Part shown: in pieces, positions 1-64,000 of the stretch
How the letters are laid out: each line of letters opens with the position of its first letter
How positions within the stretch are numbered: position 1 is the first letter of the stretch
Source of the DNA: a virus
Lineage: Duplodnaviria > Caudoviricetes
DNA: 64,000 bases
IMG/VR virus record: IMGVR_UViG_3300009183_000045
Direction: 5' to 3' (one strand)
Notes under the pieces: model-generated
Seen by the model: the letters and a program-made list of their open reading frames with translations, nothing else
Database searches by the model: none
What the model was told of the DNA's origin: nothing
Translations under genes and position numbers: made by a program

Positions 1-2
1 GT

Positions 3-1454
3 AATATTAGAGCCACAGGCACCCTCAACATAGGAGGTACCAGCTTACTCCATGGCCCGTTATGGTTGGGTAGACAAGACGCTTCATTGGAAGGAGGACA
101 ATTAACTTTTGCCAAAGCATTAGATAATACAGAAGCTTGGACCATTGATGTTTTCGGAAATGATGCATCTCCTCGTTTAAGATTTTTTACTTCTAACGAA
201 AAGATGACCATTTTAAACAATGGCAAAGTTGGAATAGGAACCGCTGCTCCTACTAGAACATTAGAAGTAAACGGAGATTTCCAAGCAACTAACATTTATG
301 GATCTTTAAATGTAAATCAAATAGCCGGGACTCTTTTAACCTCTCAAGGCGGAACAGGCGGCGCCACCGCTTCAGCGGGTGCAAAGAATTTATTAGACGG
401 GATAGGCACTGGTACATCTGGTTATGTTTTAAAAACAGGAGGTGCTGGAAATTATTATTGGGCAGCAGAAACGGGAGCCACCGTCCAAGTAGGAACTCTT
501 ATAAATTCTACTCGGGCGGCATGGACGGCCACGGCCTCTCAAACTGTATTCACGGCCCCTTCTTATACAACCGGAGCCAATCAATTAAGAGTATATGTTA
601 ATGGCGTTCGCCAAACCACCAATGATTACGCAGAAACATCTACAACTTCTTTTACATTAACAGTTGGTTGTAATGCTGGAGATTATGTTTTAGCAGAGGT
701 GGATGGATATTATACATATCCAAACATAGCGTCTGCAGTAGTGTTTAGCCCCACAGGCAATGTCGCTGCTATAAATGTTCAATCTGCAATAGCAGAGCTA
801 GATACAGAAAAATTTGATAAAACTGGGGGACCTATTTCCGGGGATGTAACAATGTCTGCTGCTAAAATAACCTTAGCTGCAGGAACTACCACTAAACCGC
901 CTTTAGTGTTTTCATCTGGTGCAACCCTTAGTAGTTTATTGGCTGGCGCCGTGGAATGGGACGGTTCTAAACTATATGTCACATATACTGCGGGCCCTAC
1001 AAGAAAAACAGTGGCCACAGAAGATTATGTAACCACGGCCTTAGGATCTTATGCCCCTAAAGCAGCTCCTGCTTTCACAGGAGCTTGCCAAATTGGTGTA
1101 AGTGGAACTAATGGTAGTCTTTTAGTTTACGGCGACATAAATGCCACAGGCGATGTAATTGCTGCTTATGCCCCCTCAGATATAAGACTTAAATCTAACA
1201 TAGTTCCTATATCCGATGCGTTAAACAAAATTGATAAAATTTCTGGTGTTGAATTTATATGGAATAATAAACAGCAACTTTATAAAGGCAAGGATGTGGG
1301 AGTTATTGCCCAGGAAATAGAAAAAGTCTTACCCGAAGTGGTAGCCGTCAGACATGATGGATATAATGGGGTAAAATATGAAAAAATTGTGGCTCTATTA
1401 ATTGAAGGTATTAAAGAATTAAGAAAAGAAGTAGAGGAGTTAAAAAGAAAGTAA
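3..1454 (+). CDS. Tail fibre/spike protein with C-terminal Peptidase_S74 intramolecular chaperone; 5'-truncated by the window edge
   Basis: The frame is open from nt 3, so the TTG at 66 is probably not the start. The C-terminus SDIRLKSNI...[17 protein letters not shown]...VKYEKIVALLIEGIKEL matches the S74 chaperone pattern. Confidence 0.85.
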   Translation, partial: NIRATGTLNIGGTSLLHGPLWLGRQDASLEGGQLTFAKALDNTEAWTIDVFGNDASPRLRFFTSNEKMTILNNGKVGIGTAAPTRTLEVNGDFQATNIYGSLNVNQIAGTLLTSQGGTGGATASAGAKNLLDGIGTGTSGYVLKTGGAGNYYWAAETGATVQVGTLINSTRAAWTATASQTVFTAPSYTTGANQLRVYVNGVRQTTNDYAETSTTSFTLTVGCNAGDYVLAEVDGYYTYPNIASAVVFSPTGNVAAINVQSAIAELDTEKFDKTGGPISGDVTMSAAKITLAAGTTTKPPLVFSSGATLSSLLAGAVEWDGSKLYVTYTAGPTRKTVATEDYVTTALGSYAPKAAPAFTGACQIGVSGTNGSLLVYGDINATGDVIAAYAPSDIRLKSNIVPISDALNKIDKISGVEFIWNNKQQLYKGKDVGVIAQEIEKVLPEVVAVRHDGYNGVKYEKIVALLIEGIKELRKEVEELKRK

Positions 1455-1469
1455 TAAATTTATTAAATT

Positions 1470-2081
1470 ATGACAAAAGTTAAAAGTTCAACATTAGATT
1501 TAACAAATCTTTCAGCAATAGCCGCCGCCACCGGCGGAGCCACCTACACAGGCGCTTGGACCCCTGGGAGCGGTGGAACTTTTGTTTCTACTTCTTGTTC
1601 TGGAAATGCAGCAACCGCTAGTGCTTGTACCGGCAACGCAGCTACAGCTACAAATGCAACCGCATTGCGCAATGCTGCCACCACCGCATACATACTCGCA
1701 GCTCTTTCCGGTGCTAGTACGATAGTACAAACTGACACATACGGGTCCATAACAGCCACCGGAGACGTAACCGCATATTCAGATGCTAAACTTAAAGAAA
1801 ATGTAAAAACTATTGACAATGCTTTGGATAAAACATTAAAATTAAGAGGAGTCTATTATAATAAAATAGATGATCAAACGAAGCGTCAAAATGTTGGAGT
1901 TATAGCCCAGGAAATTAAAGAAATTTTACCAGAAGTGGTACATTGCGTTGATTCAGAGAATGAAGATTCTATTTTATCAGTTAGTTACGGCAACATTGTT
2001 GCTCTTCTTATAGAAGCTATTAAAGAACAACAAAAACAAATAGAAGATTTAAAGAAGGTTGTTACTAAGTTAAATAAATAA
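1470..2081 (+). CDS. Short fibre protein with Peptidase_S74 chaperone domain
   Basis: [10 protein letters not shown]...[17 protein letters not shown]...[18 protein letters not shown]; Ala/Thr-rich N-terminal half. Confidence 0.85.
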
Positions 2082-2082
2082 T

Positions 2083-3960
2083 ATGAGTTTCGTCAAAGCC
2101 ACTTTAAATATGTTTGAAATTCCACTCAGTGGAGTTTTAGCCGGTAAAAACTCTGTAGTCAATCATGATAACAGTTTCATTATCGGATCGAACATGATGT
2201 CAACATCAGCAAATGTTTTATTTGTTAATAGTTTAAGTGCTTCTGGCAAAATTTTTGGAGTTACTGATGGTAGCATGGTTAACTCTGTAGGAGGAAAAAG
2301 AGGCAATGTAACCTTAGAAATTCCGGATGTTAATTACCTGGAAACAACTTTACAAAGTATTGAGCAAACTCTTTATTCTAAATTAGATTTAGTAGGAGGT
2401 ACCATTGTTGGAGATCTTACAGTCACGGGAGGAATATCTGCACAGGGAGGAGTTCATTTTGCCAATACCATATTTTCCACAACCTCTTCTTTAAGTGTGG
2501 TCAACACTGGGTACGGCCCCGCTCTTTATGTATATCAAGGCAAAGGATCTGGAGATGTCGCTTCTTTCTATGACGGTGACGGAATAGAAGTTTTACATAT
2601 AGGAAACGCAAAAAATACAGCAGGGCTGGATCCATCTGGGGTCATTGGGATTAAAACCTCTAATCCCAACAAAACTTTAACGGTTGTGGGTGAAATCAGT
2701 GCTACCTCAGATATTACCACTTCTGGTAAATTTAAAGGAGATGGAACTTCTTTGACATTGCCTTTGGCAACCTCTGGTCTTGCAGGTGTATTTAAATTAG
2801 GAGCTGGGTTATCTTTGGATCCGAACGGCGCTTTGAATATTGCCAATATTTTCACCGGTGCCACTGGAGCTACGGGTCCCATTGGAGCCTCTGGAGCCAC
2901 TGGACCTCTAGGAATTACTGGAGCTACGGGACCTTCCGGGCCTATCGGATTTTCGGGCTCTCCTGGTCAAACAGGGACCCAAGGATCTACTGGAGCCACT
3001 GGATTGGGCGCTACTGGAGCCACTGGCATTCAAGGTCCAAACGGCGCCACTGGACCCTTTGGTGCCACCGGCCTTGGAGCCACCGGCGCCACAGGCATTC
3101 AAGGCCCGAGTGGGGCGACAGGTCCTCAGGGTATTCAAGGAACTCCTGGAGGAGCCACTGGGCTTCAGGGTCCTACAGGAGCCACGGGATTAGGAGCCAC
3201 CGGAGTTCAGGGGCCAGCCGGCATTCAAGGGGCCACTGGAATAGGAGTTCAGGGACTTAGTGGTAATCCAGGAGCTACTGGAGTCATGGGTCCCGCCGGG
3301 CCTGTAGGTGCTACTGGAATAGGTGCCACCGGACTTCAGGGCACTATAGGAATACAAGGAATTCAAGGTCCAAGCGGGGCCACGGGTATTCAGGGTGCCA
3401 CTGGTTTAGGAGCAACCGGCATTCAAGGACCCACAGGTGCCACGGGAATACAGGGTGTCTCTGGTTTATCTGGTAGTCTAGGACAAACTGGACCCACAGG
3501 TGCTACTGGTATTCAGGGAGCCACAGGAATACAAGGTGCTACTGGTATTCAGGGAGCCACTGGTGCAAACTTAGACAGTACTAAACTTCCTCTAGCAGGT
3601 GGAACCATGACTGGTGGGATAAATCTTCTCTACGTCACAGAAACATATGCAGTCCCTTCCATTGTATCCAATGCAGTTGCTTTTGATTTAACATCTGCCT
3701 CTTTATTTAGATTAACTCTAAATTCTACAGTCACTATAACCTTTACAAACACCCCAACTGCTCCAAAAGTTTATAGTTTTGCTTTACAGACTATAGGAGA
3801 CGGAACTGCTAGAGCCATTACTTGGCCCACTACTATTAAATGGCCAACAGGAGTTGCACCCACCGTAACATCTACTCTTAATAAAGTAGATACATACAGC
3901 TTTCTCACATCAGATGGTGGCTCCAACTGGTATGGATATATAGGTTATCAGGGACATTAA
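2083..3960 (+). CDS. Collagen-like (Gly-X-Y) fibre protein
   Basis: About 240 aa of GAT/GXQ triplets. The C-terminal domain [14 protein letters not shown]...[18 protein letters not shown] is typical of phage fibre tips. Confidence 0.85.
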
Positions 3961-3962
3961 TT

Positions 3963-4448
3963 ATGAAATTATATTGCTTAGTAGAAGACAGAAAAGATGA
4001 AGAAGGTAATGTTTATAAGAGTATAAACCAAGGTCCCACAGAATTGCCGCAAAACACTTCATTTGTTTCTAATTTAAATTCTTTAGACGAAACCTCTCTT
4101 AAAGAATTGGGATGGTTGCCTTATAAAAAGCAATCAGAAGACAAAGAAGTTTATGTTTCTTCTAAATATGAAATTTTAGAAGACAAAGTAATTGAAATTA
4201 TAGAAACCAGAAATAAAACCGAAGAAGAATTAAACATTGATAAAGAAAAGAGAGAATATTATCTATGGCAAGATTTGAGAAAACAAAGAGATCAGTTGTT
4301 GTCTGAATCTGATAAAATGGTCATGGTGGACAAGTGGGAAAAAATGAATGAATTTGAAAGAGAAAGGATATCCACATATCGTCAATCTTTAAGAGACTTG
4401 CCAGATTTAACCAAAGATCCTGCCGAAGTAAACTTTCCAGTTCTTTAA
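3963..4448 (+). CDS. Phage tail-fibre assembly chaperone-like protein
   Basis: WQDLRKQRDQLLSESD...YRQSLRDLP motif, directly downstream of a fibre gene. Confidence 0.7.
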   Translation: MKLYCLVEDRKDEEGNVYKSINQGPTELPQNTSFVSNLNSLDETSLKELGWLPYKKQSEDKEVYVSSKYEILEDKVIEIIETRNKTEEELNIDKEKREYYLWQDLRKQRDQLLSESDKMVMVDKWEKMNEFERERISTYRQSLRDLPDLTKDPAEVNFPVL

Positions 4449-4452
4449 TTTT

Positions 4453-6222
4453 ATGTCTTTCTTATTTGCCCAGCGCAGGAGTTTTTCGAATTCTTTGTCC
4501 GTCAAAGGCCTCGGAACATTTAATAGAATTGCAGCGACCGACGGCTGTTCTTTGGCTCTTAAAAGTGATGGCACATTAATTGGATGGGGAATTGGCCCTC
4601 ACCTTATCATTCCTTCTAGTGCTAATTCAGGGGTGGTGGACATTAAAGTAAGCCAGCAAGGTTGTTTGGCTCTTAAAAGTGATGGTTCAGTGATAGGATG
4701 GGGCACTAATTGGTATGGTGAATTCACCATTCCTATTGGAGTTAGTTCTAAAGTGGTGAGTATTTCCCTGGGCGGCCATCATTCTCTAGCTCTTAAAAGT
4801 GATGGCACTGTAGTTGGCTGGGGGGATAATAGTTACGGCCAAATTACTATTCCTTCTAGTGCCACTTCTGGTGTGGTGGCTATTGCTTGTGGGTATTACC
4901 ATTCTCTAGCTCTTAAAAGTGATGGATCTGTAATTGCCTGGGGATTTAATAATTTTGGTCAAACCACTATTCCTATTAGTGCTAATTCTAATGTGGTTGC
5001 TATTGCTGCAGGTGGCTTCCATTCTCTAGCTCTTAAAAGTAATGGCACTGTAGTTGGCTGGGGGAGCTATGTTTATGGAGAGCTCGCCATTACAGATTCT
5101 AATGTGGTGGCTATTGCTGCTAGTGGGAATGTTTCCTTGGCTCTTAAAAGTGATGGCTCTGTAATTAGTGCCGGACAATGGGCGTTCTACAACGCCAATA
5201 CCAATCAAATGTATTATGTCGGGGTCACCAATCCCACTAGTGTTAGTTCTGGCGTGGTTACTATTGATACCTCTAGTCGAAGTTGTTTAGCCATTAAAAG
5301 TGATGGCTCTATAATTGGTTGGGGGGATAATAGTGTCGGCCAAATTACTATTTCTACTACAACCCTTTCTAGAGCAGCCTGTGCAAAAAGAATTGCTGCT
5401 GGCCGCACCCATTCTCTAGCTCTTAAAAGTGATGGATCTGTAATTGCCTGGGGATTGAATAATTTTGGTCAAACCACTATTCCTTCTAGTGCCACTTCTG
5501 GTGTGGTGGCTATTGCTGGCGGCTGGCGCCATTCTCTAGCTCTTAAAAGTGACGGCTCTGTAATTGCCTGGGGAGATAATTTTTATGACCAAACTACTAT
5601 TCCTTCTAGTGCCACCTCTGGTGTGGTGGCTATTGATTGTGGGGATTACCATTCTCTAGCTCTTAAAAGTGACGGCTCTGTAATTGCCTGGGGATATGGT
5701 GTTGACGGTCAAACCACCATTCCATCCAGTGCCACTTCTGGTGTGGTGGCTATTGCTTGTGCCCAATATTATTCTCTAGCCCTTAAAAGTGACGGCTCTG
5801 TAATCTCCTGGGGGCGTAATAGTGTCGGTCAAGCCCCCATTCCATCCAGTGCTGCTTCTGGTGTGGTGGCTATTGCTTGTGGCGTCGAGTATTCCATGGC
5901 CCTTAAAAGTGACGGCTCTGTGATTGGTTGGGGAATCAATATTTACGGGACGTCACCCGTTATTCCATCCAGCGCGCTTTCTGGTGTAGTGGCTATTGCT
6001 TGTGGTGGCAACCATTATCTAGCACTTAAAAGTGACGGCTCTGTAATTGCCTGGGGATATAATAATTATGGTCAAACCACCATTCCATCCAGCGCACTTT
6101 CTGGTGTAGTGGCTATTGCTGGCGGCAGCGAGCATTCCATGGCCCTTAAAAGTGACGGCTCTGTAATTGCCTGGGGAAATAATAGTAGTGGTCAAACCAC
6201 TGTTCCAGCATCTTTAACTTAA
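4453..6222 (+). CDS. RCC1/BLIP-II repeat protein, 14 repeats (likely two 7-bladed propellers)
   Basis: 14 copies of (H)SLALKSDGSVIAWG within roughly 40-aa units. Confidence 0.85.
   Translation: MSFLFAQRRSFSNSLSVKGLGTFNRIAATDGCSLALKSDGTLIGWGIGPHLIIPSSANSGVVDIKVSQQGCLALKSDGSVIGWGTNWYGEFTIPIGVSSKVVSISLGGHHSLALKSDGTVVGWGDNSYGQITIPSSATSGVVAIACGYYHSLALKSDGSVIAWGFNNFGQTTIPISANSNVVAIAAGGFHSLALKSNGTVVGWGSYVYGELAITDSNVVAIAASGNVSLALKSDGSVISAGQWAFYNANTNQMYYVGVTNPTSVSSGVVTIDTSSRSCLAIKSDGSIIGWGDNSVGQITISTTTLSRAACAKRIAAGRTHSLALKSDGSVIAWGLNNFGQTTIPSSATSGVVAIAGGWRHSLALKSDGSVIAWGDNFYDQTTIPSSATSGVVAIDCGDYHSLALKSDGSVIAWGYGVDGQTTIPSSATSGVVAIACAQYYSLALKSDGSVISWGRNSVGQAPIPSSAASGVVAIACGVEYSMALKSDGSVIGWGINIYGTSPVIPSSALSGVVAIACGGNHYLALKSDGSVIAWGYNNYGQTTIPSSALSGVVAIAGGSEHSMALKSDGSVIAWGNNSSGQTTVPASLT
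4771..6210 (+). repeat. Coding tandem repeat of about 120 bp (RCC1 blades)
   Basis: Near-identical cattctctagctcttaaaagtga(t/c)ggctctgtaattgcctgggg units; 120-bp spacing is clearest at 5401-6200. Confidence 0.9.
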
Positions 6223-6258
6223 CAGAAGAGTTATACTATCATAGTTAACCATTCTTGA

Positions 6259-6264
6259 TAAATA
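6259..6264 (+). promoter_or_regulatory. T4-late-like promoter TAAATA
   Basis: 6 nt before ATG 6271. Confidence 0.6.
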
Positions 6265-6270
6265 GTATAG

Positions 6271-9200
6271 ATGTCCGTTTCTTTTAATTTTCCAGACCTC
6301 AACACTATTCAATGGCTCCCAGTTAATTATAAAACTGTAGGCCAAGATTATGTTACTAAATTTACTACTTTAAAATTTCAAGACGGAGTAACTTTTGGGT
6401 TGAATGAATGTTTAAAGAATTTTAAAGATGCATCATTTAATAAGAGCACTGGAATGTTCTTAACTGACATTAACACTAGTTCTAACATTTTAGAAGATGC
6501 TAGTAACCCCGACGATATTAGCAATCTGGCTCAAATTTTTACACCCATATGCACAGTTGATTCACTAGACAATAAATTAATAACTCTATCTACAACCTAT
6601 GAATTGTCTGCCACATCTCGTGTGGCTATGGATTTATTTGGTAAAAATTCTAATGCTCAATCCTCAGATAATTTTAATTTTATTTTCTCTAAAGATTTCA
6701 CACATGTATTAAACAACGCAGAAGAAAATTTTGTTTCGGTAGAAACCACTTATTATAGCAAAAACACTCAGGAAGTTCCTCATCAATTTTTATTAACTTG
6801 GAATAATATTAATAATAAATTAATTTTTCAACCAAAAATACATCCAGATAGTAATAGTCAGAAATTTTCTTATCTATTGTCCGATGATGGTATTTGTTTA
6901 TTTAAACCGGATACAAACTTTTCTATACTGGTAGATAAGGATTCAAGCTCAGATACTTTTGTTTTTAAAAACTATACACCGACTCCGAATGAAGCCCTTC
7001 CTCTTTCTTCCTTTTTAAAATTTGTTTCTTATAAAATCCAGCAACTCTCTCATTCAGATATTGTAGACAGCCATTTGACTCGGTATGCAGTTAACAAATT
7101 AGACTATCAACAAGAAATAGTCCCAGACCCAGAAATTAATTCTGAGCCATATTCTCAAAATTTCTTAGGCATTTTTCCAGTAGAGAAACCCGTAATTGAA
7201 GATGATAGAGCTACCTACAATTTACAAATACACGGATTAAAAAATTATCAAACCCCTGAATACAATTACTCTTTTAATAAAAATTATGTAGATGGATACA
7301 ATGGAGTTCATCGAATATATGATCACATATTTTCCGGATCCAATCAAAAAGAAGGTCTTCTTAATGTCCATTTGGGGTATACCGCAAATACTTCAGAGTT
7401 AACATTTTTAAGAGACCAAGAAACCCCATTTAATTTTGCCTCTACTTCTTTTAGAATGCCTTTGAGTAGTGCGGGCCTTATAGAAGACGGAGCCATTCCT
7501 GGTCATCATCCGTTTGTTTCTGATCGCATATACTTTCGCCAAATGGATTATAATGGACAAATACAGGGAGTGCCCCAACCTCCTAGTATAAACAAATTCA
7601 CCAATACATGGTTATGTGCTTGGTTATCTGGGTCTAATAGCAATGGTTCATTATGGATGGATAGATTTTATAATGCAGCTTATTATACTTTAGACCAAGC
7701 CCTGACTTCAAACAATTTAATTTATCATGATAAAATAGACCCTTCTCAGAGTTACATAATAGATGTTCCTTCTACTATGTTTTTAGAACCAGGAGCCTTT
7801 TATAGATACTATCACAGTGGTATTAAGACTAGTCAACAATATGTGCCTTTTATAGACGGAACCTTCAACTCTCCGCTTGGATCAAAGGTACTGCATATAA
7901 GTTCTTGGAATTCTAATCCTTTACAGGACAATTCTTTATACCAAAACAATGGTTTAATACATCCTGTGGGTTTTTTGAACAAAGAATCTGATTATTGGGA
8001 TTTGACTGGAGATAATCATGTTGTGTTTCCATCTAAAAGTCAATTATTAGAAGAACATCACTTTACAACCTCTTTATGGGTCAAAGTGTCTAACTGGTCT
8101 AATATTCAAGGGAAACAGATATTCGGTAATTTCTATGACAGTGGATATGGCCTACTCAATGATACATCTTTAACAGCACCTTTATTATCCTTTATAGATA
8201 AATCTACCGGACAACTTTATAATTTAAATTATAAATTTAAAATTGTAAACACTTCTGATACTCCTATAGATGCCTTAACCAAAAATATTATCACCGTCAG
8301 GCTTCCAGATTTTACTTATTGGGTATTTGATGCCAATAACGGAACTGGTATTAAATTTGACATTGAAGGAAGGAAATTAAAATCCACCACTCAAAGATTT
8401 TTTAGAATAGCTCAAATAGAAGTAGATGAAAATTCAAATCTACATATATTTCAACCTTACAAAAAAAGAGTAATTGTTTTAAATCAACATGGTGTTTTAT
8501 TAAACAAACTTACTTATCACATTAAAAAAAGAGCCTCAGTTCGAGTGGAGCTTTTTAAATATCAAAATTTTTCTAAAACATCTGTTATTGAAATTTTTGG
8601 AAATGCTTCCGTGATTGACAATGAAGGACACATCTGGCAAGTGTTAGGCAATAACCTGTACAAGTCAACTTACAATGCAATTTCAGATGTTCATGGGTCA
8701 CCGACATTTTTTGCGACTCTGGGAGTTACCCAACAAATAACCTGTGACTCTTATAACAATATATGGATATTACACGATCAAGATAAAATATCCATTCTTA
8801 AAGCAAATCAAAAATCTTTTCAGACCTTTAGAATGGGCAAACGCAAAGGCCTTCCTGAAGACCCTTGTTTAAAAAATTCTGTTAGGTTTCGATATCTTAA
8901 CTTCGTCAAAACACCAGAAACTAGTACAGTAGATTGTGAGGTTCAAAAATATAAAGATTTAGCAATATTAATAGATGTAAGAGACAACGAATTAATGTTA
9001 TTAGATTTAAACGGAGATCTCCTCACTCGTTTAGACATGACCACATTGTATGGATTAAAATCTTCCGTTCCAGAATTTTGTGCGGATGGTGATTTTACTG
9101 GATATCAATTATTGAGAAGATTTAAGAGCAATAGTAAAAACATAGGTTGGAAATTTTATATAGCAGAAAAGACTGGTAGATACCCAGAAACATTATCTTT

Positions 9201-9756
9201 AAAATATGACAGTTCTTTACTGCATCCCGGGTGGCATCATTTTACTTTTGTTTTTGATGCAGAAAATGGAGTTGCCTCTTATTATATAGATTCTGTTTTA
9301 GTGGATCAAACCCCAGTAGACAAAACCAAACAATTGTGGTTTGATTATCGCTCCTCTTTATTGTTAGGTGCAGAATCTGTAAAAAATAGTAGTTTAAATG
9401 ATTTAATTAATCTTCAAGATGCTTATAAATTTATAGGGCAAGTTGCAGATTTGAGAATTTATAATAAATCTTTATCTCAGGGAGATGTTGAACAATTATA
9501 TTTTAGTTTTAAATATTCAGACAATCGCAAACCGTTAATTTGGAATATGTCTACAGGTAAACGAAATTATATCGAAAACATTCAACACTGGTTTCAATTA
9601 CAATTACCCGGAAGCAAGAGTAAATATTTTAACATTAACATTCACAATTTAAACACAACACCGGAAATACAAGCTCTTATAGAAGATGCTATAAGAAAAA
9701 ATATATCTAAATTAGCACCTGCCTATACTTCTTTGTATAAAATAAACTGGTCATAA
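6271..9756 (+). CDS. Large structural protein with LamG/concanavalin A-like domains
   Basis: HFTTSLWVKV and GWHHFTFVFD...YYIDS...FIGQVADLRIYNKSLS are LamG hallmarks; TAAATA precedes the start. Confidence 0.7.
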   Translation: MSVSFNFPDLNTIQWLPVNYKTVGQDYVTKFTTLKFQDGVTFGLNECLKNFKDASFNKSTGMFLTDINTSSNILEDASNPDDISNLAQIFTPICTVDSLDNKLITLSTTYELSATSRVAMDLFGKNSNAQSSDNFNFIFSKDFTHVLNNAEENFVSVETTYYSKNTQEVPHQFLLTWNNINNKLIFQPKIHPDSNSQKFSYLLSDDGICLFKPDTNFSILVDKDSSSDTFVFKNYTPTPNEALPLSSFLKFVSYKIQQLSHSDIVDSHLTRYAVNKLDYQQEIVPDPEINSEPYSQNFLGIFPVEKPVIEDDRATYNLQIHGLKNYQTPEYNYSFNKNYVDGYNGVHRIYDHIFSGSNQKEGLLNVHLGYTANTSELTFLRDQETPFNFASTSFRMPLSSAGLIEDGAIPGHHPFVSDRIYFRQMDYNGQIQGVPQPPSINKFTNTWLCAWLSGSNSNGSLWMDRFYNAAYYTLDQALTSNNLIYHDKIDPSQSYIIDVPSTMFLEPGAFYRYYHSGIKTSQQYVPFIDGTFNSPLGSKVLHISSWNSNPLQDNSLYQNNGLIHPVGFLNKESDYWDLTGDNHVVFPSKSQLLEEHHFTTSLWVKVSNWSNIQGKQIFGNFYDSGYGLLNDTSLTAPLLSFIDKSTGQLYNLNYKFKIVNTSDTPIDALTKNIITVRLPDFTYWVFDANNGTGIKFDIEGRKLKSTTQRFFRIAQIEVDENSNLHIFQPYKKRVIVLNQHGVLLNKLTYHIKKRASVRVELFKYQNFSKTSVIEIFGNASVIDNEGHIWQVLGNNLYKSTYNAISDVHGSPTFFATLGVTQQITCDSYNNIWILHDQDKISILKANQKSFQTFRMGKRKGLPEDPCLKNSVRFRYLNFVKTPETSTVDCEVQKYKDLAILIDVRDNELMLLDLNGDLLTRLDMTTLYGLKSSVPEFCADGDFTGYQLLRRFKSNSKNIGWKFYIAEKTGRYPETLSLKYDSSLLHPGWHHFTFVFDAENGVASYYIDSVLVDQTPVDKTKQLWFDYRSSLLLGAESVKNSSLNDLINLQDAYKFIGQVADLRIYNKSLSQGDVEQLYFSFKYSDNRKPLIWNMSTGKRNYIENIQHWFQLQLPGSKSKYFNINIHNLNTTPEIQALIEDAIRKNISKLAPAYTSLYKINWS

Positions 9757-9759
9757 CCC

Positions 9760-10548
9760 ATGAGTTCCATTCCAAACATTCCTACCAAATTTAAAGAAGG
9801 TTGCTCTTTGATATATCTTATAGATGAAAATCAATGTGTGGCACATTCCAGAGACACCATTAATAACAATATTTCTTCTTTGTCTAGCAATTTGCTAAAT
9901 CTTGAAAATTATGCCCAGTATTGGAATACAGCATATTCAACTTTTTTATCCAACAGTGCTTCCTGGTTGATTGCATCTTCTCATATACAACAATACAATA
10001 AATTGTGGTCTGGGACTTATACCACGGTTAATGCTTTAAGTGCTAGTTGGTACACTCCTTTTACATTATACTACCCTCAAATTGTTTTAATAGATACCTG
10101 GTATAGCAATCCAGCCGCCTATACCGGCAAGCTTATTCCCGATTGGTTAACAACAAATTTTCCTCCTTTAAAATATGCCCCTTCACAAATAGTATATATT
10201 CAAGTTAATCTGTATCAGCAACAACCCTTTAGTTTTAGTTTTAGCAGATCTCTTTGGGAGGGATGTGCCCCTCAAGGAGGTGCCTCATTTGTTTGTAATC
10301 AAGAATGCGGAGACAGACCTAATAGAGGATGTAATCACCATGACGAACATGCTGGTTGGGGTGCCTGTGATAATGCCTTTGATCACTGTGGGGTTTCTGT
10401 AAGAGCTTTAAATTCTTCTTTCTCTTGCGGCAGTTCTGGCGGAAGACAATTACAAATAAATAAAAACTTAACATCGGTAGACACGAGTGTTGCTCGAATT
10501 TTAAAATTTACCTATAAAAACATTAACAATACTTGGAGTTTGATATAA
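9760..10548 (+). CDS. Putative virion protein, paralogue 1 of 3, with Cys-rich insert
   Basis: Shares TTV..LSASW..F.L.YP, WL..NFP and the C-terminal NN.W with the next two ORFs. Confidence 0.55.
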   Translation: MSSIPNIPTKFKEGCSLIYLIDENQCVAHSRDTINNNISSLSSNLLNLENYAQYWNTAYSTFLSNSASWLIASSHIQQYNKLWSGTYTTVNALSASWYTPFTLYYPQIVLIDTWYSNPAAYTGKLIPDWLTTNFPPLKYAPSQIVYIQVNLYQQQPFSFSFSRSLWEGCAPQGGASFVCNQECGDRPNRGCNHHDEHAGWGACDNAFDHCGVSVRALNSSFSCGSSGGRQLQINKNLTSVDTSVARILKFTYKNINNTWSLI

Positions 10549-11433
10549 ATGTACAACTTTACCGCCATAGGCCTTTCTTCAACTATAGGTGACTCTTTGC
10601 CTCTTGTAAACCAAAATTATGAATTTTTGGATCAATGGACTGCAAACATACAATTAAGTGCCACTCAATATTGGCAACCTTTGATAGATTTGTATAATAG
10701 ACATTTAACAGATTGGAACCAATCTTTAACACTGGCTCAGCAAAACTCTGCAATTTGGACCAGTGTTTCTACCACAGTTGAAAGTTTTAGTGCAGCGTGG
10801 CTTACTCCATTATCTCTGTTTTATCCCCAAATATATCCTCAAAATACAGATCTGGCCACCGTTAAAAATACTATAACTGCATGGCTCAATCAAAATTTTC
10901 CAGTATCAAATGCATTCACATCTGCTCCCTATTATGTAGAAAATCAAAAAGCAATTGTTTATAATTACAATTATTATATAGCAAACATTGTCAATGAAAA
11001 ACAAACAATTGTAGATCAAACTACCTGCAGCACGCAAGACGGTGTTTCTGTAATTAATTGTCGTAGTGATTTAACCGGAACTGCATTTTGTAGTAATGGA
11101 GATGTGGCCTGTGATGGTAATGGTAGTCAATGTGCTCATAATGAAAGTGTAAGTTGTTCATTTAACGCCGGTCCCTATATTGTGGGTCAGGGATATAAAA
11201 CTGTAGTAGTGCCCAGAGATCCTATAAGAACTATTGATGATGATGGTAATACTGTTCTCACGGCTCAATCGCCGATAACTACCACAGTTTATGGCAATTT
11301 AAGTAATACAGGCCAATCTTATATACAAGCAAATATAAGCACCTATTTTGTAAATCAATCCGAAACAACCTCTCTTAATTATTTTAAATTTATAGTCAAG
11401 GACTGTCAGTGGGTTTATGTTTCATCCTTTTAA
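10549..11433 (+). CDS. Putative virion protein, paralogue 2 of 3, with Cys-rich insert
   Basis: TTVESFSAAWLTPLSLFYPQ and AWLNQNFP. Confidence 0.55.
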   Translation: MYNFTAIGLSSTIGDSLPLVNQNYEFLDQWTANIQLSATQYWQPLIDLYNRHLTDWNQSLTLAQQNSAIWTSVSTTVESFSAAWLTPLSLFYPQIYPQNTDLATVKNTITAWLNQNFPVSNAFTSAPYYVENQKAIVYNYNYYIANIVNEKQTIVDQTTCSTQDGVSVINCRSDLTGTAFCSNGDVACDGNGSQCAHNESVSCSFNAGPYIVGQGYKTVVVPRDPIRTIDDDGNTVLTAQSPITTTVYGNLSNTGQSYIQANISTYFVNQSETTSLNYFKFIVKDCQWVYVSSF

Positions 11434-11446
11434 TAGATAATTCAAT

Positions 11447-12826
11447 ATGGCAAATAACCGACAATTCACCTATGAAATATTTGAACAAGATTGCTTAGGC
11501 AACAGTGCTGGAAAACATAATTTTAATAGCTTGAGCTTAGAAACTCAAATATGTAATTTGTCCAGTTCTTTCATGTCTCCTAATAACTTGTTTACGACTT
11601 CTTTAAGTGGATTTTTGGCACAAGTAGATAAACTTAAACAATTCGGAGATTTAAATAGATTTAATAAAACCTTTACCACAGTTTCTTTGTTAAGTTCTTA
11701 TTGGAATGTTCAAGACTTTTCAGTTTTATACCCTCTCAATATATCCAGCCAAGGAGGCCAGTCAATAGTAGGCCCAACCTCACAAACTCCAGCAACAGAA
11801 TTAATTTCATTGGCTCAGTCTTATTTAACTGCCAATTTTCCTAATAGTTCTTATACACCAAATACAAGAGCCAGTGTAAACATGTTTGTTTATAACTATC
11901 CCTCTAATCCGTATGATCCCAATATTCTTAATTCTGTAACAAATTCTAATGAATTTTCCTTTACAAACAGAAGCATGAATGTTTCTATGTCTAGACAAGA
12001 CATACATCTAGAAAAGGGAAACATTTTCCAATTTTCAAATATTAACAATAAATGGGCCAGCATTAATGTATTAGGACCCACCGTTGTCTTGGACTCAACT
12101 ACCAACAGAAAAAAAATAACATTAACCATCAATTCAAATCAAATAAATTTTAATGTAGGAGACGTTATTAGAAAGATGCCAGAGTATGTGCAAGGCCACA
12201 CAGATGTCGTGCTGACTATCAATAGTGGGGTTATAATATCCAGTGGTAGACCAGAAGATGCGGCTCTTTCAATAGCTAATCTTAGTAATGGAGATTATGT
12301 ATTTTTGTTTAATAATGGTATTATTATTGGATGTGGTGGATCCGGCGGTCAAGGAGGTGATAGTTTGGATACAAAAAACACCAAAGGTGCTGCCGGCAGT
12401 CGCGGTGGACCTGCCATAGCCGCTTTTGTTCCTTGTACCATAGAAAACCACGGGCACATTTATGCGGGCGGCGGCGGCGGTGCCGGCGGAACTGGTGGTT
12501 TAACTGGATCAACCTCGGTCGGAGGCGGCGGCGGCGGCGGTGCTGGAATATACGGAGGCACAGGTGGTCGCAGAGGCACTAACATCATTTATAGAAGTAA
12601 AGGGGTATTTGTGAATGATGGTTTGCCAGGAGAGCGTTCCTTAGGTGGCATAGGAGGTCCGGGTTTGTCTACAGATCCTTTAGCTACGGGGGGTAATGGT
12701 GGTAATATCGGTAAGCCTGGATTTAAATCAGATTCAGCAGATGGAGGGCCTGCGGGATATTATATACTAGGAAATTCAAATGTTTTCTGGGCTATTACCG
12801 GTGACGTAAAAGGCGAGGTGTCTTAA
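11447..12826 (+). CDS. Putative virion protein, paralogue 3 of 3, with C-terminal Gly-rich domain
   Basis: TTVSLLSSYW...VLYP and SYLTANFP; the NNGIIIGCGGSGG...AGGGGG domain resembles 30928..31833. Confidence 0.55.
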   Translation: MANNRQFTYEIFEQDCLGNSAGKHNFNSLSLETQICNLSSSFMSPNNLFTTSLSGFLAQVDKLKQFGDLNRFNKTFTTVSLLSSYWNVQDFSVLYPLNISSQGGQSIVGPTSQTPATELISLAQSYLTANFPNSSYTPNTRASVNMFVYNYPSNPYDPNILNSVTNSNEFSFTNRSMNVSMSRQDIHLEKGNIFQFSNINNKWASINVLGPTVVLDSTTNRKKITLTINSNQINFNVGDVIRKMPEYVQGHTDVVLTINSGVIISSGRPEDAALSIANLSNGDYVFLFNNGIIIGCGGSGGQGGDSLDTKNTKGAAGSRGGPAIAAFVPCTIENHGHIYAGGGGGAGGTGGLTGSTSVGGGGGGGAGIYGGTGGRRGTNIIYRSKGVFVNDGLPGERSLGGIGGPGLSTDPLATGGNGGNIGKPGFKSDSADGGPAGYYILGNSNVFWAITGDVKGEVS

Positions 12827-12834
12827 TATAATAT

Positions 12835-13236
12835 ATGTTTGCCTTGTTTAATACAAATCTTAATTTTATAGGTTATTCGCCAGACATTCAAGACCAGCCC
12901 CATATTTTAAAAAAAGAAATACCGGAACACCAAAGAGATCTTAATGTTTGGAAATGGGAAGGAAATTATACAGATGGAAAAATGGTTTCTATTTTTGAAG
13001 AAGGGATTCCTCAAGAAGAATTAGAAGAACAAAAAAGAATGTTTAATGATTTAAATTCAAAATATCCAACCGGAGTTCAGTTGGTTAATATTATAAGACA
13101 ACTTAAAAAAATAGCAGAACAATCTGAACTTCAAGATGACAGGTTTATGGACATGGCTGAAAATGTTTTAAATGTTATGGACAAACACGATAAACATCTT
13201 AAATATGTTTTAACCAGAAAGAAATTTTTTAATTAA
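12835..13236 (+). CDS. Hypothetical protein
   Basis: 133-aa ORF tightly packed in the operon. Confidence 0.6.
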   Translation: MFALFNTNLNFIGYSPDIQDQPHILKKEIPEHQRDLNVWKWEGNYTDGKMVSIFEEGIPQEELEEQKRMFNDLNSKYPTGVQLVNIIRQLKKIAEQSELQDDRFMDMAENVLNVMDKHDKHLKYVLTRKKFFN

Positions 13237-13238
13237 AA

Positions 13239-13712
13239 ATGAATACCAAAAATCCAGACCCCTATTTATTTTTCAAATATAATCGTGGCGTGGGAGACCT
13301 CGTTGCCAGCATTCTACATTCAAAGGCCTTCGGGTGGCTTACAAAGAGAATTACCGGAAAAGATAAACCATGTACCATCTGCTCCAAAAGAGCTGATGCT
13401 TTAAATACTTTATTTCCTATACCATTTTGGAGATTGTTTTTTAAAGATGTCGCAATCATGACCGAATCTTTAAGTGATGATCTTCGTCGTGCCGGATATC
13501 AAACTTCCATGACATCAAATAGATCTGAGATATCTTCCATGAAAACAGAATTTATTCCCGAAGAAGGAAACAATAACAAATCTGTAAATTTTAATCCTTT
13601 AAATGATATATTCAATGATGAAAAATTGGCAAAATATTTCTTTATAAGCTCTAGTGATCAGGAAGTGGATCATTTATTAATACGCACACAATATTTTAAA
13701 CTTAAACCTTAA
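13239..13712 (+). CDS. Hypothetical protein with CxxC motif
   Basis: GVGDLVASILH...KPCTICSKRADALN. Confidence 0.6.
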   Translation: MNTKNPDPYLFFKYNRGVGDLVASILHSKAFGWLTKRITGKDKPCTICSKRADALNTLFPIPFWRLFFKDVAIMTESLSDDLRRAGYQTSMTSNRSEISSMKTEFIPEEGNNNKSVNFNPLNDIFNDEKLAKYFFISSSDQEVDHLLIRTQYFKLKP

Positions 13713-13714
13713 TT

Positions 13715-14176
13715 ATGGAAATTACCGTTATACGAGCCCCTGAGGAAAATTCCTTGGAATCTACACAATATTTTGGATTATTGTTATCAAAAACCTTGAC
13801 TCTAATACACATGACTCATTGGTATATTTTAAATCCAAATATTCATGAAATATTGGGAGATCTATATGAAGACTTAGATGGTCTATTTGACAAACTGCAA
13901 GAAGAGGTTATAGGCACTACTAAACTTCAAGGCAAGCCGTTTCCATATTTTTCACCTGATTGTTTAGATATAGAAAATTTAGATCAATATAAAGGTGACA
14001 ACGTAGATCTTATGGAAACCTATCACAAGACTACCACAAAACTTATAGCCATATTAAATTCCTTAGAATTTACCAATTATATAGGTTCTGTGTCTTCTGG
14101 ACTAAACAACACCAAGGAAGACATCCTTTCCCGTGTTAATAAGGCTAATTATTTATTAGCCATGATACAAGTATAG
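13715..14176 (+). CDS. Ferritin-like/Dps-like four-helix protein
   Basis: HMTHW...HEILGDLYEDLDGLFDKLQEE resembles the Dps ferroxidase-centre spacing. Confidence 0.55.
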   Translation: MEITVIRAPEENSLESTQYFGLLLSKTLTLIHMTHWYILNPNIHEILGDLYEDLDGLFDKLQEEVIGTTKLQGKPFPYFSPDCLDIENLDQYKGDNVDLMETYHKTTTKLIAILNSLEFTNYIGSVSSGLNNTKEDILSRVNKANYLLAMIQV

Positions 14177-15294
14177 TCAGTACCGTACATACCTTCTAAA
14201 TTCAGATCTGAATGCGGTTCATACCAGCCATTTCCTTGGTAGATATCTAATACTTGTTGGAAGTAGTGTTCATATTTTCTAGCTATCACACTCATGGAGT
14301 AATTAGCATTTGCCCAGGCGGCACATGTATAGGGGTTAATGTTTTTAATATTATTAATAGCCCATATAAAATCACCCATAGTTCTTCCACGATAACCCGT
14401 AACTCCGTGAGGATTGACTTCTGTAAAAGCTCCCCAATCAGATGAAATTACCGGAGTTCCGGACATGTGGTATTCTACTTGTACTCCTCCAAATGGTTCT
14501 ATGTAGGTGCTCGCAATAAAACCAGCCTTTGCCTTAGACATCAGCTTTCTTCGGGTTTCAATATCTGCGTAACCTATACATTCAACATGAGACGGCCATT
14601 CTTTGAGACCCACATTAGAAGGATCTCCCTGACCTGCTATAATTAATTTGTGTCCAGTTTTTTCAGTGGCCTGAATGGCTATGTCTACTCCCTTGGCGCT
14701 AGTTATTCGGCCCAGAGCTAAAATGTAATCATCTTTCTCTGCTTCAAATGTAAATTCTGTAGGATCAAAATAATTGGGAATTACAGTATGATACCAATCC
14801 ATAATACCCATGGCCACAGCATTCACTCCACACAAAGCATGCATTACTGCATAAGACTCATACACCTTGAAACGAGAAAAAGAATGTGGATATCCAATAC
14901 CTGGTTCCACCACAATCAAATCCTGATTAGCATCACAGGCACCCTTAACTCCATATCCCCAAAAAGCTAAAATAAAATCATTCTTTTGTTTTCGTTTAGC
15001 AATTTCTTTTCCGGCTCTTTCATTAAAAACCGTATGAGCATGATCCCCTGCATTATGCTTGAAGAAATTTTTCTTCCAATCATAATTGCCATAAGCAATC
15101 TCTAAATCTTCATCAGTGGTGACTGTAACATGTTCATCGGCATCTACCACACTATCTGCGTGTCCATAATGAATAAGAGTGTGACCTCTCCCTTTCATCA
15201 TCCTACAGAACTTGACAACCTTTTGAGTAAAGGCACAAGCATTATATTCTGGGGAACTAACGGTGTGTGGTAGACCTAGGACATGAAATCTCAT
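14149..15294 (-). CDS. Glycosyltransferase, GT-B fold (GT4-like)
   Basis: LGRITSAKGVDIAI and EPFGGVQVEYHMSGTPVISSDWGAFTE, matching the GT4 E-x7-E motif. Confidence 0.85.
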   Translation of the reverse strand: MRFHVLGLPHTVSSPEYNACAFTQKVVKFCRMMKGRGHTLIHYGHADSVVDADEHVTVTTDEDLEIAYGNYDWKKNFFKHNAGDHAHTVFNERAGKEIAKRKQKNDFILAFWGYGVKGACDANQDLIVVEPGIGYPHSFSRFKVYESYAVMHALCGVNAVAMGIMDWYHTVIPNYFDPTEFTFEAEKDDYILALGRITSAKGVDIAIQATEKTGHKLIIAGQGDPSNVGLKEWPSHVECIGYADIETRRKLMSKAKAGFIASTYIEPFGGVQVEYHMSGTPVISSDWGAFTEVNPHGVTGYRGRTMGDFIWAINNIKNINPYTCAAWANANYSMSVIARKYEHYFQQVLDIYQGNGWYEPHSDLNLEGMYGTDYTCIMANK

Positions 15295-15345
15295 AATATT
15301 ATATATAAGATATTCATTCCTATTTTCAACTATTCAACTAAAATA

Positions 15346-18300
15346 TTATCTTATAAAAGACACCCCAATTTCATTACAATTATACAAATTACCTGCATAT
15401 GCAGCCTGAATTCTACACGAATTAATTGTTTTAGAATCAGCAATCGTAGAACGTGCTCCAATTGAAAGACCTCCATCAACAGCGGTTGTACTATAATAAA
15501 CACCACCTTGTATGACATAGTATGCATCAATCATAGGAGATGTAAATGTTATAGTATAATCGCCATTGGCATTACTAACAATATGGTCTACATTAAATGA
15601 GGCCTTTATCATAGATCTGATTGTCAAGGTTCCTGCTGGCGCATTACCATAGTCGAGGCTTACTTCGAATGTATAACTGTTGGCATCGAGCTCTGTAATA
15701 ACACGGCCAACACTAGTGTCCCATATACTATAATCAGGTGACGAATTAGAATCCATCGCATTAACTATTTCTGCTATCATACCCGTGGAATAACCATGAG
15801 ATGTATGAGTAACAGTCACCAAGTTCCCGCTTCGGGTATAAGGCTTGGTTGTTTGAGGCACACCACAAAAGGTTACCCAAGCTTTTGTTGAAAACCGAGT
15901 ATCACTTCCCAACACAACCTGGTCACCTCCCGCATTGGTGTCTGGTGCAGCCGTATCCACTAAGGCAGCTGTGCCCAAAGATAATGATCGAGAGGATGCA
16001 TAAGTTACTAATCCAGTGGAATTGACTTCTATAACGGGAATTGATAGAGATAAATCACTTATGGTTTTTGGAACATGGGTAAAATCACCAGAGGGCACAC
16101 TAATAGAAGCATTTCTAAGATTTGACACCCAGTTAGTATTGGCTGGGCTATTGTATATAATACCCGGACTAGTAGAATTTCTCACCCATTTTCCGTTTCC
16201 ATATACTCCACTATATGTTGCACCCGGAGATGTTCCAGCCGCCTGCCACGCAATTCCGTCTGTGGTACTGTACCAAATGCCTTGGGTTCTTAAATAAAGT
16301 ATTCCGTTTTGTTGAACAAAGGTTGCTGATGTGCCCAATCCCGAGACAACCAAGTTTCCTAAGGCAAATCTCTTTAGGTCGGAAGAATAATACACAACAA
16401 TACGAGCCGTTGAACTTATGTATTGAGTGGTTATTAGTATATACAAAGAATTGTAGTATACAATGCTAGATGGACCCGTCGTAGACCACCCAGTCAAAGC
16501 TTTAAAATGTTCTCCATCTGTAGAATCTGTAATTGTTCCTGCATATCCAACACCAGTATATTTGTTGTTGACATATAATAAAGAATTAAATAGAGGAAAA
16601 TTGTTATAAAGATTTGCGGGGCTCCGGGTGAATAGATAATCAGGTGGACTAATTCTTTTCCAATTGACCAAATCTGTGGAAGTGCAAAGATAACTGCCAC
16701 AAGTAATCCATCTACCGTTTAAATACCATATACCATATTGAGTCATCGTTGACCAATGGGATGAGGTCAGGCTAGAAGAAATATTGGTATAAAGATCTGT
16801 CAAGCTAGTTGGTGCTGCTACGGTCGTCCAAGTTATTCCATCTGCAGAAGATTGCATTATGACATTGGTGGTACTTGCATTTAAATAATAACGCCCATTC
16901 GCATATGTCATGGAATTTACCCCCACTGTGGTAGCGGGAACTGAATATGTCCAAGTAATTCCGTCTGTTGACATATAAAATCTTACAGTTGTACTAGAAA
17001 TAATACAAAATTTACCATTCAGAAATTTTATGTTTGCAACAGTTCCGGTCCACGATGCTATTGTTCGTGTGGTCCAATTTATCCCGTCTGTTGAAGTTGT
17101 ACATTTGCCAGCGGAGTCCACCATGACAAATGTATTATTACCAAAAACCACTCCTTTTATATGAGTAGCTAAACCGCCTGTAGCATAAGGAATAGAGCGC
17201 CTAGTCCAGGTCAGGCCATCAGAAGAAGTTGCAAAAGAGGTTCCATAGGATCCCGTAGGACTCAGTCTGTAATTACCGGCGGTTACAAACAGTCCGTTGC
17301 CGTAAGTCACGGTATTTAGGCCGTATAAAAAACCCGCCGTTGTTCCGGTATCTGCCGGAGAGAGGGCATTATAAAGTAATCCACTGACATATATTTCAGC
17401 CCAATCTTCCCCGTTGGTAGAAGTGTATATCCCTCTTTTTGTGCCTGTGCTGCTGCCGCCAACTGCCACATAAAGCCCGTTTGCATATGTTAAATCCGCA
17501 AAATTAAAAGTACCAATAGAGCCACCTGGTGCATTTCTTTCAAACCAGGTATTAGAATCTGTGGAAGTAATAAGCCTGTCTATTGTAGAACCCATTATTA
17601 TATATTTTGAATTTAAATATTGAGCGCCCGGACTTATACTAGTAAAATAAGCATCTAAAGTTCCACCATCAGCGATATTGTTTACACTTTTAATGACCCA
17701 ATTAATGCCATCAGAAGATATGTAAATTCTTCCATAAGATGCAGATACCACAAATTTTCCTTCATTATAGGTTATAGAGTTTGCAATAGTTGAAGAAGTT
17801 AAAGGAACTGAATACATTCCAGACAAAGAAATAGTCCAGGTAACTCCACCATTTAAAGAATAATAAATAGTATCATCACACACCACAACATAGGTATTTG
17901 ACCCCGATGCATAGGCAACTCCGGAAAAAGTTCCTAAAAAATTATTTGATTTCCAAGTTATTCCGTCTGAAGAATTTAATTTGGAACCAGAACCCAGAGC
18001 CCATATATAATTTCCAGCAACTGCAAAAGAAGAACCCAAATCTAACCCACCAGAAATAGTCCAATTTAGTGCATCTGTAGAGCGAGCATATGAGCCAGAA
18101 TCTATTGAACCGTCTTTATTCTGCAATCTACATATATAAAGATTGTTAAAAAATTCTAAGTAACGGGCAGTTTTACCACCAAATACATTAGTGGTGTGGT
18201 TCCAGGTTGTCGTGTCTGATAAAGATGCAAGTGCGGCTAATCCTTTATTATCAGTTGCCAATAAAGGGGCGTATGGTTTTTCGGAAGATTTAACTATGGA

Positions 18301-20811
18301 AGTAATTACTCCGTACGCTGCATTCGCTACATTTCCGAAAAGTGGGTCCTTTTCTGCCCACACTCTACTCAATCTTCCTAGAGTTAAATCTATATAAGAT
18401 GACACAATACGAATCCCGTCCGTGTACACCACTTGTATTTTATTTGAATCTGGTGACAATGATAAACAAATAGAATCATTTTGAATAGGATAGGCGCCTT
18501 GTGCGGCTAAAATGCCTATATCATTTTCACTGTTGTATAGAGTTAATCCAGGAGTGTTAGGGTCCATTATAGCCCACCCCAAACCGTTAAGTTGATAACT
18601 TGTATCAAATCCTCCATCAATACCGTTTTTAAATATTATACTAGAATGGAATGGAATTGTTTGGCCCACATTATCATCTAAATTATACCCGGCTACAACA
18701 AAATAATGAGCATCTGTTTTTCCGGTTTTGACTCTTAAATATCCAATATTTCCTATAGCACCTATTCTAAGAGGATGGGTTGAACCATATAAGGCAGCAT
18801 AGGGGCCTATATTTTCAGCTGCCGGATCAGCAAAATTATATATTGACTTCCATTCCATATACCCCCCATTGTTGCCGGTGTTCCAATTTATACCCGTTGA
18901 ATGATATAAAGAATATTGAGGTACCACAGTTGCGGCAATTGATTGAGTAGGTTCACCATTGCGAGTTAATGCCCAAAAAAATTCACCATTATATCCAATT
19001 TTAGCAATGCTTGGCAATGTCCCGACGCCACTATTTATATGCAGTTGCAAGTTCTTCCATGTTAACCCATCCGTGGAACTGTAACCATATGAAAAAACAG
19101 CAGGGTCTCCGTTTACAATTTTTATAAATTGATTATCAATACAAAACATGTTAACTAATATTGCACTATTAGGGTTGAAGTACGCCGCAAAATCATGTAA
19201 ACTATAATTCCAGGTGATTCCTCCATCTAAGGATACAGCATTTGCGTAATTAGAAAAACAGATAAGAATTTTTTTATCACTCTGTGCAACACCTACCACA
19301 GAGGGAGCAGTCGTCTGTCCTTGGAAAACTCCAATTTGAGACAACACAATTACATTATCCTGCCAAGTAATTCCTTCATCTGTGGAAATATGAGTTCTTA
19401 TTTGAGGAGTTATTCCGTCAGCAAGATATTCTATTCCGGTATCAAAAAACAAAAGCCCGGCAGTAGAAAACCCGTAAGACCCCGCTGGCGAAGGATTTAG
19501 AGCAGACAAAGAACCCACACCAGAGCCGGTTACAATGCCGGTTAAGTGGCTGCCGTCTCCGTAAAGAGTTGTTGCTGAGACATAAGAAGAAAAGGTACCA
19601 GAAGAAATGCTTAAATTTGAAGGATATGCACCGGTGGCTCCAATAAGCCCTTGTATGCCTGTGGCTCCTGTGGTCCCTTGTATACCTGTAGCACCTAGCC
19701 CAGTAGCTCCAATAAGCCCTTGTATGCCTGTGGTCCCTTGTATACCTGTAGCACCTAGCCCAGTAGCTCCAATAAGCCCTTGTATACCTGTGGCTCCTGT
19801 GGTCCCTTGTATACCTGTAGCACCTAGCCCAGTGGCTCCAATAAGCCCTTGTATGCCTGTGGCTCCTGTGGTCCCTTGTATACCTGTAGCACCTAGCCCA
19901 GTGGCTCCAATAAGCCCTTGTATGCCTGTGGCTCCTGTGGTCCCGGTAAGTCCTTGTATACCAGTAGCACCACCGGGTGTGCCTTGTAATCCAGTAGCGC
20001 CTTGTATACCAGTAGCACCACCGGGTGTGCCTTGTAATCCAGTAGCGCCTTGTAATCCAGTGGCACCTATTCCAGTAGCGCCTTGTAATCCAGTGGCACC
20101 TTGTAAACCTGTAGCACCTCCCGGCGTCCCTTGTATACCAGTGGCTCCTTGTACTCCCGTGGCCCCAGTAGGACCACCAGAGGGACCAGTAGATCCCACA
20201 GGGCCCGTGGCTCCTGTAGCACCTAGTCCCGTAGCCCCTTTTAGTCCCATGATGCCGGCAGGGCCACTGGGCCCCGTTGATCCAGTAGCTCCCAATGATC
20301 CTGTGGCACCTGTGGGGCCTCCTGAAGGCCCCGTGGCCCCTAAGGGTCCTGTGGCACCTTGCACGCCTGTAGCACCAGAAGCTCCTATACCCGTAGCACC
20401 CGTAGCTCCTATACCCGTAGCTCCAGTAGCACCAGCGTGCCCATCTGGTCCAACATTTCCGGTTAATCCCATAGGTCCGCTGGGTCCTGTAGAACCAGTC
20501 AATCCAGTGTTTCCTGTAAAGCCAGTCAATCCAATAGGCCCAGAGGCTCCATCAGGTCCGGTCGGTCCAATAGGTCCTGTGCTTCCTATAGGTCCGTCTA
20601 ATCCAGTGGGTCCAATGGGACCGGAAGGCCCGGAGGCACCCAGAGGCCCAGTGGCTCCTAATAATATAACATCTCTTACAACACCGGCTACGTAATTATT
20701 AATAGCACTCAACGGTAATGTGCTGGTAATATTGTTGTGACTAGCCAAGAGCACATCAGTCGCACTCGGATTGGTCACTAAAGGAAAATCTCTGATGGTT
20801 TTATTACGCAT
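15346..20811 (-). CDS. Giant fibre protein: collagen stalk, BNR-like beta-propeller repeats, tail-fibre C-terminus
   Basis: About 340 aa of Gly-X-Y; many SSDG(I/L)TW motifs; C-terminal KAWVTFCG...[19 protein letters not shown]. Confidence 0.8.
19638..19944 (-). repeat. 69-bp tandem repeat in the collagen region, one unit shortened to 60 bp
   Basis: ctccaataagcccttgtat occurs at 19638, 19707, 19767, 19836 and 19905. Confidence 0.9.
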
Positions 20812-20824
20812 ATTATAATTATAT

Positions 20825-23800
20825 TTAGATCCAAGCTATCGGTTTTTGATCATCTCCCGTTAAGATGTCTTCTAGATCATCTACAATGAAATTTCCTTCG
20901 GTGTCTATATTGAAAGTTATGTATATTGGCACACTACTAACCATACCCATTAAGTTACTAACTTGACACACATAGACCCCCGAGGTTTCTGGCACAGATT
21001 TAAATATTTTATAATCAGTAAAGGCGCCACCAACTATGGGTGTATTATTATGATACCATTGATAACTAAAGGGTTGTTCGCCAGATGCTATTATAGATAA
21101 GGCACAGAAAGATCCTACATTAATACTAAGAGCAGAAGCAGTCTGAAATATAATAGTAGGAGGCAACTTTTTAATATGTATCACTTCTGTTTGTAATTGT
21201 TTATACAAGCCGTAATCATTACCAAATATGTCACATCTCCATTGAACCATGGTACCTTTATTGGCTAATAATTTATTAACATGAGTTCCATATACATCGG
21301 ATAAAAGTTCTTTTCTGTAATTAGAATCCGAAGTTTTATCTTTCCATATTACATTATTATCCTCATTAAATTTCCAAAATTGAAAATCATCTTGCTGACG
21401 CGCCAAGCCATGAGTGTTATAACCTAATATTTCATAATCAGATTGATATGGAGTAAATTTTTGGTTTTCCTTGGTTCCTAATATAACACCAGCCTTGGCA
21501 CCAGATCCATAAGGCTCCATTATCCATTTGTTATCTATTCCATCTAATACAACGGGAGATAATTGATCCTTTTTAGTCAATCCTCTATTGCGAGATCCAT
21601 ACTTTTTGGGATCCAAAAACACCGCTTCACTATTAGATAAACTTATAGCCGATAAATTAGTTTGATTAACAGAATAACTATACCCTCTTCCTCTGTAGGT
21701 AGATACTCCCAAATTTTCAGGTAACATATACCCACCTACTTCATTTTCTGTTACGGCTAAATTAGGGAAAGAAACCGTGGCTGCGGTCGGAAAAAATCTA
21801 TTATCCAAATTTGCATAAGGTTCCGCAGGTTCTATAAACACACCCGAATTGAAAATTATATAATTGGATATGCATCTGTTTTTTAGATACAAATTTTCAG
21901 AATAAGAAAAAGAATTTACAGCATAATAATGATATCTTGCTGGTTTATATTCAGAATATCCTTCTAATAAAATATCACTTAGTTCTGTAGAGCCTTGTAT
22001 AATACAATCTAGTTTATTAGACCGTAAAATAGATTCTAAATTAGAATACTTCTTGTCAAATATAATTTTATTCCATTGAACAGTATTAATAGTAACATCA
22101 AAATTTAATGGTTGATCCCACCCTAAATCCAAGGCTCCAATTCTATTGTATTGAACATAATCCCCAGTGTTTAAAGACATGACAGAAATGTCTGGCTGAT
22201 GGAGAGGCACATAATCATATACAAATTTAATTTGCCCAGCATAAACCACTGGGTTTGTAGGAACCTTTGCCCAAAAAGGTTTTGCCCCAAAAGAAGGGCC
22301 CACATTTAGGTTTGAAAAATTACTCATTTCATAATCCCAACCATCCAATTTAATATTGATAGTAAATGATACACCCGGTTGATAAAATTCCACACCAGCA
22401 AAGGTGTCAATGTAGGAAGTGCCGCCTTGATGTTCGTATATTAAATAATCATTAGGTCTTAATATAATATCAGATACCAATGTAGTTTCTATCCAATTAC
22501 CACTTTGATTTTTGATAGCCTTGCGCCACACCGGATAGAAGGGCACACACCCATTTATTCTTGTAGATATGTAACTTATAAAAGAATCATAATTTCCGTC
22601 CCCGGATACAAGATATTTATAAAGATTAAAATGGGTTTGATCTGAAGTAGCTATTTGTTCCATCAAGCTATTAGTTAGAGATAATTCTCCCATACTAATA
22701 GCTTGAATTTCTATACCTTTATTTTTATATTGTTTTGCTAAACTTACAATATCTGCGGAATCTTCTGTGGTAGATACCCCATCACTAATAATAACAATTT
22801 TTTGTATAGCACCTTTTTGAGGCGAATTTAAAGCCCCACTCAATTTTGATTGATTCGCCAGTGTAACATTAAGACTACTGCATAAAGTTTTTAAATCTAA
22901 AAGAGTTTTGTCTAATCCAGGAGATGTTGGATTTAAGATATTGTCACACAAACGCAAAGCAGCTGAAAAGTTAGTTTGATAATCTGGAAATTGAGTGGGA
23001 CAATTTAAAGCTTCTATTTGAAGATTTAGTTCATACTCTTCATTGGTAAGATAGTTTACCATTACACTATTAGCAGCAAATCCTACTATAGCAACCTGCA
23101 CAGATTTTTGTCTATCATAACAAACATTTGAACCATCATTTGTGCAGGCATTAATAAGCTTAGAACATATAGTGTTTACAGCCTTTTTAACTTTATCAAA
23201 ATCAAAACTTTGAGATCTGCTATAGTCTAAGGCTATAACAATGTCATACTTTACATCATTACCATCACACATGATGGCATTTAATTTTGGATATATGTAA
23301 TTGCAAACAAAATAAGGTGAAGATTTGGCAGATATAGTATTACCAGCACCACTGGAACTATTAGTTCTAAGACCAGATCTGCAATAGGTATAACGTCGAC
23401 CGGTTTTCAAAATCATTCTATCACCTACTTCAGACAATGTAGTATCGCTGGTTTTCCATCTACCAGTACCAAACCCAATGTTTCCATCTCCTTCAGTTTG
23501 ATCTAATTGAAAGAAGGAGAATTGTGGGCTATCCTTTATATTCAAGCCTCTCGTGTCTACCCAAGAACCTATAGTAAATTTATCTCCAAGACCAAAAGGA
23601 TCTGCAAACAGATAGTCTGCTGTGCCGTTATAATCTGTGACCTTATTCCCTTTATGACCAATCGGTGAATAGTGTACGGCTTTACAAGAACATTGAGTCC
23701 AATAATTTTTATTAGATAAAGAAACCGGGTTAACAAAGTCTTGGTCTTTGTAATATTCATGTGGATATGTTTTTCCATACACACAATTCTTTTCATGGTT

Positions 23801-25732
23801 AATATATTTAAACACCTCATCAGCAAAGGTATCTTCTCCGCACCATATGAAAGATATCTTCTCATTAGCATTTGCTTTAAATGATATAGAACTTTGTATT
23901 GAACCATCCACAAAATGAGAACATTCAACGGCACTCATTTGGCCATAAATCATTATGTTTTGGGTGGTTATGTTTAAGTGACTCACCGGTTCACTTCCGT
24001 ACCAGGCAGCTTCTGTTGCTTGGGTAACATCACCTCTGCTGTTTAATTTATAAATTACATCTGATGTGGAAATAGTCTGCCCGGCAACTGCACCGGCCAT
24101 AGCATAAGAAGAATTAACCTCTGATAGTCTTATAGGTAAACAATCATTTTCTGTGAAATTGGTAGGTAAAGTGTCACCAGTTGTGAAAGTTTGTACCGGC
24201 CATTGTATATTATTAGTCCCCTTGATGATTGCTAAATCTGTTCTATCAAATTTATAAACAAATGATATCTCAGTATCTATCCCCGAGTGAATTTCCGGAG
24301 TTGTATAATCATGAGTTCTTTTTATAATGACATCTGCTTCATCAGAAAATTTACCCGCAGTGGCCCCTCTGTCTATTAAAGTACTTTGATTTAAATAAAT
24401 GGGAAGGGAAGCTGTTAGAGGAAAATTTGTAGTATAATATTTGGTTAAAATGTCTACTTGTTGTTCGGTAGTTAAAGCTTTAAAGAATTTATCATTATTT
24501 CTTTCTAAATTAAAGTTTTTGAAAATCATTTCTTGGGTATCTAGGTCATACCCAACAAACGGATATAAAAACTCTGTAACCTCTCCGCCTTTTAATATGA
24601 TATTAGTTCTACCGTTTACTGGTAAACTATATGGCCCTTGTAACCAAGCTCCTTCCACTGTTCCATTTTTATCAGAAAATAATAAATCAGAATTTGTGTA
24701 AGTCGAACCCGGAGTTGCTCCGGATTGAATAAAAGAAGATTCTTGAATGTTTATAGGTGAATATGAATTATTATAAACATTATGTTTTAATTCTTGATAT
24801 CCACTTGGCCATAAAAACCAATTATCTCCCTGAGCCATTCCTACATTTAATATAAAATCTGGCTGAGCCACTTCTTCCAATTTTACAGCAGTAAGACCGT
24901 ACAAGGTTTCACCTAAAAATTTTTGACTAATGGCTATTTGATTATTGATCTGAGAAGTTTGGCTGGATAAAGAGGGGTTTGAAGTTACATTAGAAAGATA
25001 ATCTTTGAATATGTTAGAGAGTGGAGTGTCTGACACCCTGTCTAAAAATCTAGTAGAAATCATGCCAAGTATTTCCTTTTCAGAAAAGGGATTTACATCA
25101 TCTTTTAATGGTAAAAAATCTTCTATGTGGCTATAATCCAGATATTCTTTTACATCAACACTCGGATCTGAGTCATGATAATTTGCAACATCATGCAGCT
25201 CTTCTAGTTCTATAAAGAAATCATTTTTTATAGAACTTAATTCCGGAAACATTGTTTGTATCGGCAATGCCGGAATTTGAGTAACCAACCCGTCCCTTTG
25301 AGTAAAGGTTCTCAATACATAATCATATAACAAAGACTCTAAACCTTTATTAGAACCTATTAAATTAAATTTATTTTTAGCTCTTTTAACAGACTCTCTT
25401 TTTGAATTTAAAACTTTGGCCACCTCTGTAAGTTTCTTGGCAAAAAAAGGAATTGCTAAAATAAGATCTTCTTGATTATTATAATCTATATCTTTTATAA
25501 AAAGATTAGTTTCATTTTGAGCAAAAATAAAATTAAGATCTTTAATTAACTGTATAAATTCTTGTTTTAATGCCTCCTTAGCTTTAGATGAATGCTGATT
25601 TTTGTTATTGTACCATTGTTTGAGGTATTGTATATAAGCAGATTCAGAAGCCCCGTGAACATCTGCATAACTCTGTTGCATTTGCCATTGGCTAAAAGTC
25701 CATGGTGTTGAGTTTTCAGAATGATTAGACAT
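20825..25732 (-). CDS. Large structural protein with vWA (MIDAS) and C-terminal Ig-like domain
   Basis: [13 protein letters not shown] (DxSxS) and IVIISDG; FSYQWYHNN...[10 protein letters not shown] is an Ig motif. Confidence 0.75.
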
Positions 25733-25738
25733 TGGTAA

Positions 25739-25744
25739 TATTTA
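25739..25744 (-). promoter_or_regulatory. T4-late-like promoter TAAATA
   Basis: 6 nt before ATG 25732. Confidence 0.6.
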
Positions 25745-25746
25745 TA

Positions 25747-27288
25747 TTATAAAACTAAAAGCCTTCGAGAATTACCATTAGAATCTTGACAGGTTATATA
25801 TCCACTAGCGGATGTTCCGTTAGAGAGAGATAAAGGTTGTGTTGTATATGCACCGAACCTTACATTTGTTCCTAAATCTATATACTTTGTATCTGTCCCA
25901 GGGTATAATTTTAATCCAACCTGGTCAGAACTGTTTTCTGCCCCATTTACAGAAATAAGACTATGACCGTTAGAGTCAGCGCCAGTTACCCTAACATGAC
26001 TCACCGCAGAATTTGCATTAGAAATTTCAAATTGAGTAAAACTATTATAGGTGTTAAACAATATAGAATTAGAATCTGGAGTTTTGATGTATAATTTTCC
26101 GACACTAGAAGAAACAGCCGCGTTATCATTCCAGGTGGTTAAGCTGGTGTATATGCTAGAGGTTAAATTGGAGCTACCATTTATAACCCCGTACGTATTA
26201 AACTCCATACCGTATCTTCCGTTACTCAAAGCAACTGCATTATAGCATTCTATTTCTCCAGCTGTCTGAGCATAAAAACCAGATCTTGTATTTAAACTAG
26301 AAGTAGTATTTTTAGCATCTATTTGTGAATTGGAATAAGAATTATAACCATTGGTGGTATTATAAGTTGCTTGGGAATACTTAGCATTTATTTGAGAATG
26401 GTTTTCAGCCAAATAACCAGCTAAATTGTGATTTGAATTGGCATGGTTGGCCGATATATGAGAACGGTTACTTGCATAAAAACCATTTCCATATGCACAA
26501 TTTTTAGTCTCTACATAGTCTGCTAAAATAACTGAACCTCTATCTGCCATTACTCCGTGTCTGCAATTATTAATAATAACATTGGAACCTAATTGTATAA
26601 AAGCTCCCCCATCAGCCTTAATAGCTGCATAGGCATTGGCGGCGTCGCCCACGCCGGTTATTGTTACACCGTTTATTAACCCAAAAGAATTCCCGTTGGT
26701 ACAGGTTATTAAGTCAAATCCAGGAATTAAAGGATTGTTCATTAATAAATTAACATTAACTGGAGTGTTTACATCTCCTATAAGTTGTATATTTTGACCA
26801 TATGGATGATTTAAATTAAGAGTTTGGTTTAAATTCCAAGTGCCTGGACCTAATTTTATTTGCACAGTTCCTTCAATGTGCCACTTTTTAATTTTATTAA
26901 AAATGTTTAATATAGAACGATCCGAGTCAACGTCGTTGACGGGATTTATTACTACAGTTGAACCATAAGGAACAAAAAGTCTTTCTCCTAAAGCTGCCAA
27001 AGAAGCAGTGGCTAAATCTGTATAATCATTTGTCGTATAAAATTGCTCAAGTTTGTCGTTAACTGAAACGTCAGGTTTTGTATCAGTTCCTTCAAACCTA
27101 ACCAATCTGGCAGCCAAAGACAAATCATCTAAAAGATCATCCAAAGAATTGGCTAAATTCTGGGTACTAATTTTTACCTCTACATTAGTTGTACCCGGTC
27201 TATAACCCACTATATAATCCGTGTCATTTATAGGATCGACTAAAGTCCCTCCTTTAGTGGTAAAATCTGCAAAAGTTTTGTTAGCCAT
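25747..27288 (-). CDS. Tail spike/fibre with right-handed beta-helix (pectin-lyase-like) repeats
   Basis: Repeats of the type GFYASNRSHISANHANSNHNLAGYLAENHSQINAKY. Confidence 0.6.
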   Translation of the reverse strand: MANKTFADFTTKGGTLVDPINDTDYIVGYRPGTTNVEVKISTQNLANSLDDLLDDLSLAARLVRFEGTDTKPDVSVNDKLEQFYTTNDYTDLATASLAALGERLFVPYGSTVVINPVNDVDSDRSILNIFNKIKKWHIEGTVQIKLGPGTWNLNQTLNLNHPYGQNIQLIGDVNTPVNVNLLMNNPLIPGFDLITCTNGNSFGLINGVTITGVGDAANAYAAIKADGGAFIQLGSNVIINNCRHGVMADRGSVILADYVETKNCAYGNGFYASNRSHISANHANSNHNLAGYLAENHSQINAKYSQATYNTTNGYNSYSNSQIDAKNTTSSLNTRSGFYAQTAGEIECYNAVALSNGRYGMEFNTYGVINGSSNLTSSIYTSLTTWNDNAAVSSSVGKLYIKTPDSNSILFNTYNSFTQFEISNANSAVSHVRVTGADSNGHSLISVNGAENSSDQVGLKLYPGTDTKYIDLGTNVRFGAYTTQPLSLSNGTSASGYITCQDSNGNSRRLLVL

Positions 27289-27297
27289 GATAGTAAT

Positions 27298-27555
27298 TTA
27301 GAAAAAAAGTAAAAAGTCTCCGCCGTTATCTACTGATTGATAGTAATAATTACCTGCAGCAGTAAGAAGAAATTGTCTTTGAAGGTAATAAGAGGGGTCT
27401 GGTTTCTCAGAAAGAATTTGATCTCTTTCTTCCTTTGTCATACCAGTGTTTAAATTACAATTAATATCCCCATTAATTGTAATAGGAAACCTTCCATTAA
27501 GCATTTTACCATTTTTTAGGTAACTGGTTTGATAAATGATTTCTTCTAAAGGCAT
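27298..27555 (-). CDS. Hypothetical protein (likely start MPLEE at 27555)
   Basis: ATG lies 5 nt after TAAGTT; co-oriented with the structural genes. Confidence 0.5.
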   Translation of the reverse strand: MPLEEIIYQTSYLKNGKMLNGRFPITINGDINCNLNTGMTKEERDQILSEKPDPSYYLQRQFLLTAAGNYYYQSVDNGGDFLLFF

Positions 27556-27592
27556 ATAAAAACTTATGGCAAAAGGAATACTTTGATATAAA

Positions 27593-28357
27593 ATGTATGA
27601 TATGTTTTCCAAAAAAATTCAAATAGAATTTATAGCCAATAGCAAAGACATGTTGGAAATAACAGAAAAACCATACCCAGCTATCCAGAACACTCCAGAA
27701 TGGTTCAAGAATTCTGAAAGGTATATACACGGCATAAAAGATATAGATGTTTATAACGATCCTAACAGCACCATTAAGAAATGCATGCCGGTGGTAGATT
27801 TGATAGGTGCTGGTTATCACATCCCACTCCATTCTGATGTATGGGTTGAAAACGGCGGAGAACAACAATTATCCTTTAAATGGTCTTGGGATTCTATAGA
27901 GATAGTAAGTCTTCAAAAAGCAGAGCAACATTCCAAATACCCAACTCCTTCTGGATATTATAATACAATTTTTAAATGGATCAATCCTTGGTGTGTTAAG
28001 ACTCCTCCTGGCTGGTCTTGTTTATTTGTCCACCCACAACATCACGAAGAGCTACCCTTTCGTAGCATGTCTGCCTTAGTAGATACGGACAAACATCCTA
28101 TTCCGGTTCATTTTCCGTTTCATCTCAAAAAAGGATTTGATGGATTAATTTCAAAAGGAACTCCAATGATTCAAATTATTCCGTTTAAACGGGAAAAATT
28201 TAGATCTTCTTTTTCCTGGGACAAAGGAAACATGCTCAAAAATGCCTGGACCAAGGCCCATACCGTTTTCTTTGAAAGATATCAAAAGACCTTTCGTTCT
28301 CCCAAAACCTTCGAACAGGGAACAGAAAAGAAATCCAAGTGTCCTCTAGGATTCTGA
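27593..28357 (+). CDS. Conserved phage hypothetical protein
   Basis: TIKKCMPVVD...KWINPWCVKTPPGWSCLFVHP...KGTPMIQIIPFKRE looks like a family recurrent in aquatic phages (recalled, not searched); function unknown. Confidence 0.6.
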   Translation: MYDMFSKKIQIEFIANSKDMLEITEKPYPAIQNTPEWFKNSERYIHGIKDIDVYNDPNSTIKKCMPVVDLIGAGYHIPLHSDVWVENGGEQQLSFKWSWDSIEIVSLQKAEQHSKYPTPSGYYNTIFKWINPWCVKTPPGWSCLFVHPQHHEELPFRSMSALVDTDKHPIPVHFPFHLKKGFDGLISKGTPMIQIIPFKREKFRSSFSWDKGNMLKNAWTKAHTVFFERYQKTFRSPKTFEQGTEKKSKCPLGF

Positions 28358-28372
28358 GAATTCTGGTGGCAG

Positions 28373-28395
28373 TTCCCCCCATTCCCTTCTATTAT
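28373..28395 (+). promoter_or_regulatory. TTCCC-N12-TATTAT promoter
   Basis: 6 nt before ATG 28402. Confidence 0.7.
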
Positions 28396-28401
28396 TAAAA
28401 C

Positions 28402-29244
28402 ATGATTAACACATTGACATACGAAGAAGCAGTTCAGAAATGCCCCGCTATTGCAGCCACCGAGCCGTCTAGCAAGGCTTCAAAAAAGTACAACTTCATC
28501 TCCACTGGAGAAATTGTTCGCAAGGCCATGGATAATGATTGGGTTATTCGAGACACTAAAGCAGGACGAGGTCTCCACGGAGTTCATACGGTAAATTTGG
28601 TTCACAAATCTCAAACAGTTGTGGACCATCAAGAAGGATTTCCTCAGATTAGCCTGATTAATAGTCATAACCTTTCTCGCAGGTTTTCCTTGTCCCTTGG
28701 ATTCTTTCGCTTGGTCTGCTCTAACGGACTAATTGCTCCCGTTGGTTTGTGTCAATCTATTCGCCCCACACTCCACCGTCAAGGTGCTTTTGGCGACGGT
28801 AATGATGTCTTGGCTCTCCTCAATGAATCTTTTGGTCAATTTGACAACATTGTAAAACAGACCAAGACCATGAAGGAACGCCGGCTTTCCGGGGAAGAAA
28901 GGACCGTACTGGCTCGTTATGCCTACTATATCCGCTTTCGGTATCGCATGATGCAACCCAAGAAAGTAGATATGGGAGAACTTCTCAAACCTCGACGGAC
29001 TGCAGATGCAGGCACAGATCTATGGACCACTTTCAATGTGATTCAAGAAAATCTCGTCCGTGGAGGAACCCGAATTGGTAATGGTATCACCCAATTTCAG
29101 GATGAACTCCGATTCAATCAAGAACTTTGGACCGGAGTTGATAAAGCCGTGAATCACTGTGGAACAGATCTAGAAGTAGTTCTCAAGAATCTCTTTCCCA
29201 AGAAAGAAAGGGAAAAGAAAACCTTGATCATTGGGGATAATTAA
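28402..29244 (+). CDS. DUF932/DUF945 family protein
   Basis: LINSHNLSRRFSLSLGFFRLVCSNGL and DLWTTFNVIQENL. Confidence 0.75.
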   Translation: MINTLTYEEAVQKCPAIAATEPSSKASKKYNFISTGEIVRKAMDNDWVIRDTKAGRGLHGVHTVNLVHKSQTVVDHQEGFPQISLINSHNLSRRFSLSLGFFRLVCSNGLIAPVGLCQSIRPTLHRQGAFGDGNDVLALLNESFGQFDNIVKQTKTMKERRLSGEERTVLARYAYYIRFRYRMMQPKKVDMGELLKPRRTADAGTDLWTTFNVIQENLVRGGTRIGNGITQFQDELRFNQELWTGVDKAVNHCGTDLEVVLKNLFPKKEREKKTLIIGDN

Positions 29245-29257
29245 TTATTTACAATAT

Positions 29258-29467
29258 ATGAGCCTTCAAGTTTCTTTCGAAGATTTTCACAAAATGGTGA
29301 ATAAAGAATGTCTTAAACAAACTGGTTTAAACTTAATTGACATTCCCACCATATTTTGTGAAGATTTTTGGCCGGGAGATTATCAAGAAGTGGTAACAAT
29401 TCAAGACGCCAAAGTGGCCATGGAATTTATTATGGAGGCCATTCTTGAAGTCCTTGAGATTAGTTGA
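29258..29467 (+). CDS. Hypothetical protein (ATG at 29258)
   Basis: ORF track, with the start moved to the first ATG. Confidence 0.5.
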   Translation: MSLQVSFEDFHKMVNKECLKQTGLNLIDIPTIFCEDFWPGDYQEVVTIQDAKVAMEFIMEAILEVLEIS

Positions 29468-29479
29468 TAAGTATTTTTC

Positions 29480-30250
29480 ATGGCAGTACATGCAAACCCA
29501 CCAGCACTGATTTCAATGTCCCAGATAGTAGCAGAATTTGGAGGCACGGCCCCTCATTCTCTTTCTGAATACTACAGGAATGGTATCTATGTGGTGGGCA
29601 CTGGCGCTCCTAGTGTACCAATTAGCCCAGCAGCCATTCGTTTAAGTAATTTTTACGGAGCTTCTTTGTATACTCCCGGTGAACAATCATTTTCATCAGT
29701 TGGTAATTTCAGTTTTACAGTTCCTTCTGGAGCAACAAACTTAATGGTTATGGTTGTCGGCGGCGGCGGAGGTGGCGGCGGCTGTCAAGGAAGTGGAGAT
29801 AGTCACGCCGGCGGCGGCGGTGGTTCTGGTGGAAATACTGGTCTTGTTCATTTGGATGTCTCCCCTGGTCAGGTTTTTTATGGTAAAGTTGGAGCGGGGG
29901 GTCAAAACGCTGGGGTTTATTTTAATCAATGGATATTTCATAACAATAATACTTTTACAGGAACCCAGGGAGGCACCTCCACTTTTGGAACATTAAATGC
30001 AACTGGCGGCTTCGGCGGTTCTAGCAGTAATGGAGATTCCTGCACAGGGGCTTCTGGCGCTGGTGGCTCCCCAAATGGTGTAGCTGGCGGTGCTATAGAT
30101 TGTAATAGAAATTCATACGCAGCCACTCAGGGCGGCTATTATGGTTATGGTGGTGGTTATGGCCGCGGAGGAAATAGTCACGGTTATGGTGGTTCAGGTA
30201 TATATAACGGAACTTACGGAGGAAACGGTTATGTGTATTTATACTGGTAA
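29480..30250 (+). CDS. Glycine-rich virion/fibre-associated protein
   Basis: N-terminal ISMSQIVAEFGG..PHSLSEYYR and a VVGGGGGGG domain; TAAGTA 6 nt upstream. Confidence 0.6.
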   Translation: MAVHANPPALISMSQIVAEFGGTAPHSLSEYYRNGIYVVGTGAPSVPISPAAIRLSNFYGASLYTPGEQSFSSVGNFSFTVPSGATNLMVMVVGGGGGGGGCQGSGDSHAGGGGGSGGNTGLVHLDVSPGQVFYGKVGAGGQNAGVYFNQWIFHNNNTFTGTQGGTSTFGTLNATGGFGGSSSNGDSCTGASGAGGSPNGVAGGAIDCNRNSYAATQGGYYGYGGGYGRGGNSHGYGGSGIYNGTYGGNGYVYLYW

Positions 30251-30350
30251 ATGATATTGAAAATTGGGATATTAATTGTAAATATTATTAGTTCTGGTGC
30301 TCAAGTAGACTAGAATCAAAACAACACTTGCTCGAAAGAGGAGTATTAAT

Positions 30351-30839
30351 ATGACAACAAAACTAATAACTAGCACAAAGTCTCTAGCAGACACCTTGTA
30401 TGGCTTCAACCAATTGCCAGCATTGTTCAACGATAATTGGTTCCATAGTATCTTTGGTCAAGTCGACAAAGCATTTGACGCCCCCGGAGTTCACTATCCT
30501 TATAACGTCCTGGTCCATCGATCCAAGGACACAAACTCCCCATTTGAATATGAAATTCAAGTAGCTCTGGCTGGATTGAACCGAGAGGATATTAAAATTC
30601 AAGTCAAAGAAAATAAACTAATCATTGGTATAAATCCCAAAGAAGATGATATTATTGTCGATCATTTTATTTCTTATGTTCGAAATGGTATTAGCTATAG
30701 AAGAGCTTCTTTAGAATTCAGTTTAGCTAAAGAAGTAGAACCTCAAAACATCCATAGCAAATTTAAAAACGGTTTACTAAAGGTTTATGTCCCTTTAACT
30801 AAGCAAACATCCACAGACATTAACATCTCAGTAGATTAA
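30351..30839 (+). CDS. hsp20: Small heat-shock protein (Hsp20/IbpA family)
   Basis: YPYNV...YEIQVALAGLNREDIKIQVKENKLII...GISYR...FSLA...FKNGLLKVYV. Confidence 0.9.
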   Translation: MTTKLITSTKSLADTLYGFNQLPALFNDNWFHSIFGQVDKAFDAPGVHYPYNVLVHRSKDTNSPFEYEIQVALAGLNREDIKIQVKENKLIIGINPKEDDIIVDHFISYVRNGISYRRASLEFSLAKEVEPQNIHSKFKNGLLKVYVPLTKQTSTDINISVD

Positions 30840-30871
30840 AGTCCTTGCCTGAGCACCAGAGACTAACTTTT

Positions 30872-30906
30872 AAACTTGAGTATTTTAATTAATACTCAAG
30901 TTTTTT
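30872..30906 (+). terminator. Intrinsic terminator after hsp20
   Basis: Perfect 13-bp inverted repeat aaacttgagtatt/aatactcaagttt running into a T tract. Confidence 0.85.
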
Positions 30907-30915
30907 ATTTTTACA

Positions 30916-30921
30916 TAAATA
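30916..30921 (+). promoter_or_regulatory. T4-late-like promoter TAAATA
   Basis: 6 nt before ATG 30928. Confidence 0.6.
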
Positions 30922-30927
30922 TTATAT

Positions 30928-31833
30928 ATGGCTATTCATAATGACACCGCTCCTATTAAAATGTCTCAAATTGCTGCTGAATTTAGCCAGACATTTTCTA
31001 ATATGCATTTAAAATCATATTACAGAGGAGGTGGTATTGTTGGGACCAATAACACCAATGTGCCAGTGTCTCCTAATCCTATAGGTGTAAAAAGTTTCTA
31101 CGGAGCAGCAGCTGCTTTTACATACTCAGACATAATAGCCAGTGATACATACTATTATGATTTATACAGTGTTGCGGTTGCGGCTGGGTGGAATAAAGTA
31201 ATTCCTTTAAAGTTCTCAGCAACAATAAATAACGGTGTTGTAGTGGGTAGTGGCCCGGCGACAATACCTTGGTACTGGCTCAAGCAGGCATTTTATGTCC
31301 AGGGAACATTTCCCGCCGGTAGTGAAATAACTATATATAACAATGGTTATATAGTGGGCCAGGGCGCTTGTGGCGGCGGCGGCGGCCAATGGCCTTGGGA
31401 AAACAGCGGCGCAGGTCAAGGTGCTGGATGGCCTGGTTATAACGGGTGGGATGCTCTTTATGTTGAAACTCCAGTCATTATTTATAATTACGGGACTATT
31501 GGCGGCGGCGGCGGCGGCGGAGCCGGTGGAAAAAGTGCCGACAGTGGTCGCGAGTTATGGAACCGAGCCGGCTCCGGCGGCGGCGGTGCTGGAGCAGCTC
31601 CCTGTAATAATTATGTGTCGACCCCGGGAACTTTAACAACTGGAGGTGCAGGTTCTGATCCCATTGGAACTGACCCAGCTCGGGGCACGCGTGGGGGTAA
31701 TGGTGGAAACCTTGGCTATGCCGGTGAAAGTATGTTTGGCATCGCTGGTGGCTCAGCTGGTAAATGTGTAATAGGAAATCAATATATTACTTGGGCAGTC
31801 ACAGGTACTCGCCTCGGGCTAATTACAAATTAA
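30928..31833 (+). CDS. Glycine-rich virion/fibre-associated protein, paralogue of 29480..30250
   Basis: N-terminal IKMSQIAAEF...LKSYYRGG; IYNNGYIVGQGACGGGG. Confidence 0.6.
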   Translation: MAIHNDTAPIKMSQIAAEFSQTFSNMHLKSYYRGGGIVGTNNTNVPVSPNPIGVKSFYGAAAAFTYSDIIASDTYYYDLYSVAVAAGWNKVIPLKFSATINNGVVVGSGPATIPWYWLKQAFYVQGTFPAGSEITIYNNGYIVGQGACGGGGGQWPWENSGAGQGAGWPGYNGWDALYVETPVIIYNYGTIGGGGGGGAGGKSADSGRELWNRAGSGGGGAGAAPCNNYVSTPGTLTTGGAGSDPIGTDPARGTRGGNGGNLGYAGESMFGIAGGSAGKCVIGNQYITWAVTGTRLGLITN

Positions 31834-31914
31834 TTAATTTAAAATATATTCAAATTCTCAGATAAGCCTTTAAACAACTCTAGACTTTAAAGCCTATGTG
31901 TCATAAATAGATAC

Positions 31915-32121
31915 ATGGGCTTTCGTATTGATCCAGTAGATAAAGGGGGCGTATTTGATCATGATTTTTATACGTCTGAAAATTACACAAATGAAGTAAA
32001 GACTTTGATGTATTATTTAGAGGCAGAAGGATTTAACAGAAAACAAGAATCATTTTCTATCATGGTACAAGGTAGGACCTGGTTAGTAAAGCCTCATGAA
32101 ACACCTCCAAAGAAAAAATGA
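31915..32121 (+). CDS. Hypothetical protein
   Basis: ORF with TAAATA 5 nt upstream. Confidence 0.55.
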   Translation: MGFRIDPVDKGGVFDHDFYTSENYTNEVKTLMYYLEAEGFNRKQESFSIMVQGRTWLVKPHETPPKKK

Positions 32122-32567
32122 AAACTAGAACTATAATATCAGCTAGTTTATTGATCCCAATAGTTTTATTTGGGTCAATAAAAGAAACCCCTGAAAATTC
32201 TACACCCAATTTAAACAAACTTCGAATTAATCAAGAGGTTTATTTAACTGACACCCAAGGTATTGTTAATCCTAAAACAGTTTCAGTGTTACAAGTAGGA
32301 GATAATGTCCGTATCTATCGTCCTGATGGCACTCTCTACATCGGATTGGTGACAGAGACTAAGGAAGAAGAAGGGTCCCTTCGTATATACGGTAAAATTA
32401 ATAACGTAGAAGACACTCAATTTGGTTTTGCATTTGCAGCTGGTGGTCATTTTGCCGGCGCTATTATAGAACGAAAAAATGATAGGATATATGCCTTAGA
32501 ACTTAGTGAAGCTCATAAGGGATTTATTTTTCTCTATACTACAAAGTATGATAAGAAATTAATTTGA
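32118..32567 (+). CDS. Secreted or membrane-anchored hypothetical protein
   Basis: N-terminal MKTRTIISASLLIPIVLFG signal-like segment. Confidence 0.55.
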   Translation: MKTRTIISASLLIPIVLFGSIKETPENSTPNLNKLRINQEVYLTDTQGIVNPKTVSVLQVGDNVRIYRPDGTLYIGLVTETKEEEGSLRIYGKINNVEDTQFGFAFAAGGHFAGAIIERKNDRIYALELSEAHKGFIFLYTTKYDKKLI

Positions 32568-32580
32568 TAAAGTAAAACAA

Positions 32581-32610
32581 AAAACCCTTCCCGATACCAG
32601 GAAGGGTTTT
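32581..32610. terminator. Bidirectional intrinsic terminator
   Basis: aaaacccttcc-N8-ggaagggtttt between convergent genes. Confidence 0.85.
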
Positions 32611-32629
32611 ATTTTGGAGAAATTTAAAC

Positions 32630-33433
32630 TTAGAAAGTCAATTCTACCCCAGCACTAGCAATCCAGAAATTAGGCTTCTCTGCATTCACCTTCTTGTCTG
32701 TGAATAAACGCGTCAGACTGGTATTCAGACTAACATTCTTTGCAATCTCTGTAGATGCTTCAAGACCTACAGTAGTATAGCTACACTTCTGATTTGCAGC
32801 ATAGAAACCATCTGTACCGTAATTTACATTAACTGGTAACACGAATGTGGTCTTGTAAGCCTTACCAACTGTAGGAGCAACTCCTACCTGATAGAAGGTC
32901 CCACGACCAGAGCCTTGACCAGGAGTTCCTGCCAATCCCTTATAGACGGAGACATGAGGATCCAATCCCAACAAGCCCCTATAATCCAGGGTCAAATCTA
33001 CAGCCTGGCTGCTACCCTTTTCACTATTAGGACTAGTGTTAGAATGATAAGAGGGGGTCAATGTAAAATTACCCCTAGTCAAACCAACTCCTACGACTAC
33101 TTCTGAACGAACCCAATCATTTAGGACTGCATTAGGATTTGAGAACTGCCTTGTGGAGACATCCACAGAAGCGGAATCAATTCCGTAAGCATGGACCTCA
33201 AAAGGAAGACTCAAATTGAGGTAGGTTTGTGTGGATGATGTGGAATCTAGATGCACTCCCTTATAGGTGTATCCGTTGGATACATCCACCCCAAAGGAAC
33301 CATTTACTGGTAGTAATCCCTTTTCTGTAGAGGTGAGAGGCTTGCTCGGGGTTCCGGCCTGAGCGGTTAAGGCAGCTGCAATAAGAGCTGCCACGGCATA
33401 TGTTTGTGTTTTTGTCATATGATTTGTTTTCAT
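32630..33433 (-). CDS. Outer-membrane beta-barrel protein (TorF/TIGR02001-like porin)
   Basis: Signal peptide ending ALTAQA; DVSNGYTYKG resembles SdYvfRG; alternating strands; C-terminal WIASAGVELTF ends in Phe. Confidence 0.65.
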   Translation of the reverse strand: MKTNHMTKTQTYAVAALIAAALTAQAGTPSKPLTSTEKGLLPVNGSFGVDVSNGYTYKGVHLDSTSSTQTYLNLSLPFEVHAYGIDSASVDVSTRQFSNPNAVLNDWVRSEVVVGVGLTRGNFTLTPSYHSNTSPNSEKGSSQAVDLTLDYRGLLGLDPHVSVYKGLAGTPGQGSGRGTFYQVGVAPTVGKAYKTTFVLPVNVNYGTDGFYAANQKCSYTTVGLEASTEIAKNVSLNTSLTRLFTDKKVNAEKPNFWIASAGVELTF

Positions 33434-33516
33434 GTAGAATGTACTACACATTTTTTATTTTAAAGCTTTCTCGGAAAACGTCACGTGTGTTTTTACGTTC
33501 TGTTATAAATTATAGT

Positions 33517-33825
33517 ATGTCCGAATTTGAAGACTTCGCTAATGACGCCCTTGAAAATTTAAGAAGGGAGAGGAATAAATTCATGGCTCCAAAAGTTACA
33601 GAAACTTATATTCAGCCGGATGAAAAGGATTCAGATCCTACACCACCCTCTTTGGCTTACCTGGAACAATGTTGTCCAGAATCAGCTAATAGAAAAAAAG
33701 AAGATCCCAAAGATCGAAAAAAAAAATTACTAGATGATTTTATAATCACTATAGTTAATCAGTATCCTGAAAGTATTAGATCTCAAATTTTAGAGGAAGT
33801 AAAAAAATCTACTTCCGCGCCTTGA
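33517..33825 (+). CDS. Hypothetical protein (start MSEFED)
   Basis: TAAATT 5 nt upstream of ATG 33517. Confidence 0.5.
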   Translation: MSEFEDFANDALENLRRERNKFMAPKVTETYIQPDEKDSDPTPPSLAYLEQCCPESANRKKEDPKDRKKKLLDDFIITIVNQYPESIRSQILEEVKKSTSAP

Positions 33826-34141
33826 CTTTGAGCCTCTCTTTAATTTCATGCACGTCTACCTCTGGCTCCGGAAAGAATCCCAACACCGGACTTTTTCCTA
33901 ACATGGTTCCTACAAGAAGGACTTCTTCCATAGGCTTCAATTTCCACACACCTGTCTTCCTATCAAACTCGGCATAATCTGCTGCGATGAGACGGGTCTT
34001 CCAGGCGGATTCTTTGTCTTCTAGTCCGTGTGTATAGCCCTTGATGTATCCACTAACTTGAGACTGTACTCCGATCAATACAGCCAAGGAGATACCAGCG
34101 ACACCTTTGATATAAGGCAAACTCTTTTTAAATTCAATCAT
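33809..34141 (-). CDS. Membrane-anchored hypothetical protein
   Basis: Hydrophobic N-terminal segment; preceded by a TTCCC promoter. Confidence 0.6.
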   Translation of the reverse strand: MIEFKKSLPYIKGVAGISLAVLIGVQSQVSGYIKGYTHGLEDKESAWKTRLIAADYAEFDRKTGVWKLKPMEEVLLVGTMLGKSPVLGFFPEPEVDVHEIKERLKVKARK

Positions 34142-34147
34142 GTTTAT

Positions 34148-34170
34148 ATTCTAGTAGAGGTTTGTGGGAA
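34148..34170 (-). promoter_or_regulatory. TTCCC-N12-TAGAAT promoter
   Basis: 6 nt before ATG 34141. Confidence 0.7.
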
Positions 34171-34179
34171 CGACCCGAT

Positions 34180-35091
34180 TTACTTTGACACTGCGGTCCA
34201 AACGGTCGACGCACTCCGACCGTTCTTAACAACGAGCCCGGCATTGACTAGATCTTTCATTACCTTCTGGACCTTGGATACATCCCCGATGACCTCTGCA
34301 GCCTCCGCGGAGTTAATACTGCCTTGCTTTTTAATATGAGCCAGCACAGAATCCACAGCCACCTGGGATTTAGACTTGGTAGGTTTTTCATCATCCGAAA
34401 TTCCTACAGATTCAAAAGAAAATCCACTCTCGGTCATGGGAAACGCGGTTGTACCCGTACGACCGAAACGATTCTTGGTCACTTCAATTTCACGCACGGT
34501 TTCATCTTCTTCTGAAACTCGAAGCATAATGTTAGAATCAACACTATGAGGTAAAAGCGTCGAACCTTTATACTTTCCCTGCTTGGTAATATGGAGAATA
34601 ATTCCTACCACTACTTCGAGCTCCTTAGCACGAGCGGTGATGTAATTGGAAAGGTATTCTTCTTTCCGTTTACCCTCCAATCCAGAACGGGTCTCCAAAG
34701 AGGGAAGAGAATCGAGAACGATCATCTTATACCCACCTTCTTTTACTGCATCAAAGATATCTTCAACCACCGTAACATTTGCGATCGTAATATTCTTAAG
34801 ATTCAAACGCTTGGCTGCAAACGCCACCTGATAGATAGATTCTTCGCCAGAGACATAAGCGGTCTTCTTACCAGACTTTTCAAGCAACTCCAGGGTCTGG
34901 AGAAGCAAGGTGGTCTTACCTGCTCCCGGCTCACCTGCTAGGGTAAAGGTCTGACCAGGAAGAAATCCTTCACCTCCAAGAGCGAAATCTAAATCTTCAA
35001 TTCCGGTCTTAAAACGGCGATAGAAGATTTCTGGAATTTCTACCTCACTTACTTTCTGGAACCCACTTGTTGCTTTCATAATTTTCATCAT
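34180..35091 (-). CDS. radA: RadA/Sms-like RecA-fold ATPase lacking the Zn finger and Lon-like domains
   Basis: Walker A GEPGAGKTT, YVSGEES, Walker B VLDS and the KNRFG motif; start inferred from the promoter. Confidence 0.75.
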   Translation of the reverse strand: MMKIMKATSGFQKVSEVEIPEIFYRRFKTGIEDLDFALGGEGFLPGQTFTLAGEPGAGKTTLLLQTLELLEKSGKKTAYVSGEESIYQVAFAAKRLNLKNITIANVTVVEDIFDAVKEGGYKMIVLDSLPSLETRSGLEGKRKEEYLSNYITARAKELEVVVGIILHITKQGKYKGSTLLPHSVDSNIMLRVSEEDETVREIEVTKNRFGRTGTTAFPMTESGFSFESVGISDDEKPTKSKSQVAVDSVLAHIKKQGSINSAEAAEVIGDVSKVQKVMKDLVNAGLVVKNGRSASTVWTAVSK

Positions 35092-35097
35092 GTAATA

Positions 35098-35120
35098 ATA
35101 ATAGAGGATCTTAGAGGGAA
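35098..35120 (-). promoter_or_regulatory. TTCCC-N12-TATTAT promoter
   Basis: 6 nt before ATG 35091. Confidence 0.7.
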
Positions 35121-35182
35121 GCTCCCGCGATTTCCTCACGATGCTCATCTTGAGCTTTGTGATTGTTGGAGTTCTTCTTCAT
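35111..35182 (-). CDS. 23-aa micro-ORF MKKNSNNHKAQDEHREEIAGASL
   Basis: Read by hand; follows its own TTCCC-N12-TAAGAT promoter. Confidence 0.35.
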   Translation of the reverse strand: MKKNSNNHKAQDEHREEIAGASL

Positions 35183-35191
35183 CCTGTAATA

Positions 35192-35214
35192 ATCTTAGGA
35201 GAGGTTGTGGGGAA
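35192..35214 (-). promoter_or_regulatory. TTCCC-N12-TAAGAT promoter
   Basis: 9 nt before ATG 35182. Confidence 0.55.
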
Positions 35215-35234
35215 CTTCAAGATCTTTTTTAGAG

Positions 35235-35263
35235 TTGACTTCCCTTCAAATAGGATCTATCTT
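35235..35263 (+). promoter_or_regulatory. TTGACT-N17-TATCTT promoter containing TTCCC
   Basis: 6 nt before ATG 35270. Confidence 0.7.
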
Positions 35264-35269
35264 AAAATT

Positions 35270-35482
35270 ATGCATTGGAAACACCGGGAAATTACCTTAG
35301 AAAGACTAAGACAAACTGTAGAGAGAAGCCAGCAAGATCTGTCCAAACTTTTGTTAGAGGGAATTCTGGCAAAGCAACTAGATTCAGTGGAATATTACAA
35401 AGCACAAAGTCTCCTCACGGCACGCCTAAACATGTCTAAAAAAGACTTAGAAGCTTGGTTAGACATTCCCCGTTCCTTCTGA
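35270..35482 (+). CDS. Hypothetical protein (start MHWKHRE)
   Basis: ATG 6 nt after TTGACT-N17-TATCTT. Confidence 0.6.
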   Translation: MHWKHREITLERLRQTVERSQQDLSKLLLEGILAKQLDSVEYYKAQSLLTARLNMSKKDLEAWLDIPRSF

Positions 35483-35528
35483 TAATATATAAACATGATT
35501 GAATCCTTTATTTGCATTAAGTATTAAT

Positions 35529-35651
35529 ATGGGAAAGAAACACAATTCCGCTGATGATGGAATCCCTGCTGAAGCCTTCCTTTTTTTTCTTTCCGTTCTC
35601 TTAATACAAATAATTATTTTTACTGGAATAATGATCAGGGTAAGTCTTTAG
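35529..35651 (+). CDS. 40-aa single-TM membrane protein
   Basis: Read by hand: MGKKHNSADDGIPAEAFLFFLSVLLIQIIIFTGIMIRVSL. Confidence 0.5.
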   Translation: MGKKHNSADDGIPAEAFLFFLSVLLIQIIIFTGIMIRVSL

Positions 35652-35653
35652 GA

Positions 35654-35659
35654 TAAATA
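35654..35659 (+). promoter_or_regulatory. T4-late-like promoter TAAATA
   Basis: 6 nt before ATG 35666. Confidence 0.6.
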
Positions 35660-35665
35660 TATTAT

Positions 35666-36055
35666 ATGCGCACAAAAGATCACATCGGATTAGAAAAAGT
35701 TTATTCATTGATAATGGAATCCAGAGCCGCTGGAGCCGAAAGTCAAGTTGCTGGAGAAAGTGCTAAAGCATTGGCTATAGAAAAGACTTTAATCAAATCC
35801 ATTACAGAAGATTTGAATACAACTGCTGCTCATCTTCAGAATATTCAACCGTTAATTGGAACCTTTGAAGAAGGAGCCTTAGGAGAAGATTTTCAATCTT
35901 TGATGACCGCCATTCAGTCCGTTCAAGCGGCAGCAGAGTCTTTGCAGGGAAGAATGCCCGAAGAAGAAGAATCTGTTGAAGGAGAAGGCGAAGGCGGCGA
36001 AGTTCCTTCGGATTTCCCTGAAAACGGCGGAGAAGGTGAAATGCCTCCTGTTTAA
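35666..36055 (+). CDS. Late acidic protein with MRTKD N-terminal motif (possible internal head protein)
   Basis: TAAATA 6 nt upstream; N-terminus similar to 47468..48106. Confidence 0.55.
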   Translation: MRTKDHIGLEKVYSLIMESRAAGAESQVAGESAKALAIEKTLIKSITEDLNTTAAHLQNIQPLIGTFEEGALGEDFQSLMTAIQSVQAAAESLQGRMPEEEESVEGEGEGGEVPSDFPENGGEGEMPPV

Positions 36056-36081
36056 TTTCCTATAGAAGCAGTAAAATAATC

Positions 36082-36112
36082 AAAAAAGCCACGGCAAATC
36101 CGTGGCTTTTTT
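36082..36112. terminator. Intrinsic terminator
   Basis: aaaaaagccacgg-caaat-ccgtggctttttt. Confidence 0.9.
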
Positions 36113-36119
36113 GTTGCAC

Positions 36120-36142
36120 TTCCGCCAATTTAAATGTATTAT
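36120..36142 (+). promoter_or_regulatory. TTCCG-N12-TATTAT promoter variant
   Basis: 6 nt before ATG 36149. Confidence 0.6.
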
Positions 36143-36148
36143 AGAGTT

Positions 36149-37153
36149 ATGAAATTAGCAGTCATTGAAAAAATTAATGAACTTCTTCCTATTGAAGGAG
36201 CAGATCGTATTGAATTGGCAGTGGTCCAGGGATGGAAGGCAGTTGTTAAGAAGGGTGAATTCGAAGTAGGACAAATGGTGGTCTTCATTCCTATTGATAC
36301 CGTTATGGAGCCCAGACATTGGAATGAATTCCTCTGGGACAAAGAAGACCCTAGCAAACCCATCAGAGTAAAGACCGTCAAACTTCGAGGACAAGTATCT
36401 CAGGGTCTTGTGTTCTCCGTTAAAATCACTGGTACTATCTGGCAAGTGATGGGCAATGATGTTTCCGAGACTTTAGGAGTTACCAAATATGAACGCCCGA
36501 TTCCAGCTAGCTTGCAAGGTGAAGTGAGAGGTAGTTTCCCTTCTCACTTGATCAGTCGGACAGATGAAGATAATCTCCTGTCCAATATTAAGGTCTTAGA
36601 AGAGTTGAAAAAAAGTGACTATGTCCAGGTAACTTTAAAAATGGATGGTAGTAGCATGACCGCTCTTAAAACTGCAGAAGGAGAATTTCATGTTTGTTCG
36701 CGCAATTTAGATTTGAAAGAAACAGAAGAGAATTCTTTCTGGAAAGCAGCTAGAATGTATAATCTAGAAGAACAGATTGAACCCGGCACTGCCTTCCAGT
36801 TTGAACTGTGCGGACCTGGAATTCAAAAAAATCTAATAGGATTAAAAGAATTAAGTTTATATTTGTTTAATGCCAAGAACCTTTCATCTGGAGAATACTT
36901 CAACCCAGTATTCAGGCCCAACGAATCGACTATAAAAAGTGTTCCACTTGTTAAGTCTTTCACTGCTGGAGAGATCCTCCAGTTGACTACAGAAGAATTG
37001 CAAGAATTGGCCAATAAACAAAAGTATCCAAGTGGTCTTCCTGCTGAGGGTATTGTTATAAGAGGATTTGATAGCGAAGGTAAATCTAGATACAGCGAGC
37101 ATTTGCAAAAGATGTTAAGTGTTAAGATTATTAATCAAAATTACAAAGATTAA
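36149..37153 (+). CDS. RNA ligase, DRB0094/Rnl2-like family
   Basis: N-terminal IEGADRIELAVVQGWKAVVKKGEF; motif I KMDGSS; FELCG; EGIV. Confidence 0.85.
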   Translation: MKLAVIEKINELLPIEGADRIELAVVQGWKAVVKKGEFEVGQMVVFIPIDTVMEPRHWNEFLWDKEDPSKPIRVKTVKLRGQVSQGLVFSVKITGTIWQVMGNDVSETLGVTKYERPIPASLQGEVRGSFPSHLISRTDEDNLLSNIKVLEELKKSDYVQVTLKMDGSSMTALKTAEGEFHVCSRNLDLKETEENSFWKAARMYNLEEQIEPGTAFQFELCGPGIQKNLIGLKELSLYLFNAKNLSSGEYFNPVFRPNESTIKSVPLVKSFTAGEILQLTTEELQELANKQKYPSGLPAEGIVIRGFDSEGKSRYSEHLQKMLSVKIINQNYKD

Positions 37154-37633
37154 ATGAAATTAATTATTATTAGAGGCATTCCAGGATCTGGAAAAACTAC
37201 ATTAGCTTGCAAACTTAAAGAAGAATTATGGAAAGAAACCTATTTAGTAGCCCATCTTGAAGCTGATATGTATTTTGAAGTTATGGATGTGTTAACTGGG
37301 CACTGGCAATATCGTTTTGATCCCTCTCGATTGAGTGAAGCCCATAAAACGTGTCTACTTGAAACAGAAGTCTCTTTAAAAGATGGTGACAATGTAATAA
37401 TATCAAATACCTTTACACGTATTTCAGAAATGCAACCTTATTTAAAGTTGGCAGATTCTTATCAAGCTGAAATAGAAATTTATGAAATGTCTAATGAGCC
37501 AGTTTTAGAGAAAACTCAAAAGAGCATTCACAATATACCTGATTCTGTTATAGACAAAATGGTAAATCGTTGGGAAGAGTTACCTTCAAATTTAATCCCT
37601 TTCAAAAAATTAACATCAAAGAACATCTCTTAG
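37154..37633 (+). CDS. P-loop kinase (AAA_33/polynucleotide-kinase-like)
   Basis: IIIRGIPGSGKTT, EADMYF, ISNTF, SIHNIP. Confidence 0.8.
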   Translation: MKLIIIRGIPGSGKTTLACKLKEELWKETYLVAHLEADMYFEVMDVLTGHWQYRFDPSRLSEAHKTCLLETEVSLKDGDNVIISNTFTRISEMQPYLKLADSYQAEIEIYEMSNEPVLEKTQKSIHNIPDSVIDKMVNRWEELPSNLIPFKKLTSKNIS

Positions 37634-38118
37634 AGAGGGGTGTGGATTTTAATATTCACACTCCTTCTATTTCAAAAGACTCTGCTACATTTTTTCTTTA
37701 TAATCTCAGTGGTCAAATTGTAGGATACCAACGCTACATGCCTTTAAATTTTAAGAAAAAACGCAATGATGAAATGGGTCGCTACTATACCTATAGATCT
37801 AACAACATCGGTATATTTGGTTTAGAAACTTATACATTAGATTGTCCGTGTGTATTTCTTACAGAAGGCATATTTGATGCTGTAAGATTGACTCGCAGAG
37901 GATGTTGTGCCTTAGCATTGCTATGCAACAATCCGGATAGTTCTTTGTATAATTTTCTGCATTGTCTAGGCAAGCCTCTGGTTAGTGTTTGCGATAAAGA
38001 CATTGGGGGTAGATCTCTAAGAAAAGTTGGTCATTACTTTGAAGAATCACCTGAAAAGGATCTAGGGGTTTCAGACGAATCGTTTGTTGATTATTTAATA
38101 AAAACCTATTACAATTAA
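37570..38118 (+). CDS. Small DNA primase-like TOPRIM protein (start uncertain)
   Basis: LYNLSGQIVGYQRY, IFGLE, FLTEGIFDA, CDKD. Confidence 0.65.
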   Translation: MGRVTFKFNPFQKINIKEHLLERGVDFNIHTPSISKDSATFFLYNLSGQIVGYQRYMPLNFKKKRNDEMGRYYTYRSNNIGIFGLETYTLDCPCVFLTEGIFDAVRLTRRGCCALALLCNNPDSSLYNFLHCLGKPLVSVCDKDIGGRSLRKVGHYFEESPEKDLGVSDESFVDYLIKTYYN

Positions 38119-38121
38119 TAT

Positions 38122-39327
38122 ATGGATAATGAAGTATCAGAGTTGCTGAGAGAATTTGGCAGAGAAGGTCTTTATTCAAAAAAAGAATCTAAGTCTATGA
38201 ACAGAGGTCTTCATAAAGAAAAACTTAAAAGAGACTTTAAACAAAAAATTAAACTGCCAGAAAATTTTCCAAAAGTTACATTCGATTCTCGTCCAGATGG
38301 TATTTGGGAAACTTCTTATATTATAGCATCTCTTTATCATAATAAACCCCTTTCTGAATTTTCTTTTACCCCCTCCCTTTTAGATTATAAACTTTTAAAT
38401 TTCTTAGAAAAGAATGCTATTTGCATTACAAGAAGTACTACAGAAACCTCAGTCGATGCAAATTATCTTTTCTTGTATAAAGAAGTTTTTCTTTTTTTAA
38501 CAATAGGCACAAAAGAAGAAACTGATGACGTTTTATTGATTACAGGTTTAATTGCCTATTATGATATTGAAAAGGGATTACCTTATGAACTTTTTGATAA
38601 GTTTAAAACAGAACCACCAGTAGAAAGATCTAAGATAGGAATTATTAAATCAGGTCGCGGCGGCATGTACGTCTCTAAGATATCTCTTTCACATAATCAA
38701 ACATTTAGTTTTGATCATTACAATGAAGATTTTGCAACATTTGAAAATAATATCACCAATCAATTAGCAGAAAAGAAACCTGGTTTGTTTTTATTTCACG
38801 GAGAACCCGGCACTGGAAAATCATCTGCCATTAGGCATTTAGTAGAAAAAGTCAAAAGAAATTTTATATTCATTCCACCACAAATGATTAGCCATTTGTC
38901 TTCTCCAGAATTTGCCGATATCATTACAGACACTCACAAGGGATCTGTTTTGATTTTAGAAGATGCAGAGAAGGCTTTAATGAAAAGAGAATCAGATGAT
39001 GGATTTTCTAATTCAACGCTCGTGTCTTCTATATTAAACTTGACAGATGGGCTATATGCTGATCTAGGACAATTGGCTATTATTGCTACATATAACTGTG
39101 ATCGTAATCTCATTGATCCCGCCTTGCTTCGCAAAGGACGTCTGAAAGCTGAATATCGTTTTGATAAATTGGATACAGACAGAGCAAAACTCTTAGTAAA
39201 AAAATTGGGCAAGAATCTAAATATTAAGGAACCCAAAACACTAGCAGATATCTTCAATGATGATGAACAATATACAAATAATGAAAAGTCAAAAAAAGAA
39301 CCTATAGGGTTTGGTTTTAGTAGTTAA
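38122..39327 (+). CDS. AAA+ ATPase
   Basis: HGEPGTGKS, LILEDAE, IDPALLRKGRL (second region of homology). Confidence 0.85.
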   Translation: MDNEVSELLREFGREGLYSKKESKSMNRGLHKEKLKRDFKQKIKLPENFPKVTFDSRPDGIWETSYIIASLYHNKPLSEFSFTPSLLDYKLLNFLEKNAICITRSTTETSVDANYLFLYKEVFLFLTIGTKEETDDVLLITGLIAYYDIEKGLPYELFDKFKTEPPVERSKIGIIKSGRGGMYVSKISLSHNQTFSFDHYNEDFATFENNITNQLAEKKPGLFLFHGEPGTGKSSAIRHLVEKVKRNFIFIPPQMISHLSSPEFADIITDTHKGSVLILEDAEKALMKRESDDGFSNSTLVSSILNLTDGLYADLGQLAIIATYNCDRNLIDPALLRKGRLKAEYRFDKLDTDRAKLLVKKLGKNLNIKEPKTLADIFNDDEQYTNNEKSKKEPIGFGFSS

Positions 39328-39332
39328 TTTTT

Positions 39333-40031
39333 ATGGATGAAATAGATTTAAGAACAGATAATTTAAATATTTTTGATCAAAGCAATCTTTCATCCTGTGC
39401 CAGTGTTTCAACCTTAAATTTGTTGCATTATGTTCTTTCTACTCATTTAAACAATTATGAAAAATTTTCTTATATGTTTTCTTATCATGCCGCAAGGCGA
39501 TTAGAGGGAAATGAAAACTTAAATTGTGGAGTTCATATTAGAAGTGTTTTAAAGGCTATAAAACACTACGGAGTTCTTCCTAAAGATTTGTGGAAATATA
39601 AAGAAAAAAAACAAAGACAGGAGATTCTAAATTTGGCTAGTCAATCTATTAAGATGGATAATGTCTTTCCGGTTTTCTTAGATAATAGTAATATAGAAGG
39701 AGTTTATCAAAATTTAAAAAACAAATTACCATTTGTTTTTGGTATAACTATAGATAATTCCTTCTCAGCGGCTGATAAGAATAGGGGAATAGTGTCCTTG
39801 CCCACCAGTGAAGTGGGTAATAGTATATCCGGACATGCTTTATTTGGTTTAGGCATTAAAAAATTTGAAGGTAAATGGTATGTAATAGCCCAAAACAGTA
39901 GAGGAAAAAAATGGGGAGACAACGGTTATTGTTATCTCCCCATTTCATATTTAACAAGTGTTAATTTAACTCCAGAATGTTGGTCTTTTAGTATGACGAA
40001 CCAATATAACCGGTCACTTTTAATTCCTTAG
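39333..40031 (+). CDS. Papain-like C1 cysteine peptidase
   Basis: DQSNLSSCAS (Gln, Cys), GHAL (His), QNSRGKKWGDNGY (Asn). Confidence 0.8.
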   Translation: MDEIDLRTDNLNIFDQSNLSSCASVSTLNLLHYVLSTHLNNYEKFSYMFSYHAARRLEGNENLNCGVHIRSVLKAIKHYGVLPKDLWKYKEKKQRQEILNLASQSIKMDNVFPVFLDNSNIEGVYQNLKNKLPFVFGITIDNSFSAADKNRGIVSLPTSEVGNSISGHALFGLGIKKFEGKWYVIAQNSRGKKWGDNGYCYLPISYLTSVNLTPECWSFSMTNQYNRSLLIP

Positions 40032-42756
40032 GAGCTCCATCTTTTCCAGGCTCTGCAGCCGGTAACATTCCAATTCTTCTCAGGTAATTAGCACTCTGAT
40101 AAAGGCCCCATTTAGATTTTTTTCTAGTTATTATTTTAATAGATCCGTTAATAATAGTTTCAGCAATTCGAACTTCGTCAGAGGTAACAACAAAATTAAT
40201 TGCTTTATTAATAATACCAACCCATAGTCTTTTAGACTGAGCTGCCACGCTTTTAAGATTTAATTTTACATTCGGTAATTTAGACCTATTAATTACCATG
40301 TCGTAAGCTTCTCTAACAATTGTAGTAACCCCCTGAACCACCTTAACAGACCGAGTAATTGGCGATGGGATATAACCTATTACAGTAACCACTTGACTTA
40401 AATTCCATGGAGTTTTTTTGTAGTGATAATCTAATCCGGATCTTTTTACATATTTACTAACAGTCTCCAGCTTACTAACCATGTCCGTAGAATCCGCACC
40501 CGATCCAGCTGCGGCCCTTACGACAGAACTCACTTTTGTCATAGTTCTTCTGCTTTGTTTTTTCTTCTTTGGAATTAGTTTTTTTTGTGGACTACCGAAC
40601 ACACCCAAGCTAGCAAAATAATTATACACATACTCCGCAGTTAAATACATTCCTTTTTGAGTCGGCGTAATTATTACATTACCCGCCGTTTTAGAGAAAC
40701 CTCCACCATTATAATCTGGATAAAGATGTTTTACTGTAGCATAGGTTAAATCTATTCCGTGGTGTGTATTTCCGGATCCCTCTTCATAACCAGCAGGACC
40801 CGCATCCACTAATGGCACAACTACTTCTCTTCCGTTGGCTTGTACCAAGACATGAGGATCTACTTTTAACATCAAAGCCGCATTATATGTTCCCCAAAAC
40901 ATTCTTATAGCTTCCTGGTTAAGAGATATACCGAGTAACTTCGGATCACCAGTTTGGTAACCCAGGCCCTTCGCAATCCTGTCAGGCCTGCTCGGGTTAT
41001 AGAACGCGCCAAGTTGATTATCTGTTTTATCTAGTTTGCCTATGCCATTTAAACCAAATATAGTAGCGTGTCCAGTAAATGATTGAGACTGAACTTTGGG
41101 GTGGGTTGACGCTACAGGCTGCAAATTAGCCTTCCAGCACATCTTACCCCATAGATGAGGGGCTACCCTGTTATAGGCATCCTGCAAAGCCATCTTCCAG
41201 GTATACTTATATTTGCCAAAAACATTTGTTGAATTCCTAAGCATGTGATAAACCTCCGGAGGATTTATCATAGAATATGTTACTGGAGAGTATTTAACAC
41301 CATAGTCCCATTCACAGCAGCTCTCCCCGTCTGCTCCTAAGAAAGTATCTCCAACGTCGCTGGGTGTGTTACATCCTTGATAATCATAGACGAAATTGCA
41401 ACCACCTCGCGTAACCCAAACTTCCATTTGATCGAGATTCTCACCTGTAACATATTTAGAGGCTTTGTAGAATGTTATACCATTTGTCAAAGATACTTGA
41501 TTCAAACCTTCAGAGACCACGTAATTTCCGCATCCAATAGTGTCAGCATCTTCTTGAGAATATAAAGTAAATAATATTGAAAAAATATCTATGTAATACT
41601 TAGAATCAATAGTCTTGTAATACGTTCTGCCTAGACCTATATCTTGACCAACAGAAGCACTACTACTAGTCATAGTAAAGGGGTCGCTATCCTCATGAGG
41701 ATCACCACCGTTAGCCACGTATTCCGGAGTCCAATAATAATTAATAGGTCTGAAGCCGGCTCGTTTATAATCCTCACCATGACGAACAAATAATGTACTA
41801 GGATTTATACAATCTTTAACATATATATCTTTATAAGAAGCGTCTATAGTAGTTAATGGCGTATTATTGCAAAAAGCTTCCCATACTTTAATAAACTTTT
41901 CCATTTTTTCATTGTCTATATCTTTACACACTCCAGTGTCTACGTCTAGGGTTATACAATTTTCTGGATTTGGTACATAGTATCCTTTTGGATAGTAATA
42001 TCCCGTCTCACCATCACCGGCGTCGTAAGACTCTGGTGTGCCTATTTGTATTCCGGGAAATGGAATTGCAGACAAAGGAGTTGGGTGGGAACTATACAAG
42101 TAGTCTGTGTATAAGTAATATTTATCGGTCGTCCTTCCAGAACAAACTCCACTATACTTGCTAAATAGAAAATCAGAACACACCGGAGCTAGTTGTAAAC
42201 TATAACTATCTGTGTTTAATATTTCAGAAGCTATTTGATGTATTTCGTCTGACCCTTCATCTGTGTCTGGCGGTCTATTAAACGGATCTACATCATCCCA
42301 GCAAATAAAATCATCTCCAGGCACAGACCAATTATCACCTGCAGTTTCTGGATATATATCATCTCCTCCAGCTATAGAAGGCAACAGTTCTAATATTGTG
42401 GCATTTTGGTTTGTATCAACTTCCCTTCCAGGAGCAACATCATTTTCGTCTTGGGGTTCATTTCCAGTTGGTATAGGATGTGCTGCAAGCCACTCTTCAA
42501 TTGTCTGAGGTGAAGGAGCATCTACAATCTCTCCATCCCGTTCATACTGGGTGGCTGAATCAACACTGCCCTCATCTATTGAATCACCTTCAAAACTGAC
42601 AGTATCGGTTACATGCCCGGTGTTAGTAGAAGAATCTTGAAAAGTGGCATCCGTCACTTCGCCATCATTAATGCTGGTGCCCTGAAACAGACCAGTATCA
42701 ACCTCTCCACTATTGACCGAATTATTTATAAAAGTAGCAGTTCCGTAAATAGGCAT
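39988..42756 (-). CDS. Large late protein: N-terminal F.d.S.N.G.V repeats and an RlpA-like double-psi beta-barrel near the C-terminus
   Basis: VLVQANGREVVVPLVDAGPA...GIDLTY; TAAGTA 6 nt upstream. Confidence 0.5.
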   Translation of the reverse strand: MPIYGTATFINNSVNSGEVDTGLFQGTSINDGEVTDATFQDSSTNTGHVTDTVSFEGDSIDEGSVDSATQYERDGEIVDAPSPQTIEEWLAAHPIPTGNEPQDENDVAPGREVDTNQNATILELLPSIAGGDDIYPETAGDNWSVPGDDFICWDDVDPFNRPPDTDEGSDEIHQIASEILNTDSYSLQLAPVCSDFLFSKYSGVCSGRTTDKYYLYTDYLYSSHPTPLSAIPFPGIQIGTPESYDAGDGETGYYYPKGYYVPNPENCITLDVDTGVCKDIDNEKMEKFIKVWEAFCNNTPLTTIDASYKDIYVKDCINPSTLFVRHGEDYKRAGFRPINYYWTPEYVANGGDPHEDSDPFTMTSSSASVGQDIGLGRTYYKTIDSKYYIDIFSILFTLYSQEDADTIGCGNYVVSEGLNQVSLTNGITFYKASKYVTGENLDQMEVWVTRGGCNFVYDYQGCNTPSDVGDTFLGADGESCCEWDYGVKYSPVTYSMINPPEVYHMLRNSTNVFGKYKYTWKMALQDAYNRVAPHLWGKMCWKANLQPVASTHPKVQSQSFTGHATIFGLNGIGKLDKTDNQLGAFYNPSRPDRIAKGLGYQTGDPKLLGISLNQEAIRMFWGTYNAALMLKVDPHVLVQANGREVVVPLVDAGPAGYEEGSGNTHHGIDLTYATVKHLYPDYNGGGFSKTAGNVIITPTQKGMYLTAEYVYNYFASLGVFGSPQKKLIPKKKKQSRRTMTKVSSVVRAAAGSGADSTDMVSKLETVSKYVKRSGLDYHYKKTPWNLSQVVTVIGYIPSPITRSVKVVQGVTTIVREAYDMVINRSKLPNVKLNLKSVAAQSKRLWVGIINKAINFVVTSDEVRIAETIINGSIKIITRKKSKWGLYQSANYLRRIGMLPAAEPGKDGAPKELKVTGYIGSSY

Positions 42757-42778
42757 ATAATTTACTTATCTTCATCTG

Positions 42779-44794
42779 TTAATAGTAATGCACATTAGAA
42801 AGAACAACATCTCCCATTATAGTACTAGTAAGGGGTGCATTATACCTAGAAGTAAATGTTAACTGTGAAATTTCTAAAGATTCAATATATAAAGGACTTT
42901 CCCATCTAACATCGTCTATATCCACAAGTAAATTATACGGTTGATAACCCGCTGAAGTTAAATAACAAAAACTTCCATTATTGGGTAAAGAAGTTGCTGG
43001 TACAGTAAGAGTCCTATTATAGAACCAATTAGGCAATCTAAACCAATTAGTGCCACTTACTGGACTAAAATACATATGATGAGCATCAAACATAGTAGTA
43101 TCTAAAATAGGTGTTGTTTGAGTTGTTCCAGTAACAACCGCATCATCCCATAATTTAACATAACCACTGGAAACATTGCCGGCAAAAGTTGCATAATAAA
43201 CTTCAACGTTGCCAGAAACAGAAGTATAAATGGTGTGATCTGCGGTAGATCTAAATATCACTACACTTGGCAGCGGACACATAATCACTTTAGGATCAAC
43301 CCATCGGCCGTCATCCATGTTAACCAATACATTACCAGAACCTTTTATATAGCATGTTGTAGCACTGAAAGGAAGTCCTAAGGAAGGAACAGTTAAAAGA
43401 CTGTTTGAAAACCACTTATAAGTGTCATACCAATTATTTTCTGCTGCATTTGCTTTAAAGTATAAAGCACTACTGGCATCATAATTTGTTTGAGTAACCA
43501 AAGGATGGTAAACATATCCCGTTATAGTAGCAGAATTCTTAACAATTAATTCACCCATTATTCTTCCTATACTAGAGGAATAATCATCAAAAATAGCAGA
43601 CAACACAACAGTGCCGCTGTTTATAGAATGATTTGTAAATACTCCATTATTTACAATGCCCTCATTTTCTGAATAATCTTTAAATGTAACCGGATATCCT
43701 AGTAAGGTAGATTTGTTAATTGAATAATCAGCAAAAACTCCTTGATTCAAAATAGTCAATTGACCCTCCCTATCCCCTCCCAGAGTAGCATGATCATAAG
43801 CAGATAACCCCTTAACTACGTGAGATTGAGAAGAAAATCCAGTTACTTGCCCAATGATTACAACTTCTTTGGTTTCATCCGGCATTTGATCCGATTTAGT
43901 TCCATTAGGTAAAATCCAAGAGGTTGATATGTCCCAATTAGAATTTTCTACAAACATCATATCACCTATAACTGGGTCTCCGTTTACATAAAAACCGGCA
44001 TGGCTTACATTTTGACCATTAAAGCCAATGGATCTAGGCAATTTGCTAGGTGACACTCCTCCGGTAAGAGCATGTCCATCTTTATATAATTTTCCATTAT
44101 ATAGACCAGAACCCCTATATCCGTGATACATATACAATCCTCCACTTAAAGTTTCTGTAAAAGATCTCTGACCATTAGAATCATAGGAAATTCCTTTAAA
44201 AACTCCGGCACCCAAAACTCCATTATTAAAATACAATTCTTCCTCTCCGATATTAGTGGAATCAATATTTTTCCAAGTTGAAAAATCATCCCCGGTAACT
44301 GGTCCAGTGTATTTTACACCATTCTTGTATAAGACATTATTAAATAATCCACTTCCTAAAGATCCATTGTAGTAATAACAACCATTAGCAACTTCATTGT
44401 TTAATAATAATCCGTTATTTCCATAAGTTTTTCCTTTTAATATTCCCTTGTCGACTATTCCTAAATTGTAATATTTTGCAGAAGCTCCTATGTCTGTAGA
44501 ATTAAAATTTGCCCAAGTAGAAATAATATTATTTGAAGCCAATCCTATATACTTTACTCCATTTTTATACAACACTCCATTATATAAGCCACTTGCCATT
44601 AATCCATTATTATAATATTTGTCATTAAATAATCCGTTTTGTATAGATCCATCAATCCCGTGTAATAGCCCATGCACATATCCCGAAGCAGGTGTTCCGT
44701 TTTTATAGTAAATTCCATCCTTCTCACCGGTATAAGGAGAATCATTATAATATAGATGAAGAATATCTGAATAAAAACCAGGATGAGTGCTCAT
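42779..44794 (-). CDS. Repeat-rich putative virion protein (YYNNG repeats, F.D.S.N.G repeats)
   Basis: The GLFNNVLYKNGVKY block is duplicated; NWF..NW repeats. Confidence 0.55.
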   Translation of the reverse strand: MSTHPGFYSDILHLYYNDSPYTGEKDGIYYKNGTPASGYVHGLLHGIDGSIQNGLFNDKYYNNGLMASGLYNGVLYKNGVKYIGLASNNIISTWANFNSTDIGASAKYYNLGIVDKGILKGKTYGNNGLLLNNEVANGCYYYNGSLGSGLFNNVLYKNGVKYTGPVTGDDFSTWKNIDSTNIGEEELYFNNGVLGAGVFKGISYDSNGQRSFTETLSGGLYMYHGYRGSGLYNGKLYKDGHALTGGVSPSKLPRSIGFNGQNVSHAGFYVNGDPVIGDMMFVENSNWDISTSWILPNGTKSDQMPDETKEVVIIGQVTGFSSQSHVVKGLSAYDHATLGGDREGQLTILNQGVFADYSINKSTLLGYPVTFKDYSENEGIVNNGVFTNHSINSGTVVLSAIFDDYSSSIGRIMGELIVKNSATITGYVYHPLVTQTNYDASSALYFKANAAENNWYDTYKWFSNSLLTVPSLGLPFSATTCYIKGSGNVLVNMDDGRWVDPKVIMCPLPSVVIFRSTADHTIYTSVSGNVEVYYATFAGNVSSGYVKLWDDAVVTGTTQTTPILDTTMFDAHHMYFSPVSGTNWFRLPNWFYNRTLTVPATSLPNNGSFCYLTSAGYQPYNLLVDIDDVRWESPLYIESLEISQLTFTSRYNAPLTSTIMGDVVLSNVHYY

Positions 44795-44898
44795 ATGTAA
44801 TACTACATATATTTACTCCAATCTAAATAAAATCTAAGAGTTCTATAAAATTTAAAATTTAGGTGGGATTTCAGATCTGAATCTGTTATAATTTTAAT

Positions 44899-45126
44899 AT
44901 GAATTTAACAGAGGGAAAATCTTATTACATAGACTACAAAGCTAAGGGAGACGACACAGACGAAAATTCCTATTGTGGCAAGGGAATTTATACAGGTGAA
45001 TTTATTACAGATGAAAATAACGGACAAATACTTTACTATTTTAAAAACCTTCGCGTAAAGGAAGGTTTTATGGACGGTGGTTGGTTTTCCACAGGCGATA
45101 TCGAAAATGAATTAATCCATGAATAA
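44899..45126 (+). CDS. Hypothetical protein
   Basis: TATAAT upstream; N-terminus similar to 60180..60407. Confidence 0.55.
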   Translation: MNLTEGKSYYIDYKAKGDDTDENSYCGKGIYTGEFITDENNGQILYYFKNLRVKEGFMDGGWFSTGDIENELIHE

Positions 45127-45307
45127 AAAAGAAAAACCCTTAAATTCTAAAACAAAAGACTCTCCAGAAACCTCTATGACGCTTTTACAAGCCGAACAAT
45201 ACCTTCGTAAAATAGGAGAATGGTCTGACGCCACTCAATTAGATAGAGAAATTATTATCAACTGGGCTACCTTCCTAAAAAAGAAAGAGAGTCAAATTAA
45301 ATCATAA
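45119..45307 (+). CDS. Hypothetical protein
   Basis: Start overlaps the upstream stop. Confidence 0.5.
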   Translation: MNKKEKPLNSKTKDSPETSMTLLQAEQYLRKIGEWSDATQLDREIIINWATFLKKKESQIKS

Positions 45308-45348
45308 TATTTCGTGAGTTCTTCGCAGGTTCCCTTTATTATTAAATA

Positions 45349-45666
45349 ATGAAACGCAGGAGTTATGTTAAGATTACCAAGTTGTCTGCTTCAGAAGATC
45401 CCGTTTGTCAAACACCTTCTGAGCATGAATATCAAACTCTCAAGGACCAGGCTATCATTTCTCTACCAGTAGATTACTGGGTAGAAGGATATTTATTTCA
45501 GGAACCAGAAATTGATAAACCCGTAGTAGTAGAAAGAGAGATTCGGAACGGAATTAAGGTCTCTGGATTATTTACAACCTCTTTAGTTGTTGAAGTTTTG
45601 GAAGATGGGTTCAAAACTCTCAATTCAGTTTATAAATTAAAATATATAAGGATACCCAATGAATAA
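45349..45666 (+). CDS. Hypothetical protein
   Basis: ORF; TATTAT upstream. Confidence 0.55.
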   Translation: MKRRSYVKITKLSASEDPVCQTPSEHEYQTLKDQAIISLPVDYWVEGYLFQEPEIDKPVVVEREIRNGIKVSGLFTTSLVVEVLEDGFKTLNSVYKLKYIRIPNE

Positions 45667-46366
45667 GCCTCTTATATTAGTCTACACAGATCATCCAATG
45701 TGTAGTATCGATTGTGCTGATGCTACTTATGAAGTATTGAGTAGATCTGGTCTTTATGAGGTCAGAATGATTGGACCCAGTTCTTATCCTTATTTAGAAT
45801 TTAATAAAGAAAACATCTCCCTCGCAGCTAGTTTAGTTTTTCCTGGTGGTTTAGGAGATGCAGATCAATTTGATGAAAATCTTATAAACCACAAACAAAT
45901 GGTTTATGATTATGTTGCAGAAGGTGGCGCCTATCTAGGCATATGCCAAGGTGCTTACTTTGCTAGTAAACACTATTTTGATCTCCTAGGAGATATAGAA
46001 GCTGTACAGCATATTAAAAGACCGAAAGCCTCTACTCGCAAGAGTGGTCCTGCCATTGTACCTTTGACTTGGAGAAACTCTGGACCACATTTAACATACT
46101 TCCATGACGGAGCTTCTTTTGTCGCCACAGAAGGGAGAGAGGAAGCGTGTTATGCTACCATACATGCGTTTTATGAGAACGGAGATGCTGCTGCTCTCAT
46201 ACAACACCTATGGAAGGGGTCTATTGGAGTTATCGGCCCTCATCCAGAAGCCATGCGTTGGTGGTTCTATTCTCAGTCACAGGTGCTTGAAGGGTGGAAA
46301 AATCCTCTGCAGCATGATTTGCTGCTGGACTTTGTCAATCATTTACTATATCCTCATAGTGTATGA
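45659..46366 (+). CDS. Class I glutamine-amidotransferase-like (BPL_N-type) protein
   Basis: FPGGLGD, GGAYLGICQGAY (nucleophile elbow), GPHPE. Confidence 0.75.
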   Translation: MNKPLILVYTDHPMCSIDCADATYEVLSRSGLYEVRMIGPSSYPYLEFNKENISLAASLVFPGGLGDADQFDENLINHKQMVYDYVAEGGAYLGICQGAYFASKHYFDLLGDIEAVQHIKRPKASTRKSGPAIVPLTWRNSGPHLTYFHDGASFVATEGREEACYATIHAFYENGDAAALIQHLWKGSIGVIGPHPEAMRWWFYSQSQVLEGWKNPLQHDLLLDFVNHLLYPHSV

Positions 46367-47487
46367 AAATTGAACTTCCTGATTCAGATCAATTCAATCT
46401 CAAAGACTGTATCATCGCGGGAGATGAATGTGTACTCATTACCCCTAAAGGTATGGACGTAGAATGGAACGATAAAAATAAAATATTTCGTTCTTCTATC
46501 TGGCGCAAATCTGACATGCACCCTATCAGTTTAGGCTTTAAAAAGTTCAACAATATGGGTGAAAAGCCTTTATTTGAACCCAACGACAACGACACTGATT
46601 TAGAGTTTATGCGAAAAGTGGATGGCAGTCTACTTATTGTCTCTCAATATAAAGGAGAGCTTATTGTTCGTACTAGAGGTACTACTAATGCAACTCAATT
46701 ACCTAACGGCCATGAAATTACTATACTCAAAGAAAAGTATCCAAGAGTGTTTGATAATCTATGGCTTCAGTCTGAAAATTATAGTTTGTTGTTTGAATGG
46801 ACTACTCCTACTAATCGTATAGTTCTTAAAGAAAGTGAAGAACCGACTTTATGGTTAATTGGTATTGTAGCTCATAAAAACCCATCAGATGATACTTTTA
46901 TGATGTTTATGGGGGTTACTCAATTTTCTTATAGATACTTTACGCAATTCGAATTAGATCAGCAAGCTATCTTTCTAGAAGTACCCCGGCCAGAAAGATA
47001 TGAACTAAATCTTTTAAATGTATCTGAGTATCTTAAAGACAAAGAATCTATTGAAGGTGTGGTCATTTATAGCAACAATGGTCAGACTCTCAAGAAGGTC
47101 AAGACTCCTCGATATCTGTATATGCATCGAGTGTTCACTGGAGTAAAGACTGTAGATCATTTATTTGATTTATTTGTAGAGTATGGACAACCTCAAAGAG
47201 AAAACTTTGAAGCTCTATTAGCTACTAATTTTGATTGGGAGTTAGTTGTTGCTTTAGCTCCTCTAATGGATGAGCTATATAATAAGATTAGATTGATTAC
47301 GTATAAATTAATGCAGATATCTGTATTTTTAATTAATCCAGATTTTATAGCTTTAGACCGTAAAGGAAAAGCTCAAAAGATTCTTCAGCAGTTCCCTAAT
47401 GATTCTGGGATTGCTTTTGCTTTACTAGATAGCAAAAAGATTCCTCCTCACAAACTTTGGGAGACGTTCAAGCAACACCTTGAGTAG
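46363..47487 (+). CDS. RNA ligase, T4 Rnl1-like
   Basis: GFKKFNNMGE, KVDGSL (motif I), FEWTTPTNRIVL, EGVV, KVKT. Confidence 0.8.
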   Translation: MKIELPDSDQFNLKDCIIAGDECVLITPKGMDVEWNDKNKIFRSSIWRKSDMHPISLGFKKFNNMGEKPLFEPNDNDTDLEFMRKVDGSLLIVSQYKGELIVRTRGTTNATQLPNGHEITILKEKYPRVFDNLWLQSENYSLLFEWTTPTNRIVLKESEEPTLWLIGIVAHKNPSDDTFMMFMGVTQFSYRYFTQFELDQQAIFLEVPRPERYELNLLNVSEYLKDKESIEGVVIYSNNGQTLKKVKTPRYLYMHRVFTGVKTVDHLFDLFVEYGQPQRENFEALLATNFDWELVVALAPLMDELYNKIRLITYKLMQISVFLINPDFIALDRKGKAQKILQQFPNDSGIAFALLDSKKIPPHKLWETFKQHLE

Positions 47488-48106
47488 CGGCTTGAGCGGA
47501 ACCCGGAACCGGGGGTGCACTAGTAGGAGGAACCATTCCTCCTAAGTTTGATTTCTTTTCTCTATAATCTGAAGGCATACCAGAAGCTTTTTGACCTGTG
47601 AAGGCCATTAAAGATTCTCTAATCTTTGGAACATATTGTGCTAATTTTTCATTCTTAGCTGCGGCATCTAACACCTCATTGACTTTGTCTTGATTTTGTT
47701 GTATGAGAGTTTTTGCTTCTGCAATCTTCGGAGCAGCGGTTGCAATTGCAGTACCAACTTTTCCTATTCCTCTTTCTGCAAATTTTCCGACTGTACCCAA
47801 TTCCTTTAAAGCTTTAGATCCTTTAGATATCCATCCAGCAATTTTAGGTAACTTAGCCAATTCTCCCACTTCCGGAATACAAGATATCAAACTGAAAGCT
47901 GCATTGAGCCAGTCTCCTTCTTCCGCATACCAAAGAGTATTGGTGAGATCAAACGGAATATTTAAACCCGGCACCCAAAAGGTGGCCAGAGAAGCCACAT
48001 CCAACGCAGCATGTCCTACATCAGACCAAGTACCTTCCTTAACCATTTGTTGTCTCTTCATGGAAAGATAAAGATTTTCTAGTTGAATCTGATCCTTGGT
48101 GCGCAT
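47468..48106 (-). CDS. Late protein with MRTKD leader and pre-toxin TG-like domain
   Basis: HAALDVAS...VPG...DLTNTLWYAEEGDWLNAAFSLISCIPEVG; TAAATA 6 nt upstream. Confidence 0.6.
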   Translation of the reverse strand: MRTKDQIQLENLYLSMKRQQMVKEGTWSDVGHAALDVASLATFWVPGLNIPFDLTNTLWYAEEGDWLNAAFSLISCIPEVGELAKLPKIAGWISKGSKALKELGTVGKFAERGIGKVGTAIATAAPKIAEAKTLIQQNQDKVNEVLDAAAKNEKLAQYVPKIRESLMAFTGQKASGMPSDYREKKSNLGGMVPPTSAPPVPGSAQAATQGVA

Positions 48107-48112
48107 ATTATA

Positions 48113-48118
48113 TATTTA
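48113..48118 (-). promoter_or_regulatory. T4-late-like promoter TAAATA
   Basis: 6 nt before ATG 48106. Confidence 0.6.
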
Positions 48119-48738
48119 TGGATGTGATGTATAAATTCTCAGAAGAAGATTATGATAAATTGTTTGTCACCTCAGACACACATTTTAACCATGATAAAGA
48201 ATTTGTATGGAATACAAGAGGCTATTCTAGTTCTCTAGAGATGACAGATGATATGATTGAAGTCATTAATAAAACAGTTGGAGAAGATGGTACTCTTTTA
48301 CATCTAGGTGATTTCTGCTTAAACACTAGCACAGAAATGTATCGGAATATTCTACAACGTCTCAAAATTAAAGCAATCTGGATGCTCTGGGGTAATCACA
48401 ATAACCCTATTCAAAAAAGTTATGGAGGAAGGGTAGAACAGATTAATGCCTTTCATGGTCCCTTGTATATCAAATATCTCCAACACTATTTTACATTTCG
48501 TCGAGGCAAGAAAACATTTGTTTGTTTGCATTATCCCATGAGAATATGGGATGGAATGTATCACGGAGCCATGCATTTGTGTGGTCATAGTCACGGTTCA
48601 TTAGAAGTTTCTAGACCAGAAAATAAAATCTACAAGATATTAGATTGTGGTTGGGATATCCACAAGAAGCCATTGACAATGAAAGAAATTGAAGATATAA
48701 TGAATACGAAAGAAATTAACAATTTACACCACGTATGA
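48118..48738 (+). CDS. Calcineurin-like metallophosphoesterase
   Basis: SDTHFNH, HLGDF, GNHN, HYP, GHSH. Confidence 0.85.
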   Translation: MDVMYKFSEEDYDKLFVTSDTHFNHDKEFVWNTRGYSSSLEMTDDMIEVINKTVGEDGTLLHLGDFCLNTSTEMYRNILQRLKIKAIWMLWGNHNNPIQKSYGGRVEQINAFHGPLYIKYLQHYFTFRRGKKTFVCLHYPMRIWDGMYHGAMHLCGHSHGSLEVSRPENKIYKILDCGWDIHKKPLTMKEIEDIMNTKEINNLHHV

Positions 48739-48893
48739 ACTTTACCCCAAATCCTAAAACTCATTTTTATATTAGTATTCTTAAATCCGGTTTTCGCATC
48801 TGGGCTGGTTGGAAATTAATTAAAGGAGACGCCATTACAGCCGGAGTTCTTTTAATCTCTGCAGAGATTCTGGGTATTGTAGAAGAACTATAA
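48735..48893 (+). CDS. 52-aa membrane protein missed by the ORF track
   Basis: MNFTPNPKTHFYISILKSGFRIWAGWKLIKGDAITAGVLLISAEILGIVEEL; ATGA overlap with the upstream gene. Confidence 0.6.
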   Translation: MNFTPNPKTHFYISILKSGFRIWAGWKLIKGDAITAGVLLISAEILGIVEEL

Positions 48894-48897
48894 AACT

Positions 48898-48986
48898 TTT
48901 GTTCCGTGGTAACCGTTAACCCTCCGGTAGTAGGTTTTTATAAAAGATGGAAAGCCTTTATAATTTAAATCCTACCACGGAACAAA
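48898..48986. ncRNA. Candidate structured RNA or DNA element (three-way junction)
   Basis: 14-bp perfect inverted repeat tttgttccgtggta/taccacggaacaaa enclosing accg/cggt, gtagg/cctac and tataaa/tttata stems. Confidence 0.45.
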
Positions 48987-49005
48987 CCCTTCTTAAAGCT
49001 TCCGG

Positions 49006-49028
49006 TTCCCCTCAACATCCTCTATTAT
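49006..49028 (+). promoter_or_regulatory. TTCCC-N12-TATTAT promoter
   Basis: 6 nt before ATG 49035. Confidence 0.7.
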
Positions 49029-49034
49029 AAAAAT

Positions 49035-49232
49035 ATGTATTACACCGTATATGTCCGTGGTCTTCTAAACCAAATGGTTCCACTAGAAGTTAATTATGAA
49101 AAAATGATGTTCAATCTCGAAACCGGTGAACACCTCACTACAGCAGAAACCCTTCTTCTGGAACAGCTGCACCCAGAACTATTAGACCGGTACTTTGAAA
49201 TGCAGGGTGCCGTTCCTCTTCGTTCTCTCTAA
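49035..49232 (+). CDS. Hypothetical protein
   Basis: TTCCC promoter 6 nt upstream. Confidence 0.6.
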   Translation: MYYTVYVRGLLNQMVPLEVNYEKMMFNLETGEHLTTAETLLLEQLHPELLDRYFEMQGAVPLRSL

Positions 49233-49244
49233 TATTGTATCATA

Positions 49245-49403
49245 ATGAATGATGAACTAGCTGAAATGTATTCGGAATGGCTTGCAGAACAAAATTTAGT
49301 CAAAGCTTGGGATTACGCAGAAGAGCACACTCTAAGAGATGATTCTCCGGAAATCTTAGTGACGCCAGATTGGTCCACCTGGTGCCAACAACTTTGTTCT
49401 TAA
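49245..49403 (+). CDS. 52-aa hypothetical protein
   Basis: Read by hand (MNDELAEMYSEWLAEQ...). Confidence 0.5.
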   Translation: MNDELAEMYSEWLAEQNLVKAWDYAEEHTLRDDSPEILVTPDWSTWCQQLCS

Positions 49404-49412
49404 TCCTTGAAC

Positions 49413-49435
49413 TTCCCAGCTGAATCCTTTAATAT
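49413..49435 (+). promoter_or_regulatory. TTCCC-N12-TAATAT promoter
   Basis: 7 nt before ATG 49443. Confidence 0.7.
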
Positions 49436-49442
49436 TAACACA

Positions 49443-49709
49443 ATGAAGAACACAAATCCAAACCACCACGACATGTATACTCTTGAACATTCCTTTAAAA
49501 CCTCCTTTATTGATGCTGCACAATCTGTAGTTTCCTGGAGAGAGCCTCTAGAAGATCTCCTTTCAGAATATATCACCGAAGCTGAACACCAAGAAGGAGT
49601 TGGTTACTGGGACCAGTTTGATAGTGTCTCAGATGCTGTAGAAGATTTTACGAGGTTTGTTTCCTTCTGCGAAAATTCTGATAGTAGTAATCACGCGTTT
49701 GAACTGTAA
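49443..49709 (+). CDS. Hypothetical acidic protein
   Basis: ATG 7 nt after a TTCCC-N12-TAATAT promoter. Confidence 0.6.
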   Translation: MKNTNPNHHDMYTLEHSFKTSFIDAAQSVVSWREPLEDLLSEYITEAEHQEGVGYWDQFDSVSDAVEDFTRFVSFCENSDSSNHAFEL

Positions 49710-49729
49710 GTAAAATTCAAATATATTAA

Positions 49730-49829
49730 CCTCTAGTAACTCAGTTGGTAGATCTAGTGCTCCCTCATGGTTAAGGGCCAAAATGCCGGGATAAAGCGCT
49801 TGCCGTTGGTTCGAATCCAACCTAGAGGA
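49730..49829 (+). tRNA. Atypical tRNA-like gene with a 33-nt anticodon loop
   Basis: Acceptor CCTCTAG/CTAGAGG plus A73; D-loop AGTTGGTA; perfect T-arm GTTGG-TTCGAAT-CCAAC; anticodon stem GTGCT/AGCGC; no encoded CCA. Confidence 0.7.
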
Positions 49830-49839
49830 TCTCTTTTAA

Positions 49840-50499
49840 ATGATTACATTCTCTTCTCAAATTTTTAATCTTTCAAACCAACATTTATCCGTTGTTCTGT
49901 TGTGTTCTAGTGGTGTAGATAGCATTGCAGCTTCCCATTATTTTATTAATAAGTTTCAAGATACAAGAAGTATTGCTCTCTTACATTTCAATCACAATCT
50001 TCGAAAACAGAATATTGAAATGGAATATTCTTTTGAAAGATTTGCTAGAACAACTTCTGTACCGTTTTATATTGAAAATCTAGAATGTGGAGATGGTACT
50101 GAAGATTCCTGTCGCCAAGCTAGGTTGGAATATATCAAATCATACAAAGACACCATCTTCATTACAGCTCATCATCTTGATGATTGTGTAGAGAGTTATC
50201 TTCTCAACTGTATTAGAGGTAAAGAAGGATTTCTTCCTATCCCCTTTCAAACAGAAGTAGGCACCAATTTCATCAACAGACCCTTTCTTCTTAGTCGGAA
50301 GCAGGATCTATTAGAATACACCCACAAACACAACCTCCTCTCATACATTGTAGAAGATGAGACAAACATTCAGGTAAGAGGAAGTAGAAGGAATTTACTA
50401 AGAAATAAGATTATTCCTCTGTTAGAAGAAGAAAGAGTAGGTCTCTCCACTATTGTTAAAAAGAAGATTATGGAAAGGTTAAATATCTCATGTACATAG
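49840..50499 (+). CDS. tilS: tRNA(Ile)-lysidine synthetase, catalytic domain only
   Basis: SSGVDS (PP-loop), HFNHNLR, CRQARL, TAHHLDD, RPFL, EDETN, RNLLR. Confidence 0.85.
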   Translation: MITFSSQIFNLSNQHLSVVLLCSSGVDSIAASHYFINKFQDTRSIALLHFNHNLRKQNIEMEYSFERFARTTSVPFYIENLECGDGTEDSCRQARLEYIKSYKDTIFITAHHLDDCVESYLLNCIRGKEGFLPIPFQTEVGTNFINRPFLLSRKQDLLEYTHKHNLLSYIVEDETNIQVRGSRRNLLRNKIIPLLEEERVGLSTIVKKKIMERLNISCT

Positions 50500-51020
50500 A
50501 AGAAACCCTTTTGCCGGAAGTAAAAATATATACTCCAAAACGTTTTCAAGATGAAAGAGGATTCTTTTTTGAAAGCTTTAATCAAAAATATTTTAAGGAA
50601 TATACATTTGTTCAAGATAACCATTCTTGTTCCTCTAAAAATGTAGTGAGGGGGTTACATTATCAATTAGTTAAACCACAAGGCAAACTTGTTCGAGTTG
50701 TGGCCGGATCTATCCTAGACGTTGCGGTGGACATCAGAAAGTCTTCTCCTACTTTTGAACAATGGGTTTCAGTAGAGTTGACAGCAGATAATGGAAAACA
50801 ATTATGGGTACCACCAGGTTTTGCACATGCATTCATGGCACTAGAAGATAACACTCAGGTGCTTTATAAAACCACAGAATATTGGTATAAAGAATATGAC
50901 AGATCTATCCGTTGGAATGATGAACAACTAGGCATAGCCTGGCCTAATTTAGATTTGGCAATACTTTCTCAAAAAGACTTAGAAGCCCCTTTTTTATCAA
51001 AAGCAGATCTATTTGATTAA
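50490..51020 (+). CDS. rmlC: dTDP-4-dehydrorhamnose 3,5-epimerase
   Basis: DERGFFFES, QDNHS, RGLHYQ, DVAVDIR, PPGFAHAF. Confidence 0.95.
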   Translation: MYIEETLLPEVKIYTPKRFQDERGFFFESFNQKYFKEYTFVQDNHSCSSKNVVRGLHYQLVKPQGKLVRVVAGSILDVAVDIRKSSPTFEQWVSVELTADNGKQLWVPPGFAHAFMALEDNTQVLYKTTEYWYKEYDRSIRWNDEQLGIAWPNLDLAILSQKDLEAPFLSKADLFD

Positions 51021-51028
51021 AACAAAAT

Positions 51029-51358
51029 ATGAATAAACCAATAATTGAAGTTCGTAGGATCATAGATTTTATAAATCTTATAGAATATCTAGCATTTGTT
51101 GAAGGAAAGAAATTTGAATTACCATATCCAGATGCACCAGGCAAAGAAAGATCTAAGTGGGCAGATGATATATGGGGTGCCTTTACAGATGAAAGAAGTT
51201 ATTTCCAAGAAGGCAACATTGTTGCTTATTGTGTAGAAGACTGTATGGATTATTTTGATGAAAAACATTATTCCTTAATTAACGAATTTAATGAATTGTT
51301 TTTAAAACATTTTGAGATTAATACAGATGAGACAGTTCTGTTCAAATTTGATTGGTAA
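51029..51358 (+). CDS. Hypothetical protein
   Basis: ORF in operon. Confidence 0.6.
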   Translation: MNKPIIEVRRIIDFINLIEYLAFVEGKKFELPYPDAPGKERSKWADDIWGAFTDERSYFQEGNIVAYCVEDCMDYFDEKHYSLINEFNELFLKHFEINTDETVLFKFDW

Positions 51359-51377
51359 TCAGAAAATCCCCGGGAGG

Positions 51378-51400
51378 TTCCCAGCAACTTAACCTAATAT
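51378..51400 (+). promoter_or_regulatory. TTCCC-N12-TAATAT promoter
   Basis: 9 nt before ATG 51410. Confidence 0.7.
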
Positions 51401-51409
51401 AAAAGAATA

Positions 51410-51598
51410 ATGAACCGAGAAACCAAAACTGTAGTACTTAACCTGTTAGACGAACTGTATGAGAAGCGAGGAAATGTTTCCTTAACCCGAACTATGGAAG
51501 ATCTAAGTGCAGCTGAAATTCGAGTTCTCGAGGGAGAATTTGATGCTTATTTTAAACGCACAGTTAGTAAAATCGAAAATTACATTAGCCAAGAATAA
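51410..51598 (+). CDS. Hypothetical protein
   Basis: TTCCC promoter upstream. Confidence 0.6.
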   Translation: MNRETKTVVLNLLDELYEKRGNVSLTRTMEDLSAAEIRVLEGEFDAYFKRTVSKIENYISQE

Positions 51599-51599
51599 T

Positions 51600-51797
51600 A
51601 TGATTGTTAATAAGCGCTCTATGGTGTCTGGTATTGTTCATTCCAAAGAATTGCCAGTTACGGAAGAACAAGTAAAACGTTGGGAATCTGGAGAATTGAT
51701 CCATAATGCGTTTCCGGATTTATCTGCAGATGATAGGGAATTTCTTTTGACTGGAATTGTTGGAGATGAATGGAGTGTTCTCTACCCTGAAGATTAA
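51600..51797 (+). CDS. Conserved small phage protein
   Basis: VTEEQVKRWESGELIHNAFPDLSADDREFLLTGI looks like a family recurrent in large phages (recalled, not searched). Confidence 0.65.
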   Translation: MIVNKRSMVSGIVHSKELPVTEEQVKRWESGELIHNAFPDLSADDREFLLTGIVGDEWSVLYPED

Positions 51798-51872
51798 TAA
51801 ATTATATGAATGTGTTTAATATTATTTCAGTTGTTGTAGCAGTAATAACATTAGGGTACCTCGTTTCTAGTA

Positions 51873-52112
51873 ATGATGAATAAATTTATGATTCCAGATG
51901 TATTTAAGGAAAACCAAAATAGCATTAAAGATTCTCTTCATTCCATAAATGCCAAAGTCAATAAAATTATTCGTTTGATTGATTCAGATTCCCTTATTGA
52001 TTACAAAGAACTTAATGATATTCGTATACTAACTGCTATTATAGAACGCCTGGATAGAAAAACATTTTTGCCAGATGAAACATTCCGCTCTGAAATTAAA
52101 AATTCGGCTTGA
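51873..52112 (+). CDS. Hypothetical protein
   Basis: ORF in co-oriented array. Confidence 0.45.
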   Translation: MMNKFMIPDVFKENQNSIKDSLHSINAKVNKIIRLIDSDSLIDYKELNDIRILTAIIERLDRKTFLPDETFRSEIKNSA

Positions 52113-52311
52113 AGATCTTCAAGATGAATTAGATTGGGAAACTAATCAATTGGAGAACCTTCTCCTCAAAAAGGAAAAAGTATTGTCAGATATTAATATT
52201 GTTTTAGATTACAGAGACAATATTAAAAGAGGTATAGAAGAAATTACTTCTAAAATAACAAATTCAGGGTGTAATTTTGGTTTAATTGATTTAAAATATA
52301 AAAAAATATGA
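52075..52311 (+). CDS. Hypothetical coiled-coil protein
   Basis: ORF in co-oriented array. Confidence 0.5.
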   Translation: MKHSALKLKIRLEDLQDELDWETNQLENLLLKKEKVLSDINIVLDYRDNIKRGIEEITSKITNSGCNFGLIDLKYKKI

Positions 52312-52544
52312 GCACAATTCTTGTAGTGAGTAACCAAGTAGTCAGCAACAATTCTAAAATTAATTGGCCAGATTTAAATTATCCAGGATCTGGCCAGACA
52401 ATCCTTCGCACCCTTCATCGCATTGATTACGAAACTCATTCAATGCAATTAGATGATAGCAATGGACCAATCTTTAATATTGATACCCTCCCTCTTGGAG
52501 TTGGTTTTTATAAACAACTAACTTCTTTCCTCCAGGATGTATAA
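52308..52544 (+). CDS. Hypothetical protein
   Basis: ATGA overlap. Confidence 0.5.
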   Translation: MSTILVVSNQVVSNNSKINWPDLNYPGSGQTILRTLHRIDYETHSMQLDDSNGPIFNIDTLPLGVGFYKQLTSFLQDV

Positions 52545-52674
52545 CCGCTTTGATATTAATCCAGCATTTTTAAAAGAGAATCCTTGGTGGCGCCGATATA
52601 CAGATCTCTTTTTTATATGGATGGTTGTTTTTGTTGTGCATCTTATGGGATTGGTTATCCTTTTGATTAATTAA
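52537..52674 (+). CDS. 45-aa membrane protein
   Basis: Read by hand; hydrophobic C-terminal segment. Confidence 0.45.
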   Translation: MYNRFDINPAFLKENPWWRRYTDLFFIWMVVFVVHLMGLVILLIN

Positions 52675-52676
52675 TT

Positions 52677-52847
52677 ATGAGACAAACTATTTTTCAAAAA
52701 AGTGATTATAGAATGTTGGAAGCCACAGTTGCTAAGTGTATAGAAACAATAAACAAAGTATCAGAGGACAAAAACAATTACAACATTTCTCGTAAAGAAG
52801 CTTTAGAATATCTCATCAAAAGCCTCACCGTTGAAATTAATTTATGA
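52677..52847 (+). CDS. 56-aa hypothetical protein
   Basis: Read by hand; ATGA overlap with the next gene. Confidence 0.45.
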   Translation: MRQTIFQKSDYRMLEATVAKCIETINKVSEDKNNYNISRKEALEYLIKSLTVEINL

Positions 52848-53374
52848 AACAAACACCAGACACAGTTATTGAACAATATAAAAAGAGCCTCAATCAGCAA
52901 CTCGTTACCAAATCAACACTTATAAGATCCGCAGATATACGAATAGAAGCATTAAAAAGAGAACAAAACGAACTCAAGGAAGCTCAAAATGTAATCAATA
53001 TTAAATTAGATGTTTTAAGAGAACTCTCTAATAGATTGAAACAATCCTCCTTACCGGAAATTACAGATCACTATACCGGATCTGTTTCTTGGAGTCAGAA
53101 ACCCCTGTCTCCTGAAGAAGCACAGATGTTAACTCCGGTATATCCAGATGCCCGTTGTTTTCTTCCGAGTCTCGGCACGGAAAGTGTTAAAGCACTTACT
53201 CCAGAGCATCTTTCTGGTATGAAAGATCATTGTCCGCCACTTTGGCCTCAAGACTTTGGAGATCCAGTACTCCACACTCTCACATCTGATCTGTTTAAAT
53301 CTGTCAAAAAGGTTTCACCTCCAGGGTCGTCTTGGATTTCTGCCCCTCTAAATCCACATGAATCCAGAAAATGA
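52844..53374 (+). CDS. Hypothetical protein with N-terminal coiled coil
   Basis: ORF. Confidence 0.55.
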   Translation: MKQTPDTVIEQYKKSLNQQLVTKSTLIRSADIRIEALKREQNELKEAQNVINIKLDVLRELSNRLKQSSLPEITDHYTGSVSWSQKPLSPEEAQMLTPVYPDARCFLPSLGTESVKALTPEHLSGMKDHCPPLWPQDFGDPVLHTLTSDLFKSVKKVSPPGSSWISAPLNPHESRK

Positions 53375-53594
53375 TCTAGTTAAAAAACCACAATTAAAGA
53401 AGCGTCCTCTTTTTATTTTAATAGTTATATTAATTATATTTTTTGGTTTAATTATTCGGTGTGTAATGGATTTATGGAACACCACTCTTCCAGAACTTTT
53501 AGGACTTAAAGAGATAACCTATTTTCAGACATTTAGATTAGTTGTTTTATCACATCTTTTGTTTGGATCCTCTCAGTTATGGAAATCTAAATAA
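53358..53594 (+). CDS. Membrane protein
   Basis: Hydrophobic helix, then WNTTLPELLGLKEITYFQTFRL. Confidence 0.6.
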   Translation: MNPENDLVKKPQLKKRPLFILIVILIIFFGLIIRCVMDLWNTTLPELLGLKEITYFQTFRLVVLSHLLFGSSQLWKSK

Positions 53595-53617
53595 TCTATA
53601 ATCAATAACTTAATTAG

Positions 53618-53652
53618 ACACTCTAACACTTTGTTTGTTAGAGTGTTTTTTT
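53618..53652 (+). terminator. Intrinsic terminator
   Basis: acactctaaca-N7-tgttagagtgt followed by a T tract. Confidence 0.85.
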
Positions 53653-53687
53653 TTGTTATTTGATTCCCTTTAAGAATAAGTTTTGGT

Positions 53688-54629
53688 ATGAATATAATGG
53701 TGACCGGAGGTTGTGGCTTTATAGGAAGCAATTTTATCAATTTAATAGCAAATAAGCCAGAAGTTAATCACATAATTAATATAGATTTAATGACATATGC
53801 AGCAGATAAAAACAATGTCGAAGCTAATGAAAAGATTAAACATTTTGATATTAATATAACAGACTCCACAGCAATGGCTGCTTTCTTAGTAAATTATAAC
53901 ATAACACATATTGTGCATTTTGCGGCAGAGAGTCATGTAGATAATAGTATAAAATCTCCTAAGGAATTTATAAGAACCAATGTGGTTGGAACTTTTTCTT
54001 TATTAGAAGCTGCTAGGTTTCATAAAAATTTAAAGAGATTTCATCATGTCTCCACAGATGAAGTTTATGGTTCTTTGGGTGAGTTTGGTTATTTTTCAGA
54101 AACAACTCCGTATGATCCGAGGTCTCCTTATTCTGCTTCTAAAGCATCTAGTGATCACTTGGTCAATGCTTATCATCATACCTATAAATTACCAACCACT
54201 ATATCCAATTGTTCAAACAATTACGGCCCTTGCCAACATAAAGAAAAATTAATTCCTAAAATTATTCAAAATATTAAGAAAGGTATCAAGGTTCCTGTTT
54301 ATGGCAATGGACAGAATATTAGAGATTGGTTATATGTTTCTGATCATTGTGAAGCCATATGGGAAATCTTACTAAATGGATTGGAGGGTAACACCTATAA
54401 TGTCGGAGGTGACTGTGAAAGAAATAATATTCAAATTCTTACAGAGATATGTAATCTAATGGAAGTTAATGTATCAGATGTAATAGAATTTGTAGAAGAT
54501 CGCAAGGGTCATGATTTTCGATATGCTATAGATTTCAGCAAGATTAAAAATGAATTGGGATGGACTCCTAAAACTAATTTTATTGAAGGATTAAAAAAGA
54601 CTATAGAATTTTACACTATTGAAAAATAA
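53688..54629 (+). CDS. rmlB: dTDP-glucose 4,6-dehydratase
   Basis: TGGCGFIGSN, HFAAESHVD, VSTDEVYG, YSASK, NCSNNYGP. Confidence 0.95.
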   Translation: MNIMVTGGCGFIGSNFINLIANKPEVNHIINIDLMTYAADKNNVEANEKIKHFDINITDSTAMAAFLVNYNITHIVHFAAESHVDNSIKSPKEFIRTNVVGTFSLLEAARFHKNLKRFHHVSTDEVYGSLGEFGYFSETTPYDPRSPYSASKASSDHLVNAYHHTYKLPTTISNCSNNYGPCQHKEKLIPKIIQNIKKGIKVPVYGNGQNIRDWLYVSDHCEAIWEILLNGLEGNTYNVGGDCERNNIQILTEICNLMEVNVSDVIEFVEDRKGHDFRYAIDFSKIKNELGWTPKTNFIEGLKKTIEFYTIEK

Positions 54630-54683
54630 TTAACAATTCTTTTCATTTTTCTTTAAGACACTTCCTAAATTTGGAGTTAAAAA

Positions 54684-55988
54684 TCAATTTCGTCCTACTC
54701 CGTAATATTCAAACCCAATATTCTTCATAGTGGGTGGATCTAAAAGATTTCGTCCATCAAAAAGAAGTGGAGTGTGCATAATAGATTTTATTTTATAAAA
54801 ATCTTGTTTTGCAAATTCTTTCCATTCAGTTGCTATTAATAACGCCTCAGCACCTATTACGGCTTCCACAGCGGAGTCTGCTAGTCTAACAAGAGGATTC
54901 AATAATTTATATTCAATAACATTTTGCATTCCTTTAGGATCATAAGCAGTCACTATGGCACCTTCTTCTGTTAATCTGTTAATAAGCTGTATTGCAACAG
55001 AGTTGCGCACATCATCTGTATCTGGCTTAAATGTTAAACCCCACACAGCGATAGGTTTATTCTTTAAAACCCATAGAGAGTCTTTAATTTTTTTTATAAA
55101 TCTTTCTAATTGATTTGAATTTATTTGTTCTACTTCTTTAAGAAGGTTAAAAGGAGTTCCTAATTCTTCTGCAATAGCAATAAATGCCTTTACATCTTTA
55201 GGAAAACAAGAACCTCCGTAACCTAGTCCAGCATTTAAAAAGTTTCTGCCTATGCGTTTGTCTGCACCCATTCCATCTGCCACCTTTTCTATATCAGCCC
55301 CACTGGCTTCGCATACAGCTGCAACAGCGTTAATGTAAGAGATCTTAAGAGATAAAAAAGAATTGGCTGCATGTTTAATTAATTCAGCAGAATTTGTATC
55401 TGTTACTATAATAGGTGCATTAAAGGGTTTGTACAACTCCTTCATAAATCCTATAGCAGTAGAGGAAGAAGATCCTATAACTATTCGATCTGGATTCATT
55501 AAATCTTCTATAGCACATCCTTCTCTAAGAAATTCCGGATTAGACACTACATCTATATCAGCTTCTTTGTTATATCTAAGAATAGTATCTTTAACCCTAT
55601 CTCCAGTCTTTACCGGAACAGTAGACTTATCTACAATTACTCTATATTTTCTAGGTTCTATTACTCCTGCAATTTCTCTAGACACTTGTTCGATGTAGGT
55701 TAGATCCACTCCACCATCAGCCTGAGGAGGAGTCGGCACTGCTATGAATATTATTAAACTATCAGCTATTCCCTTTTCTAGAGAATCAGTAAAACTTAGG
55801 CGATGATTTAATACATTCTTTTTAACAAGTTCTTCCAAACCAGGCTCATATATTGGAATCTCTCCTTGCTGTAACATCTTTATTTTTTTCTTATTAGTAT
55901 CTACACACACCACATGATGTCCCTTTTCAGCAAAGCAAGCACCTGATACAAGACCCACATAACCAGTCCCTATAATACAAATATTCAT
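54684..55988 (-). CDS. ugd: UDP-glucose/GDP-mannose 6-dehydrogenase
   Basis: IGTGYVGL, KSTVPV, SNPEFLREG, GYGGSCFPKD, FKPDTDDVR. Confidence 0.95.
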   Translation of the reverse strand: MNICIIGTGYVGLVSGACFAEKGHHVVCVDTNKKKIKMLQQGEIPIYEPGLEELVKKNVLNHRLSFTDSLEKGIADSLIIFIAVPTPPQADGGVDLTYIEQVSREIAGVIEPRKYRVIVDKSTVPVKTGDRVKDTILRYNKEADIDVVSNPEFLREGCAIEDLMNPDRIVIGSSSSTAIGFMKELYKPFNAPIIVTDTNSAELIKHAANSFLSLKISYINAVAAVCEASGADIEKVADGMGADKRIGRNFLNAGLGYGGSCFPKDVKAFIAIAEELGTPFNLLKEVEQINSNQLERFIKKIKDSLWVLKNKPIAVWGLTFKPDTDDVRNSVAIQLINRLTEEGAIVTAYDPKGMQNVIEYKLLNPLVRLADSAVEAVIGAEALLIATEWKEFAKQDFYKIKSIMHTPLLFDGRNLLDPPTMKNIGFEYYGVGRN

Positions 55989-56008
55989 GATGATATTTAT
56001 TCGTGAAG

Positions 56009-56031
56009 TTCCCCGCAGCTTCCTCTAATAT
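56009..56031 (+). promoter_or_regulatory. TTCCC-N12-TAATAT promoter
   Basis: 6 nt before ATG 56038. Confidence 0.7.
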
Positions 56032-56037
56032 TATTAC

Positions 56038-56304
56038 ATGATGAAAAAGAACAAGAGAGTGGAAGCAGTTAAGGAAGCCCTTCGCCAACCCTTCACATGG
56101 CCTGGAGCTTATCCCAAGACCTTCCAGTCTTATGACGGATGTCTCTGTGCTGATTGTGTCCGTGGTAATTTCAGAGCTGTGGTGAATGATACTAAGATGA
56201 ATGCAGGTCCCTGGAATCTTAGAGTAGATGTCCTGTGGGAAGGTGAAGCATGGTGTGCTGATTGTGGAGAAGAAATTGAAACTGCTTATGGAACCCAAGA
56301 CTGA
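56038..56304 (+). CDS. Cys-containing hypothetical protein
   Basis: FTWPGAYP, CLCADC, WCADC. Confidence 0.65.
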   Translation: MMKKNKRVEAVKEALRQPFTWPGAYPKTFQSYDGCLCADCVRGNFRAVVNDTKMNAGPWNLRVDVLWEGEAWCADCGEEIETAYGTQD

Positions 56305-56446
56305 AGACGAGATCGAAAGATGGGTAGAGATGATGATAGATCGAGTGGATATGAAATATTCAGTTGGTCGCCTCTCTACAGAAGAGTATAATAAAGAAGT
56401 AAAAAAAATTAGTGAACAAGCAGACAAGTATTATGATAACCTCTAA
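56288..56446 (+). CDS. Hypothetical protein
   Basis: ORF from ATG 56288. Confidence 0.5.
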   Translation: MEPKTEDEIERWVEMMIDRVDMKYSVGRLSTEEYNKEVKKISEQADKYYDNL

Positions 56447-56474
56447 AGATCTGAGAACTAATCGCAAAGTTGGA

Positions 56475-57086
56475 ATGAATCGCCAAGGTCTTTCTTCCTC
56501 TCCCTTTTTCGCTATTCGTAAAAATAAAGTTTGCTGGCCCACCTATCGCAAAGCTTATATGACAGATGAGAATGTTTCGATTCTTAAGAAATATGTAACC
56601 GGTAAAGGACGCTCAATTGTGTTTTTGGACGGAACGTATGAGACTAAATTAAATAGGTATGTAAGAAAAGATCCTGTAGAAAGGGCTTGCTTCTTTGAAT
56701 TTATGCTACGAAAGAAAGGTGTCAAAGGAGCCATCCAAACATTGGTGTGGTTAGGAAATTTCCATAATGGAAATATAATTCATTTCGGTCCTCAATTTTC
56801 ACAAATGCAATGCTGGGTTGAAGCCTTGGGATATGAAAGAGCAATGTTATTTTTTGAAGAGGGTTGTTTCAACATATATAAAGAAATTGCTAATATCCTA
56901 TATAGTGGCAACATCCTAGATGAAGAAGTAAAAGAGTTTATAGAGAATGGCGACGAATTTCTGCAGAGAGCTGCCGTGGTAGATCCAGTAGTTTCTACTA
57001 AGAAAATTGCGCAGAAACGCGCCGTAAACAAGCTCAACGCTCGTCCAGTGGTCAGGAGACCTCTCGAGCTAGAAACCGCAGCATAA
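56475..57086 (+). CDS. Hypothetical protein
   Basis: 203-aa ORF from ATG 56475. Confidence 0.6.
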   Translation: MNRQGLSSSPFFAIRKNKVCWPTYRKAYMTDENVSILKKYVTGKGRSIVFLDGTYETKLNRYVRKDPVERACFFEFMLRKKGVKGAIQTLVWLGNFHNGNIIHFGPQFSQMQCWVEALGYERAMLFFEEGCFNIYKEIANILYSGNILDEEVKEFIENGDEFLQRAAVVDPVVSTKKIAQKRAVNKLNARPVVRRPLELETAA

Positions 57087-57100
57087 CATTTTAAGTGACC

Positions 57101-57123
57101 TTCCCCTCAAAAACCAACATAAT
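57101..57123 (+). promoter_or_regulatory. TTCCC-N12-CATAAT promoter
   Basis: 7 nt before ATG 57131. Confidence 0.6.
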
Positions 57124-57130
57124 AAACACA

Positions 57131-57355
57131 ATGAAATACATCATCAATACAAACACCGCAGGTCGTCCTAACCACAACCCCTCTCTGGCTCTTGCTATGA
57201 AAGCCCTCCAACCCGGACAGCATTTCTTTGCCAGTGTAAGTGATCAGATTTCCGTACACAGCTTTAAACGTTCTCTTACCAAGGTCTTTACCACCAAGAC
57301 AGTTAAGAACGGAAAGAGCCGCCGACTGAAAGTTACCTGCACCGCATCTTACTAA
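57131..57355 (+). CDS. Small basic protein
   Basis: ATG 7 nt after a TTCCC promoter. Confidence 0.6.
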   Translation: MKYIINTNTAGRPNHNPSLALAMKALQPGQHFFASVSDQISVHSFKRSLTKVFTTKTVKNGKSRRLKVTCTASY

Positions 57356-57356
57356 T

Positions 57357-57524
57357 ATGATTCAATTAAACCTAACCATTGAAGAAGTCAATGCAATCTT
57401 AACGGTTCTTGGACAGATCCCAACCAACAGTGGAGTATACCCTTTGTTGATGAAAATTAAAGAACAAGGAGAAGCACAGGTTCCACCAGAACCCCAGTCC
57501 AGTCCAGTAGTTGTTGAAGGTTAA
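57357..57524 (+). CDS. 55-aa protein missed by the ORF track
   Basis: MIQLNLTIEEVNAILTVLGQIP...; ends just before a terminator. Confidence 0.6.
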   Translation: MIQLNLTIEEVNAILTVLGQIPTNSGVYPLLMKIKEQGEAQVPPEPQSSPVVVEG

Positions 57525-57540
57525 ATTACTTTATCCTTCT

Positions 57541-57584
57541 AAAACTAGAAAGTCAATATTTCGTTGGCTTTCTAGTTTTTTTAT
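57541..57584 (+). terminator. Intrinsic terminator
   Basis: aaaactagaaagtcaa-N7-ttggctttctagtttt followed by a T tract. Confidence 0.85.
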
Positions 57585-57608
57585 TTTTATAACACAAACC
57601 ATTAAAAT

Positions 57609-57809
57609 ATGAGTCTTAAAAACAATTCAACAGACAAATCAGATCCTTGGCCGGATGATTACAAAGCCCTTCAGAAGCTTCTAGATAAAATGACTAAAGA
57701 ATCAGAAGAGAAAGATCCTTATCATACAGTAGAGACTGCTTCCCTTATATTAGATGAAATACTATTAGAGGACATATTGAAAACCCACACTGTCAAACTC
57801 CTAGATTAA
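57609..57809 (+). CDS. Hypothetical protein
   Basis: ORF. Confidence 0.5.
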   Translation: MSLKNNSTDKSDPWPDDYKALQKLLDKMTKESEEKDPYHTVETASLILDEILLEDILKTHTVKLLD

Positions 57810-57862
57810 AAATATATTCATTTGTAAGAGAATTTTTAGAAACTTTAAAGTATAATATTCAT

Positions 57863-58045
57863 ATGACAGACCATAATAACGAAGCCAAAGTATTTCAATT
57901 GTGCACAGAGCTAGAAGACACAAAGAAGAAAAAGAAACAAGTCGTCGGTGCTTACAACGACGAGATTAAGAGGTTACAGGCAGAGATCAAAGACCTCGTG
58001 AACCCAGAAGAGGCCTTTGATATTCACAACGACGAATTGCCTTAG
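57863..58045 (+). CDS. Small coiled-coil protein
   Basis: TATAAT 6 nt upstream. Confidence 0.6.
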   Translation: MTDHNNEAKVFQLCTELEDTKKKKKQVVGAYNDEIKRLQAEIKDLVNPEEAFDIHNDELP

Positions 58046-58054
58046 AGAGGGAGG

Positions 58055-58077
58055 TTCCCTTCTAGAACCGTTATTAT
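58055..58077 (+). promoter_or_regulatory. TTCCC-N12-TATTAT promoter
   Basis: 11 nt before ATG 58089. Confidence 0.65.
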
Positions 58078-58088
58078 AAGAGAACAAT

Positions 58089-58406
58089 ATGAAACTGATT
58101 ATCTCACTGGCTTGTTTAACCACCCTCGTCATCTTTGCCCCCAGGGATCAGGTAAGTCCTATTATAGAAGAGCAAGTAAAACTCATTCATGTAGGTAGCG
58201 AGGACAAGAAACCAGAAATATCTGTTTTACATTTTCCTTCTCCGGCTTGTACCAGAGACTTCTTGAATTCCCGAGCAATGTCCTCAGAAACATCTCCTGA
58301 CGGAGTGGCCTCGCCTGTCCATTGTACCTCTTGTTCTCTTGGGGTATATTTCCGGGATGAAGACAACCAAATGCATTGTTCTTATTGCAAGCATTTACAA
58401 GATTAA
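58089..58406 (+). CDS. Secreted/anchored protein with two CxxC motifs
   Basis: Signal-like N-terminus; CTSC and CSYC. Confidence 0.55.
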   Translation: MKLIISLACLTTLVIFAPRDQVSPIIEEQVKLIHVGSEDKKPEISVLHFPSPACTRDFLNSRAMSSETSPDGVASPVHCTSCSLGVYFRDEDNQMHCSYCKHLQD

Positions 58407-58408
58407 TT

Positions 58409-58585
58409 ATGACATACATTTTAAACATATACAGAAAAGATTCCCGAACCATGAGCGGAGTTCGCATAGTTAATTCTTTTGAATTCAATCAAAAGAACCT
58501 AAAAACAAAGGCTCGAGAGATTCTATCTCTATATCCTAACTATAAAGAATCAGATGGCTTTATATTTAGAGTTGTTAAAGTTTAA
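58409..58585 (+). CDS. Hypothetical protein
   Basis: ORF from ATG 58409. Confidence 0.5.
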   Translation: MTYILNIYRKDSRTMSGVRIVNSFEFNQKNLKTKAREILSLYPNYKESDGFIFRVVKV

Positions 58586-58606
58586 TCCAAATATATAATA
58601 TATAAT

Positions 58607-59317
58607 ATGAAACCCGCTGCAGACAAAAAACAACAAATAATTGATGCTCTTGAAAAAATTGAAGAACAAAGCAAATACCTTACTATTGCTTTGGAAAAAG
58701 TTTATAAAACCCAAAAGATAGAAGATGAAAGAGAGTTTGTGAGTTCTTGTAATTATTTACAAATGCTTGCAAAACAAGCTTTAAGCATTACAGGTTATTA
58801 TAAACGCCTCTCCGATTTTCCCAGAGACGTTTACGCCCCGGAAGAATTGGAAGGAGATGAAGCAGATCTCACTAAATTGGTGAGTTTTGAATTTACCAAG
58901 ATTGAAAAACAAATAGAAGAAGGTAATAAAACAAATCCTATTAACATTCCAGATATTACAAAAGAAAGGTGGCTTAAAGATATGGAAAGTCACAAAGTAC
59001 AATATAAAAAGACGTTCGAAGAATCTAAAAAATATTACGAGACCGATCCAGACAGTCAATTCTGCATCACTCCAGTGGAAACAAATATTTTTTTAGATGA
59101 AGAGATCATTAATGCCGCTGAAGGATTTATGGTTGGACCAGTTGGAATGTTTAGAAACAAAGGAGTAGAAGCTGGTAGTCAAGTATTTGATAATTTAACT
59201 GAAATGAAAATATTCCTTCTTAATGTGCAATGCAAAACAATGGACATGGTTTTGTATATGACTTATGAATTGGCTGGACAGTATATATTCCGTGGTAAAT
59301 TTGTTAATAAGCCGTGA
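58607..59317 (+). CDS. Hypothetical protein
   Basis: 236-aa ORF. Confidence 0.6.
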   Translation: MKPAADKKQQIIDALEKIEEQSKYLTIALEKVYKTQKIEDEREFVSSCNYLQMLAKQALSITGYYKRLSDFPRDVYAPEELEGDEADLTKLVSFEFTKIEKQIEEGNKTNPINIPDITKERWLKDMESHKVQYKKTFEESKKYYETDPDSQFCITPVETNIFLDEEIINAAEGFMVGPVGMFRNKGVEAGSQVFDNLTEMKIFLLNVQCKTMDMVLYMTYELAGQYIFRGKFVNKP

Positions 59318-59547
59318 GAACGCCAGATCCCATTTTAATCAAGGCTCTTTACATTTTGTCAGAAGACATCCAATCAGAAGATGGAGTAGCTAATGCAGCT
59401 ATTTCAGAAGGAGCTTTGAGATTATCAGAATTGATTAATGGCATTAAAGAAACTCTATATGATAATATGCATTTAGCAGATGGAAATAATTGTACTTTAC
59501 TTAAACTAAAGAAACTTATTAATTTTGAATTTCCAGAAGAATCTTAA
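59314..59547 (+). CDS. Hypothetical protein
   Basis: GTGA overlap. Confidence 0.55.
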   Translation: MRTPDPILIKALYILSEDIQSEDGVANAAISEGALRLSELINGIKETLYDNMHLADGNNCTLLKLKKLINFEFPEES

Positions 59548-59758
59548 AGTGAAACACAAAATCATTAAACGCGATTACACATATTCATGTGGAGATGGAT
59601 GTTGTGATGAATATGGACAAGAATGGTATGTGAATGGAGAGCTTGTACATCGTAGCCCTTGTGAAGATAATGGATGGATGGCTGTGCTCAAGCACTTAGG
59701 AATTGAAGTAGAGATAGTTGGACAAAACGAACAAGGTGAAGATACTTGGTCTTTATAA
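59525..59758 (+). CDS. Hypothetical protein (CGDGCC motif; likely GTG start at 59550)
   Basis: ORF. Confidence 0.55.
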   Translation: MNFQKNLKVKHKIIKRDYTYSCGDGCCDEYGQEWYVNGELVHRSPCEDNGWMAVLKHLGIEVEIVGQNEQGEDTWSL

Positions 59759-59762
59759 TTTT

Positions 59763-60149
59763 ATGAAACAGTGGCCCAAAATTAATAGTAAAGTAACTTT
59801 CAAAGGGACTCACATGTTCTGGTTTGTTAACATCGTCAAAGACGCCAATGAACTTCTAGAGGTCGGTAAAGAATACACAATTACCAAATTAGAATTAGCA
59901 TCTAGTTGGTGTGCAGTGATTCTAGAAGAATTTCCTGATCATAAATTCTCTTTGAGTTTCTTTGATTACGTTGAAGAATTGACAACCGAAGAGCAGCAAT
60001 CTATTGAAAAGTATGAATACACTTCTTTAAAAGATATCAGAGATAGAGTAAATTTAGAAGCTTGCGATAAGTGTTCAGATTTGATGAAGTTGTATGATAC
60101 CGATATCAGTCTTATATTAAAAGCTTTTGATCACAAATTAAAAAAATGA
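59763..60149 (+). CDS. Hypothetical protein
   Basis: ORF from ATG 59763. Confidence 0.55.
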   Translation: MKQWPKINSKVTFKGTHMFWFVNIVKDANELLEVGKEYTITKLELASSWCAVILEEFPDHKFSLSFFDYVEELTTEEQQSIEKYEYTSLKDIRDRVNLEACDKCSDLMKLYDTDISLILKAFDHKLKK

Positions 60150-60179
60150 ACAACAAACAGATCTTAAAAAAATAATACC

Positions 60180-60407
60180 ATGAAACCTACAGCAGGAAAA
60201 TATTACACAATTAATTATTCAAATTCAGAAGAGCTTATGCAATCTTATATGGGCGTTGGAGAGTGTCTTCAGGATATGGGTGATGGACGATATAAGTTTA
60301 TTCTCCCTCATACTAATTTACTGGGATTTTTCTCAGAAGAAGATGTGGTAGCAGAACATGAACCATATAAACGATCTCTAGGAGATCGAGCAATAGGAAG
60401 AGCTTAG
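60180..60407 (+). CDS. Hypothetical protein, similar to 44899..45126
   Basis: GKYYTINY...YMGVGEC...FFSEEDV versus GKSYYIDY...YCGKGIY...WFSTGDI. Confidence 0.55.
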   Translation: MKPTAGKYYTINYSNSEELMQSYMGVGECLQDMGDGRYKFILPHTNLLGFFSEEDVVAEHEPYKRSLGDRAIGRA

Positions 60408-60517
60408 GTAAATGACTAAACTACTTTACATTCTATTTGAGTGCGAAATATATTGGGGATAGAGAGTAATATACGGAATAACGTATAACTTAATTTTATC
60501 CAATCTACAGTATAATC

Positions 60518-60721
60518 ATGAATAACGATATTAATTTTGGTAGTTTATTTTACTCGGAAAAAGATAATTTGTTGATCTTTGCTAGAGGTTTGACAAAGTA
60601 CGATAAAAATCGAGTTTGGTACACAATTGTAAATTGTCATCATCTTCATGAAGACACATCACATTGTTCCATTGAAGAATTTAAACAAAATTTTAAACGT
60701 GTAGGATGGATTGAAGAATAG
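60518..60721 (+). CDS. Hypothetical protein
   Basis: ORF; TATAAT immediately upstream. Confidence 0.5.
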   Translation: MNNDINFGSLFYSEKDNLLIFARGLTKYDKNRVWYTIVNCHHLHEDTSHCSIEEFKQNFKRVGWIEE

Positions 60722-60745
60722 AAGATTGACAACGCTATAAAGAAT

Positions 60746-61186
60746 ATGAAAGACACAAACGAAGAACACTACACAATCAATATGGAAACGCACTACATTA
60801 TCCAATACACACGAGGGAGCTATTCTTGGATAGGGGCCGATATAGGTAAGATCAAGTATTACCTTACTATCGAAGAAGCAAGGAAAGACATTGAAAAGGT
60901 ATTCAAAGATGAGCACAGCTTTCATGTAGACGAAGCTGCTATTATTGAATGGAAGAAGACTCCTGTACTTGTTAAGAAGAACATCAAACCTGTTATTGAG
61001 TCTAAAACTACCTTTGATGTAGAGATCTATGATAGGAATGAAAGTAAATGGTGTGCTAGGTATCATGGCTTTGAGACTTTTAAACTGGCTCAGGATTATA
61101 TTAAGGAAAATACAAGAAACCCTCTTTATTCCCAGAACTATCGTGTCGTACAAAGAGATGTAACCGTAAAGACTTCCGTTGTTTAA
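60746..61186 (+). CDS. Hypothetical protein with two similar halves
   Basis: YIIQY..SW...YLTIEEARKDI versus FDVEIY..KW...FETFKLAQDYI. Confidence 0.55.
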   Translation: MKDTNEEHYTINMETHYIIQYTRGSYSWIGADIGKIKYYLTIEEARKDIEKVFKDEHSFHVDEAAIIEWKKTPVLVKKNIKPVIESKTTFDVEIYDRNESKWCARYHGFETFKLAQDYIKENTRNPLYSQNYRVVQRDVTVKTSVV

Positions 61187-61187
61187 T

Positions 61188-61313
61188 ATGGATATCTTTA
61201 CAACTATTATAGGAGGATGTGTTTGTACTGTAGTTCTGTGTTTGACTATGCTAACAATAGCTTTTACTCTTATTAAGATAAGAGATTTTATTGAAGACAT
61301 TAAAGGAGGTTAA
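61188..61313 (+). CDS. 41-aa membrane protein
   Basis: Read by hand. Confidence 0.45.
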   Translation: MDIFTTIIGGCVCTVVLCLTMLTIAFTLIKIRDFIEDIKGG

Positions 61314-61314
61314 T

Positions 61315-61473
61315 ATGGAAACTAATGAACTTAGATCTTTAGTTCTTTCCATTCTGCAAGAAGATGCAAAACGTAAAAATGCTGAACTTGATAAAGCAAG
61401 AAATCAAACTCTTATTGTATTGACAATTCTTTTTGTTTTGTTTCTTGTGGTCAAAATGATTAAACATATTTAA
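61315..61473 (+). CDS. Small membrane protein
   Basis: Hydrophobic C-terminal segment; GGAGG upstream. Confidence 0.5.
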   Translation: METNELRSLVLSILQEDAKRKNAELDKARNQTLIVLTILFVLFLVVKMIKHI

Positions 61474-61488
61474 GAATGTGTAAAGAAT

Positions 61489-61713
61489 ATGAATAAAACA
61501 CCCACTCTTAGAGAAAAAGTAAAAATGTATGAAGAACTCTTACACAAGATCAACTTAATGCAGATAGCTTGTGATAATGAAGGGATTAAAAAACTCTTGC
61601 GCAATATAGACAAGTGGTCATATATGCATCGCTGCGGTAACGGAGAATTATCAGAAAGAGAACAGCAGGAACTAATTGATAGAGCATTTCGAAAACTGAC
61701 TAATTTAGAATAA
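61489..61713 (+). CDS. Hypothetical protein
   Basis: ORF. Confidence 0.55.
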   Translation: MNKTPTLREKVKMYEELLHKINLMQIACDNEGIKKLLRNIDKWSYMHRCGNGELSEREQQELIDRAFRKLTNLE

Positions 61714-61714
61714 T

Positions 61715-61870
61715 ATGAGACTTCTAAACATTGGAGAAACCATTAAGAAGCATGACGAAGTAAATGTTCAACCATTTACAGGTGAACACTGGCCACCAAT
61801 TTGGGAAAAAGTCACTTCATTTATTGGATGGAAAGTAACAGAAGGTACATATGGAAAATACAGGAGATAA
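61715..61870 (+). CDS. 51-aa hypothetical protein
   Basis: Read by hand; fills the gap between neighbouring genes. Confidence 0.45.
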   Translation: MRLLNIGETIKKHDEVNVQPFTGEHWPPIWEKVTSFIGWKVTEGTYGKYRR

Positions 61871-61871
61871 T

Positions 61872-62093
61872 ATGGAAACAAAAGCCACGAACACACTTGT
61901 AAGACATAAGGTAGAAGACAACGTATACACTCAAACTTCCTATACAGGACAGATTAGGTGGTGTCGCAAACCATTGTACGATGAACCAACTCTCCAACAA
62001 CAAGTAACAATTAGCACTTTTGGGAATTATGTCATTACTAAACAGGAAGTTAAATGGGTCGATGTGCCTGTAGAATGGATCAAAGAAAACTAA
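61872..62093 (+). CDS. Hypothetical protein
   Basis: ORF from ATG 61872. Confidence 0.5.
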   Translation: METKATNTLVRHKVEDNVYTQTSYTGQIRWCRKPLYDEPTLQQQVTISTFGNYVITKQEVKWVDVPVEWIKEN

Positions 62094-62097
62094 TAGA

Positions 62098-62397
62098 ATG
62101 AACGAGGAAGAACATATTGAAAATTTATTACGCTGGCTAATTAGTGAAGTTAGGTCAGCAGGAGGAGATGGTGATGCTATTTGGCATTCGAAGCACAAAA
62201 CTATTGACGAGCTTGTGCCTTTTGTACTAAAAATAGACACAGAATTGAATTTAAACTGGCAGATTAAAATCCAAAAAACTCCAGAATGTTCTTGCTATCT
62301 ATCTTGGCATGATGGACAAGAATGTCTAATCATAACAAATAGCGAAAAGATGTGGAACGAAAGACCAAGCTGGAGTCAATGTTCAATTGATTGGTAA
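62098..62397 (+). CDS. Hypothetical protein
   Basis: ORF. Confidence 0.55.
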   Translation: MNEEEHIENLLRWLISEVRSAGGDGDAIWHSKHKTIDELVPFVLKIDTELNLNWQIKIQKTPECSCYLSWHDGQECLIITNSEKMWNERPSWSQCSIDW

Positions 62398-62611
62398 TAT
62401 GGCACACGACGACATTATACCTAATGACGACTTTCCTCACGACTATACAGATGAAGTAGTTTGTCCTTATTGTGGTTATGAGTTTACGGATAGTTGGGAA
62501 TTCAATGACACCCAAGATGAACAACATGTAGAGTGTCATGATTGTGGAAAAGAGTTTTTTCTTTACGTAAACGTAACTGTGGACTATTCTACTAGAAAGA
62601 AGAAGGAATAA
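62387..62611 (+). CDS. Zinc-ribbon protein
   Basis: CPYC...CHDC. Confidence 0.65.
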   Translation: MIGNMAHDDIIPNDDFPHDYTDEVVCPYCGYEFTDSWEFNDTQDEQHVECHDCGKEFFLYVNVTVDYSTRKKKE

Positions 62612-62612
62612 T

Positions 62613-62867
62613 ATGAAAGAAAGATGCTTTGCTTATCAAAATAAGAAGACTCATAGATGGTTAAAGATTAACCCCAGCATTAAAATATACTATGAAGGAT
62701 ACGGATACGGGCATTCGATCTATGACGCATTTGACAAATCTGTATTGTATTGTGTTAGGAATATTATTGAAGAAGATTTCTCTAAAACTAAATTAGAGAA
62801 CAGAGAAGATTGGCAGTTGATGGAAGTTGAGATTGAATATAACTTTACTAGAGCAAATCTGAACTAA
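62613..62867 (+). CDS. Hypothetical protein
   Basis: ORF. Confidence 0.5.
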   Translation: MKERCFAYQNKKTHRWLKINPSIKIYYEGYGYGHSIYDAFDKSVLYCVRNIIEEDFSKTKLENREDWQLMEVEIEYNFTRANLN

Positions 62868-62902
62868 TTTTAATAAAGAGCTAATTATTTTGTCAGTAAC
62901 AA

Positions 62903-63010
62903 CCAGAGAGCGTGGGCGAAAATGCCCTGCGTAGCCACGCTTACTTTCGCGAGTCCTGCTTGGGGCACTGCTGTTGGGACTCCTCGCTATAGAGCGAACC
63001 ACCTCTCTGG
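62903..63010. ncRNA. Candidate GC-rich structured ncRNA (four-way junction with possible pseudoknot)
   Basis: 65 of 108 nt are G/C; four perfect stems; intergenic. Confidence 0.6.
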
Positions 63011-63057
63011 GAAGGTTTTAATTATAAAACGCAAAATGAGATTTTTCCAAGCAAAGC

Positions 63058-63086
63058 TTGACGTCCCACAGGAAACCATCTAATAT
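63058..63086 (+). promoter_or_regulatory. Sigma70-type promoter
   Basis: TTGACG-N17-TAATAT, 6 nt before ATG 63093. Confidence 0.75.
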
Positions 63087-63092
63087 TGTAGC

Positions 63093-63326
63093 ATGACAAA
63101 GACACAACAGATAGAAGAGCTGCAACTACTTCAAGTAATTTCAGTAGCTAACTGGTTTGACAACTTCGAAGTTAACTACGATCCAGTAGACAAAAAGACA
63201 ATCATTCGAGGTTGGGCACGTTATTGCACGAACAACTTCTTCTGGACTTCAGAAGACCCAATAAAAGAGTTCTACCAAAGAATAGAGAGATTCTTTATGG
63301 AGGAAGGTAACGAGCAATTCAAATAA
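63093..63326 (+). CDS. Hypothetical protein
   Basis: Promoter upstream. Confidence 0.6.
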   Translation: MTKTQQIEELQLLQVISVANWFDNFEVNYDPVDKKTIIRGWARYCTNNFFWTSEDPIKEFYQRIERFFMEEGNEQFK

Positions 63327-63327
63327 T

Positions 63328-63543
63328 ATGGAAAATATAGAAGACATTGAAGAAGTTTCTCGTTTAGCCATTCAAGCAAAAGTAAAAAACACTTGGTTTA
63401 CTGTACATAATTTTCCAATAGGAACGGATTGGCGAGCAGCTATAGAAGATCTTAAAAATTGGAAAAATGACGAACCCAATTCTACATTTCGTTTGATTTG
63501 TACAAACATTGTTGTTGAGACAGAAATTATAGCAGAACTTTAA
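63328..63543 (+). CDS. Hypothetical protein
   Basis: ORF. Confidence 0.55.
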   Translation: MENIEDIEEVSRLAIQAKVKNTWFTVHNFPIGTDWRAAIEDLKNWKNDEPNSTFRLICTNIVVETEIIAEL

Positions 63544-63546
63544 TAA

Positions 63547-63774
63547 ATGAACAAAATAGAAATTCTTAAACTTATTCAAAGTGAAATGTTTCGAGTTAAA
63601 ACAATTGAAACACAAGGAAAGGATAATTTGGATGAACATTTAGTACACATCGAATCATTGGTAGCCTTAGTTGAAAAGGCTTTTGATCGAGGCAAAAACT
63701 ATGTTCTGAATAGACAGCATTGGGATGTAGTACCAAAAACTCGCTCTTTAGAGTATGGAGATATTGAACTATGA
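63547..63774 (+). CDS. Hypothetical protein
   Basis: ORF. Confidence 0.55.
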   Translation: MNKIEILKLIQSEMFRVKTIETQGKDNLDEHLVHIESLVALVEKAFDRGKNYVLNRQHWDVVPKTRSLEYGDIEL

Positions 63775-63998
63775 CACTAGTACAACAAATCACGTTTATA
63801 ACATTCCCACTTGCTGCATTGATTGCAATGTTTGGTGGATGGTTTGCGTATCAATTATCTCTAGAACATGTTCGGAAAGAAGATGATTTTAATAGATTCT
63901 TTTTACAAGTTATGGTAGGTGTATCTGTTGTTCTTATATTTTTTATCGTAATAATTACAAACACAACTTTTGAAAAATTGATACAATTGGGATATTAA
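63771..63998 (+). CDS. Two-TM membrane protein
   Basis: Two hydrophobic segments. Confidence 0.55.
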   Translation: MTLVQQITFITFPLAALIAMFGGWFAYQLSLEHVRKEDDFNRFFLQVMVGVSVVLIFFIVIITNTTFEKLIQLGY

Positions 63999-64000
63999 TA

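Follow-up and report, generated by a model that had tools for sequence, protein, structure and literature searches.

Predicted promoter cassettes in the window

The window, i.e., the whole 64-kb stretch of DNA analysed, belongs to an uncultured freshwater T4-like phage and holds 14 copies of a short cassette, mostly located before small family-less genes. Each unit opens with the stop codon of the gene before it, followed by a kTGnnn hexamer (−35), TTCCC(C), a variable spacer, TAnnAT (−10), 5 nt and then C-A, whose A is in most copies already the first letter of the ATG. These predicted promoters, and one sigma70-like promoter lacking the TTCCC box, are the following:

28367..28404, + strand: promoter cassette, −35 TGGCAG, TTCCC 28373-28377, −10 TATTAT 28390-28395, ATG 28402
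34139..34176, − strand: promoter cassette, −35 GGGTCG, TTCCC 34170-34166, −10 TAGAAT, ATG 34141
35089..35126, − strand: promoter cassette, −35 GGGAGC, TTCCC 35120-35116, −10 TATTAT, ATG 35091
35180..35220, − strand: promoter cassette, −35 TTGAAG, TTCCC 35214-35210, −10 TAAGAT, ATG 35182
35235..35272, + strand: shifted copy, −35 TTGACT, TTCCC 35240-35244, −10 TATCTT 35258-35263, ATG 35270
35460..35497, + strand: promoter cassette, −35 TAGACA, TTCCC 35466-35470, −10 TAATAT 35483-35488, ATG 35495
36114..36151, + strand: TTCCG variant, −35 TTGCAC, TTCCG 36120-36124, −10 TATTAT 36137-36142, ATG 36149
48083..48120, + strand: box-less sigma70-like, putatively leaderless promoter, TTGAAT-17-TATTAT-6-ATG
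49000..49037, + strand: promoter cassette, TTCCC 49006-49010, −10 TATTAT 49023-49028, ATG 49035 (65 aa)
49207..49247, + strand: TTCCT variant, −35 GTGCCG, TTCCT 49213-49217, −10 TAATAT 49230-49235, ATG 49245 (52 aa)
49407..49445, + strand: promoter cassette, −35 TTGAAC, TTCCC 49413-49417, −10 TAATAT, ATG 49443 (88 aa)
51372..51412, + strand: promoter cassette, −35 GGGAGG, TTCCC 51378-51382, −10 TAATAT, ATG 51410 (62 aa)
56003..56040, + strand: promoter cassette, −35 GTGAAG, TTCCC 56009-56013, −10 TAATAT, ATG 56038 (ATGATG start, 88 aa)
57095..57133, + strand: promoter cassette, −35 GTGACC, TTCCC 57101-57105, −10 CATAAT, ATG 57131 (74 aa)
58049..58091, + strand: promoter cassette, −35 GGGAGG, TTCCC 58055-58059, −10 TATTAT, ATG 58089 (105 aa)

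Most genes downstream of cassettes had no family match, and their role in host takeover, proposed in the first-pass annotation, is putative. Those that could be named include a DUF932 gene (28402-29244, 280 aa, cassette 28367..28404), a RadA/Sms-like ATPase (34180-35091, 303 aa, cassette 35089..35126) and an RNA ligase, served by the TTCCG variant, which is also the only cassette directly preceded by a terminator-like hairpin and T-run (about 36086-36113). Cassette 34139..34176 serves a 110-aa gene (33809-34141), cassette 35180..35220 precedes a 23-codon ORF that overlaps the next promoter, and only a 10-codon ORF lies downstream of 35460..35497. In the shifted copy, which serves a 70-aa gene and diverges from two minus-strand promoters, the −35 and TTCCC share 1 nt and the spacer is 17 bp. 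The box-less promoter at 48083..48120 lies before a metallophosphoesterase-like gene (48118-48738) and has a better −35 than the TTCCC cassettes; further promoters of this kind end at ATG 38122 and ATG 63093.

Across the window, TTCCC-N12-YAnnAT was matched 13 times vs. 2.28 expected, a count reached in none of 100 shuffles, and adding the upstream kkG to the motif left 9 matches vs. 0.10 expected. Eleven of the 13 exact copies, as well as three variants (TTCCG, TTCCT and the 1-nt shift), lie just 5′ of an ATG, and all of these real copies share the orientation of the next gene. The other two matches, at 12960(−) and 42421(+), are inside ORFs with no ATG after them, consistent with the chance expectation. 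The gap between −10 and ATG in the 11 exact copies was 6 nt (n = 6), 7 nt (n = 2), 9 nt (n = 2) or 11 nt (n = 1), this last one (58049..58091) likely giving a predicted short leader. The first-pass annotation had reported ten of the exact copies as well as two others, one with TTCCG (36120) and one shifted (35240), at or near gene boundaries and before an ATG; every one was found where it had placed them, in excess of the random frequency that it had proposed to check, and its list is here extended by 35466(+) and by the TTCCT variant (box at 49213).

Promoter geometry and predicted leaderless starts

A logo of 33 sites displayed TAnnAT, C at −1 and A at +1 (32/33), with the ATG exactly 6 nt past the −10 in 20 sites. 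The C-A thus puts a purine about 7 nt past the −10, where a sigma70-type promoter would be expected to start. The −35 had been described as varying while TTCCC stays fixed, which is correct but incomplete: the third place of the hexamer 5′ of TTCCC (−33) is a G in 31 of the 33 sites, and its first two places are T or G, with T preferred (225 census sites, see below). Between −35 and −10 there are 17 bp in all, of which TTCCC(C) forms the first 5–6 (about −29 to −24), so that the kTG hexamer directly 5′ of TTCCC is best seen as a degenerate −35 at canonical spacing. The arrangement typical of primary sigma (sigma70-type), i.e., a −35 TTGnnn and a −10 TAnnnT separated by 17 ± 1 bp, is thus found here. 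In about a third of the copies, however, TTG is replaced by GTG or GGG, hexamers that a primary sigma would be expected to read poorly and that would weigh against these being the main early promoters of the phage.

Since the promoter abuts the start codon, early messages probably begin at the ATG, i.e., are leaderless, although it is the geometry from which promoter activity, the start site and the lack of a leader are all predicted here. The regions upstream of ORFs, in the window and in the complete relative G001, had no GGAG/GAGG/AGGA peak that would indicate a Shine-Dalgarno, including when inspected by eye, and no usable 5′ UTR was seen. The chosen start codons are supported by orthologue alignments, which start at residue 1, and the RadA-like product read from ATG 35091 equals the called 303-aa protein, with homologues of 300–303 aa. 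A late-type box, ATAAATA, was also found 5–6 nt before an ATG seven times vs. 1.4 expected, always at ORF starts, and the spacing of these late-type boxes and that of the early cassettes suggest that two independent promoter types put +1 on the ATG. A +1 on the start codon had not been part of the first-pass annotation.

The missing Shine-Dalgarno also raises a different reading, in which the element is not a promoter and acts instead at the RNA level, as a translation or processing signal in long early transcripts. Another start-site signal must then exist, and the stretch just 5′ of the ATG is both A/U-rich and conserved. We nevertheless hold this to be very improbable, as the conserved parts (TTG, the 17-bp spacer, TAnnAT and C-A) correspond to polymerase geometry, most operon-internal genes have to be translated without it, and the late-type boxes stand at the same 5–6 nt from the ATG. 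Folding of 55 cassettes did not reveal any conserved RNA structure either (mean z-score 0.10, 9% below −2).

Conservation of the cassette among relatives

The complete relative G001 (227 kb) contains about 50 copies, 46 on one strand vs. 3 on the other (control motifs: 1/1), clustered in an ORFan region, and arrays of cassettes were observed on about 45 lake metagenome contigs. A box-agnostic census of 605 kb, in which sites were defined solely by kkG, −10, YA and ATG, returned 255 sites, of which 201 carried TTCCC and 15 TTCCT, the sole recurrent variant, with only singletons in the remainder. In a one-sided orthology test, all seven window promoters with orthologues kept TTCCC at the same spacing (11/11 instances), with spacer identities of about 25–45%. 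This retention of the box while the spacer diverges shows that TTCCC is under selection. For example, the RadA/Sms-like ATPase has kept its box in three orthologous promoters with varying spacers, and in the L002 and G001 orthologues of cassette 49407..49445 the box and −10 are retained and the spacer is unlike at most positions. The box is also retained in L002 and G001 for 56003..56040, in L002 for 49000..49037, and in G001 for the DUF932 gene and the 110-aa gene, and the G001 orthologue of the RNA ligase variant reads TTGCCC-TTCCC. The orthologue of the box-less promoter 48083..48120 in G001 (TTGATT) is likewise box-less. In the more distant relatives L365 and L366, the box was not invariant. 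From these comparisons, TTCCC is a selected element of the predicted promoters, specific to this phage clade.

Cassette boundaries are places where the relatives disagree in gene order, and several cassette genes are present in some relatives and absent from others; in the window, the RadA-like cassette is inverted and sits between two genes that are direct neighbours in G001. By these comparisons, the repeated cassettes coincide with points of gene gain, loss and movement. This could point to a non-activating, DNA-level signal laid over ordinary early promoters, as a selected box outside known polymerase contacts might, with gene-order differences at repeated promoters known from the PeSLs of other phages (PMC2839356). 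Such a signal could be the operator of a repressor shutting off early transcription, a target or marker of 7-deazaguanine modification (the complement being GGGAA, and L366 carrying QueC), or a homology core for cassette recombination. We regard it as rather improbable: a lone half-site that is not palindromic would be an unusual repressor operator, nothing ties a modification system to TTCCC, and a five-base stretch is too short for homologous recombination, for which the whole 45-nt cassette would serve, yet the spacer is free to vary.

A candidate host lineage

The ugd gene of the window points to Chthoniobacterales (67–73% identity), and this lineage of Verrucomicrobia is the likely host. 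The phage −35 hexamers TTGCAG, TTGCGG and TTGAGG resemble the TTGCnn −35 of 13 Chthoniobacterales MAG tRNA promoters. The TTCCC box was absent from these 13 promoters and not enriched in five MAGs of the candidate lineage (both low-power tests), which suggests that the box is no imitation of a host consensus. For Verrucomicrobia, our literature search turned up no account of leaderless translation.

Early or activated promoters

The cassettes number about 50 per genome, stand before an ORFan-rich region that has few other promoters, and so resemble the main early class, whose transcription has to begin ahead of all phage protein synthesis. On balance, we consider it probable that they are the main early promoters of the phage, read by the host primary sigma, leaderless, and helped by TTCCC in binding the polymerase. 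Most likely, judging from the geometry, the host primary-sigma RNA polymerase would read the −35 and −10 and start at the start codon, yielding leaderless mRNAs, and TTCCC, beside weak −35 hexamers, would strengthen or specify its binding, directly or via an unrecognised helper, rather than substitute for the −35 as the T4 MotA box does. We know of no base contact of bacterial RNA polymerase at −29 to −24, and a five-base invariant box there is thus unexplained by the polymerase alone. T4 early promoters, used by the host polymerase at once after infection, likewise have a consensus extending beyond host elements (PMC2988021).

An activator could account for such a box. Here, an unrecognised phage protein, MotA/AsiA-like in function and sequence-unrelated, would bind TTCCC (around −27) and recruit or re-aim the host polymerase at middle-type promoters. 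The few box-less promoters with a good −35 leave room for such a two-class scheme (early and activated), in that this minority class could express the activator first, unless it were injected with the DNA. The clade specificity of the box, its invariance and the weak −35 hexamers beside it would all fit, as would its position: as in T4 middle promoters, a sigma70-type −10 is combined with a phage-specific box centred near −30 and ending 12 nt 5′ of that −10, the MotA box distance being 12 ± 1 (PMC2988021). This positional likeness is what stands of the analogy with T4 middle promoters proposed in the first-pass annotation, along with the definition of a single promoter-like class, its TTCCC fixed, under selection and 12 nt 5′ of a sigma70-type −10, before early-region genes; beyond geometry, neither the MotA nor the alternative-sigma comparison found support. 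The sequence is unrelated to the MotA box ((a/t)(a/t)TGCTT(t/c)a), and whereas the latter replaces the −35 (PMC2988021), kTG is conserved here at 17 bp. Profile searches of G001 also gave no match to MotA_activ, MotCF or AsiA (PF09114, PF09158, PF09010; the 14 control genomes hold no true positive by which the sensitivity of the MotA and AsiA models could be gauged), nor to Sigma70_r4, Sigma70_r4_2 or a T7-type RNA polymerase; the MotA/AsiA analogue or sigma factor looked for was hence not found in this complete relative, its only sigma being a gp55-like late sigma. Sigma appropriation abolishes the contact of sigma region 4 with the −35, and the G kept at −33, in a hexamer at an exact 17-bp distance from the −10, suggests that this contact is still made. 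As the window yielded no candidate activator, and an ORFan region headed by about 50 copies is what the earliest class would be expected to show, we see an activator-dependent class as possible but unlikely. It is tempting to speculate, albeit as an outside chance, that TTCCC(C) docks an unrecognisable phage protein, injected or immediate-early, which co-reads the ~50 promoters with the host primary sigma; this would represent a second, independently evolved T4-like appropriation system, in phages of Verrucomicrobia, coupled to every primary transcript starting at AUG.

Comparison with known promoter systems

Returning to early promoters read by the host sigma, the closest known element is the PeSL (promoter-early stem-loop) of phages RB49 and phi1 (Arbiol et al., 2010, PMC2839356). 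Both consist of about 50 repeated early promoters per genome, concentrated before ORFans in plastic regions, both span from the upstream stop codon to the next gene's start, and both are linked to gene gain, loss and relocation among relatives. Unlike PeSLs, the cassettes have no stem-loop, no 3′ Shine-Dalgarno and no leader, the ATG standing at the predicted +1, and they combine a weak −35 (consensus in PeSLs) with an invariant TTCCC(C) that has no PeSL counterpart. Conserved positions beyond the host −35 and −10 are shared with the “uber” sigma70 early promoters of T4 (Hinton, 2010, PMC2988021). These, however, have an excellent −35, TGn, UP elements and leadered mRNAs, whereas the cassettes have a degenerate −35, an extra element inside the spacer and no UP element, for which the stop codon 3 nt before the −35 leaves no room.

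In their start geometry, the cassettes resemble the leaderless mRNAs of Actinobacteria and Deinococcus (PMC4633059, PMC4007540), with a TAnnnT −10 about 6–7 nt before the AUG and no Shine-Dalgarno, as well as lambda cI transcribed from PRM. They differ from those cases in that leaderless starts are predicted as a rule for a whole T4-like phage, across early and late promoter types; in phiKZ, dRNA-seq yielded no leaderless transcript of the phage (PMC8244752). Should the start sites prove true, dozens of early genes, and apparently late ones too, would be expressed from leaderless mRNAs without Shine-Dalgarno, offering new insight into translation in an uncultured host, probably of the Chthoniobacterales, in which promoters and initiation signals have hardly been studied. 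Identification of the reader of TTCCC would bring to light a polymerase-DNA contact not known so far or else a new phage transcription factor. The 45-nt cassette itself is a compact promoter-plus-start unit, and could serve as a precise marker when gene starts and early regions are called across the clade.

A predicted, repeated TTCCC promoter cassette in a freshwater T4-like phage

The window comes from the 214,677-bp contig of an uncultured T4-like freshwater phage and contains, besides many ORFans, genes for tail fibres, Hsp20, a RadA/Sms-like ATPase and two RNA ligases. Within it, the motif TTCCC-N12-YAnnAT occurs 13 times against 2.28 expected from dinucleotide-preserving shuffles (0 of 100 shuffles reached 13), and adding three conserved upstream bases (kkG-N3-TTCCC...) leaves 9 matches vs. 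0.10 expected. A first-pass annotation had proposed the motif as a promoter class unless it were equally common at random, which these shuffles indicate it is not; all of its coordinates were correct on re-checking, and its list of copies was incomplete only in omitting 35466(+) and a TTCCT variant at 49213. The motif is real, and stronger than that annotation had stated. Two matches, 12960(-) and 42421(+), lie within ORFs with no subsequent ATG, a number consistent with chance expectation, and all real copies are co-oriented with the next gene, its ATG standing 6-11 nt beyond the -10. A generic sigma70 scan gave no enrichment in this AT-rich DNA (77 vs. 69) and did not pick up most cassettes. 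The sole 12/12 consensus match in its region, a perfect TTGACA-17-TATAAT at 48673-48701(+), is embedded in the 3' end of gene 48118-48738. A 52-codon ORF (48735-48893) follows ~30 nt downstream, and the transcript would be leadered.

Two successive alignments, the first of 33 copies drawn from three related loci as well as the window, the second of 225 different copies taken from related sequence totalling 605 kb, gave the following order: an upstream TAA or TAG stop at a fixed place, 3 nt, a kTGnnn hexamer, TTCCC(C), a variable stretch (A favoured at box position +8, C at +13), TAnnAT, five mostly A/T bases, C and A. This last A is near-invariant (32/33, in the set for which it was not a search criterion) and is the A of the ATG in 20 of the 33 copies. 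Exactly 17 bp separate the -10 from the hexamer directly 5' of TTCCC; this hexamer has G at its third place in 31 of 33 copies and T or G at the first two. Such a layout (i.e., -35, 17-bp spacer, -10 and a +1 seven bases on) is the geometry of a primary-sigma promoter, in which TTCCC would occupy -29 to -25 and the +1 would coincide with the start codon, transcription start sites being predictions from sequence throughout. Other readings were ruled out, namely a sigma32-like or sigma28-like reading of CTTGA...CCCCA (wrong spacing), an ECF-type GGAAC read from the other strand (wrong orientation) and a GGGAG/TTCCC hairpin (loop too short, folding analysis without signal).

About 72% of cassette genes across the window, the metagenome loci and a complete relative open with ATGATG, the start being written ATGATGAA (Met-Met-Lys/Asn), and the tandem starts, like the A-rich second and third codons, belong to the repeated unit. 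They may aid leaderless initiation, or a translational repressor may target them. That the cassette as a whole is an RNA-level signal we consider very improbable; no stem-loop was found in the cassettes (mean folding z-score 0.10).

Relatives and distribution of the cassette

The complete relative (G001, IMGVR_UViG_3300027770_000027) is 227,352 bp long with a CheckV completeness of 100%, and its RadA-like protein is 70% identical to that of the window. Its pattern matches number 46 on one strand and 3 on the other (1 and 1 for a reversed-pattern control), and its ~50 cassettes fall within one ~60-kb ORFan-rich region, nearly all directly against an ATG. The strict cassette pattern was found in ~45 further freshwater metagenome contigs, where as many as 12 cassettes are arrayed within 14 kb, and in only three contigs of IMG/VR. 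Searches by similarity returned little: in the phage collection, 8.5 kb of the window had no megablast match and the RadA-like protein had tblastn matches below 60% identity only, and neither a search of IMG/VR for loci related by RNA ligase, an exact 41-mer search of IMG/VR nor an exact-protein look-up of the window RadA-like gene found a record.

Selection on the TTCCC box

When sites were set by the -10, C-A and a nearby ATG only (i.e., regardless of the box), the box position was occupied by TTCCC at 41 of 145 sites of the complete relative and 8 of 30 of the window, the runner-up 5-mer occurring 3 times. With kkG added, over 605 kb of loci that had been chosen for carrying at least one cassette, the counts were 201 for TTCCC, 15 for TTCCT and 1-3 for any other 5-mer. 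In a one-sided orthology test, orthologues of the genes behind window promoters were identified by protein similarity in the complete relative or in two related loci (L001, L002), and their upstream sequence was then read. All seven window promoters with orthologues retain TTCC(C/G) at the same spacing (11/11 instances), while spacer positions are only ~25-45% identical. This retention alongside diverging spacers indicates that the box is under purifying selection, and not merely carried along in a recently copied repeat.

Predicted leaderless expression and late promoters

No Shine-Dalgarno peak was detected upstream of ORFs in the window or the complete relative, and among 36 well-defined starts inspected the upstream sequence is A/T-rich with one SD-like sequence only, the GAGGAG that precedes hsp20 (30351-30839) at normal spacing (30335-30353). 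The assigned start codons are supported: the RadA-like ORF from ATG 35091 gives exactly the 303-aa protein that was called, homologues measure 300-303 aa, and orthologue alignments start at residue 1.

The T4-type late box ATAAATA occurs 5-6 nt before an ATG 7 times vs. 1.4 expected, each time at an ORF start, and the genes it precedes include large structural genes and ugd:

Late boxes followed by ATG in the window (coordinates, strand, feature)
6258-6273, + strand, ATAAATA and ATG, ORF start 6271
25730-25745, - strand, ATAAATA and ATG, ORF start 25732
30915-30930, + strand, ATAAATA and ATG, ORF start 30928
31903-31917, + strand, ATAAATA and ATG, ORF start 31915
35653-35668, + strand, ATAAATA and ATG, ORF start 35666
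48104-48119, - strand, ATAAATA and ATG, ORF start 48106
55986-56000, - strand, ATAAATA and ATG, ORF start 55988

Late mRNAs would likewise be leaderless, and since two unrelated promoter types place the predicted +1 on the start codon, the leaderless reading is strengthened; leaderless expression thus looks like a habit of the whole phage.

Polymerase and candidate host

The first-pass annotation had envisaged a MotA/AsiA analogue or an alternative sigma factor. A profile search of the complete relative found no T7-type RNA polymerase, sigma region 4 (two Pfam models), MotA (both domains) or AsiA, although the MotA, AsiA and RNA polymerase models had no positive control among 14 control genomes, so that these negatives carry undemonstrated sensitivity. 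Its sole sigma-like gene (209 aa, weak region-2 match) has a helicase gene on one side and a gp47-like nuclease gene on the other, the position of T4 gene 55 (late sigma). Given these absences, the cassettes are likely read by the host polymerase.

As for the host, the UDP-glucose 6-dehydrogenase gene (54684-55988, - strand) encodes a protein 67-73% identical to Spartobacteria, Chthoniobacter and other Verrucomicrobial MAG genes, with the next phyla at ≤53%, which suggests a host-derived gene pointing to a Verrucomicrobial host. The gene is present in L002 and absent from the complete relative. A loose cassette pattern searched in genome contigs gave, among the matches listed, single scattered ones over many phyla, none of which singles out a host. 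In three Chthoniobacterales MAGs (G002-G004; loci L367-L426), 13 tRNA genes, located via Rfam (ARAGORN gave none in 370 kb of MAG sequence), are preceded by TTGnnn-16..18-TAnnnT, whose end is 10-16 nt short of the mature tRNA, often after an A-run. The -35 is mostly TTGCnn. This offers an initial outline of primary-sigma promoters in an order that has been little studied. The phage -35 hexamers TTGCAG, TTGCGG and TTGAGG are nearer to TTGCnn than to TTGACA, which lends modest support to recognition by the primary sigma of this lineage.

What reads the TTCCC box

None of these 13 tRNA promoters carries the box. Across five Verrucomicrobial MAGs, from which the true host may differ, TTCCC-N12-TAnnAT was not enriched (5-18 vs. 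3-10 in the control), the leaderless cassette form occurred 0-1 times per MAG, and individual matches were not promoter-like, having no -35 or ATG; a strand-asymmetry test of 5-mers in upstream regions had too little power. Both the tRNA promoters and the MAG counts speak against TTCCC as a host consensus, if weakly, since promoters with a full consensus are scarce in every genome.

The MotA box of T4 middle promoters has its 3' end 12 nt from the -10, is centred near -30 and replaces the -35 (PMC2988021). TTCCC has a like position (3' end 12 nt from the -10, centre near -30), but the -35 G is retained here; the MotA-type analogy of the first-pass annotation thus holds for position and fails for -35 replacement, and its mechanism drew support from none of the tests run. 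With this position on one side, and on the other a Pfam scan of 18 early proteins that gave no DNA-binding or sigma-like family, it seems unlikely that TTCCC is the site of an unrecognised phage activator.

We lean instead towards TTCCC as an auxiliary element of early promoters that the host polymerase would read. T4 early promoters have unexplained conserved positions beyond host elements (PMC2988021), a feature common to the TTCCC cassettes. Within the box-bearing clade, the few promoters with a good -35 (TTGAAT, TTGATT, TTGACG, TTGACA) either lack the box or carry only part of it (TTCCA, GTCCC), which suggests that the box may make up for a weak -35. Two more distant relatives (L365 and L366, RadA-like proteins 56% and 53% identical) both use TTGnnn-17-TAnnnT-6..9-ATG without an invariant box. 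Several of their spacers nevertheless open nnTCC or nGCCT; TTCCA stands in the orthologous RadA promoter and TTCCC in one L366 promoter. These spacers speak for a broader, softer preference at the box position.

Comparison with PeSL cassettes and rearrangement

The closest described element is the promoter-early stem-loop (PeSL) cassette of the T4-type phages RB49 and phi1, in which ~50 strong early promoters in plastic regions, each spanning an upstream stop codon to the next start codon, mediate modular shuffling (PMC2839356). TTCCC cassettes share their copy number, placement and tight packing, and show signs that may point to shuffling, but differ in having no stem-loop, no Shine-Dalgarno, no predicted leader, a weak -35 and the TTCCC box. 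They are best filed as PeSL-like early-promoter cassettes, predicted to be leaderless, with a selected spacer box. The searched literature yielded no account of either a TTCCC element or leaderless early cassettes in a T4-like phage, and a phiKZ primary-transcriptome study found no leaderless phage transcript (PMC8244752).

Several cassette genes differ in presence or absence between relatives. The RadA-like gene, with its cassette and two small ORFs, is inverted in the window (33809-35482) and separates two divergent genes that are direct neighbours in the complete relative; it lies elsewhere, in the main early array, in both relatives (regions compared: 121.0-121.3 kb and 136.1 kb of reverse-complemented G001, ~9.5-11 kb of L002). 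The boundaries of this segment coincide with cassettes, which suggests that it may have been relocated through them. Another DNA-level role for TTCCC itself, whether as operator or linked to modification or to recombination, appears quite improbable beside its likelier part as an auxiliary promoter element.

A complete TTCCC cassette at 35460-35530 has only a 10-codon ORF downstream of it, and may represent a micropeptide gene, a short-RNA source or a rearrangement relic. Finally, a 128-aa protein encoded at 59763-60149(+) matched no Pfam family and gave only sub-threshold leads in an Atlas look-up (Phage_T4_Y07B). It is 95% identical to its orthologue in the complete relative, vs. ~60% for neighbouring genes, and stands out as an early protein under unusual constraint.

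Follow-up and report, generated by a model that had tools for sequence, protein, structure and literature searches.

Phage tRNA clusters are currently viewed as weapons against tRNA-cutting host nucleases. The tRNA cluster of phage T4 also specifies the RNAs rnaC and rnaD, for which we know of no function. Among cellular RNAs, YrlA has a permuted layout in which the termini lie on the anticodon side, and it bears a Ro-binding stem. YrlA and other bacterial Y RNAs contain a tRNA-like module and belong to Rsr-RtcB RNA-repair operons, a concept cited in PMC7824862. In Lak megaphages (Devoto et al. 2019), tRNAs carry short introns whose sequences are identical across cohorts, and insert-less alleles of these tRNAs also exist (PMC6784885). 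In this study, we analysed a 64,000-nt stretch of DNA from a Caudoviricetes virus (hereafter the window; IMG/VR record IMGVR_UViG_3300009183_000045) and found a tRNA-shaped gene whose anticodon loop is replaced by a long, nearly invariant module.

The gene lies on the plus strand, 20 nt 3' of an upstream ORF and 10 nt 5' of the ATG (49840) of a tilS-type gene, and its sequence has a cloverleaf-type tRNA fold at 49730-49829 in which the anticodon stem encloses 33-35 nt. The 7-bp acceptor stem pairs CCTCTAG (49730-49736) with CTAGAGG (49822-49828), followed by A at 49829. Together with a -2:74 pair found in the family, the 5' strand of this terminal, acceptor-like helix spans 49728-49736 and the 3' strand, including positions 73-74, spans 49822-49830, with no CCA after it. 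The D arm (49739-49754; loop AGTTGGTA, G18 G19 included) has only two Watson-Crick pairs in its stem, with the mismatches A10.C25 and C11.U24; both non-pairs are flagged in the Rfam alignment, and all D-arm bases are invariant in 12 copies. The anticodon stem pairs AGTGC (49756-49760) with GCGCT (49796-49800) and closes a nearly invariant 35-nt module (49761-49795) in place of the 7-nt anticodon loop. T49761-A49795 may form a sixth pair, giving the register GTGCT/AGCGC with 33 instead of 35 nt enclosed. The T arm, GTTGG-TTCGAAT-CCAAC (49805-49821), matches the tRNA consensus perfectly and, like the elbow nucleotides G18 G19, U8 and A14, is invariant across copies. Thus, the acceptor stem, D-loop, T arm, anticodon stem and insert pairings listed in the original prediction are all present where it placed them, as is the tilS start 10 nt after the RNA.

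Annotators should be aware that this gene is borderline for tRNA detection. The Rfam tRNA model (RF00005) spans 49730-49829 end to end with 30.4 bits (gathering score 29), aligning 37 nt in the anticodon region where the model has 9, and orthologous copies score 28.6 (G002, G004) and 25.2 (G001, G003), so that two of the three versions scored fall short of the same threshold. Default ARAGORN reported zero tRNAs across the whole 64-kb window, and with introns allowed at the normal threshold it still found none there; only lowering the threshold produced a call, an implausible Leu(CAA) whose 30-nt intron would sit at 33/34. Of the checks proposed originally, the Rfam search gave a match just above its threshold in the window, and ARAGORN with introns gave none at its normal threshold.

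We found 12 distinct DNA copies of the RNA in freshwater phage contigs, together with four metatranscriptome contigs. Covariation among these copies is seen in three stems (acceptor, anticodon and T), and the insert is almost invariant. Over 11-12 distinct copies, 98.6% of stem cells are paired vs 88% in shuffles, and the covariation score (0.395 vs 0.174) was matched by 0 of 500 shuffles. Seven pairs are altered on both sides (11-12 copies). Two-sided changes occur at five of the seven acceptor pairs (11-12 copies) and at one anticodon-stem pair (GC, UA, AU), with two other pairs of that stem altered on one side, and there is one compensatory pair in the T arm of L089, a copy that also has mismatches in two stems. 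Recurrence in 12 DNA versions together with covariation in three stems is far beyond chance, and it indicates that the RNA is a genuine, strongly conserved and selected small-RNA gene of a freshwater phage group. The claim that this is a genuine tRNA-shaped gene is thereby upheld by 12 DNA copies and their covarying stems, and the alternative of a pseudogene is not borne out. The interior of the RNA is nearly invariant, compared with 56-77% identity for most same-anticodon tRNAs of G002 and G003, among which only those for Asn and Gly reach ~95%.

The family appears to be undescribed before. No deposited phage genome was matched by 49400-50600 in blastn, and looking in IMG/VR for exact copies of the 3' end (T arm and acceptor) yielded nothing because the acceptor stems differ. 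The family model revealed no more members in five large TilS- or ligase-bearing viral records. A 19-mer scan of genome_contigs gave two chance matches, neither of which is matched by the family model, and the metagenome matches L085, L090 and L092 were likewise attributed to chance, their sequence lying apparently in a protein-coding frame according to our own translation of the letters.

Several features distinguish the RNA from a decoding tRNA. Enumeration on the alignment found no single excision that leaves a 7-nt loop with U33 and a purine at 37 conserved in all copies, and the sole conserved 7-mer after excision is UCCCU+AA, with C33. CCA is encoded in 0 of 11 copies vs 45 of 59 ordinary tRNAs on the same contigs (Fisher p = 2e-6), and position 73, the 'discriminator', varies among A, C and T. 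Pairing occurs at -1:73 in 9 of 12 copies and at -2:74 in 10 of 12, with three pair types each; the window copy has A.A at the former and A-T at the latter. The terminal helix is ~9 bp long, its extension past 7 bp having a median of 2 (range 0-4), and in RNA contig X27 eight more pairs make it 15 bp, whereas among 86 control tRNAs the extension is 0 in 63, 1 in 22 and 2 in 1 (Mann-Whitney p = 2e-6). The sequence of the acceptor stem drifts freely, unlike what a tRNA with a constant identity would be predicted to show. A His-type G-1:C73 identity was dismissed, as it is present in only 2 of 12 copies. With a fixed 35-base module at the site of the anticodon loop, the RNA is therefore probably a tRNA look-alike that serves a different purpose and not a decoder.

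Within the module, 31 of 35 positions never differ among the copies seen, an apparent invariance inflated by the retrieval of most copies with a probe internal to the insert. An independent D-arm probe retrieved four IMG/VR contigs only; since every contig matched by this unusual D arm also has the insert, none of them represents an insert-less allele. The module changes only at 49768 (T>A, in two contigs), 49784 (T>C, in one RNA contig), 49792 and 49793 (TA, TC, CA or TTA among copies), apart from a 1-nt insertion after 49791, and it is conserved more than the flanking 'exons'. Possible helices are TCCC/GGGA (49761-64 with 49788-91) followed by 49769-71 or 49776-78 with 49785-87, the last being a GGC/GCC pairing. 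All changes are unpaired in the bulge-helix-bulge-like and three-way-junction models, and two disrupt pairs of the minimum-energy fold. No covariation is seen inside the module because it barely varies, and at least two fold models fit its few changes. A comparison with relatives had been proposed; in it, the insert is conserved, covariation within it was not seen, and one relative carries a normal tRNA-Lys(UUU) in this slot. Two other uses of the module were dismissed: a mini-ORF or tmRNA-like tag (AUG CCG GGA UAA after the SD-like AAGGG) has a stop that is not conserved, and the complementarity of the module to the rest of the window, as for an antisense target, is no better than in shuffled controls. 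Separately, a 13-mer hairpin shared by this RNA and an RNA candidate at 62.9 kb is real; that candidate was not found in carrier phages or IMG/VR.

The downstream gene (49840-50499, plus strand) encodes a tilS-type PP-loop protein of 219 aa with only the N-terminal catalytic domain. Its translation contains an SGxDS-type motif (SSGVDS) and matches TIGR02432 with 95.3 bits (cut-off 93.6) and PF01171 with E 4e-26. The full-length TilS model NF007942 gives 58 bits vs a cut-off of 606, with only its first 205 positions aligned, and the protein is without the C-terminal tRNA-binding domains of full-length TilS. We found no TilS in four phage records carrying the RNA, including a complete 227-kb genome, and in L123, whose TilS is 66% identical, an ordinary tRNA-Lys(UUU) sits in the same place before tilS. 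These four carriers and L123 lend no support to the functional link with tilS that the prediction had drawn. Hence tilS is a neighbour and not a partner of the RNA, and their adjacency is an accident of this one lineage; annotators should not read it as a substrate-enzyme pair.

The RNA is housed in a conserved island of an Rnl1-type RNA ligase, a metallophosphoesterase and a tRNA array. The ligase (46363-47487, plus strand; PF09511, E 3e-14) has orthologues, 65-73% identical, at 1.7-4.4 kb from the RNA in 4 of 4 carrier records. The calcineurin-type metallophosphoesterase (48118-48738, plus strand; PF00149, phrog_547), a candidate RNA end-healing enzyme, is 56-69% identical in G002, G003 and L107. 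A 100-aa conserved ORF (49407-49709, plus strand; 15 protein clusters), 73-74% identical in G002 and G003, starts the tRNA array in relatives and is followed by tRNA-Leu or tRNA-Met in L114, L115, L117 and L118. The RNA always lies within or borders stable-RNA arrays, beside tRNAs and, in L091, 17 nt from a phage tmRNA. The ligase and phosphoesterase genes are indeed linked to the RNA, with an Rnl1-type ligase in 4 of 4 carrier records and conserved synteny; since the carriers are related phages, this synteny is not independent evidence for a functional link. A ligase-based locus search of IMG/VR yielded L107/L109 (ligase 87% identical), which has no RNA copy in the 9.9 kb examined nor throughout the 28.9-kb contig, and beyond these only already known contigs.

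The full, uninterrupted RNA is found in contigs of four metatranscriptomic libraries from four studies and four phage backgrounds, evidence that consists of assembled contigs and so can neither reveal RNA ends nor rule out DNA carry-over. No splice joints were found in the contigs of the four RNA libraries, although assembled contigs lose rare forms. No RNA libraries were listed for the 1-kb stretch.

Taken together, the data lead us to favour, with a probability of roughly 0.55, a stable, non-decoding small RNA derived from a tRNA, in which the module in the anticodon arm is the working part and which most likely acts as a tRNA mimic. Among the three options offered originally (a mini-intron tRNA, a decoy and a repurposed tRNA-like RNA), the repurposed tRNA-like RNA or decoy fits best. 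The locus would produce a stable, non-decoding RNA of ~100-104 nt as one gene of a phage tRNA and RNA-repair island. It would derive from a phage tRNA, its body being nearest to phage tRNA-Lys(UUU): outside the family, the family model scores highest on genes for tRNA-Lys(UUU) (46 and 42 bits), and one of these is that in the L123 slot upstream of tilS, with the D-arm start TAACTCAG common to both. The conserved elbow (U8-A14, G18 G19, T-loop TTCGAAT) would allow tRNA-like folding, handling and stabilisation, and the ~9-bp terminal helix would close the molecule, pairing being the sole constraint on it. The invariant 35-nt module would then be read sequence-specifically by a partner, protein or RNA. 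Most likely, the RNA would engage a factor that recognises tRNAs, as its decoy or adaptor, in a conflict of tRNA cleavage and repair; such a factor might be an anticodon nuclease of the host or the ligase and phosphoesterase encoded by the phage itself. That tRNA enzymes process it, that it lacks aminoacylation, and who its partner is, we infer only.

Counting against a mimic, the neighbouring ligase and phosphoesterase would supply precisely the activities that splicing requires. An intron-bearing pre-tRNA, cut by a host or phage endonuclease at the two bulges of a bulge-helix-bulge-like fold and then healed and sealed by the neighbouring phosphoesterase together with a kinase and the Rnl1-type ligase, would yield a decoder with anticodon CCU and C33, or with CAU in an enlarged loop. 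Such a fold can be drawn, with the stem 49756-60/49796-800, a 4-nt bulge at 49792-95, a 4-bp helix at 49761-64/49788-91, a 4-nt bulge at 49765-68 and a helix at 49769-71/49785-87, and all the substitutions seen sit in its bulges or apical loop. Synteny with the RNA extends to the genes for the ligase and for end healing, and the window has a second ligase at 36134-37153. In related phages, other tRNAs have 23-30-nt anticodon-loop inserts that leave canonical loops (e.g. CTCAT...AA in L073/L080, beside tilS), so some route of insert removal may exist, and Lak megaphage tRNAs have unexplained short introns (PMC6784885). Against this, no excision gives a conserved canonical loop, the bulge rule gives no U33 and no purine 37, and the bulges are 4-5 nt instead of 3. 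The two Ile-type loops that had been envisaged fail: CC-CAT-AA could arise only by two distinct deletions, and its CAU anticodon takes its U from T49768, which is A in two contigs; CC-GAT-AA requires 49792-49793, which vary, and its 'anticodon' would therefore change. The absence of an encoded CCA, the paired and variable position 73, the ~9-bp terminal helix and the broken D stem also speak against a pre-tRNA, the insert is better conserved than the 'exons' with no insert-less allele found, and the other insert-bearing tRNAs fold mostly as long continuous helices, unlike this RNA. EndA-type endonuclease (PF01974) is absent from the four carrier records, including the complete 227-kb genome, in a search validated by matches in archaeal control genomes. 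The mini-intron splicing proposed for this locus thus gained neither a spliced form, an intron-less allele nor an EndA-type endonuclease in the carrier records. Protein-dependent splicing is possible, albeit poorly supported; we regard an intron-bearing pre-tRNA of this kind as unlikely, and the complete route, in which endonuclease cleavage and rejoining by phosphoesterase and Rnl1-type ligase end in an unorthodox decoder, as slightly more unlikely. The original view that the insert falls well short of a group I intron is right, and such an intron is dismissed: the insert has 28-35 nt vs a ribozyme core (P1-P9) of ~200 nt or more, and no Rfam intron match.

Alternatively, the element may act in cis on a polycistronic transcript with no function as a free RNA, as an RNase P or RNase E entry site or transcript punctuation, and it could mask the ribosome-binding site (AGAGGA) of tilS. 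The tight packing (20 nt after the upstream ORF, 10 nt before tilS), the pairing of leader with trailer, the lack of CCA and the SD-like AGAGGA within the 3' strand of the window helix are all compatible with this. However, punctuation needs neither an invariant 35-nt module nor invariant unpaired bases, each phage has a different downstream neighbour (ORF, tRNA or tmRNA) with no common regulated gene, and the equivalent spacer in L123 is without an SD-like sequence, making this explanation improbable. Finally, a decaying tRNA pseudogene, or conservation imposed by an antisense small protein (ORF 49629-49820, minus strand), is very improbable: the borderline Rfam scores (30.4 here, 28.6 and 25.2 in relatives), the mismatches in two stems of L089 and a reverse frame open over the conserved core in all copies are outweighed by three helices maintained through compensatory changes, by an interior conserved above most real tRNAs of the same phages and, for the ORF, by unrelated flanks, no conserved start, a course running into the antisense of neighbouring tRNAs, and substitutions that alter its amino acids.

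The locus thus represents a strongly selected and apparently new RNA family in a tRNA cluster beside RNA-repair enzymes, tRNA-like and apparently non-decoding. Should it be a tRNA mimic, working as a decoy, an adaptor or a scaffold that presents an effector module of 35 nt, it would parallel in nature the engineered 'tRNA scaffold' and add a new player to the tRNA-centred conflict between phage and host. If it were spliced instead, it would point to protein-dependent tRNA splicing in bacterial viruses by a yeast-like heal-and-seal pathway.

Compared with known systems, T4 rnaC and rnaD (species 1 and 2 RNAs) are analogous only in where they lie and in the kind of RNA they are. These are also small stable RNAs that end a phage tRNA cluster, and rnaC has a tRNA-type T arm at its end and weak acceptor-like pairing; they are larger (139 and 119 nt), have no D arm or anticodon-stem framework, and resemble the RNA neither in sequence nor under the family model, which gives 10.9 bits on rnaC. 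The tRNA-like domain of tmRNA resembles the RNA in its degenerate D arm and in the helix replacing the anticodon loop, whereas the RNA has no G3:U70 (pair 3:70 is UA, CG or GC) and no conserved tag frame, its only in-frame stop, UAA at 49792-94, being lost in L086 and L087, and it has no match to Rfam tmRNA. The Lak introns and the inserts of L101, L002 and L073/L080 are, like the module, short, located in the anticodon loop, too small for a ribozyme and conserved between phages. However, their removal restores a normal anticodon loop, which that of the module cannot. Unlike these insert-bearing tRNAs, one of which (L101, 5926-6029) encodes CCA, the RNA has ends that are not tRNA-like, and it has the insert in every copy. 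As for Y RNAs, no TROVE/Ro gene (PF05731) is present in the four carrier records, control genomes being matched, and no Rfam Y RNA family matches the RNA; what it has in common with YrlA is a non-decoding nature, a tRNA-like elbow and genetic linkage to RNA-repair enzymes. Unlike a canonical tRNA, the RNA has an invariant 35-nt module with no usable anticodon, a broken D stem, a terminal helix of ~9 bp with position 73 paired, and no encoded CCA. With tRNA-Lys(UUU) and RF00005 it nevertheless shares the cloverleaf outline, the elbow nucleotides and a place within tRNA arrays, and the T arm of the tRNA-Lys of G003 is identical to its own.

The tRNA-like RNA lies at 49730-49829 on the (+) strand of the window, and all sequence features listed in the original prediction are present there. 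Its 7-bp acceptor stem pairs CCTCTAG with CTAGAGG, the T arm is perfect, and the D arm carries the loop AGTTGGTA on a stem of two Watson-Crick pairs with A.C and C.U mismatches. The anticodon stem (AGTGC at 49756-49760 with GCGCT at 49796-49800, and a possible sixth pair T49761-A49795) closes a loop of 35 or 33 nt, where 7 would be usual. Of the checks proposed earlier, the Rfam tRNA model gave an end-to-end match of 30.4 bits (cut-off 29), with 37 nt in place of the expected 9, whereas ARAGORN found no tRNA in the whole 64-kb window, and none with introns allowed at the normal threshold; when the threshold was also lowered, its sole call for this RNA was implausible.

We found that the tRNA-like RNA is a conserved family and no accident. 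An exact search of IMG/VR with 29 nt of the insert returned two contigs with a wholly identical interior and an acceptor stem altered by compensatory changes. A 19-mer scan of metagenomes gave 13 further loci, protein look-ups added two near-identical relatives of the window, and every copy recovered with a probe for the unusual D arm was insert-bearing. The copies amount to 12 distinct versions at the DNA level (alignments A1 and A3). Across these, 98.6% of cells pair versus 88% in shuffles, and changes on both sides are seen at five of the seven pairs of the acceptor stem and at one pair each of the anticodon and T stems. The covariation score of 0.395, compared with 0.174, was attained in none of 500 shuffles, and sliding the partners by a single column makes the signal collapse. 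The 35-nt module at 49761-49795 is invariant except at 49768, 49792 and 49793, for one base inserted after 49791, and at 49784 in one RNA contig. Considering that ordinary tRNAs of the same anticodon mostly share 56-77% identity between two related phages, G002 and G003 (only Asn and Gly reach ~95%), the interior of this RNA is under unusually strong constraint.

The tRNA-like RNA does not behave as a decoding tRNA. When all 7-nt products of joining a loop prefix (5') to a loop suffix (3') were enumerated, only UCCCU+AA proved conserved across copies; it has the anticodon CCU and C33. The CC-GAT-AA loop suggested originally needs two positions that vary (TA, TC, CA, TTA), and the putative U of the alternative CAU anticodon is A in two contigs (L088 and L097). 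CCA is encoded in none of 11 copies checked, versus 45 of 59 ordinary tRNAs on the same contigs (Fisher p = 2e-6). In 9 of 12 copies the 'discriminator', which is A, C or T, pairs with base -1 (UA, AU, GC), and the pair -2:74 is formed in 10 of 12. The terminal helix is longer than 7 bp, with a median extension of +2 (Mann-Whitney p = 2e-6 versus 86 control tRNAs, with extensions of 0 in 63, 1 in 22 and 2 in 1), and reaches 15 consecutive pairs in one metatranscriptome variant. The two D-stem mismatches are invariant among copies, and the acceptor sequence drifts freely, which is unexpected for a tRNA of fixed amino-acid identity.

The ORF at 49840-50499 (+), whose ATG is at 49840, encodes a short TilS-type PP-loop protein of 219 aa without C-terminal tRNA-binding domains, and its relatives in other phages often lie beside tRNA(CAU). 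Despite the functional link originally suggested, tilS is no partner of the tRNA-like RNA: TilS is absent from all four IMG/VR records that carry the RNA, one of them a CheckV-complete 227-kb genome, and in the related contig L123 (1170-1911) a TilS 66% identical to that of the window has a normal tRNA-Lys(UUU) eight bases upstream. That tRNA has the same TAACTCAG D-arm start, and outside the family it is also tRNA-Lys(UUU) genes that the family model matches best, at 46 and 42 bits. Thus, the RNA probably descends from a phage tRNA-Lys-like gene, and it fills a tRNA slot that, in the window's lineage, happens to lie next to tilS.

The window is part of a large tailed freshwater phage, as seen from tail-fibre and baseplate families and the runs containing the window. 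The conserved island of the RNA comprises a BPL_N-like ORF, an Rnl1-type RNA ligase (46363-47487), a calcineurin-type phosphoesterase (48118-48738), small ORFs, a conserved 100-aa ORF (49407-49709) and a tRNA array. All four carrier records have the ligase (65-73% identical) 1.7-4.4 kb from the RNA, which lies inside or at the edge of arrays with 13-18 tRNA-model matches; no ordinary tRNA was found in the window. In contig L091 a tRNA lies 4 nt away from it, and a phage tmRNA within the array (3751-4175 (-), Rfam 98 bits) lies 17 nt away. A second RNA ligase gene (phrog_968, 36134-37153) lies ~10 kb upstream of the Rnl1-type one, so the window's phage has two. The complete, uninterrupted RNA is present in RNA libraries, namely in contigs of four metatranscriptomic libraries from four studies and in four different phage backgrounds; this result bears on presence in such libraries and not on transcription, RNA ends or a lack of splicing. 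A sigma-70-like match at 49699-49727 (TTGAAC, 17 nt, TATATT) stops 2 nt short of the RNA; such sites in the region are not above chance (7 found, 5.6 expected), and this one is not conserved in other contexts.

We propose, with a probability of about 0.55, that this is a non-decoding tRNA-like small RNA whose invariant module, presented on the anticodon stem, is read sequence-specifically by a partner. The tRNA elbow would give folding, stability and handling by tRNA enzymes, and a helix of ~9 bp would close the molecule. Because of its tRNA-Lys-like body and fixed place beside RNA-repair genes, its most likely role would be that of a tRNA mimic in a conflict over tRNA cleavage and repair. It might serve a nuclease or repair enzyme that binds tRNA as a decoy or adaptor, and we suggest the specific decoy role only tentatively.

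Alternatively, the insert may be an intron removed from a pre-tRNA, which we regard as improbable. Healing and sealing enzymes adjoin the RNA, related phages have tRNAs whose anticodon loops hold 23-30-nt inserts and would be canonical once these were removed (in contigs L101, L002 and L073/L080), and the short, unexplained introns in Lak megaphage tRNAs (PMC6784885) count in its support. The anticodon arm can be drawn as a helix, 4-nt bulge, 4-bp helix, 4-nt bulge and helix with all changes in bulges or the apical loop, but a three-way junction accommodates them equally well; two observed module changes break pairs of the minimum-energy fold. Counter to an intron, a canonical mature loop cannot be restored, no EndA-type endonuclease was found in the carrier records, no insert-less allele was found, and the ends are not tRNA-like.

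Among the insert-bearing tRNAs, that at L101 5926-6029 (G003:C1:38925-39028) is 104 nt long, encodes CCA and has a normal acceptor stem; its anticodon stem closes 36 nt folding as an 18-bp continuous helix, and both loop ends (TTTGAGA, CTTATAA) are anticodon-loop-like. Those at L073 16-111 (-), L080 2338-2433 (-) and L002 146-246 (+) include a tRNA(CAU) with a 23-nt insert (CTCAT...AA) close to a tilS gene and a tRNA-Thr(UGU) whose ~29-nt insert pairs with the anticodon. Several phages of the group also have recurrent 91-94-nt tRNAs with Met/Ile-type anticodons (CAU, UAU) and long class II-like variable arms (L101 4701-4793, L102 1427-1517 (-), L114 5063-5153, L001 2030-2123).

An invariant module would be superfluous in a purely cis-acting processing mark, and different phages have different neighbours downstream of the RNA. 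On the antisense strand, one reading frame stays open through the core, but unrelated flanks, the lack of a conserved start and amino acid-changing substitutions speak against a protein. The compensatory changes exclude a pseudogene. With neither a G3:U70 pair nor a conserved tag frame, the RNA is not a mini-tmRNA, and with no Ro/TROVE gene found in the carrier records it is not a YrlA-type particle.

Elsewhere in the window, a GC-rich structured RNA candidate (62903-63010, MFE -48.5 kcal/mol, z = -3.2) has a hairpin at 62914-62926 containing GGGCGAAAATGCC, which agrees with GGGCCAAAATGCC of the module in 12 of 13 positions, both lying on the same strand (0.05 such matches expected by chance). 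Neither the four carrier phages nor IMG/VR yielded this candidate.

The tRNA-like RNA has no Rfam family beyond the borderline tRNA match, and we found no description of it in the literature searched. Among the nearest known RNAs are T4 rnaC and rnaD, stable RNAs at the end of the T4 tRNA cluster, which resemble it in their position and kind alone and show no similarity to it in sequence or by model. Short introns of phage tRNAs and the tRNA-like Y RNAs are also close to it.

What the first reader, a model, noticed from the sequence alone, without database searches (positions are those of the whole stretch)
62903..63050. GC-rich intergenic four-way-junction RNA candidate with loop-loop pseudoknot
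Seen: 108 nt at 60% GC within strongly AT-rich small-ORF DNA. The stems are P1 ccagaga/tctctgg (62903-09/63004-10), P2 gcgtgg/ccacgc (62910-15/62935-40), P3 gagtcc/ggactc (62951-56/62977-82) and P4 tcgct-atag-agcga (62984-97). TGCCC in the P2 loop (62923-27) is complementary to GGGCA in the P3 loop (62963-67). A possible minus-strand promoter (TTGGAA-N18-TATAAT, about 63021-63050) points into it, divergent from the 63058 promoter. I could not match it to a riboswitch or ribozyme core I know. Inference: an undescribed phage ncRNA (ribozyme, protein sponge or anti-defence RNA); strand unresolved.
Basis: partly seen in the sequence, partly recalled or inferred. Interest (0 to 1): 0.8.

Follow-up and report, generated by a model that had tools for sequence, protein, structure and literature searches.

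The report
Pseudoknotted four-way-junction RNA module in phage
A 108-base GC-rich stretch after a small-gene operon of an uncultured freshwater T4-like phage is a real, conserved, plus-strand folded RNA with four helices and a loop-loop pseudoknot; it matches no described RNA family, moves between genome positions as a discrete block, and its function is still unknown.

Summary
The observation largely holds. Positions 62903-63010 form a 59-60% GC island in 37% GC DNA, lying between two plus-strand ORFs. P1, P3, P4 and the TGCCC/GGGCA loop complementarity are all present.

I found three further variants: one allele in other lake metagenomes (L023/L102) and two copies in a distant 236-kb relative (G012). 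These change the model in three ways:
It is replaced by GTGG/CCAC, which extends P1, plus a short P2 (GCGAAA/TTTCGC).
- The pseudoknot covaries: UGCCC/GGGCA becomes UACCC/GGGUA. P4 and P2 each show one compensatory change.
- The strand is plus. The evidence is G-U pairs, a U-A to U-G change, and the same orientation as the flanking genes in all four contexts.

The minus-strand promoter is not conserved. Nothing matches in Rfam, GenBank phages or two invariant motifs scanned in bacterial contigs, and 58 other related viral records lack it. The element is a sharply bounded block of about 165 nt (62855-63019) that ends in an invariant GGGAAGGUUUU. It always sits just after a stop codon.

My best guess (about 0.4) is a cis-acting 3'-end module that protects or processes the upstream mRNA. 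A trans-acting stable RNA is nearly as likely. There are no expression data and only four distinct sequences. This scan had noted the element only on this same window.

The parts
62855..63019 (+). Conserved, shuffled block. It holds the last 4 codons and stop of the upstream ORF, an AT-rich leader, the folded RNA and the GAAGGTTTT tail.
   Evidence: Homology with L023 starts and stops here although the flanking genes differ. Contigs from DNA runs X6 and X7 break at 62855 and 63019 into other contexts. L102 gives the same picture.
62868..62902 (+). AT-rich 5' leader between the stop codon and P1. Its last ~16 nt are similar in the G012 copy L111.
62903..62915 (+). P1 5' strand: CCAGAGAG, bulged C62911, then GTGG. 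It pairs with 62999-63010.
   Evidence: MFE and consensus folds. All 12 pairs are invariant in the 4 variants. The C bulge becomes an A-U pair in L111 and L112.
62916..62950 (+). P2. The proximal stem is GCGAAA 62916-21 with TTTCGC 62945-50. Its variable distal part holds a window-specific hairpin, GCGT 62929-32 with ACGC 62937-40.
   Evidence: G62918-C62948 becomes U-A in L111. The outer 3 pairs are kept in all variants; the inner 3 are broken in L111 and carry 1 mismatch in L112. The distal part is replaced in L023 and carries a different 7-bp hairpin in L112.
62922..62928 (+). L2 pseudoknot strand A-UGCCC-U. It pairs with 62962-62968.
   Evidence: G62924-C62966 becomes A-U in both G012 copies. 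The 62922:62968 pair reads A.C, A-U, A.C and C-G in the four variants.
62951..62982 (+). P3: GAGTCCTG 62951-58 with TGGGACTC 62975-82, including two G-U pairs. The 16-nt loop holds the pseudoknot strand GGGGCAC 62962-68.
   Evidence: T62954-A62979 becomes U-G in the G012 copies, a pair that is valid only on the plus strand.
62984..62997 (+). P4 hairpin TCGCT-ATAG-AGCGA.
   Evidence: G62986-C62995 is A-U in the other three variants, a compensatory change.
62999..63010 (+). P1 3' strand: CCAC plus CTCTCTGG.
63011..63019 (+). Invariant 3' tail GAAGGTTTT. With the preceding GG it reads GGGAAGGUUUU in all 4 variants, and the conserved block ends here.
   Evidence: The 17-mer CTCTCTGGGAAGGTTTT occurs in IMG/VR in family members only in G012.
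62613..62867 (+). Upstream 84-aa ORF of unknown family. It is the last of a tightly packed run of small plus-strand ORFs (60746-62867).
   Evidence: Homologues in 5 IMG/VR relatives are not followed by the element.
63058..63092 (+). Early-type promoter cassette TTGACG-N17-TAATAT, then 6 nt, then the ATG of the 77-aa ORF (63093-63326). It is not part of the conserved block.
   Evidence: L023 has a different promoter-like site here.
63021..63050 (-). I judge it a chance consensus match.
   Evidence: 11 sites found against 6.9 expected in this AT-rich region. It is absent at the same place in L023, L111 and L112.

Best explanation
What it is (confidence about 0.85). This is a genuine structured RNA element read on the plus strand. 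It is a compact, nearly perfect four-way junction:
- P1 has 12-13 bp.
- P2 is short and has a variable distal part.
- P3 has 8 bp.
- P4 has 5 bp and a 4-nt loop.
- A 5-7 bp kissing pseudoknot between the P2 and P3 loops locks the fold.

It is made as part of the transcript of the small-ORF operon that ends 35 nt upstream.

How it most likely works (inferred, about 0.4). It acts in cis as an operon-end or intercistronic 3'-end module.
- The RNA 3' end forms at the invariant GGGAAGG-UUUU tail. This could happen by endonucleolytic cutting of the single-stranded AU-rich tail (an RNase E-type site next to a structure) or by weak termination.
- The pseudoknotted junction then acts as a cap that 3'-to-5' exonucleases cannot unwind. 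That stabilises the upstream message and insulates it from the next unit.

At the DNA level the module is a discrete block of about 165 nt. Recombination moves it among the variable small-gene regions of related phages.
For: Shown: real and conserved.
- Three further variants exist: L023/L102, and two copies in G012 scoring 101.6 and 89.9 bits with a model built from the window and L023 only.
- Only 12 of 76 paired columns vary, against 44 of 65 unpaired columns.
- Compensatory changes occur in P2, P4 and the pseudoknot, and a bulge becomes a pair in P1.
- The consensus fold has z -5.8.
- Indels of 4 and 14 nt rule out coding.

Shown: plus strand.
- There are 3-4 G-U pairs per copy, and one U-A to U-G change in mid-P3.
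- The plus-strand MFE is lower in all four variants.
- The element has the same orientation as its flanking ORFs in all four contexts.

Shown: position.
- P1 begins 7-35 nt after a stop codon that ends a packed ORF run in the window, L111 and L112; in L023 it follows a 44-aa ORF near the contig end.
- No conserved upstream promoter is detected.
- The tail is invariant, and the conserved block ends exactly at it.

Shown: block mobility.
- The same block lies next to different genes.
- It is absent after the homologous gene in 5 relatives, and absent from 58 other related records.
- Copy L111 lies in the syntenic neighbourhood.

Inferred only: 3'-end formation at the tail and exonuclease protection. 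These rest on general knowledge of stem-loop-protected phage and bacterial mRNAs.
Against: - There are no expression data of any kind.
- The tail is not a canonical intrinsic terminator. GAAGG separates P1 from the U run in 3 of 4 copies, and the terminator scan finds none at P1 on the plus strand.
- In L111 the next ATG is only about 22 nt after the tail, with no promoter between them. Strong termination there would silence the downstream genes.
- A simple hairpin would be enough to stabilise a 3' end. This phage uses ordinary hairpin terminators elsewhere. A selected pseudoknotted four-way junction therefore suggests a more specific role.
- The covariation rests on 4 sequences in two clusters, so each helix has only one compensatory event.
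Confidence: 0.4

Rival explanations
1. A stable trans-acting non-coding RNA. The junction is cut out of the operon transcript (5' of P1 and at the tail) and accumulates. Its rigid fold binds a host or phage protein, acting as a decoy, sponge, anti-defence RNA or tRNA-like mimic.
For: - Selection keeps a specific tertiary fold (pseudoknot covariation), which is more than 3'-end protection needs.
- P1 has 12-13 bp, the length of a stacked tRNA acceptor/T helix.
- The element occurs sporadically and twice in one genome, as accessory counter-defence genes do.
- T4 itself makes stable small RNAs of unknown role, rnaC and rnaD.
Against: - It has no promoter of its own, and no partner gene co-occurs with it. 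All neighbouring ORFs are without family.
- A window-versus-five-genomes comparison gave only ORFans as candidates.
- It shows no similarity to tRNA, Y-RNA-like or T4 rnaC/rnaD models.
- No RNA data exist.
Confidence: 0.3
2. A self-cleaving ribozyme that processes the polycistronic transcript between gene cassettes.
For: Small ribozymes are common in phage intergenic DNA (my own knowledge). A multi-helix junction whose adjacent arms touch through their loops recalls hammerhead and hairpin ribozyme architecture.
Against: - It matches no ribozyme model in Rfam, even at E up to 10.
- The junction has only about two unpaired nucleotides (C62983, A62998) plus one bulge that is not conserved. That leaves little room for a catalytic core.
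Confidence: 0.07
3. A DNA-level element: a recombination hotspot, cruciform or protein-binding site that mediates cassette shuffling, with no role as RNA.
For: Homology boundaries are sharp, and the block occurs in different gene contexts. It lies in a hyperplastic small-ORF region, like the PeSL cassettes of T4-type phages (PMC2839356, PMC4122927).
Against: - G-T pairs, and a T-A to T-G change inside P3, are tolerated.
- A loop-loop pseudoknot covaries. That has no meaning for duplex DNA.
- The orientation is always that of the flanking genes.
Confidence: 0.06
4. One reading: a minus-strand ncRNA driven by TTGGAA-N18-TATAAT at 63050-63021.
For: A 10/12 consensus match points into the element. 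The reverse complement also folds well.
Against: - The site lies outside the conserved block and is not kept in L023, L111 or L112.
- On the minus strand, 3-4 pairs per copy become A.C mismatches, including the mid-P3 change.
- The minus-strand score with the model is 8-27 bits, against 125-153 bits for the plus strand.
Confidence: 0.03
5. A ligand-sensing riboswitch or a transcription-modifying (put-like antitermination) RNA.
For: The L2-L3 kissing arms resemble the purine-riboswitch design. The element lies within early-type transcription units.
Against: - There is no unpaired junction pocket.
- It lies after genes rather than in a 5' leader, and a promoter separates it from the next gene in two contexts.
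- It has no Rfam match.
- The downstream genes are unrelated to one another.
Confidence: 0.04

Closest known systems
PeSL cassettes (promoter-early stem-loop) of T4-type phages (Arbiol et al. 2010, PMC2839356; Comeau et al. 2014, PMC4122927)
   Same: Both are stem-loop-containing intergenic modules at the boundaries of variable small ORFs in hyperplastic regions of T4-like genomes. Both are associated with indels between close relatives. In the window and in L023 an early-type promoter follows the element.
   Different: PeSL stem-loops are short, simple, terminator-like hairpins fused to a conserved promoter and repeated many times per genome. Here the structure is a 108-nt pseudoknotted four-way junction. 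The promoter is not part of the conserved block and is missing in L111. Copy number is 1-2, and no canonical U-tract follows the stem.
Intercistronic processing/stabiliser hairpins of phage early mRNAs (for example T7 RNase III sites) and 3' stem-loop mRNA stabilisers
   Same: The position between co-directional genes of an early-type operon is the same. So is the proposed role of defining and protecting a 3' end.
   Different: Those elements are irregular single hairpins with a known nuclease. Here the fold is multi-branched with a tertiary pseudoknot, and no nuclease is known. I recall this comparison from memory and did not test it.
Purine riboswitch aptamer / hammerhead-type junctions with kissing adjacent arms
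   Same: Adjacent helices leaving a junction are held side by side by Watson-Crick loop-loop pairing.
   Different: The element has four helices rather than three, almost no unpaired junction nucleotides, no conserved core, a different location, and no Rfam hit.
T4 stable RNAs rnaC and rnaD (species 1 and 2)
   Same: Both are small structured RNAs of unknown function encoded by a T4-type phage and presumably processed from a longer transcript.
   Different: There is no sequence or structure similarity: the best model score in the T4 tRNA region is 7 bits. rnaC carries a tRNA-type T arm and this element does not. The T4 RNAs lie in the tRNA cluster.
Exoribonuclease-resistant RNAs (xrRNAs) of RNA viruses
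   Same: Both are compact junction-plus-pseudoknot folds in a viral transcript's untranslated region. The proposed role, blocking a processive exonuclease, is the same.
   Different: xrRNAs block 5'-to-3' Xrn1 with a ring-like three-way junction. Here the blocked direction would be 3'-to-5'. There is no sequence or topological homology, and the function is untested.

Membership tests
Any Rfam 15 family | Score at or above the family's gathering threshold, or at least a suggestive E-value | tested here: not met
   Whole window at gathering thresholds: only a tRNA at 49730-49829. Positions 62800-63150 at E up to 10: only noise, SCARNA7 at 13.9 bits and STnc450 at 11.9 bits. Loci holding the other three variants: nothing at the element.
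tRNA / tRNA-like | Cloverleaf with D and T loops recognised by ARAGORN or the Rfam tRNA model | tested here: not met
   ARAGORN finds no gene in the window. There is no tRNA-clan hit at the element. The P4 loop has 4 nt, so it is not a T loop.
Intrinsic (Rho-independent) terminator | GC-rich stem followed within 0-2 nt by a U-rich tract | tested here: not met
   No plus-strand terminator-like site is reported at P1 in the window, L023, L111 or L112. GAAGG separates P1 from UUUU. Only in L112 does CUUC/GAAG extend the stem to the U run.
PeSL cassette | Short simple stem-loop directly coupled to a conserved early promoter as one repeated composite motif | tested here: not met
   The structure is a 108-nt four-way junction. 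The promoter lies outside the conserved block, differs between the window and L023, and is absent in L111.
PeSL cassette | Located in hyperplastic small-ORF regions at indel boundaries between close relatives | tested here: met
   Relative L004 joins the 84-aa gene homologue directly to the homologue of ORF 63771. The window therefore carries an extra 0.9 kb that starts with the element. The block boundaries recur in other contexts.
PeSL cassette | Many copies per genome | tested here: not met
   There is one copy in the 64-kb window, two in the complete 236-kb G012, and none in four other complete relatives.
Known small self-cleaving ribozymes (hammerhead, twister, twister-sister, pistol, hatchet, hairpin, HDV-like) | Match to the family covariance model or conserved catalytic core | tested here: not met
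   No such hit even at E up to 10. Self-cleavage itself cannot be tested with these tools.
T4 rnaC / rnaD stable RNAs | Sequence or structure similarity to the T4 genes | tested here: not met
   Model R2 scanned over T4 69.5-74.5 kb with filters off: best score 7.3 bits, and not at rnaC or rnaD.
Structured RNA (general criterion) | Homologues that keep the helices through compensatory changes, with variation concentrated in unpaired parts | tested here: met
   97% of cells are paired. Compensatory pairs occur in P2, P4 and the pseudoknot. 12 of 76 paired columns vary, against 44 of 65 unpaired. Caveat: there are only 4 sequences, and the shuffle control gives 31 of 500.

The most novel reading that the evidence does not exclude
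The element is the founding member of a new class of compact pseudoknotted four-way-junction RNAs carried as mobile modules by freshwater T4-like phages. Its fold would have a specific molecular job beyond 3'-end protection. One possibility is a bacterial-world counterpart of exonuclease-resistant viral RNAs. Another is a decoy that binds and neutralises a host nuclease or defence protein.
Probability: 0.3. Interest if true: 0.8.

Novelty: categorically new. Interest (0 to 1): 0.6.

Why it matters
If the fold has a dedicated function, it would add a new RNA class to the small list of phage-encoded structured RNAs. It would also give a tractable 108-nt object, with a covariation-supported pseudoknot, for structural and biochemical work.

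It also shows that the gene-cassette boundaries of T4-like hyperplastic regions can carry elaborate RNA modules, not just hairpin terminators. That bears on how early transcripts are punctuated and how accessory cassettes are shuffled.

The caveat is large. The family is tiny (four distinct sequences in one uncultured lineage), the function is inferred from position alone, and no transcript has been seen.

Tried and rejected
Database searches
- Rfam at gathering and permissive thresholds, on the window and on the loci holding the other three variants: nothing.
- blastn of the element and its region against 50,697 GenBank phage records: only chance 21-26-nt hits.
- Exact-pattern scans of IMG/VR:
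  - An 18-mer gave 2 chance hits.
  - GTGGGCGAAAATGCCC gave 78 hits. The ones inspected are unrelated short hairpins or coding DNA, and none of the 78 extends beyond the seed.
  - A P2/P3 pattern gave none.
  - The invariant 17-mer tail found only G012 plus 2 chance hits.
- One metagenome scan found only L102, the same allele as L023, plus one chance hit.
- Bacterial and archaeal genome contigs: three patterns gave no true copy.

Flanking genes
- The 77-aa downstream protein has 9 homologue clusters and the L111 downstream protein has 15. The contexts I looked up lack the element, except L011/L023.

Expression
- No RNA holder is listed for the element.
- Two lake metatranscriptome runs hold contigs that cover only the upstream 84-aa gene; X1's contig runs on into a flank like that of relative L001, which lacks the element. 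This says nothing about expression of the element.

Link to the odd tRNA
- The shared 13-mer GGGC[CG]AAAATGCC has a local-alignment p of about 0.013 by shuffling.
- It occurs at only these two places in the window and is not kept in the G012 copies.
- The tRNA is present in G008, which lacks the element. It is not found by BLAST in G012, which has the element. I rejected the link as probably chance.

Other ideas rejected
- Coding potential: indels of 4 and 14 nt rule it out.
- A promoter inside or overlapping the element (GCGAAC-N17-TTTAAT): few consensus matches, and the spacing varies across copies. This check was done by eye.
- Homology to T4 rnaC/rnaD.

Partner gene by co-occurrence
- I compared the window ORFs with five whole relatives. 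ORF 37738-38118 matches in G012 alone, and ORF 60180-60407 matches well only there (91%, plus a 30-aa partial in G005). The first has a primase-like PHROG hit. There are too few genomes for this to mean anything.

Full report
**1. The observation**

GC is 0.59-0.60 in 100-nt windows at 62900-62999, against 0.37 for the window as a whole. The only other islands this GC-rich lie within long ORFs of 150 aa or more. The stretch lies between two plus-strand ORFs, 62613-62867 (84 aa) and 63093-63326 (77 aa). The upstream ORF is the last of a tightly packed run of small plus-strand ORFs that starts at 60746. ARAGORN finds no tRNA or tmRNA.

Each strand folds somewhat better than its shuffles: plus -48.6 kcal/mol (z -2.6) and minus -46.4 kcal/mol (z -3.1). 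GTGG 62912-15 pairs with CCAC 62999-63002, which lengthens P1 to 12 bp with C62911 bulged. GCGAAA 62916-21 pairs with TTTCGC 62945-50.

**2. Known families**

Rfam 15 gives nothing at the element, either at gathering thresholds over the whole window or at E up to 10 over 62800-63150. BLAST against 50,697 GenBank phage records also gives nothing.

**3. Context**

No whole genome is held for this window. Earlier notes of this scan describe the genome as a T4-like phage of more than 211 kb. The window itself encodes tail-fibre-type proteins, including a gp38-like adhesin. The closest cultured phages share only 37-42% identity in an AAA protein, so the lineage is uncultured and comes from freshwater.

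The TTGACG-N17-TAATAT site at 63058 has the geometry that another note reports for this phage's early promoter cassettes, with the ATG 6 nt after the -10 element. Elsewhere in the window such promoters are preceded by ordinary hairpin-plus-T-run terminators.

**4. Finding relatives**

- Five IMG/VR relatives encode the 84-aa protein (59-92% identity) but lack the element after it. In L004 that gene is followed directly by the homologue of window ORF 63771. The window therefore carries about 0.9 kb extra that begins with the element.
- Three JGI contigs hold 100% identical copies, which give no information on covariation.
- Homologues of the 77-aa protein led to ENA contig L011/L023, which holds a diverged allele about 2 kb from that gene. 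The same allele occurs in JGI contig L102 and in DNA runs X6 and X7.
- Homology between the window and L023 begins at 62855, inside the last four codons of two unrelated upstream ORFs. It ends at 63019, right after GGTTTT. Run contigs break at the same two points into other contexts. The element is therefore a discrete block of about 165 nt.
- A covariance model built from the window and L023 was run over the whole records of 12 relatives. It found two copies in the complete 236-kb contig G012, at 101.6 and 89.9 bits, and none in four other complete relatives.
- A four-sequence model, R2, found nothing in 49 more related records and nothing new in G012.
- One invariant motif scanned in IMG/VR, and it and two others in bacterial and archaeal contigs, gave no further member.

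The family as known has four distinct sequences in two clusters.

**5. What the variants show**

- P1: all 12 pairs are invariant. The bulged C of the window and L023 is an A paired to an inserted U in L111 and L112.
- P2: the three junction-proximal pairs are kept in all four, with G62918-C62948 replaced by U-A in L111. The three A-U pairs are lost in L111 and interrupted in L112.
- Distal P2 is free to vary. The window has a GCGU/ACGC hairpin there and L112 a different 7-bp hairpin, while the consensus model places none in L023 or L111.
- P3: all pairs are kept. T62954-A62979 becomes U-G in both G012 copies.
- P4: G62986-C62995 is A-U in the other three variants.
- Pseudoknot: UGCCC (62923-27) with GGGCA (62963-67) becomes UACCC with GGGUA in both G012 copies, a compensatory G-C to A-U change. 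The flanking pair 62922:62968 reads A.C, A-U, A.C and C-G in the four variants. In L023 the two substitutions in the P3 loop fall immediately on either side of the conserved GGGGCA.
- Overall, 12 of 76 paired columns vary, against 44 of 65 unpaired columns.
- The consensus fold is far better than column-shuffled alignments: plus z -5.8 and minus z -5.3.

Three caveats apply. With four sequences each helix rests on one evolutionary event. The tool's shuffle control reaches the observed covariation in 31 of 500 trials. The C-to-U change in L3 is also compatible with a small alternative helix inside the P3 loop.

**6. Strand**

Each copy has 3-4 G-U pairs, which would be A.C mismatches on the minus strand. 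One of them is the substitution in the middle of P3. The plus-strand MFE is lower in all four variants. The minus strand scores 8-27 bits with the models, against 125-153 bits for the plus strand. In all four contexts the element has the orientation of the flanking ORFs. The RNA is read on the plus strand.

**7. Position and tail**

P1 starts 35 nt (window, L023), 24 nt (L111) or 7 nt (L112) after the stop codon of a co-directional ORF; in the window, L111 and L112 that ORF ends a packed run. No conserved promoter precedes it.

The 3' tail GGGAAGGUUUU is invariant. It is not a canonical terminator, because GAAGG separates the stem from the U run. The exception is L112, where CUUC/GAAG extends P1. 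The next gene has its own early-type promoter in the window and L023. In L111 it starts only about 22 nt after the tail with no promoter between, so termination cannot be efficient there.

Indels of 4 and 14 nt exclude a coding function.

**8. Interpretation**

That this is a selected plus-strand RNA structure with a real loop-loop pseudoknot is well supported (about 0.85). Function is inference only.

The placement directly after operon-final stop codons, the lack of its own promoter, and the invariant single-stranded AU-rich tail at which the conserved block ends all favour a cis-acting 3'-end module. In that model, processing or weak termination occurs at the tail, and the pseudoknotted junction protects the upstream message from 3' exonucleases (about 0.4).

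The elaborate tertiary fold, the sporadic distribution and the duplication in G012 fit almost as well with a stable trans-acting RNA that binds a protein (about 0.3).

The remaining options are less likely:
- A ribozyme or ligand sensor, because the junction has only about two unpaired nucleotides and no model matches.
- A purely DNA-level role, because of the G-T pairs and the pseudoknot covariation.

**9. Comparison with known systems**

The nearest concept is the PeSL cassette of T4-type phages (PMC2839356, PMC4122927). It too is a stem-loop module at the boundaries of shuffled small ORFs. The element shares the location and the association with indels. It fails the defining features of a short simple hairpin, a fused conserved promoter and many copies per genome.

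T4's stable RNAs rnaC and rnaD are unrelated. I know of no described family with this architecture, and a text search of the paper library found none.

**10. Side tests**

- A comparison of window ORFs with five whole relatives shows that copy L111 lies in the syntenic neighbourhood. Window 58.6-60.4 kb matches G012 223.0-224.2 kb, and the element follows 1.1 kb later in G012 and 2.5 kb later in the window. The comparison revealed no annotated partner gene.

**11. Verdict**

This is a real and apparently undescribed structured RNA motif. The family is very small and the function is open.

Noticed in passing
window 49730-49829 (+); L344:1490-1605 (-) in G008: A tRNA-shaped gene (Rfam tRNA, 30.4 bits) carries an insert of about 33-37 nt in the anticodon loop. 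It is 96% conserved in the 227-kb relative G008, and the insert differs there at one base. The acceptor stem differs through paired changes (CCTCTAG/CTAGAGG versus TTTCCAG/CTGGAAA). That pattern argues for a functional, possibly intron-bearing, tRNA.
   Followed up: partly
window 60180-60407 (+) and G012 224014-224254: A 75-aa ORFan is 91% identical at both DNA and protein level between the window phage and G012. The shared proteins of these two phages are otherwise 26-70% identical. This points to a recent exchange within the same variable region that holds the element, with synteny between window 58.6-60.4 kb and G012 223.0-224.2 kb.
   Followed up: partly
L112:701-1497 (+) and 2842-3114 (G012 about 35.8-38.2 kb): Tandem small paralogous ORFs share a C-terminal motif (K..FFLSVIKYGI.FEE). 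The second G012 copy of the element follows the last of four packed paralogues.
   Followed up: no
window 48898-48986, 35190-35275, 53615-53690: Other plus-strand early-type promoter cassettes are preceded by structures. Ordinary hairpin-plus-T-run terminators lie at 35.2 and 53.6 kb, and a long 14-bp inverted repeat lies at 48.9 kb. This phage pairs structures with promoters in a PeSL-like way.
   Followed up: partly
L024-L101 (IMG/VR, many from sample 3300045988): The 16-mer GTGGGCGAAAATGCCC recurs in IMG/VR contigs, many of about 85-90 kb. In three of the five loci inspected it is the core of a GGTGGGC-GAAAAT-GCCCACC terminator hairpin. This is a coincidental match and unrelated to the element.
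   Followed up: yes
window 60736-60743; L112:1655-1662: TATAAAGA, 7 of 8 matches to the T4 late-promoter consensus TATAAATA, occurs just before the ATG at 60746. It also occurs downstream of the L112 element copy. It may be a late-promoter variant in this lineage.
   Followed up: no
L010:1066-1078 versus window 63093-63105: One otherwise identical JGI contig diverges right after the ATG of the downstream gene (ATGAGAACACC versus ATGACAAAGAC). The promoter cassette may therefore be joined to a different gene there.
   Followed up: no
window 62606-62851 (runs X1, X2): Two lake metatranscriptome assemblies contain contigs of the upstream 84-aa gene. X1's contig runs on into a flank like that of relative L001, which lacks the element. 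These are contigs only, so neither strand nor expression level can be read from them.
   Followed up: partly
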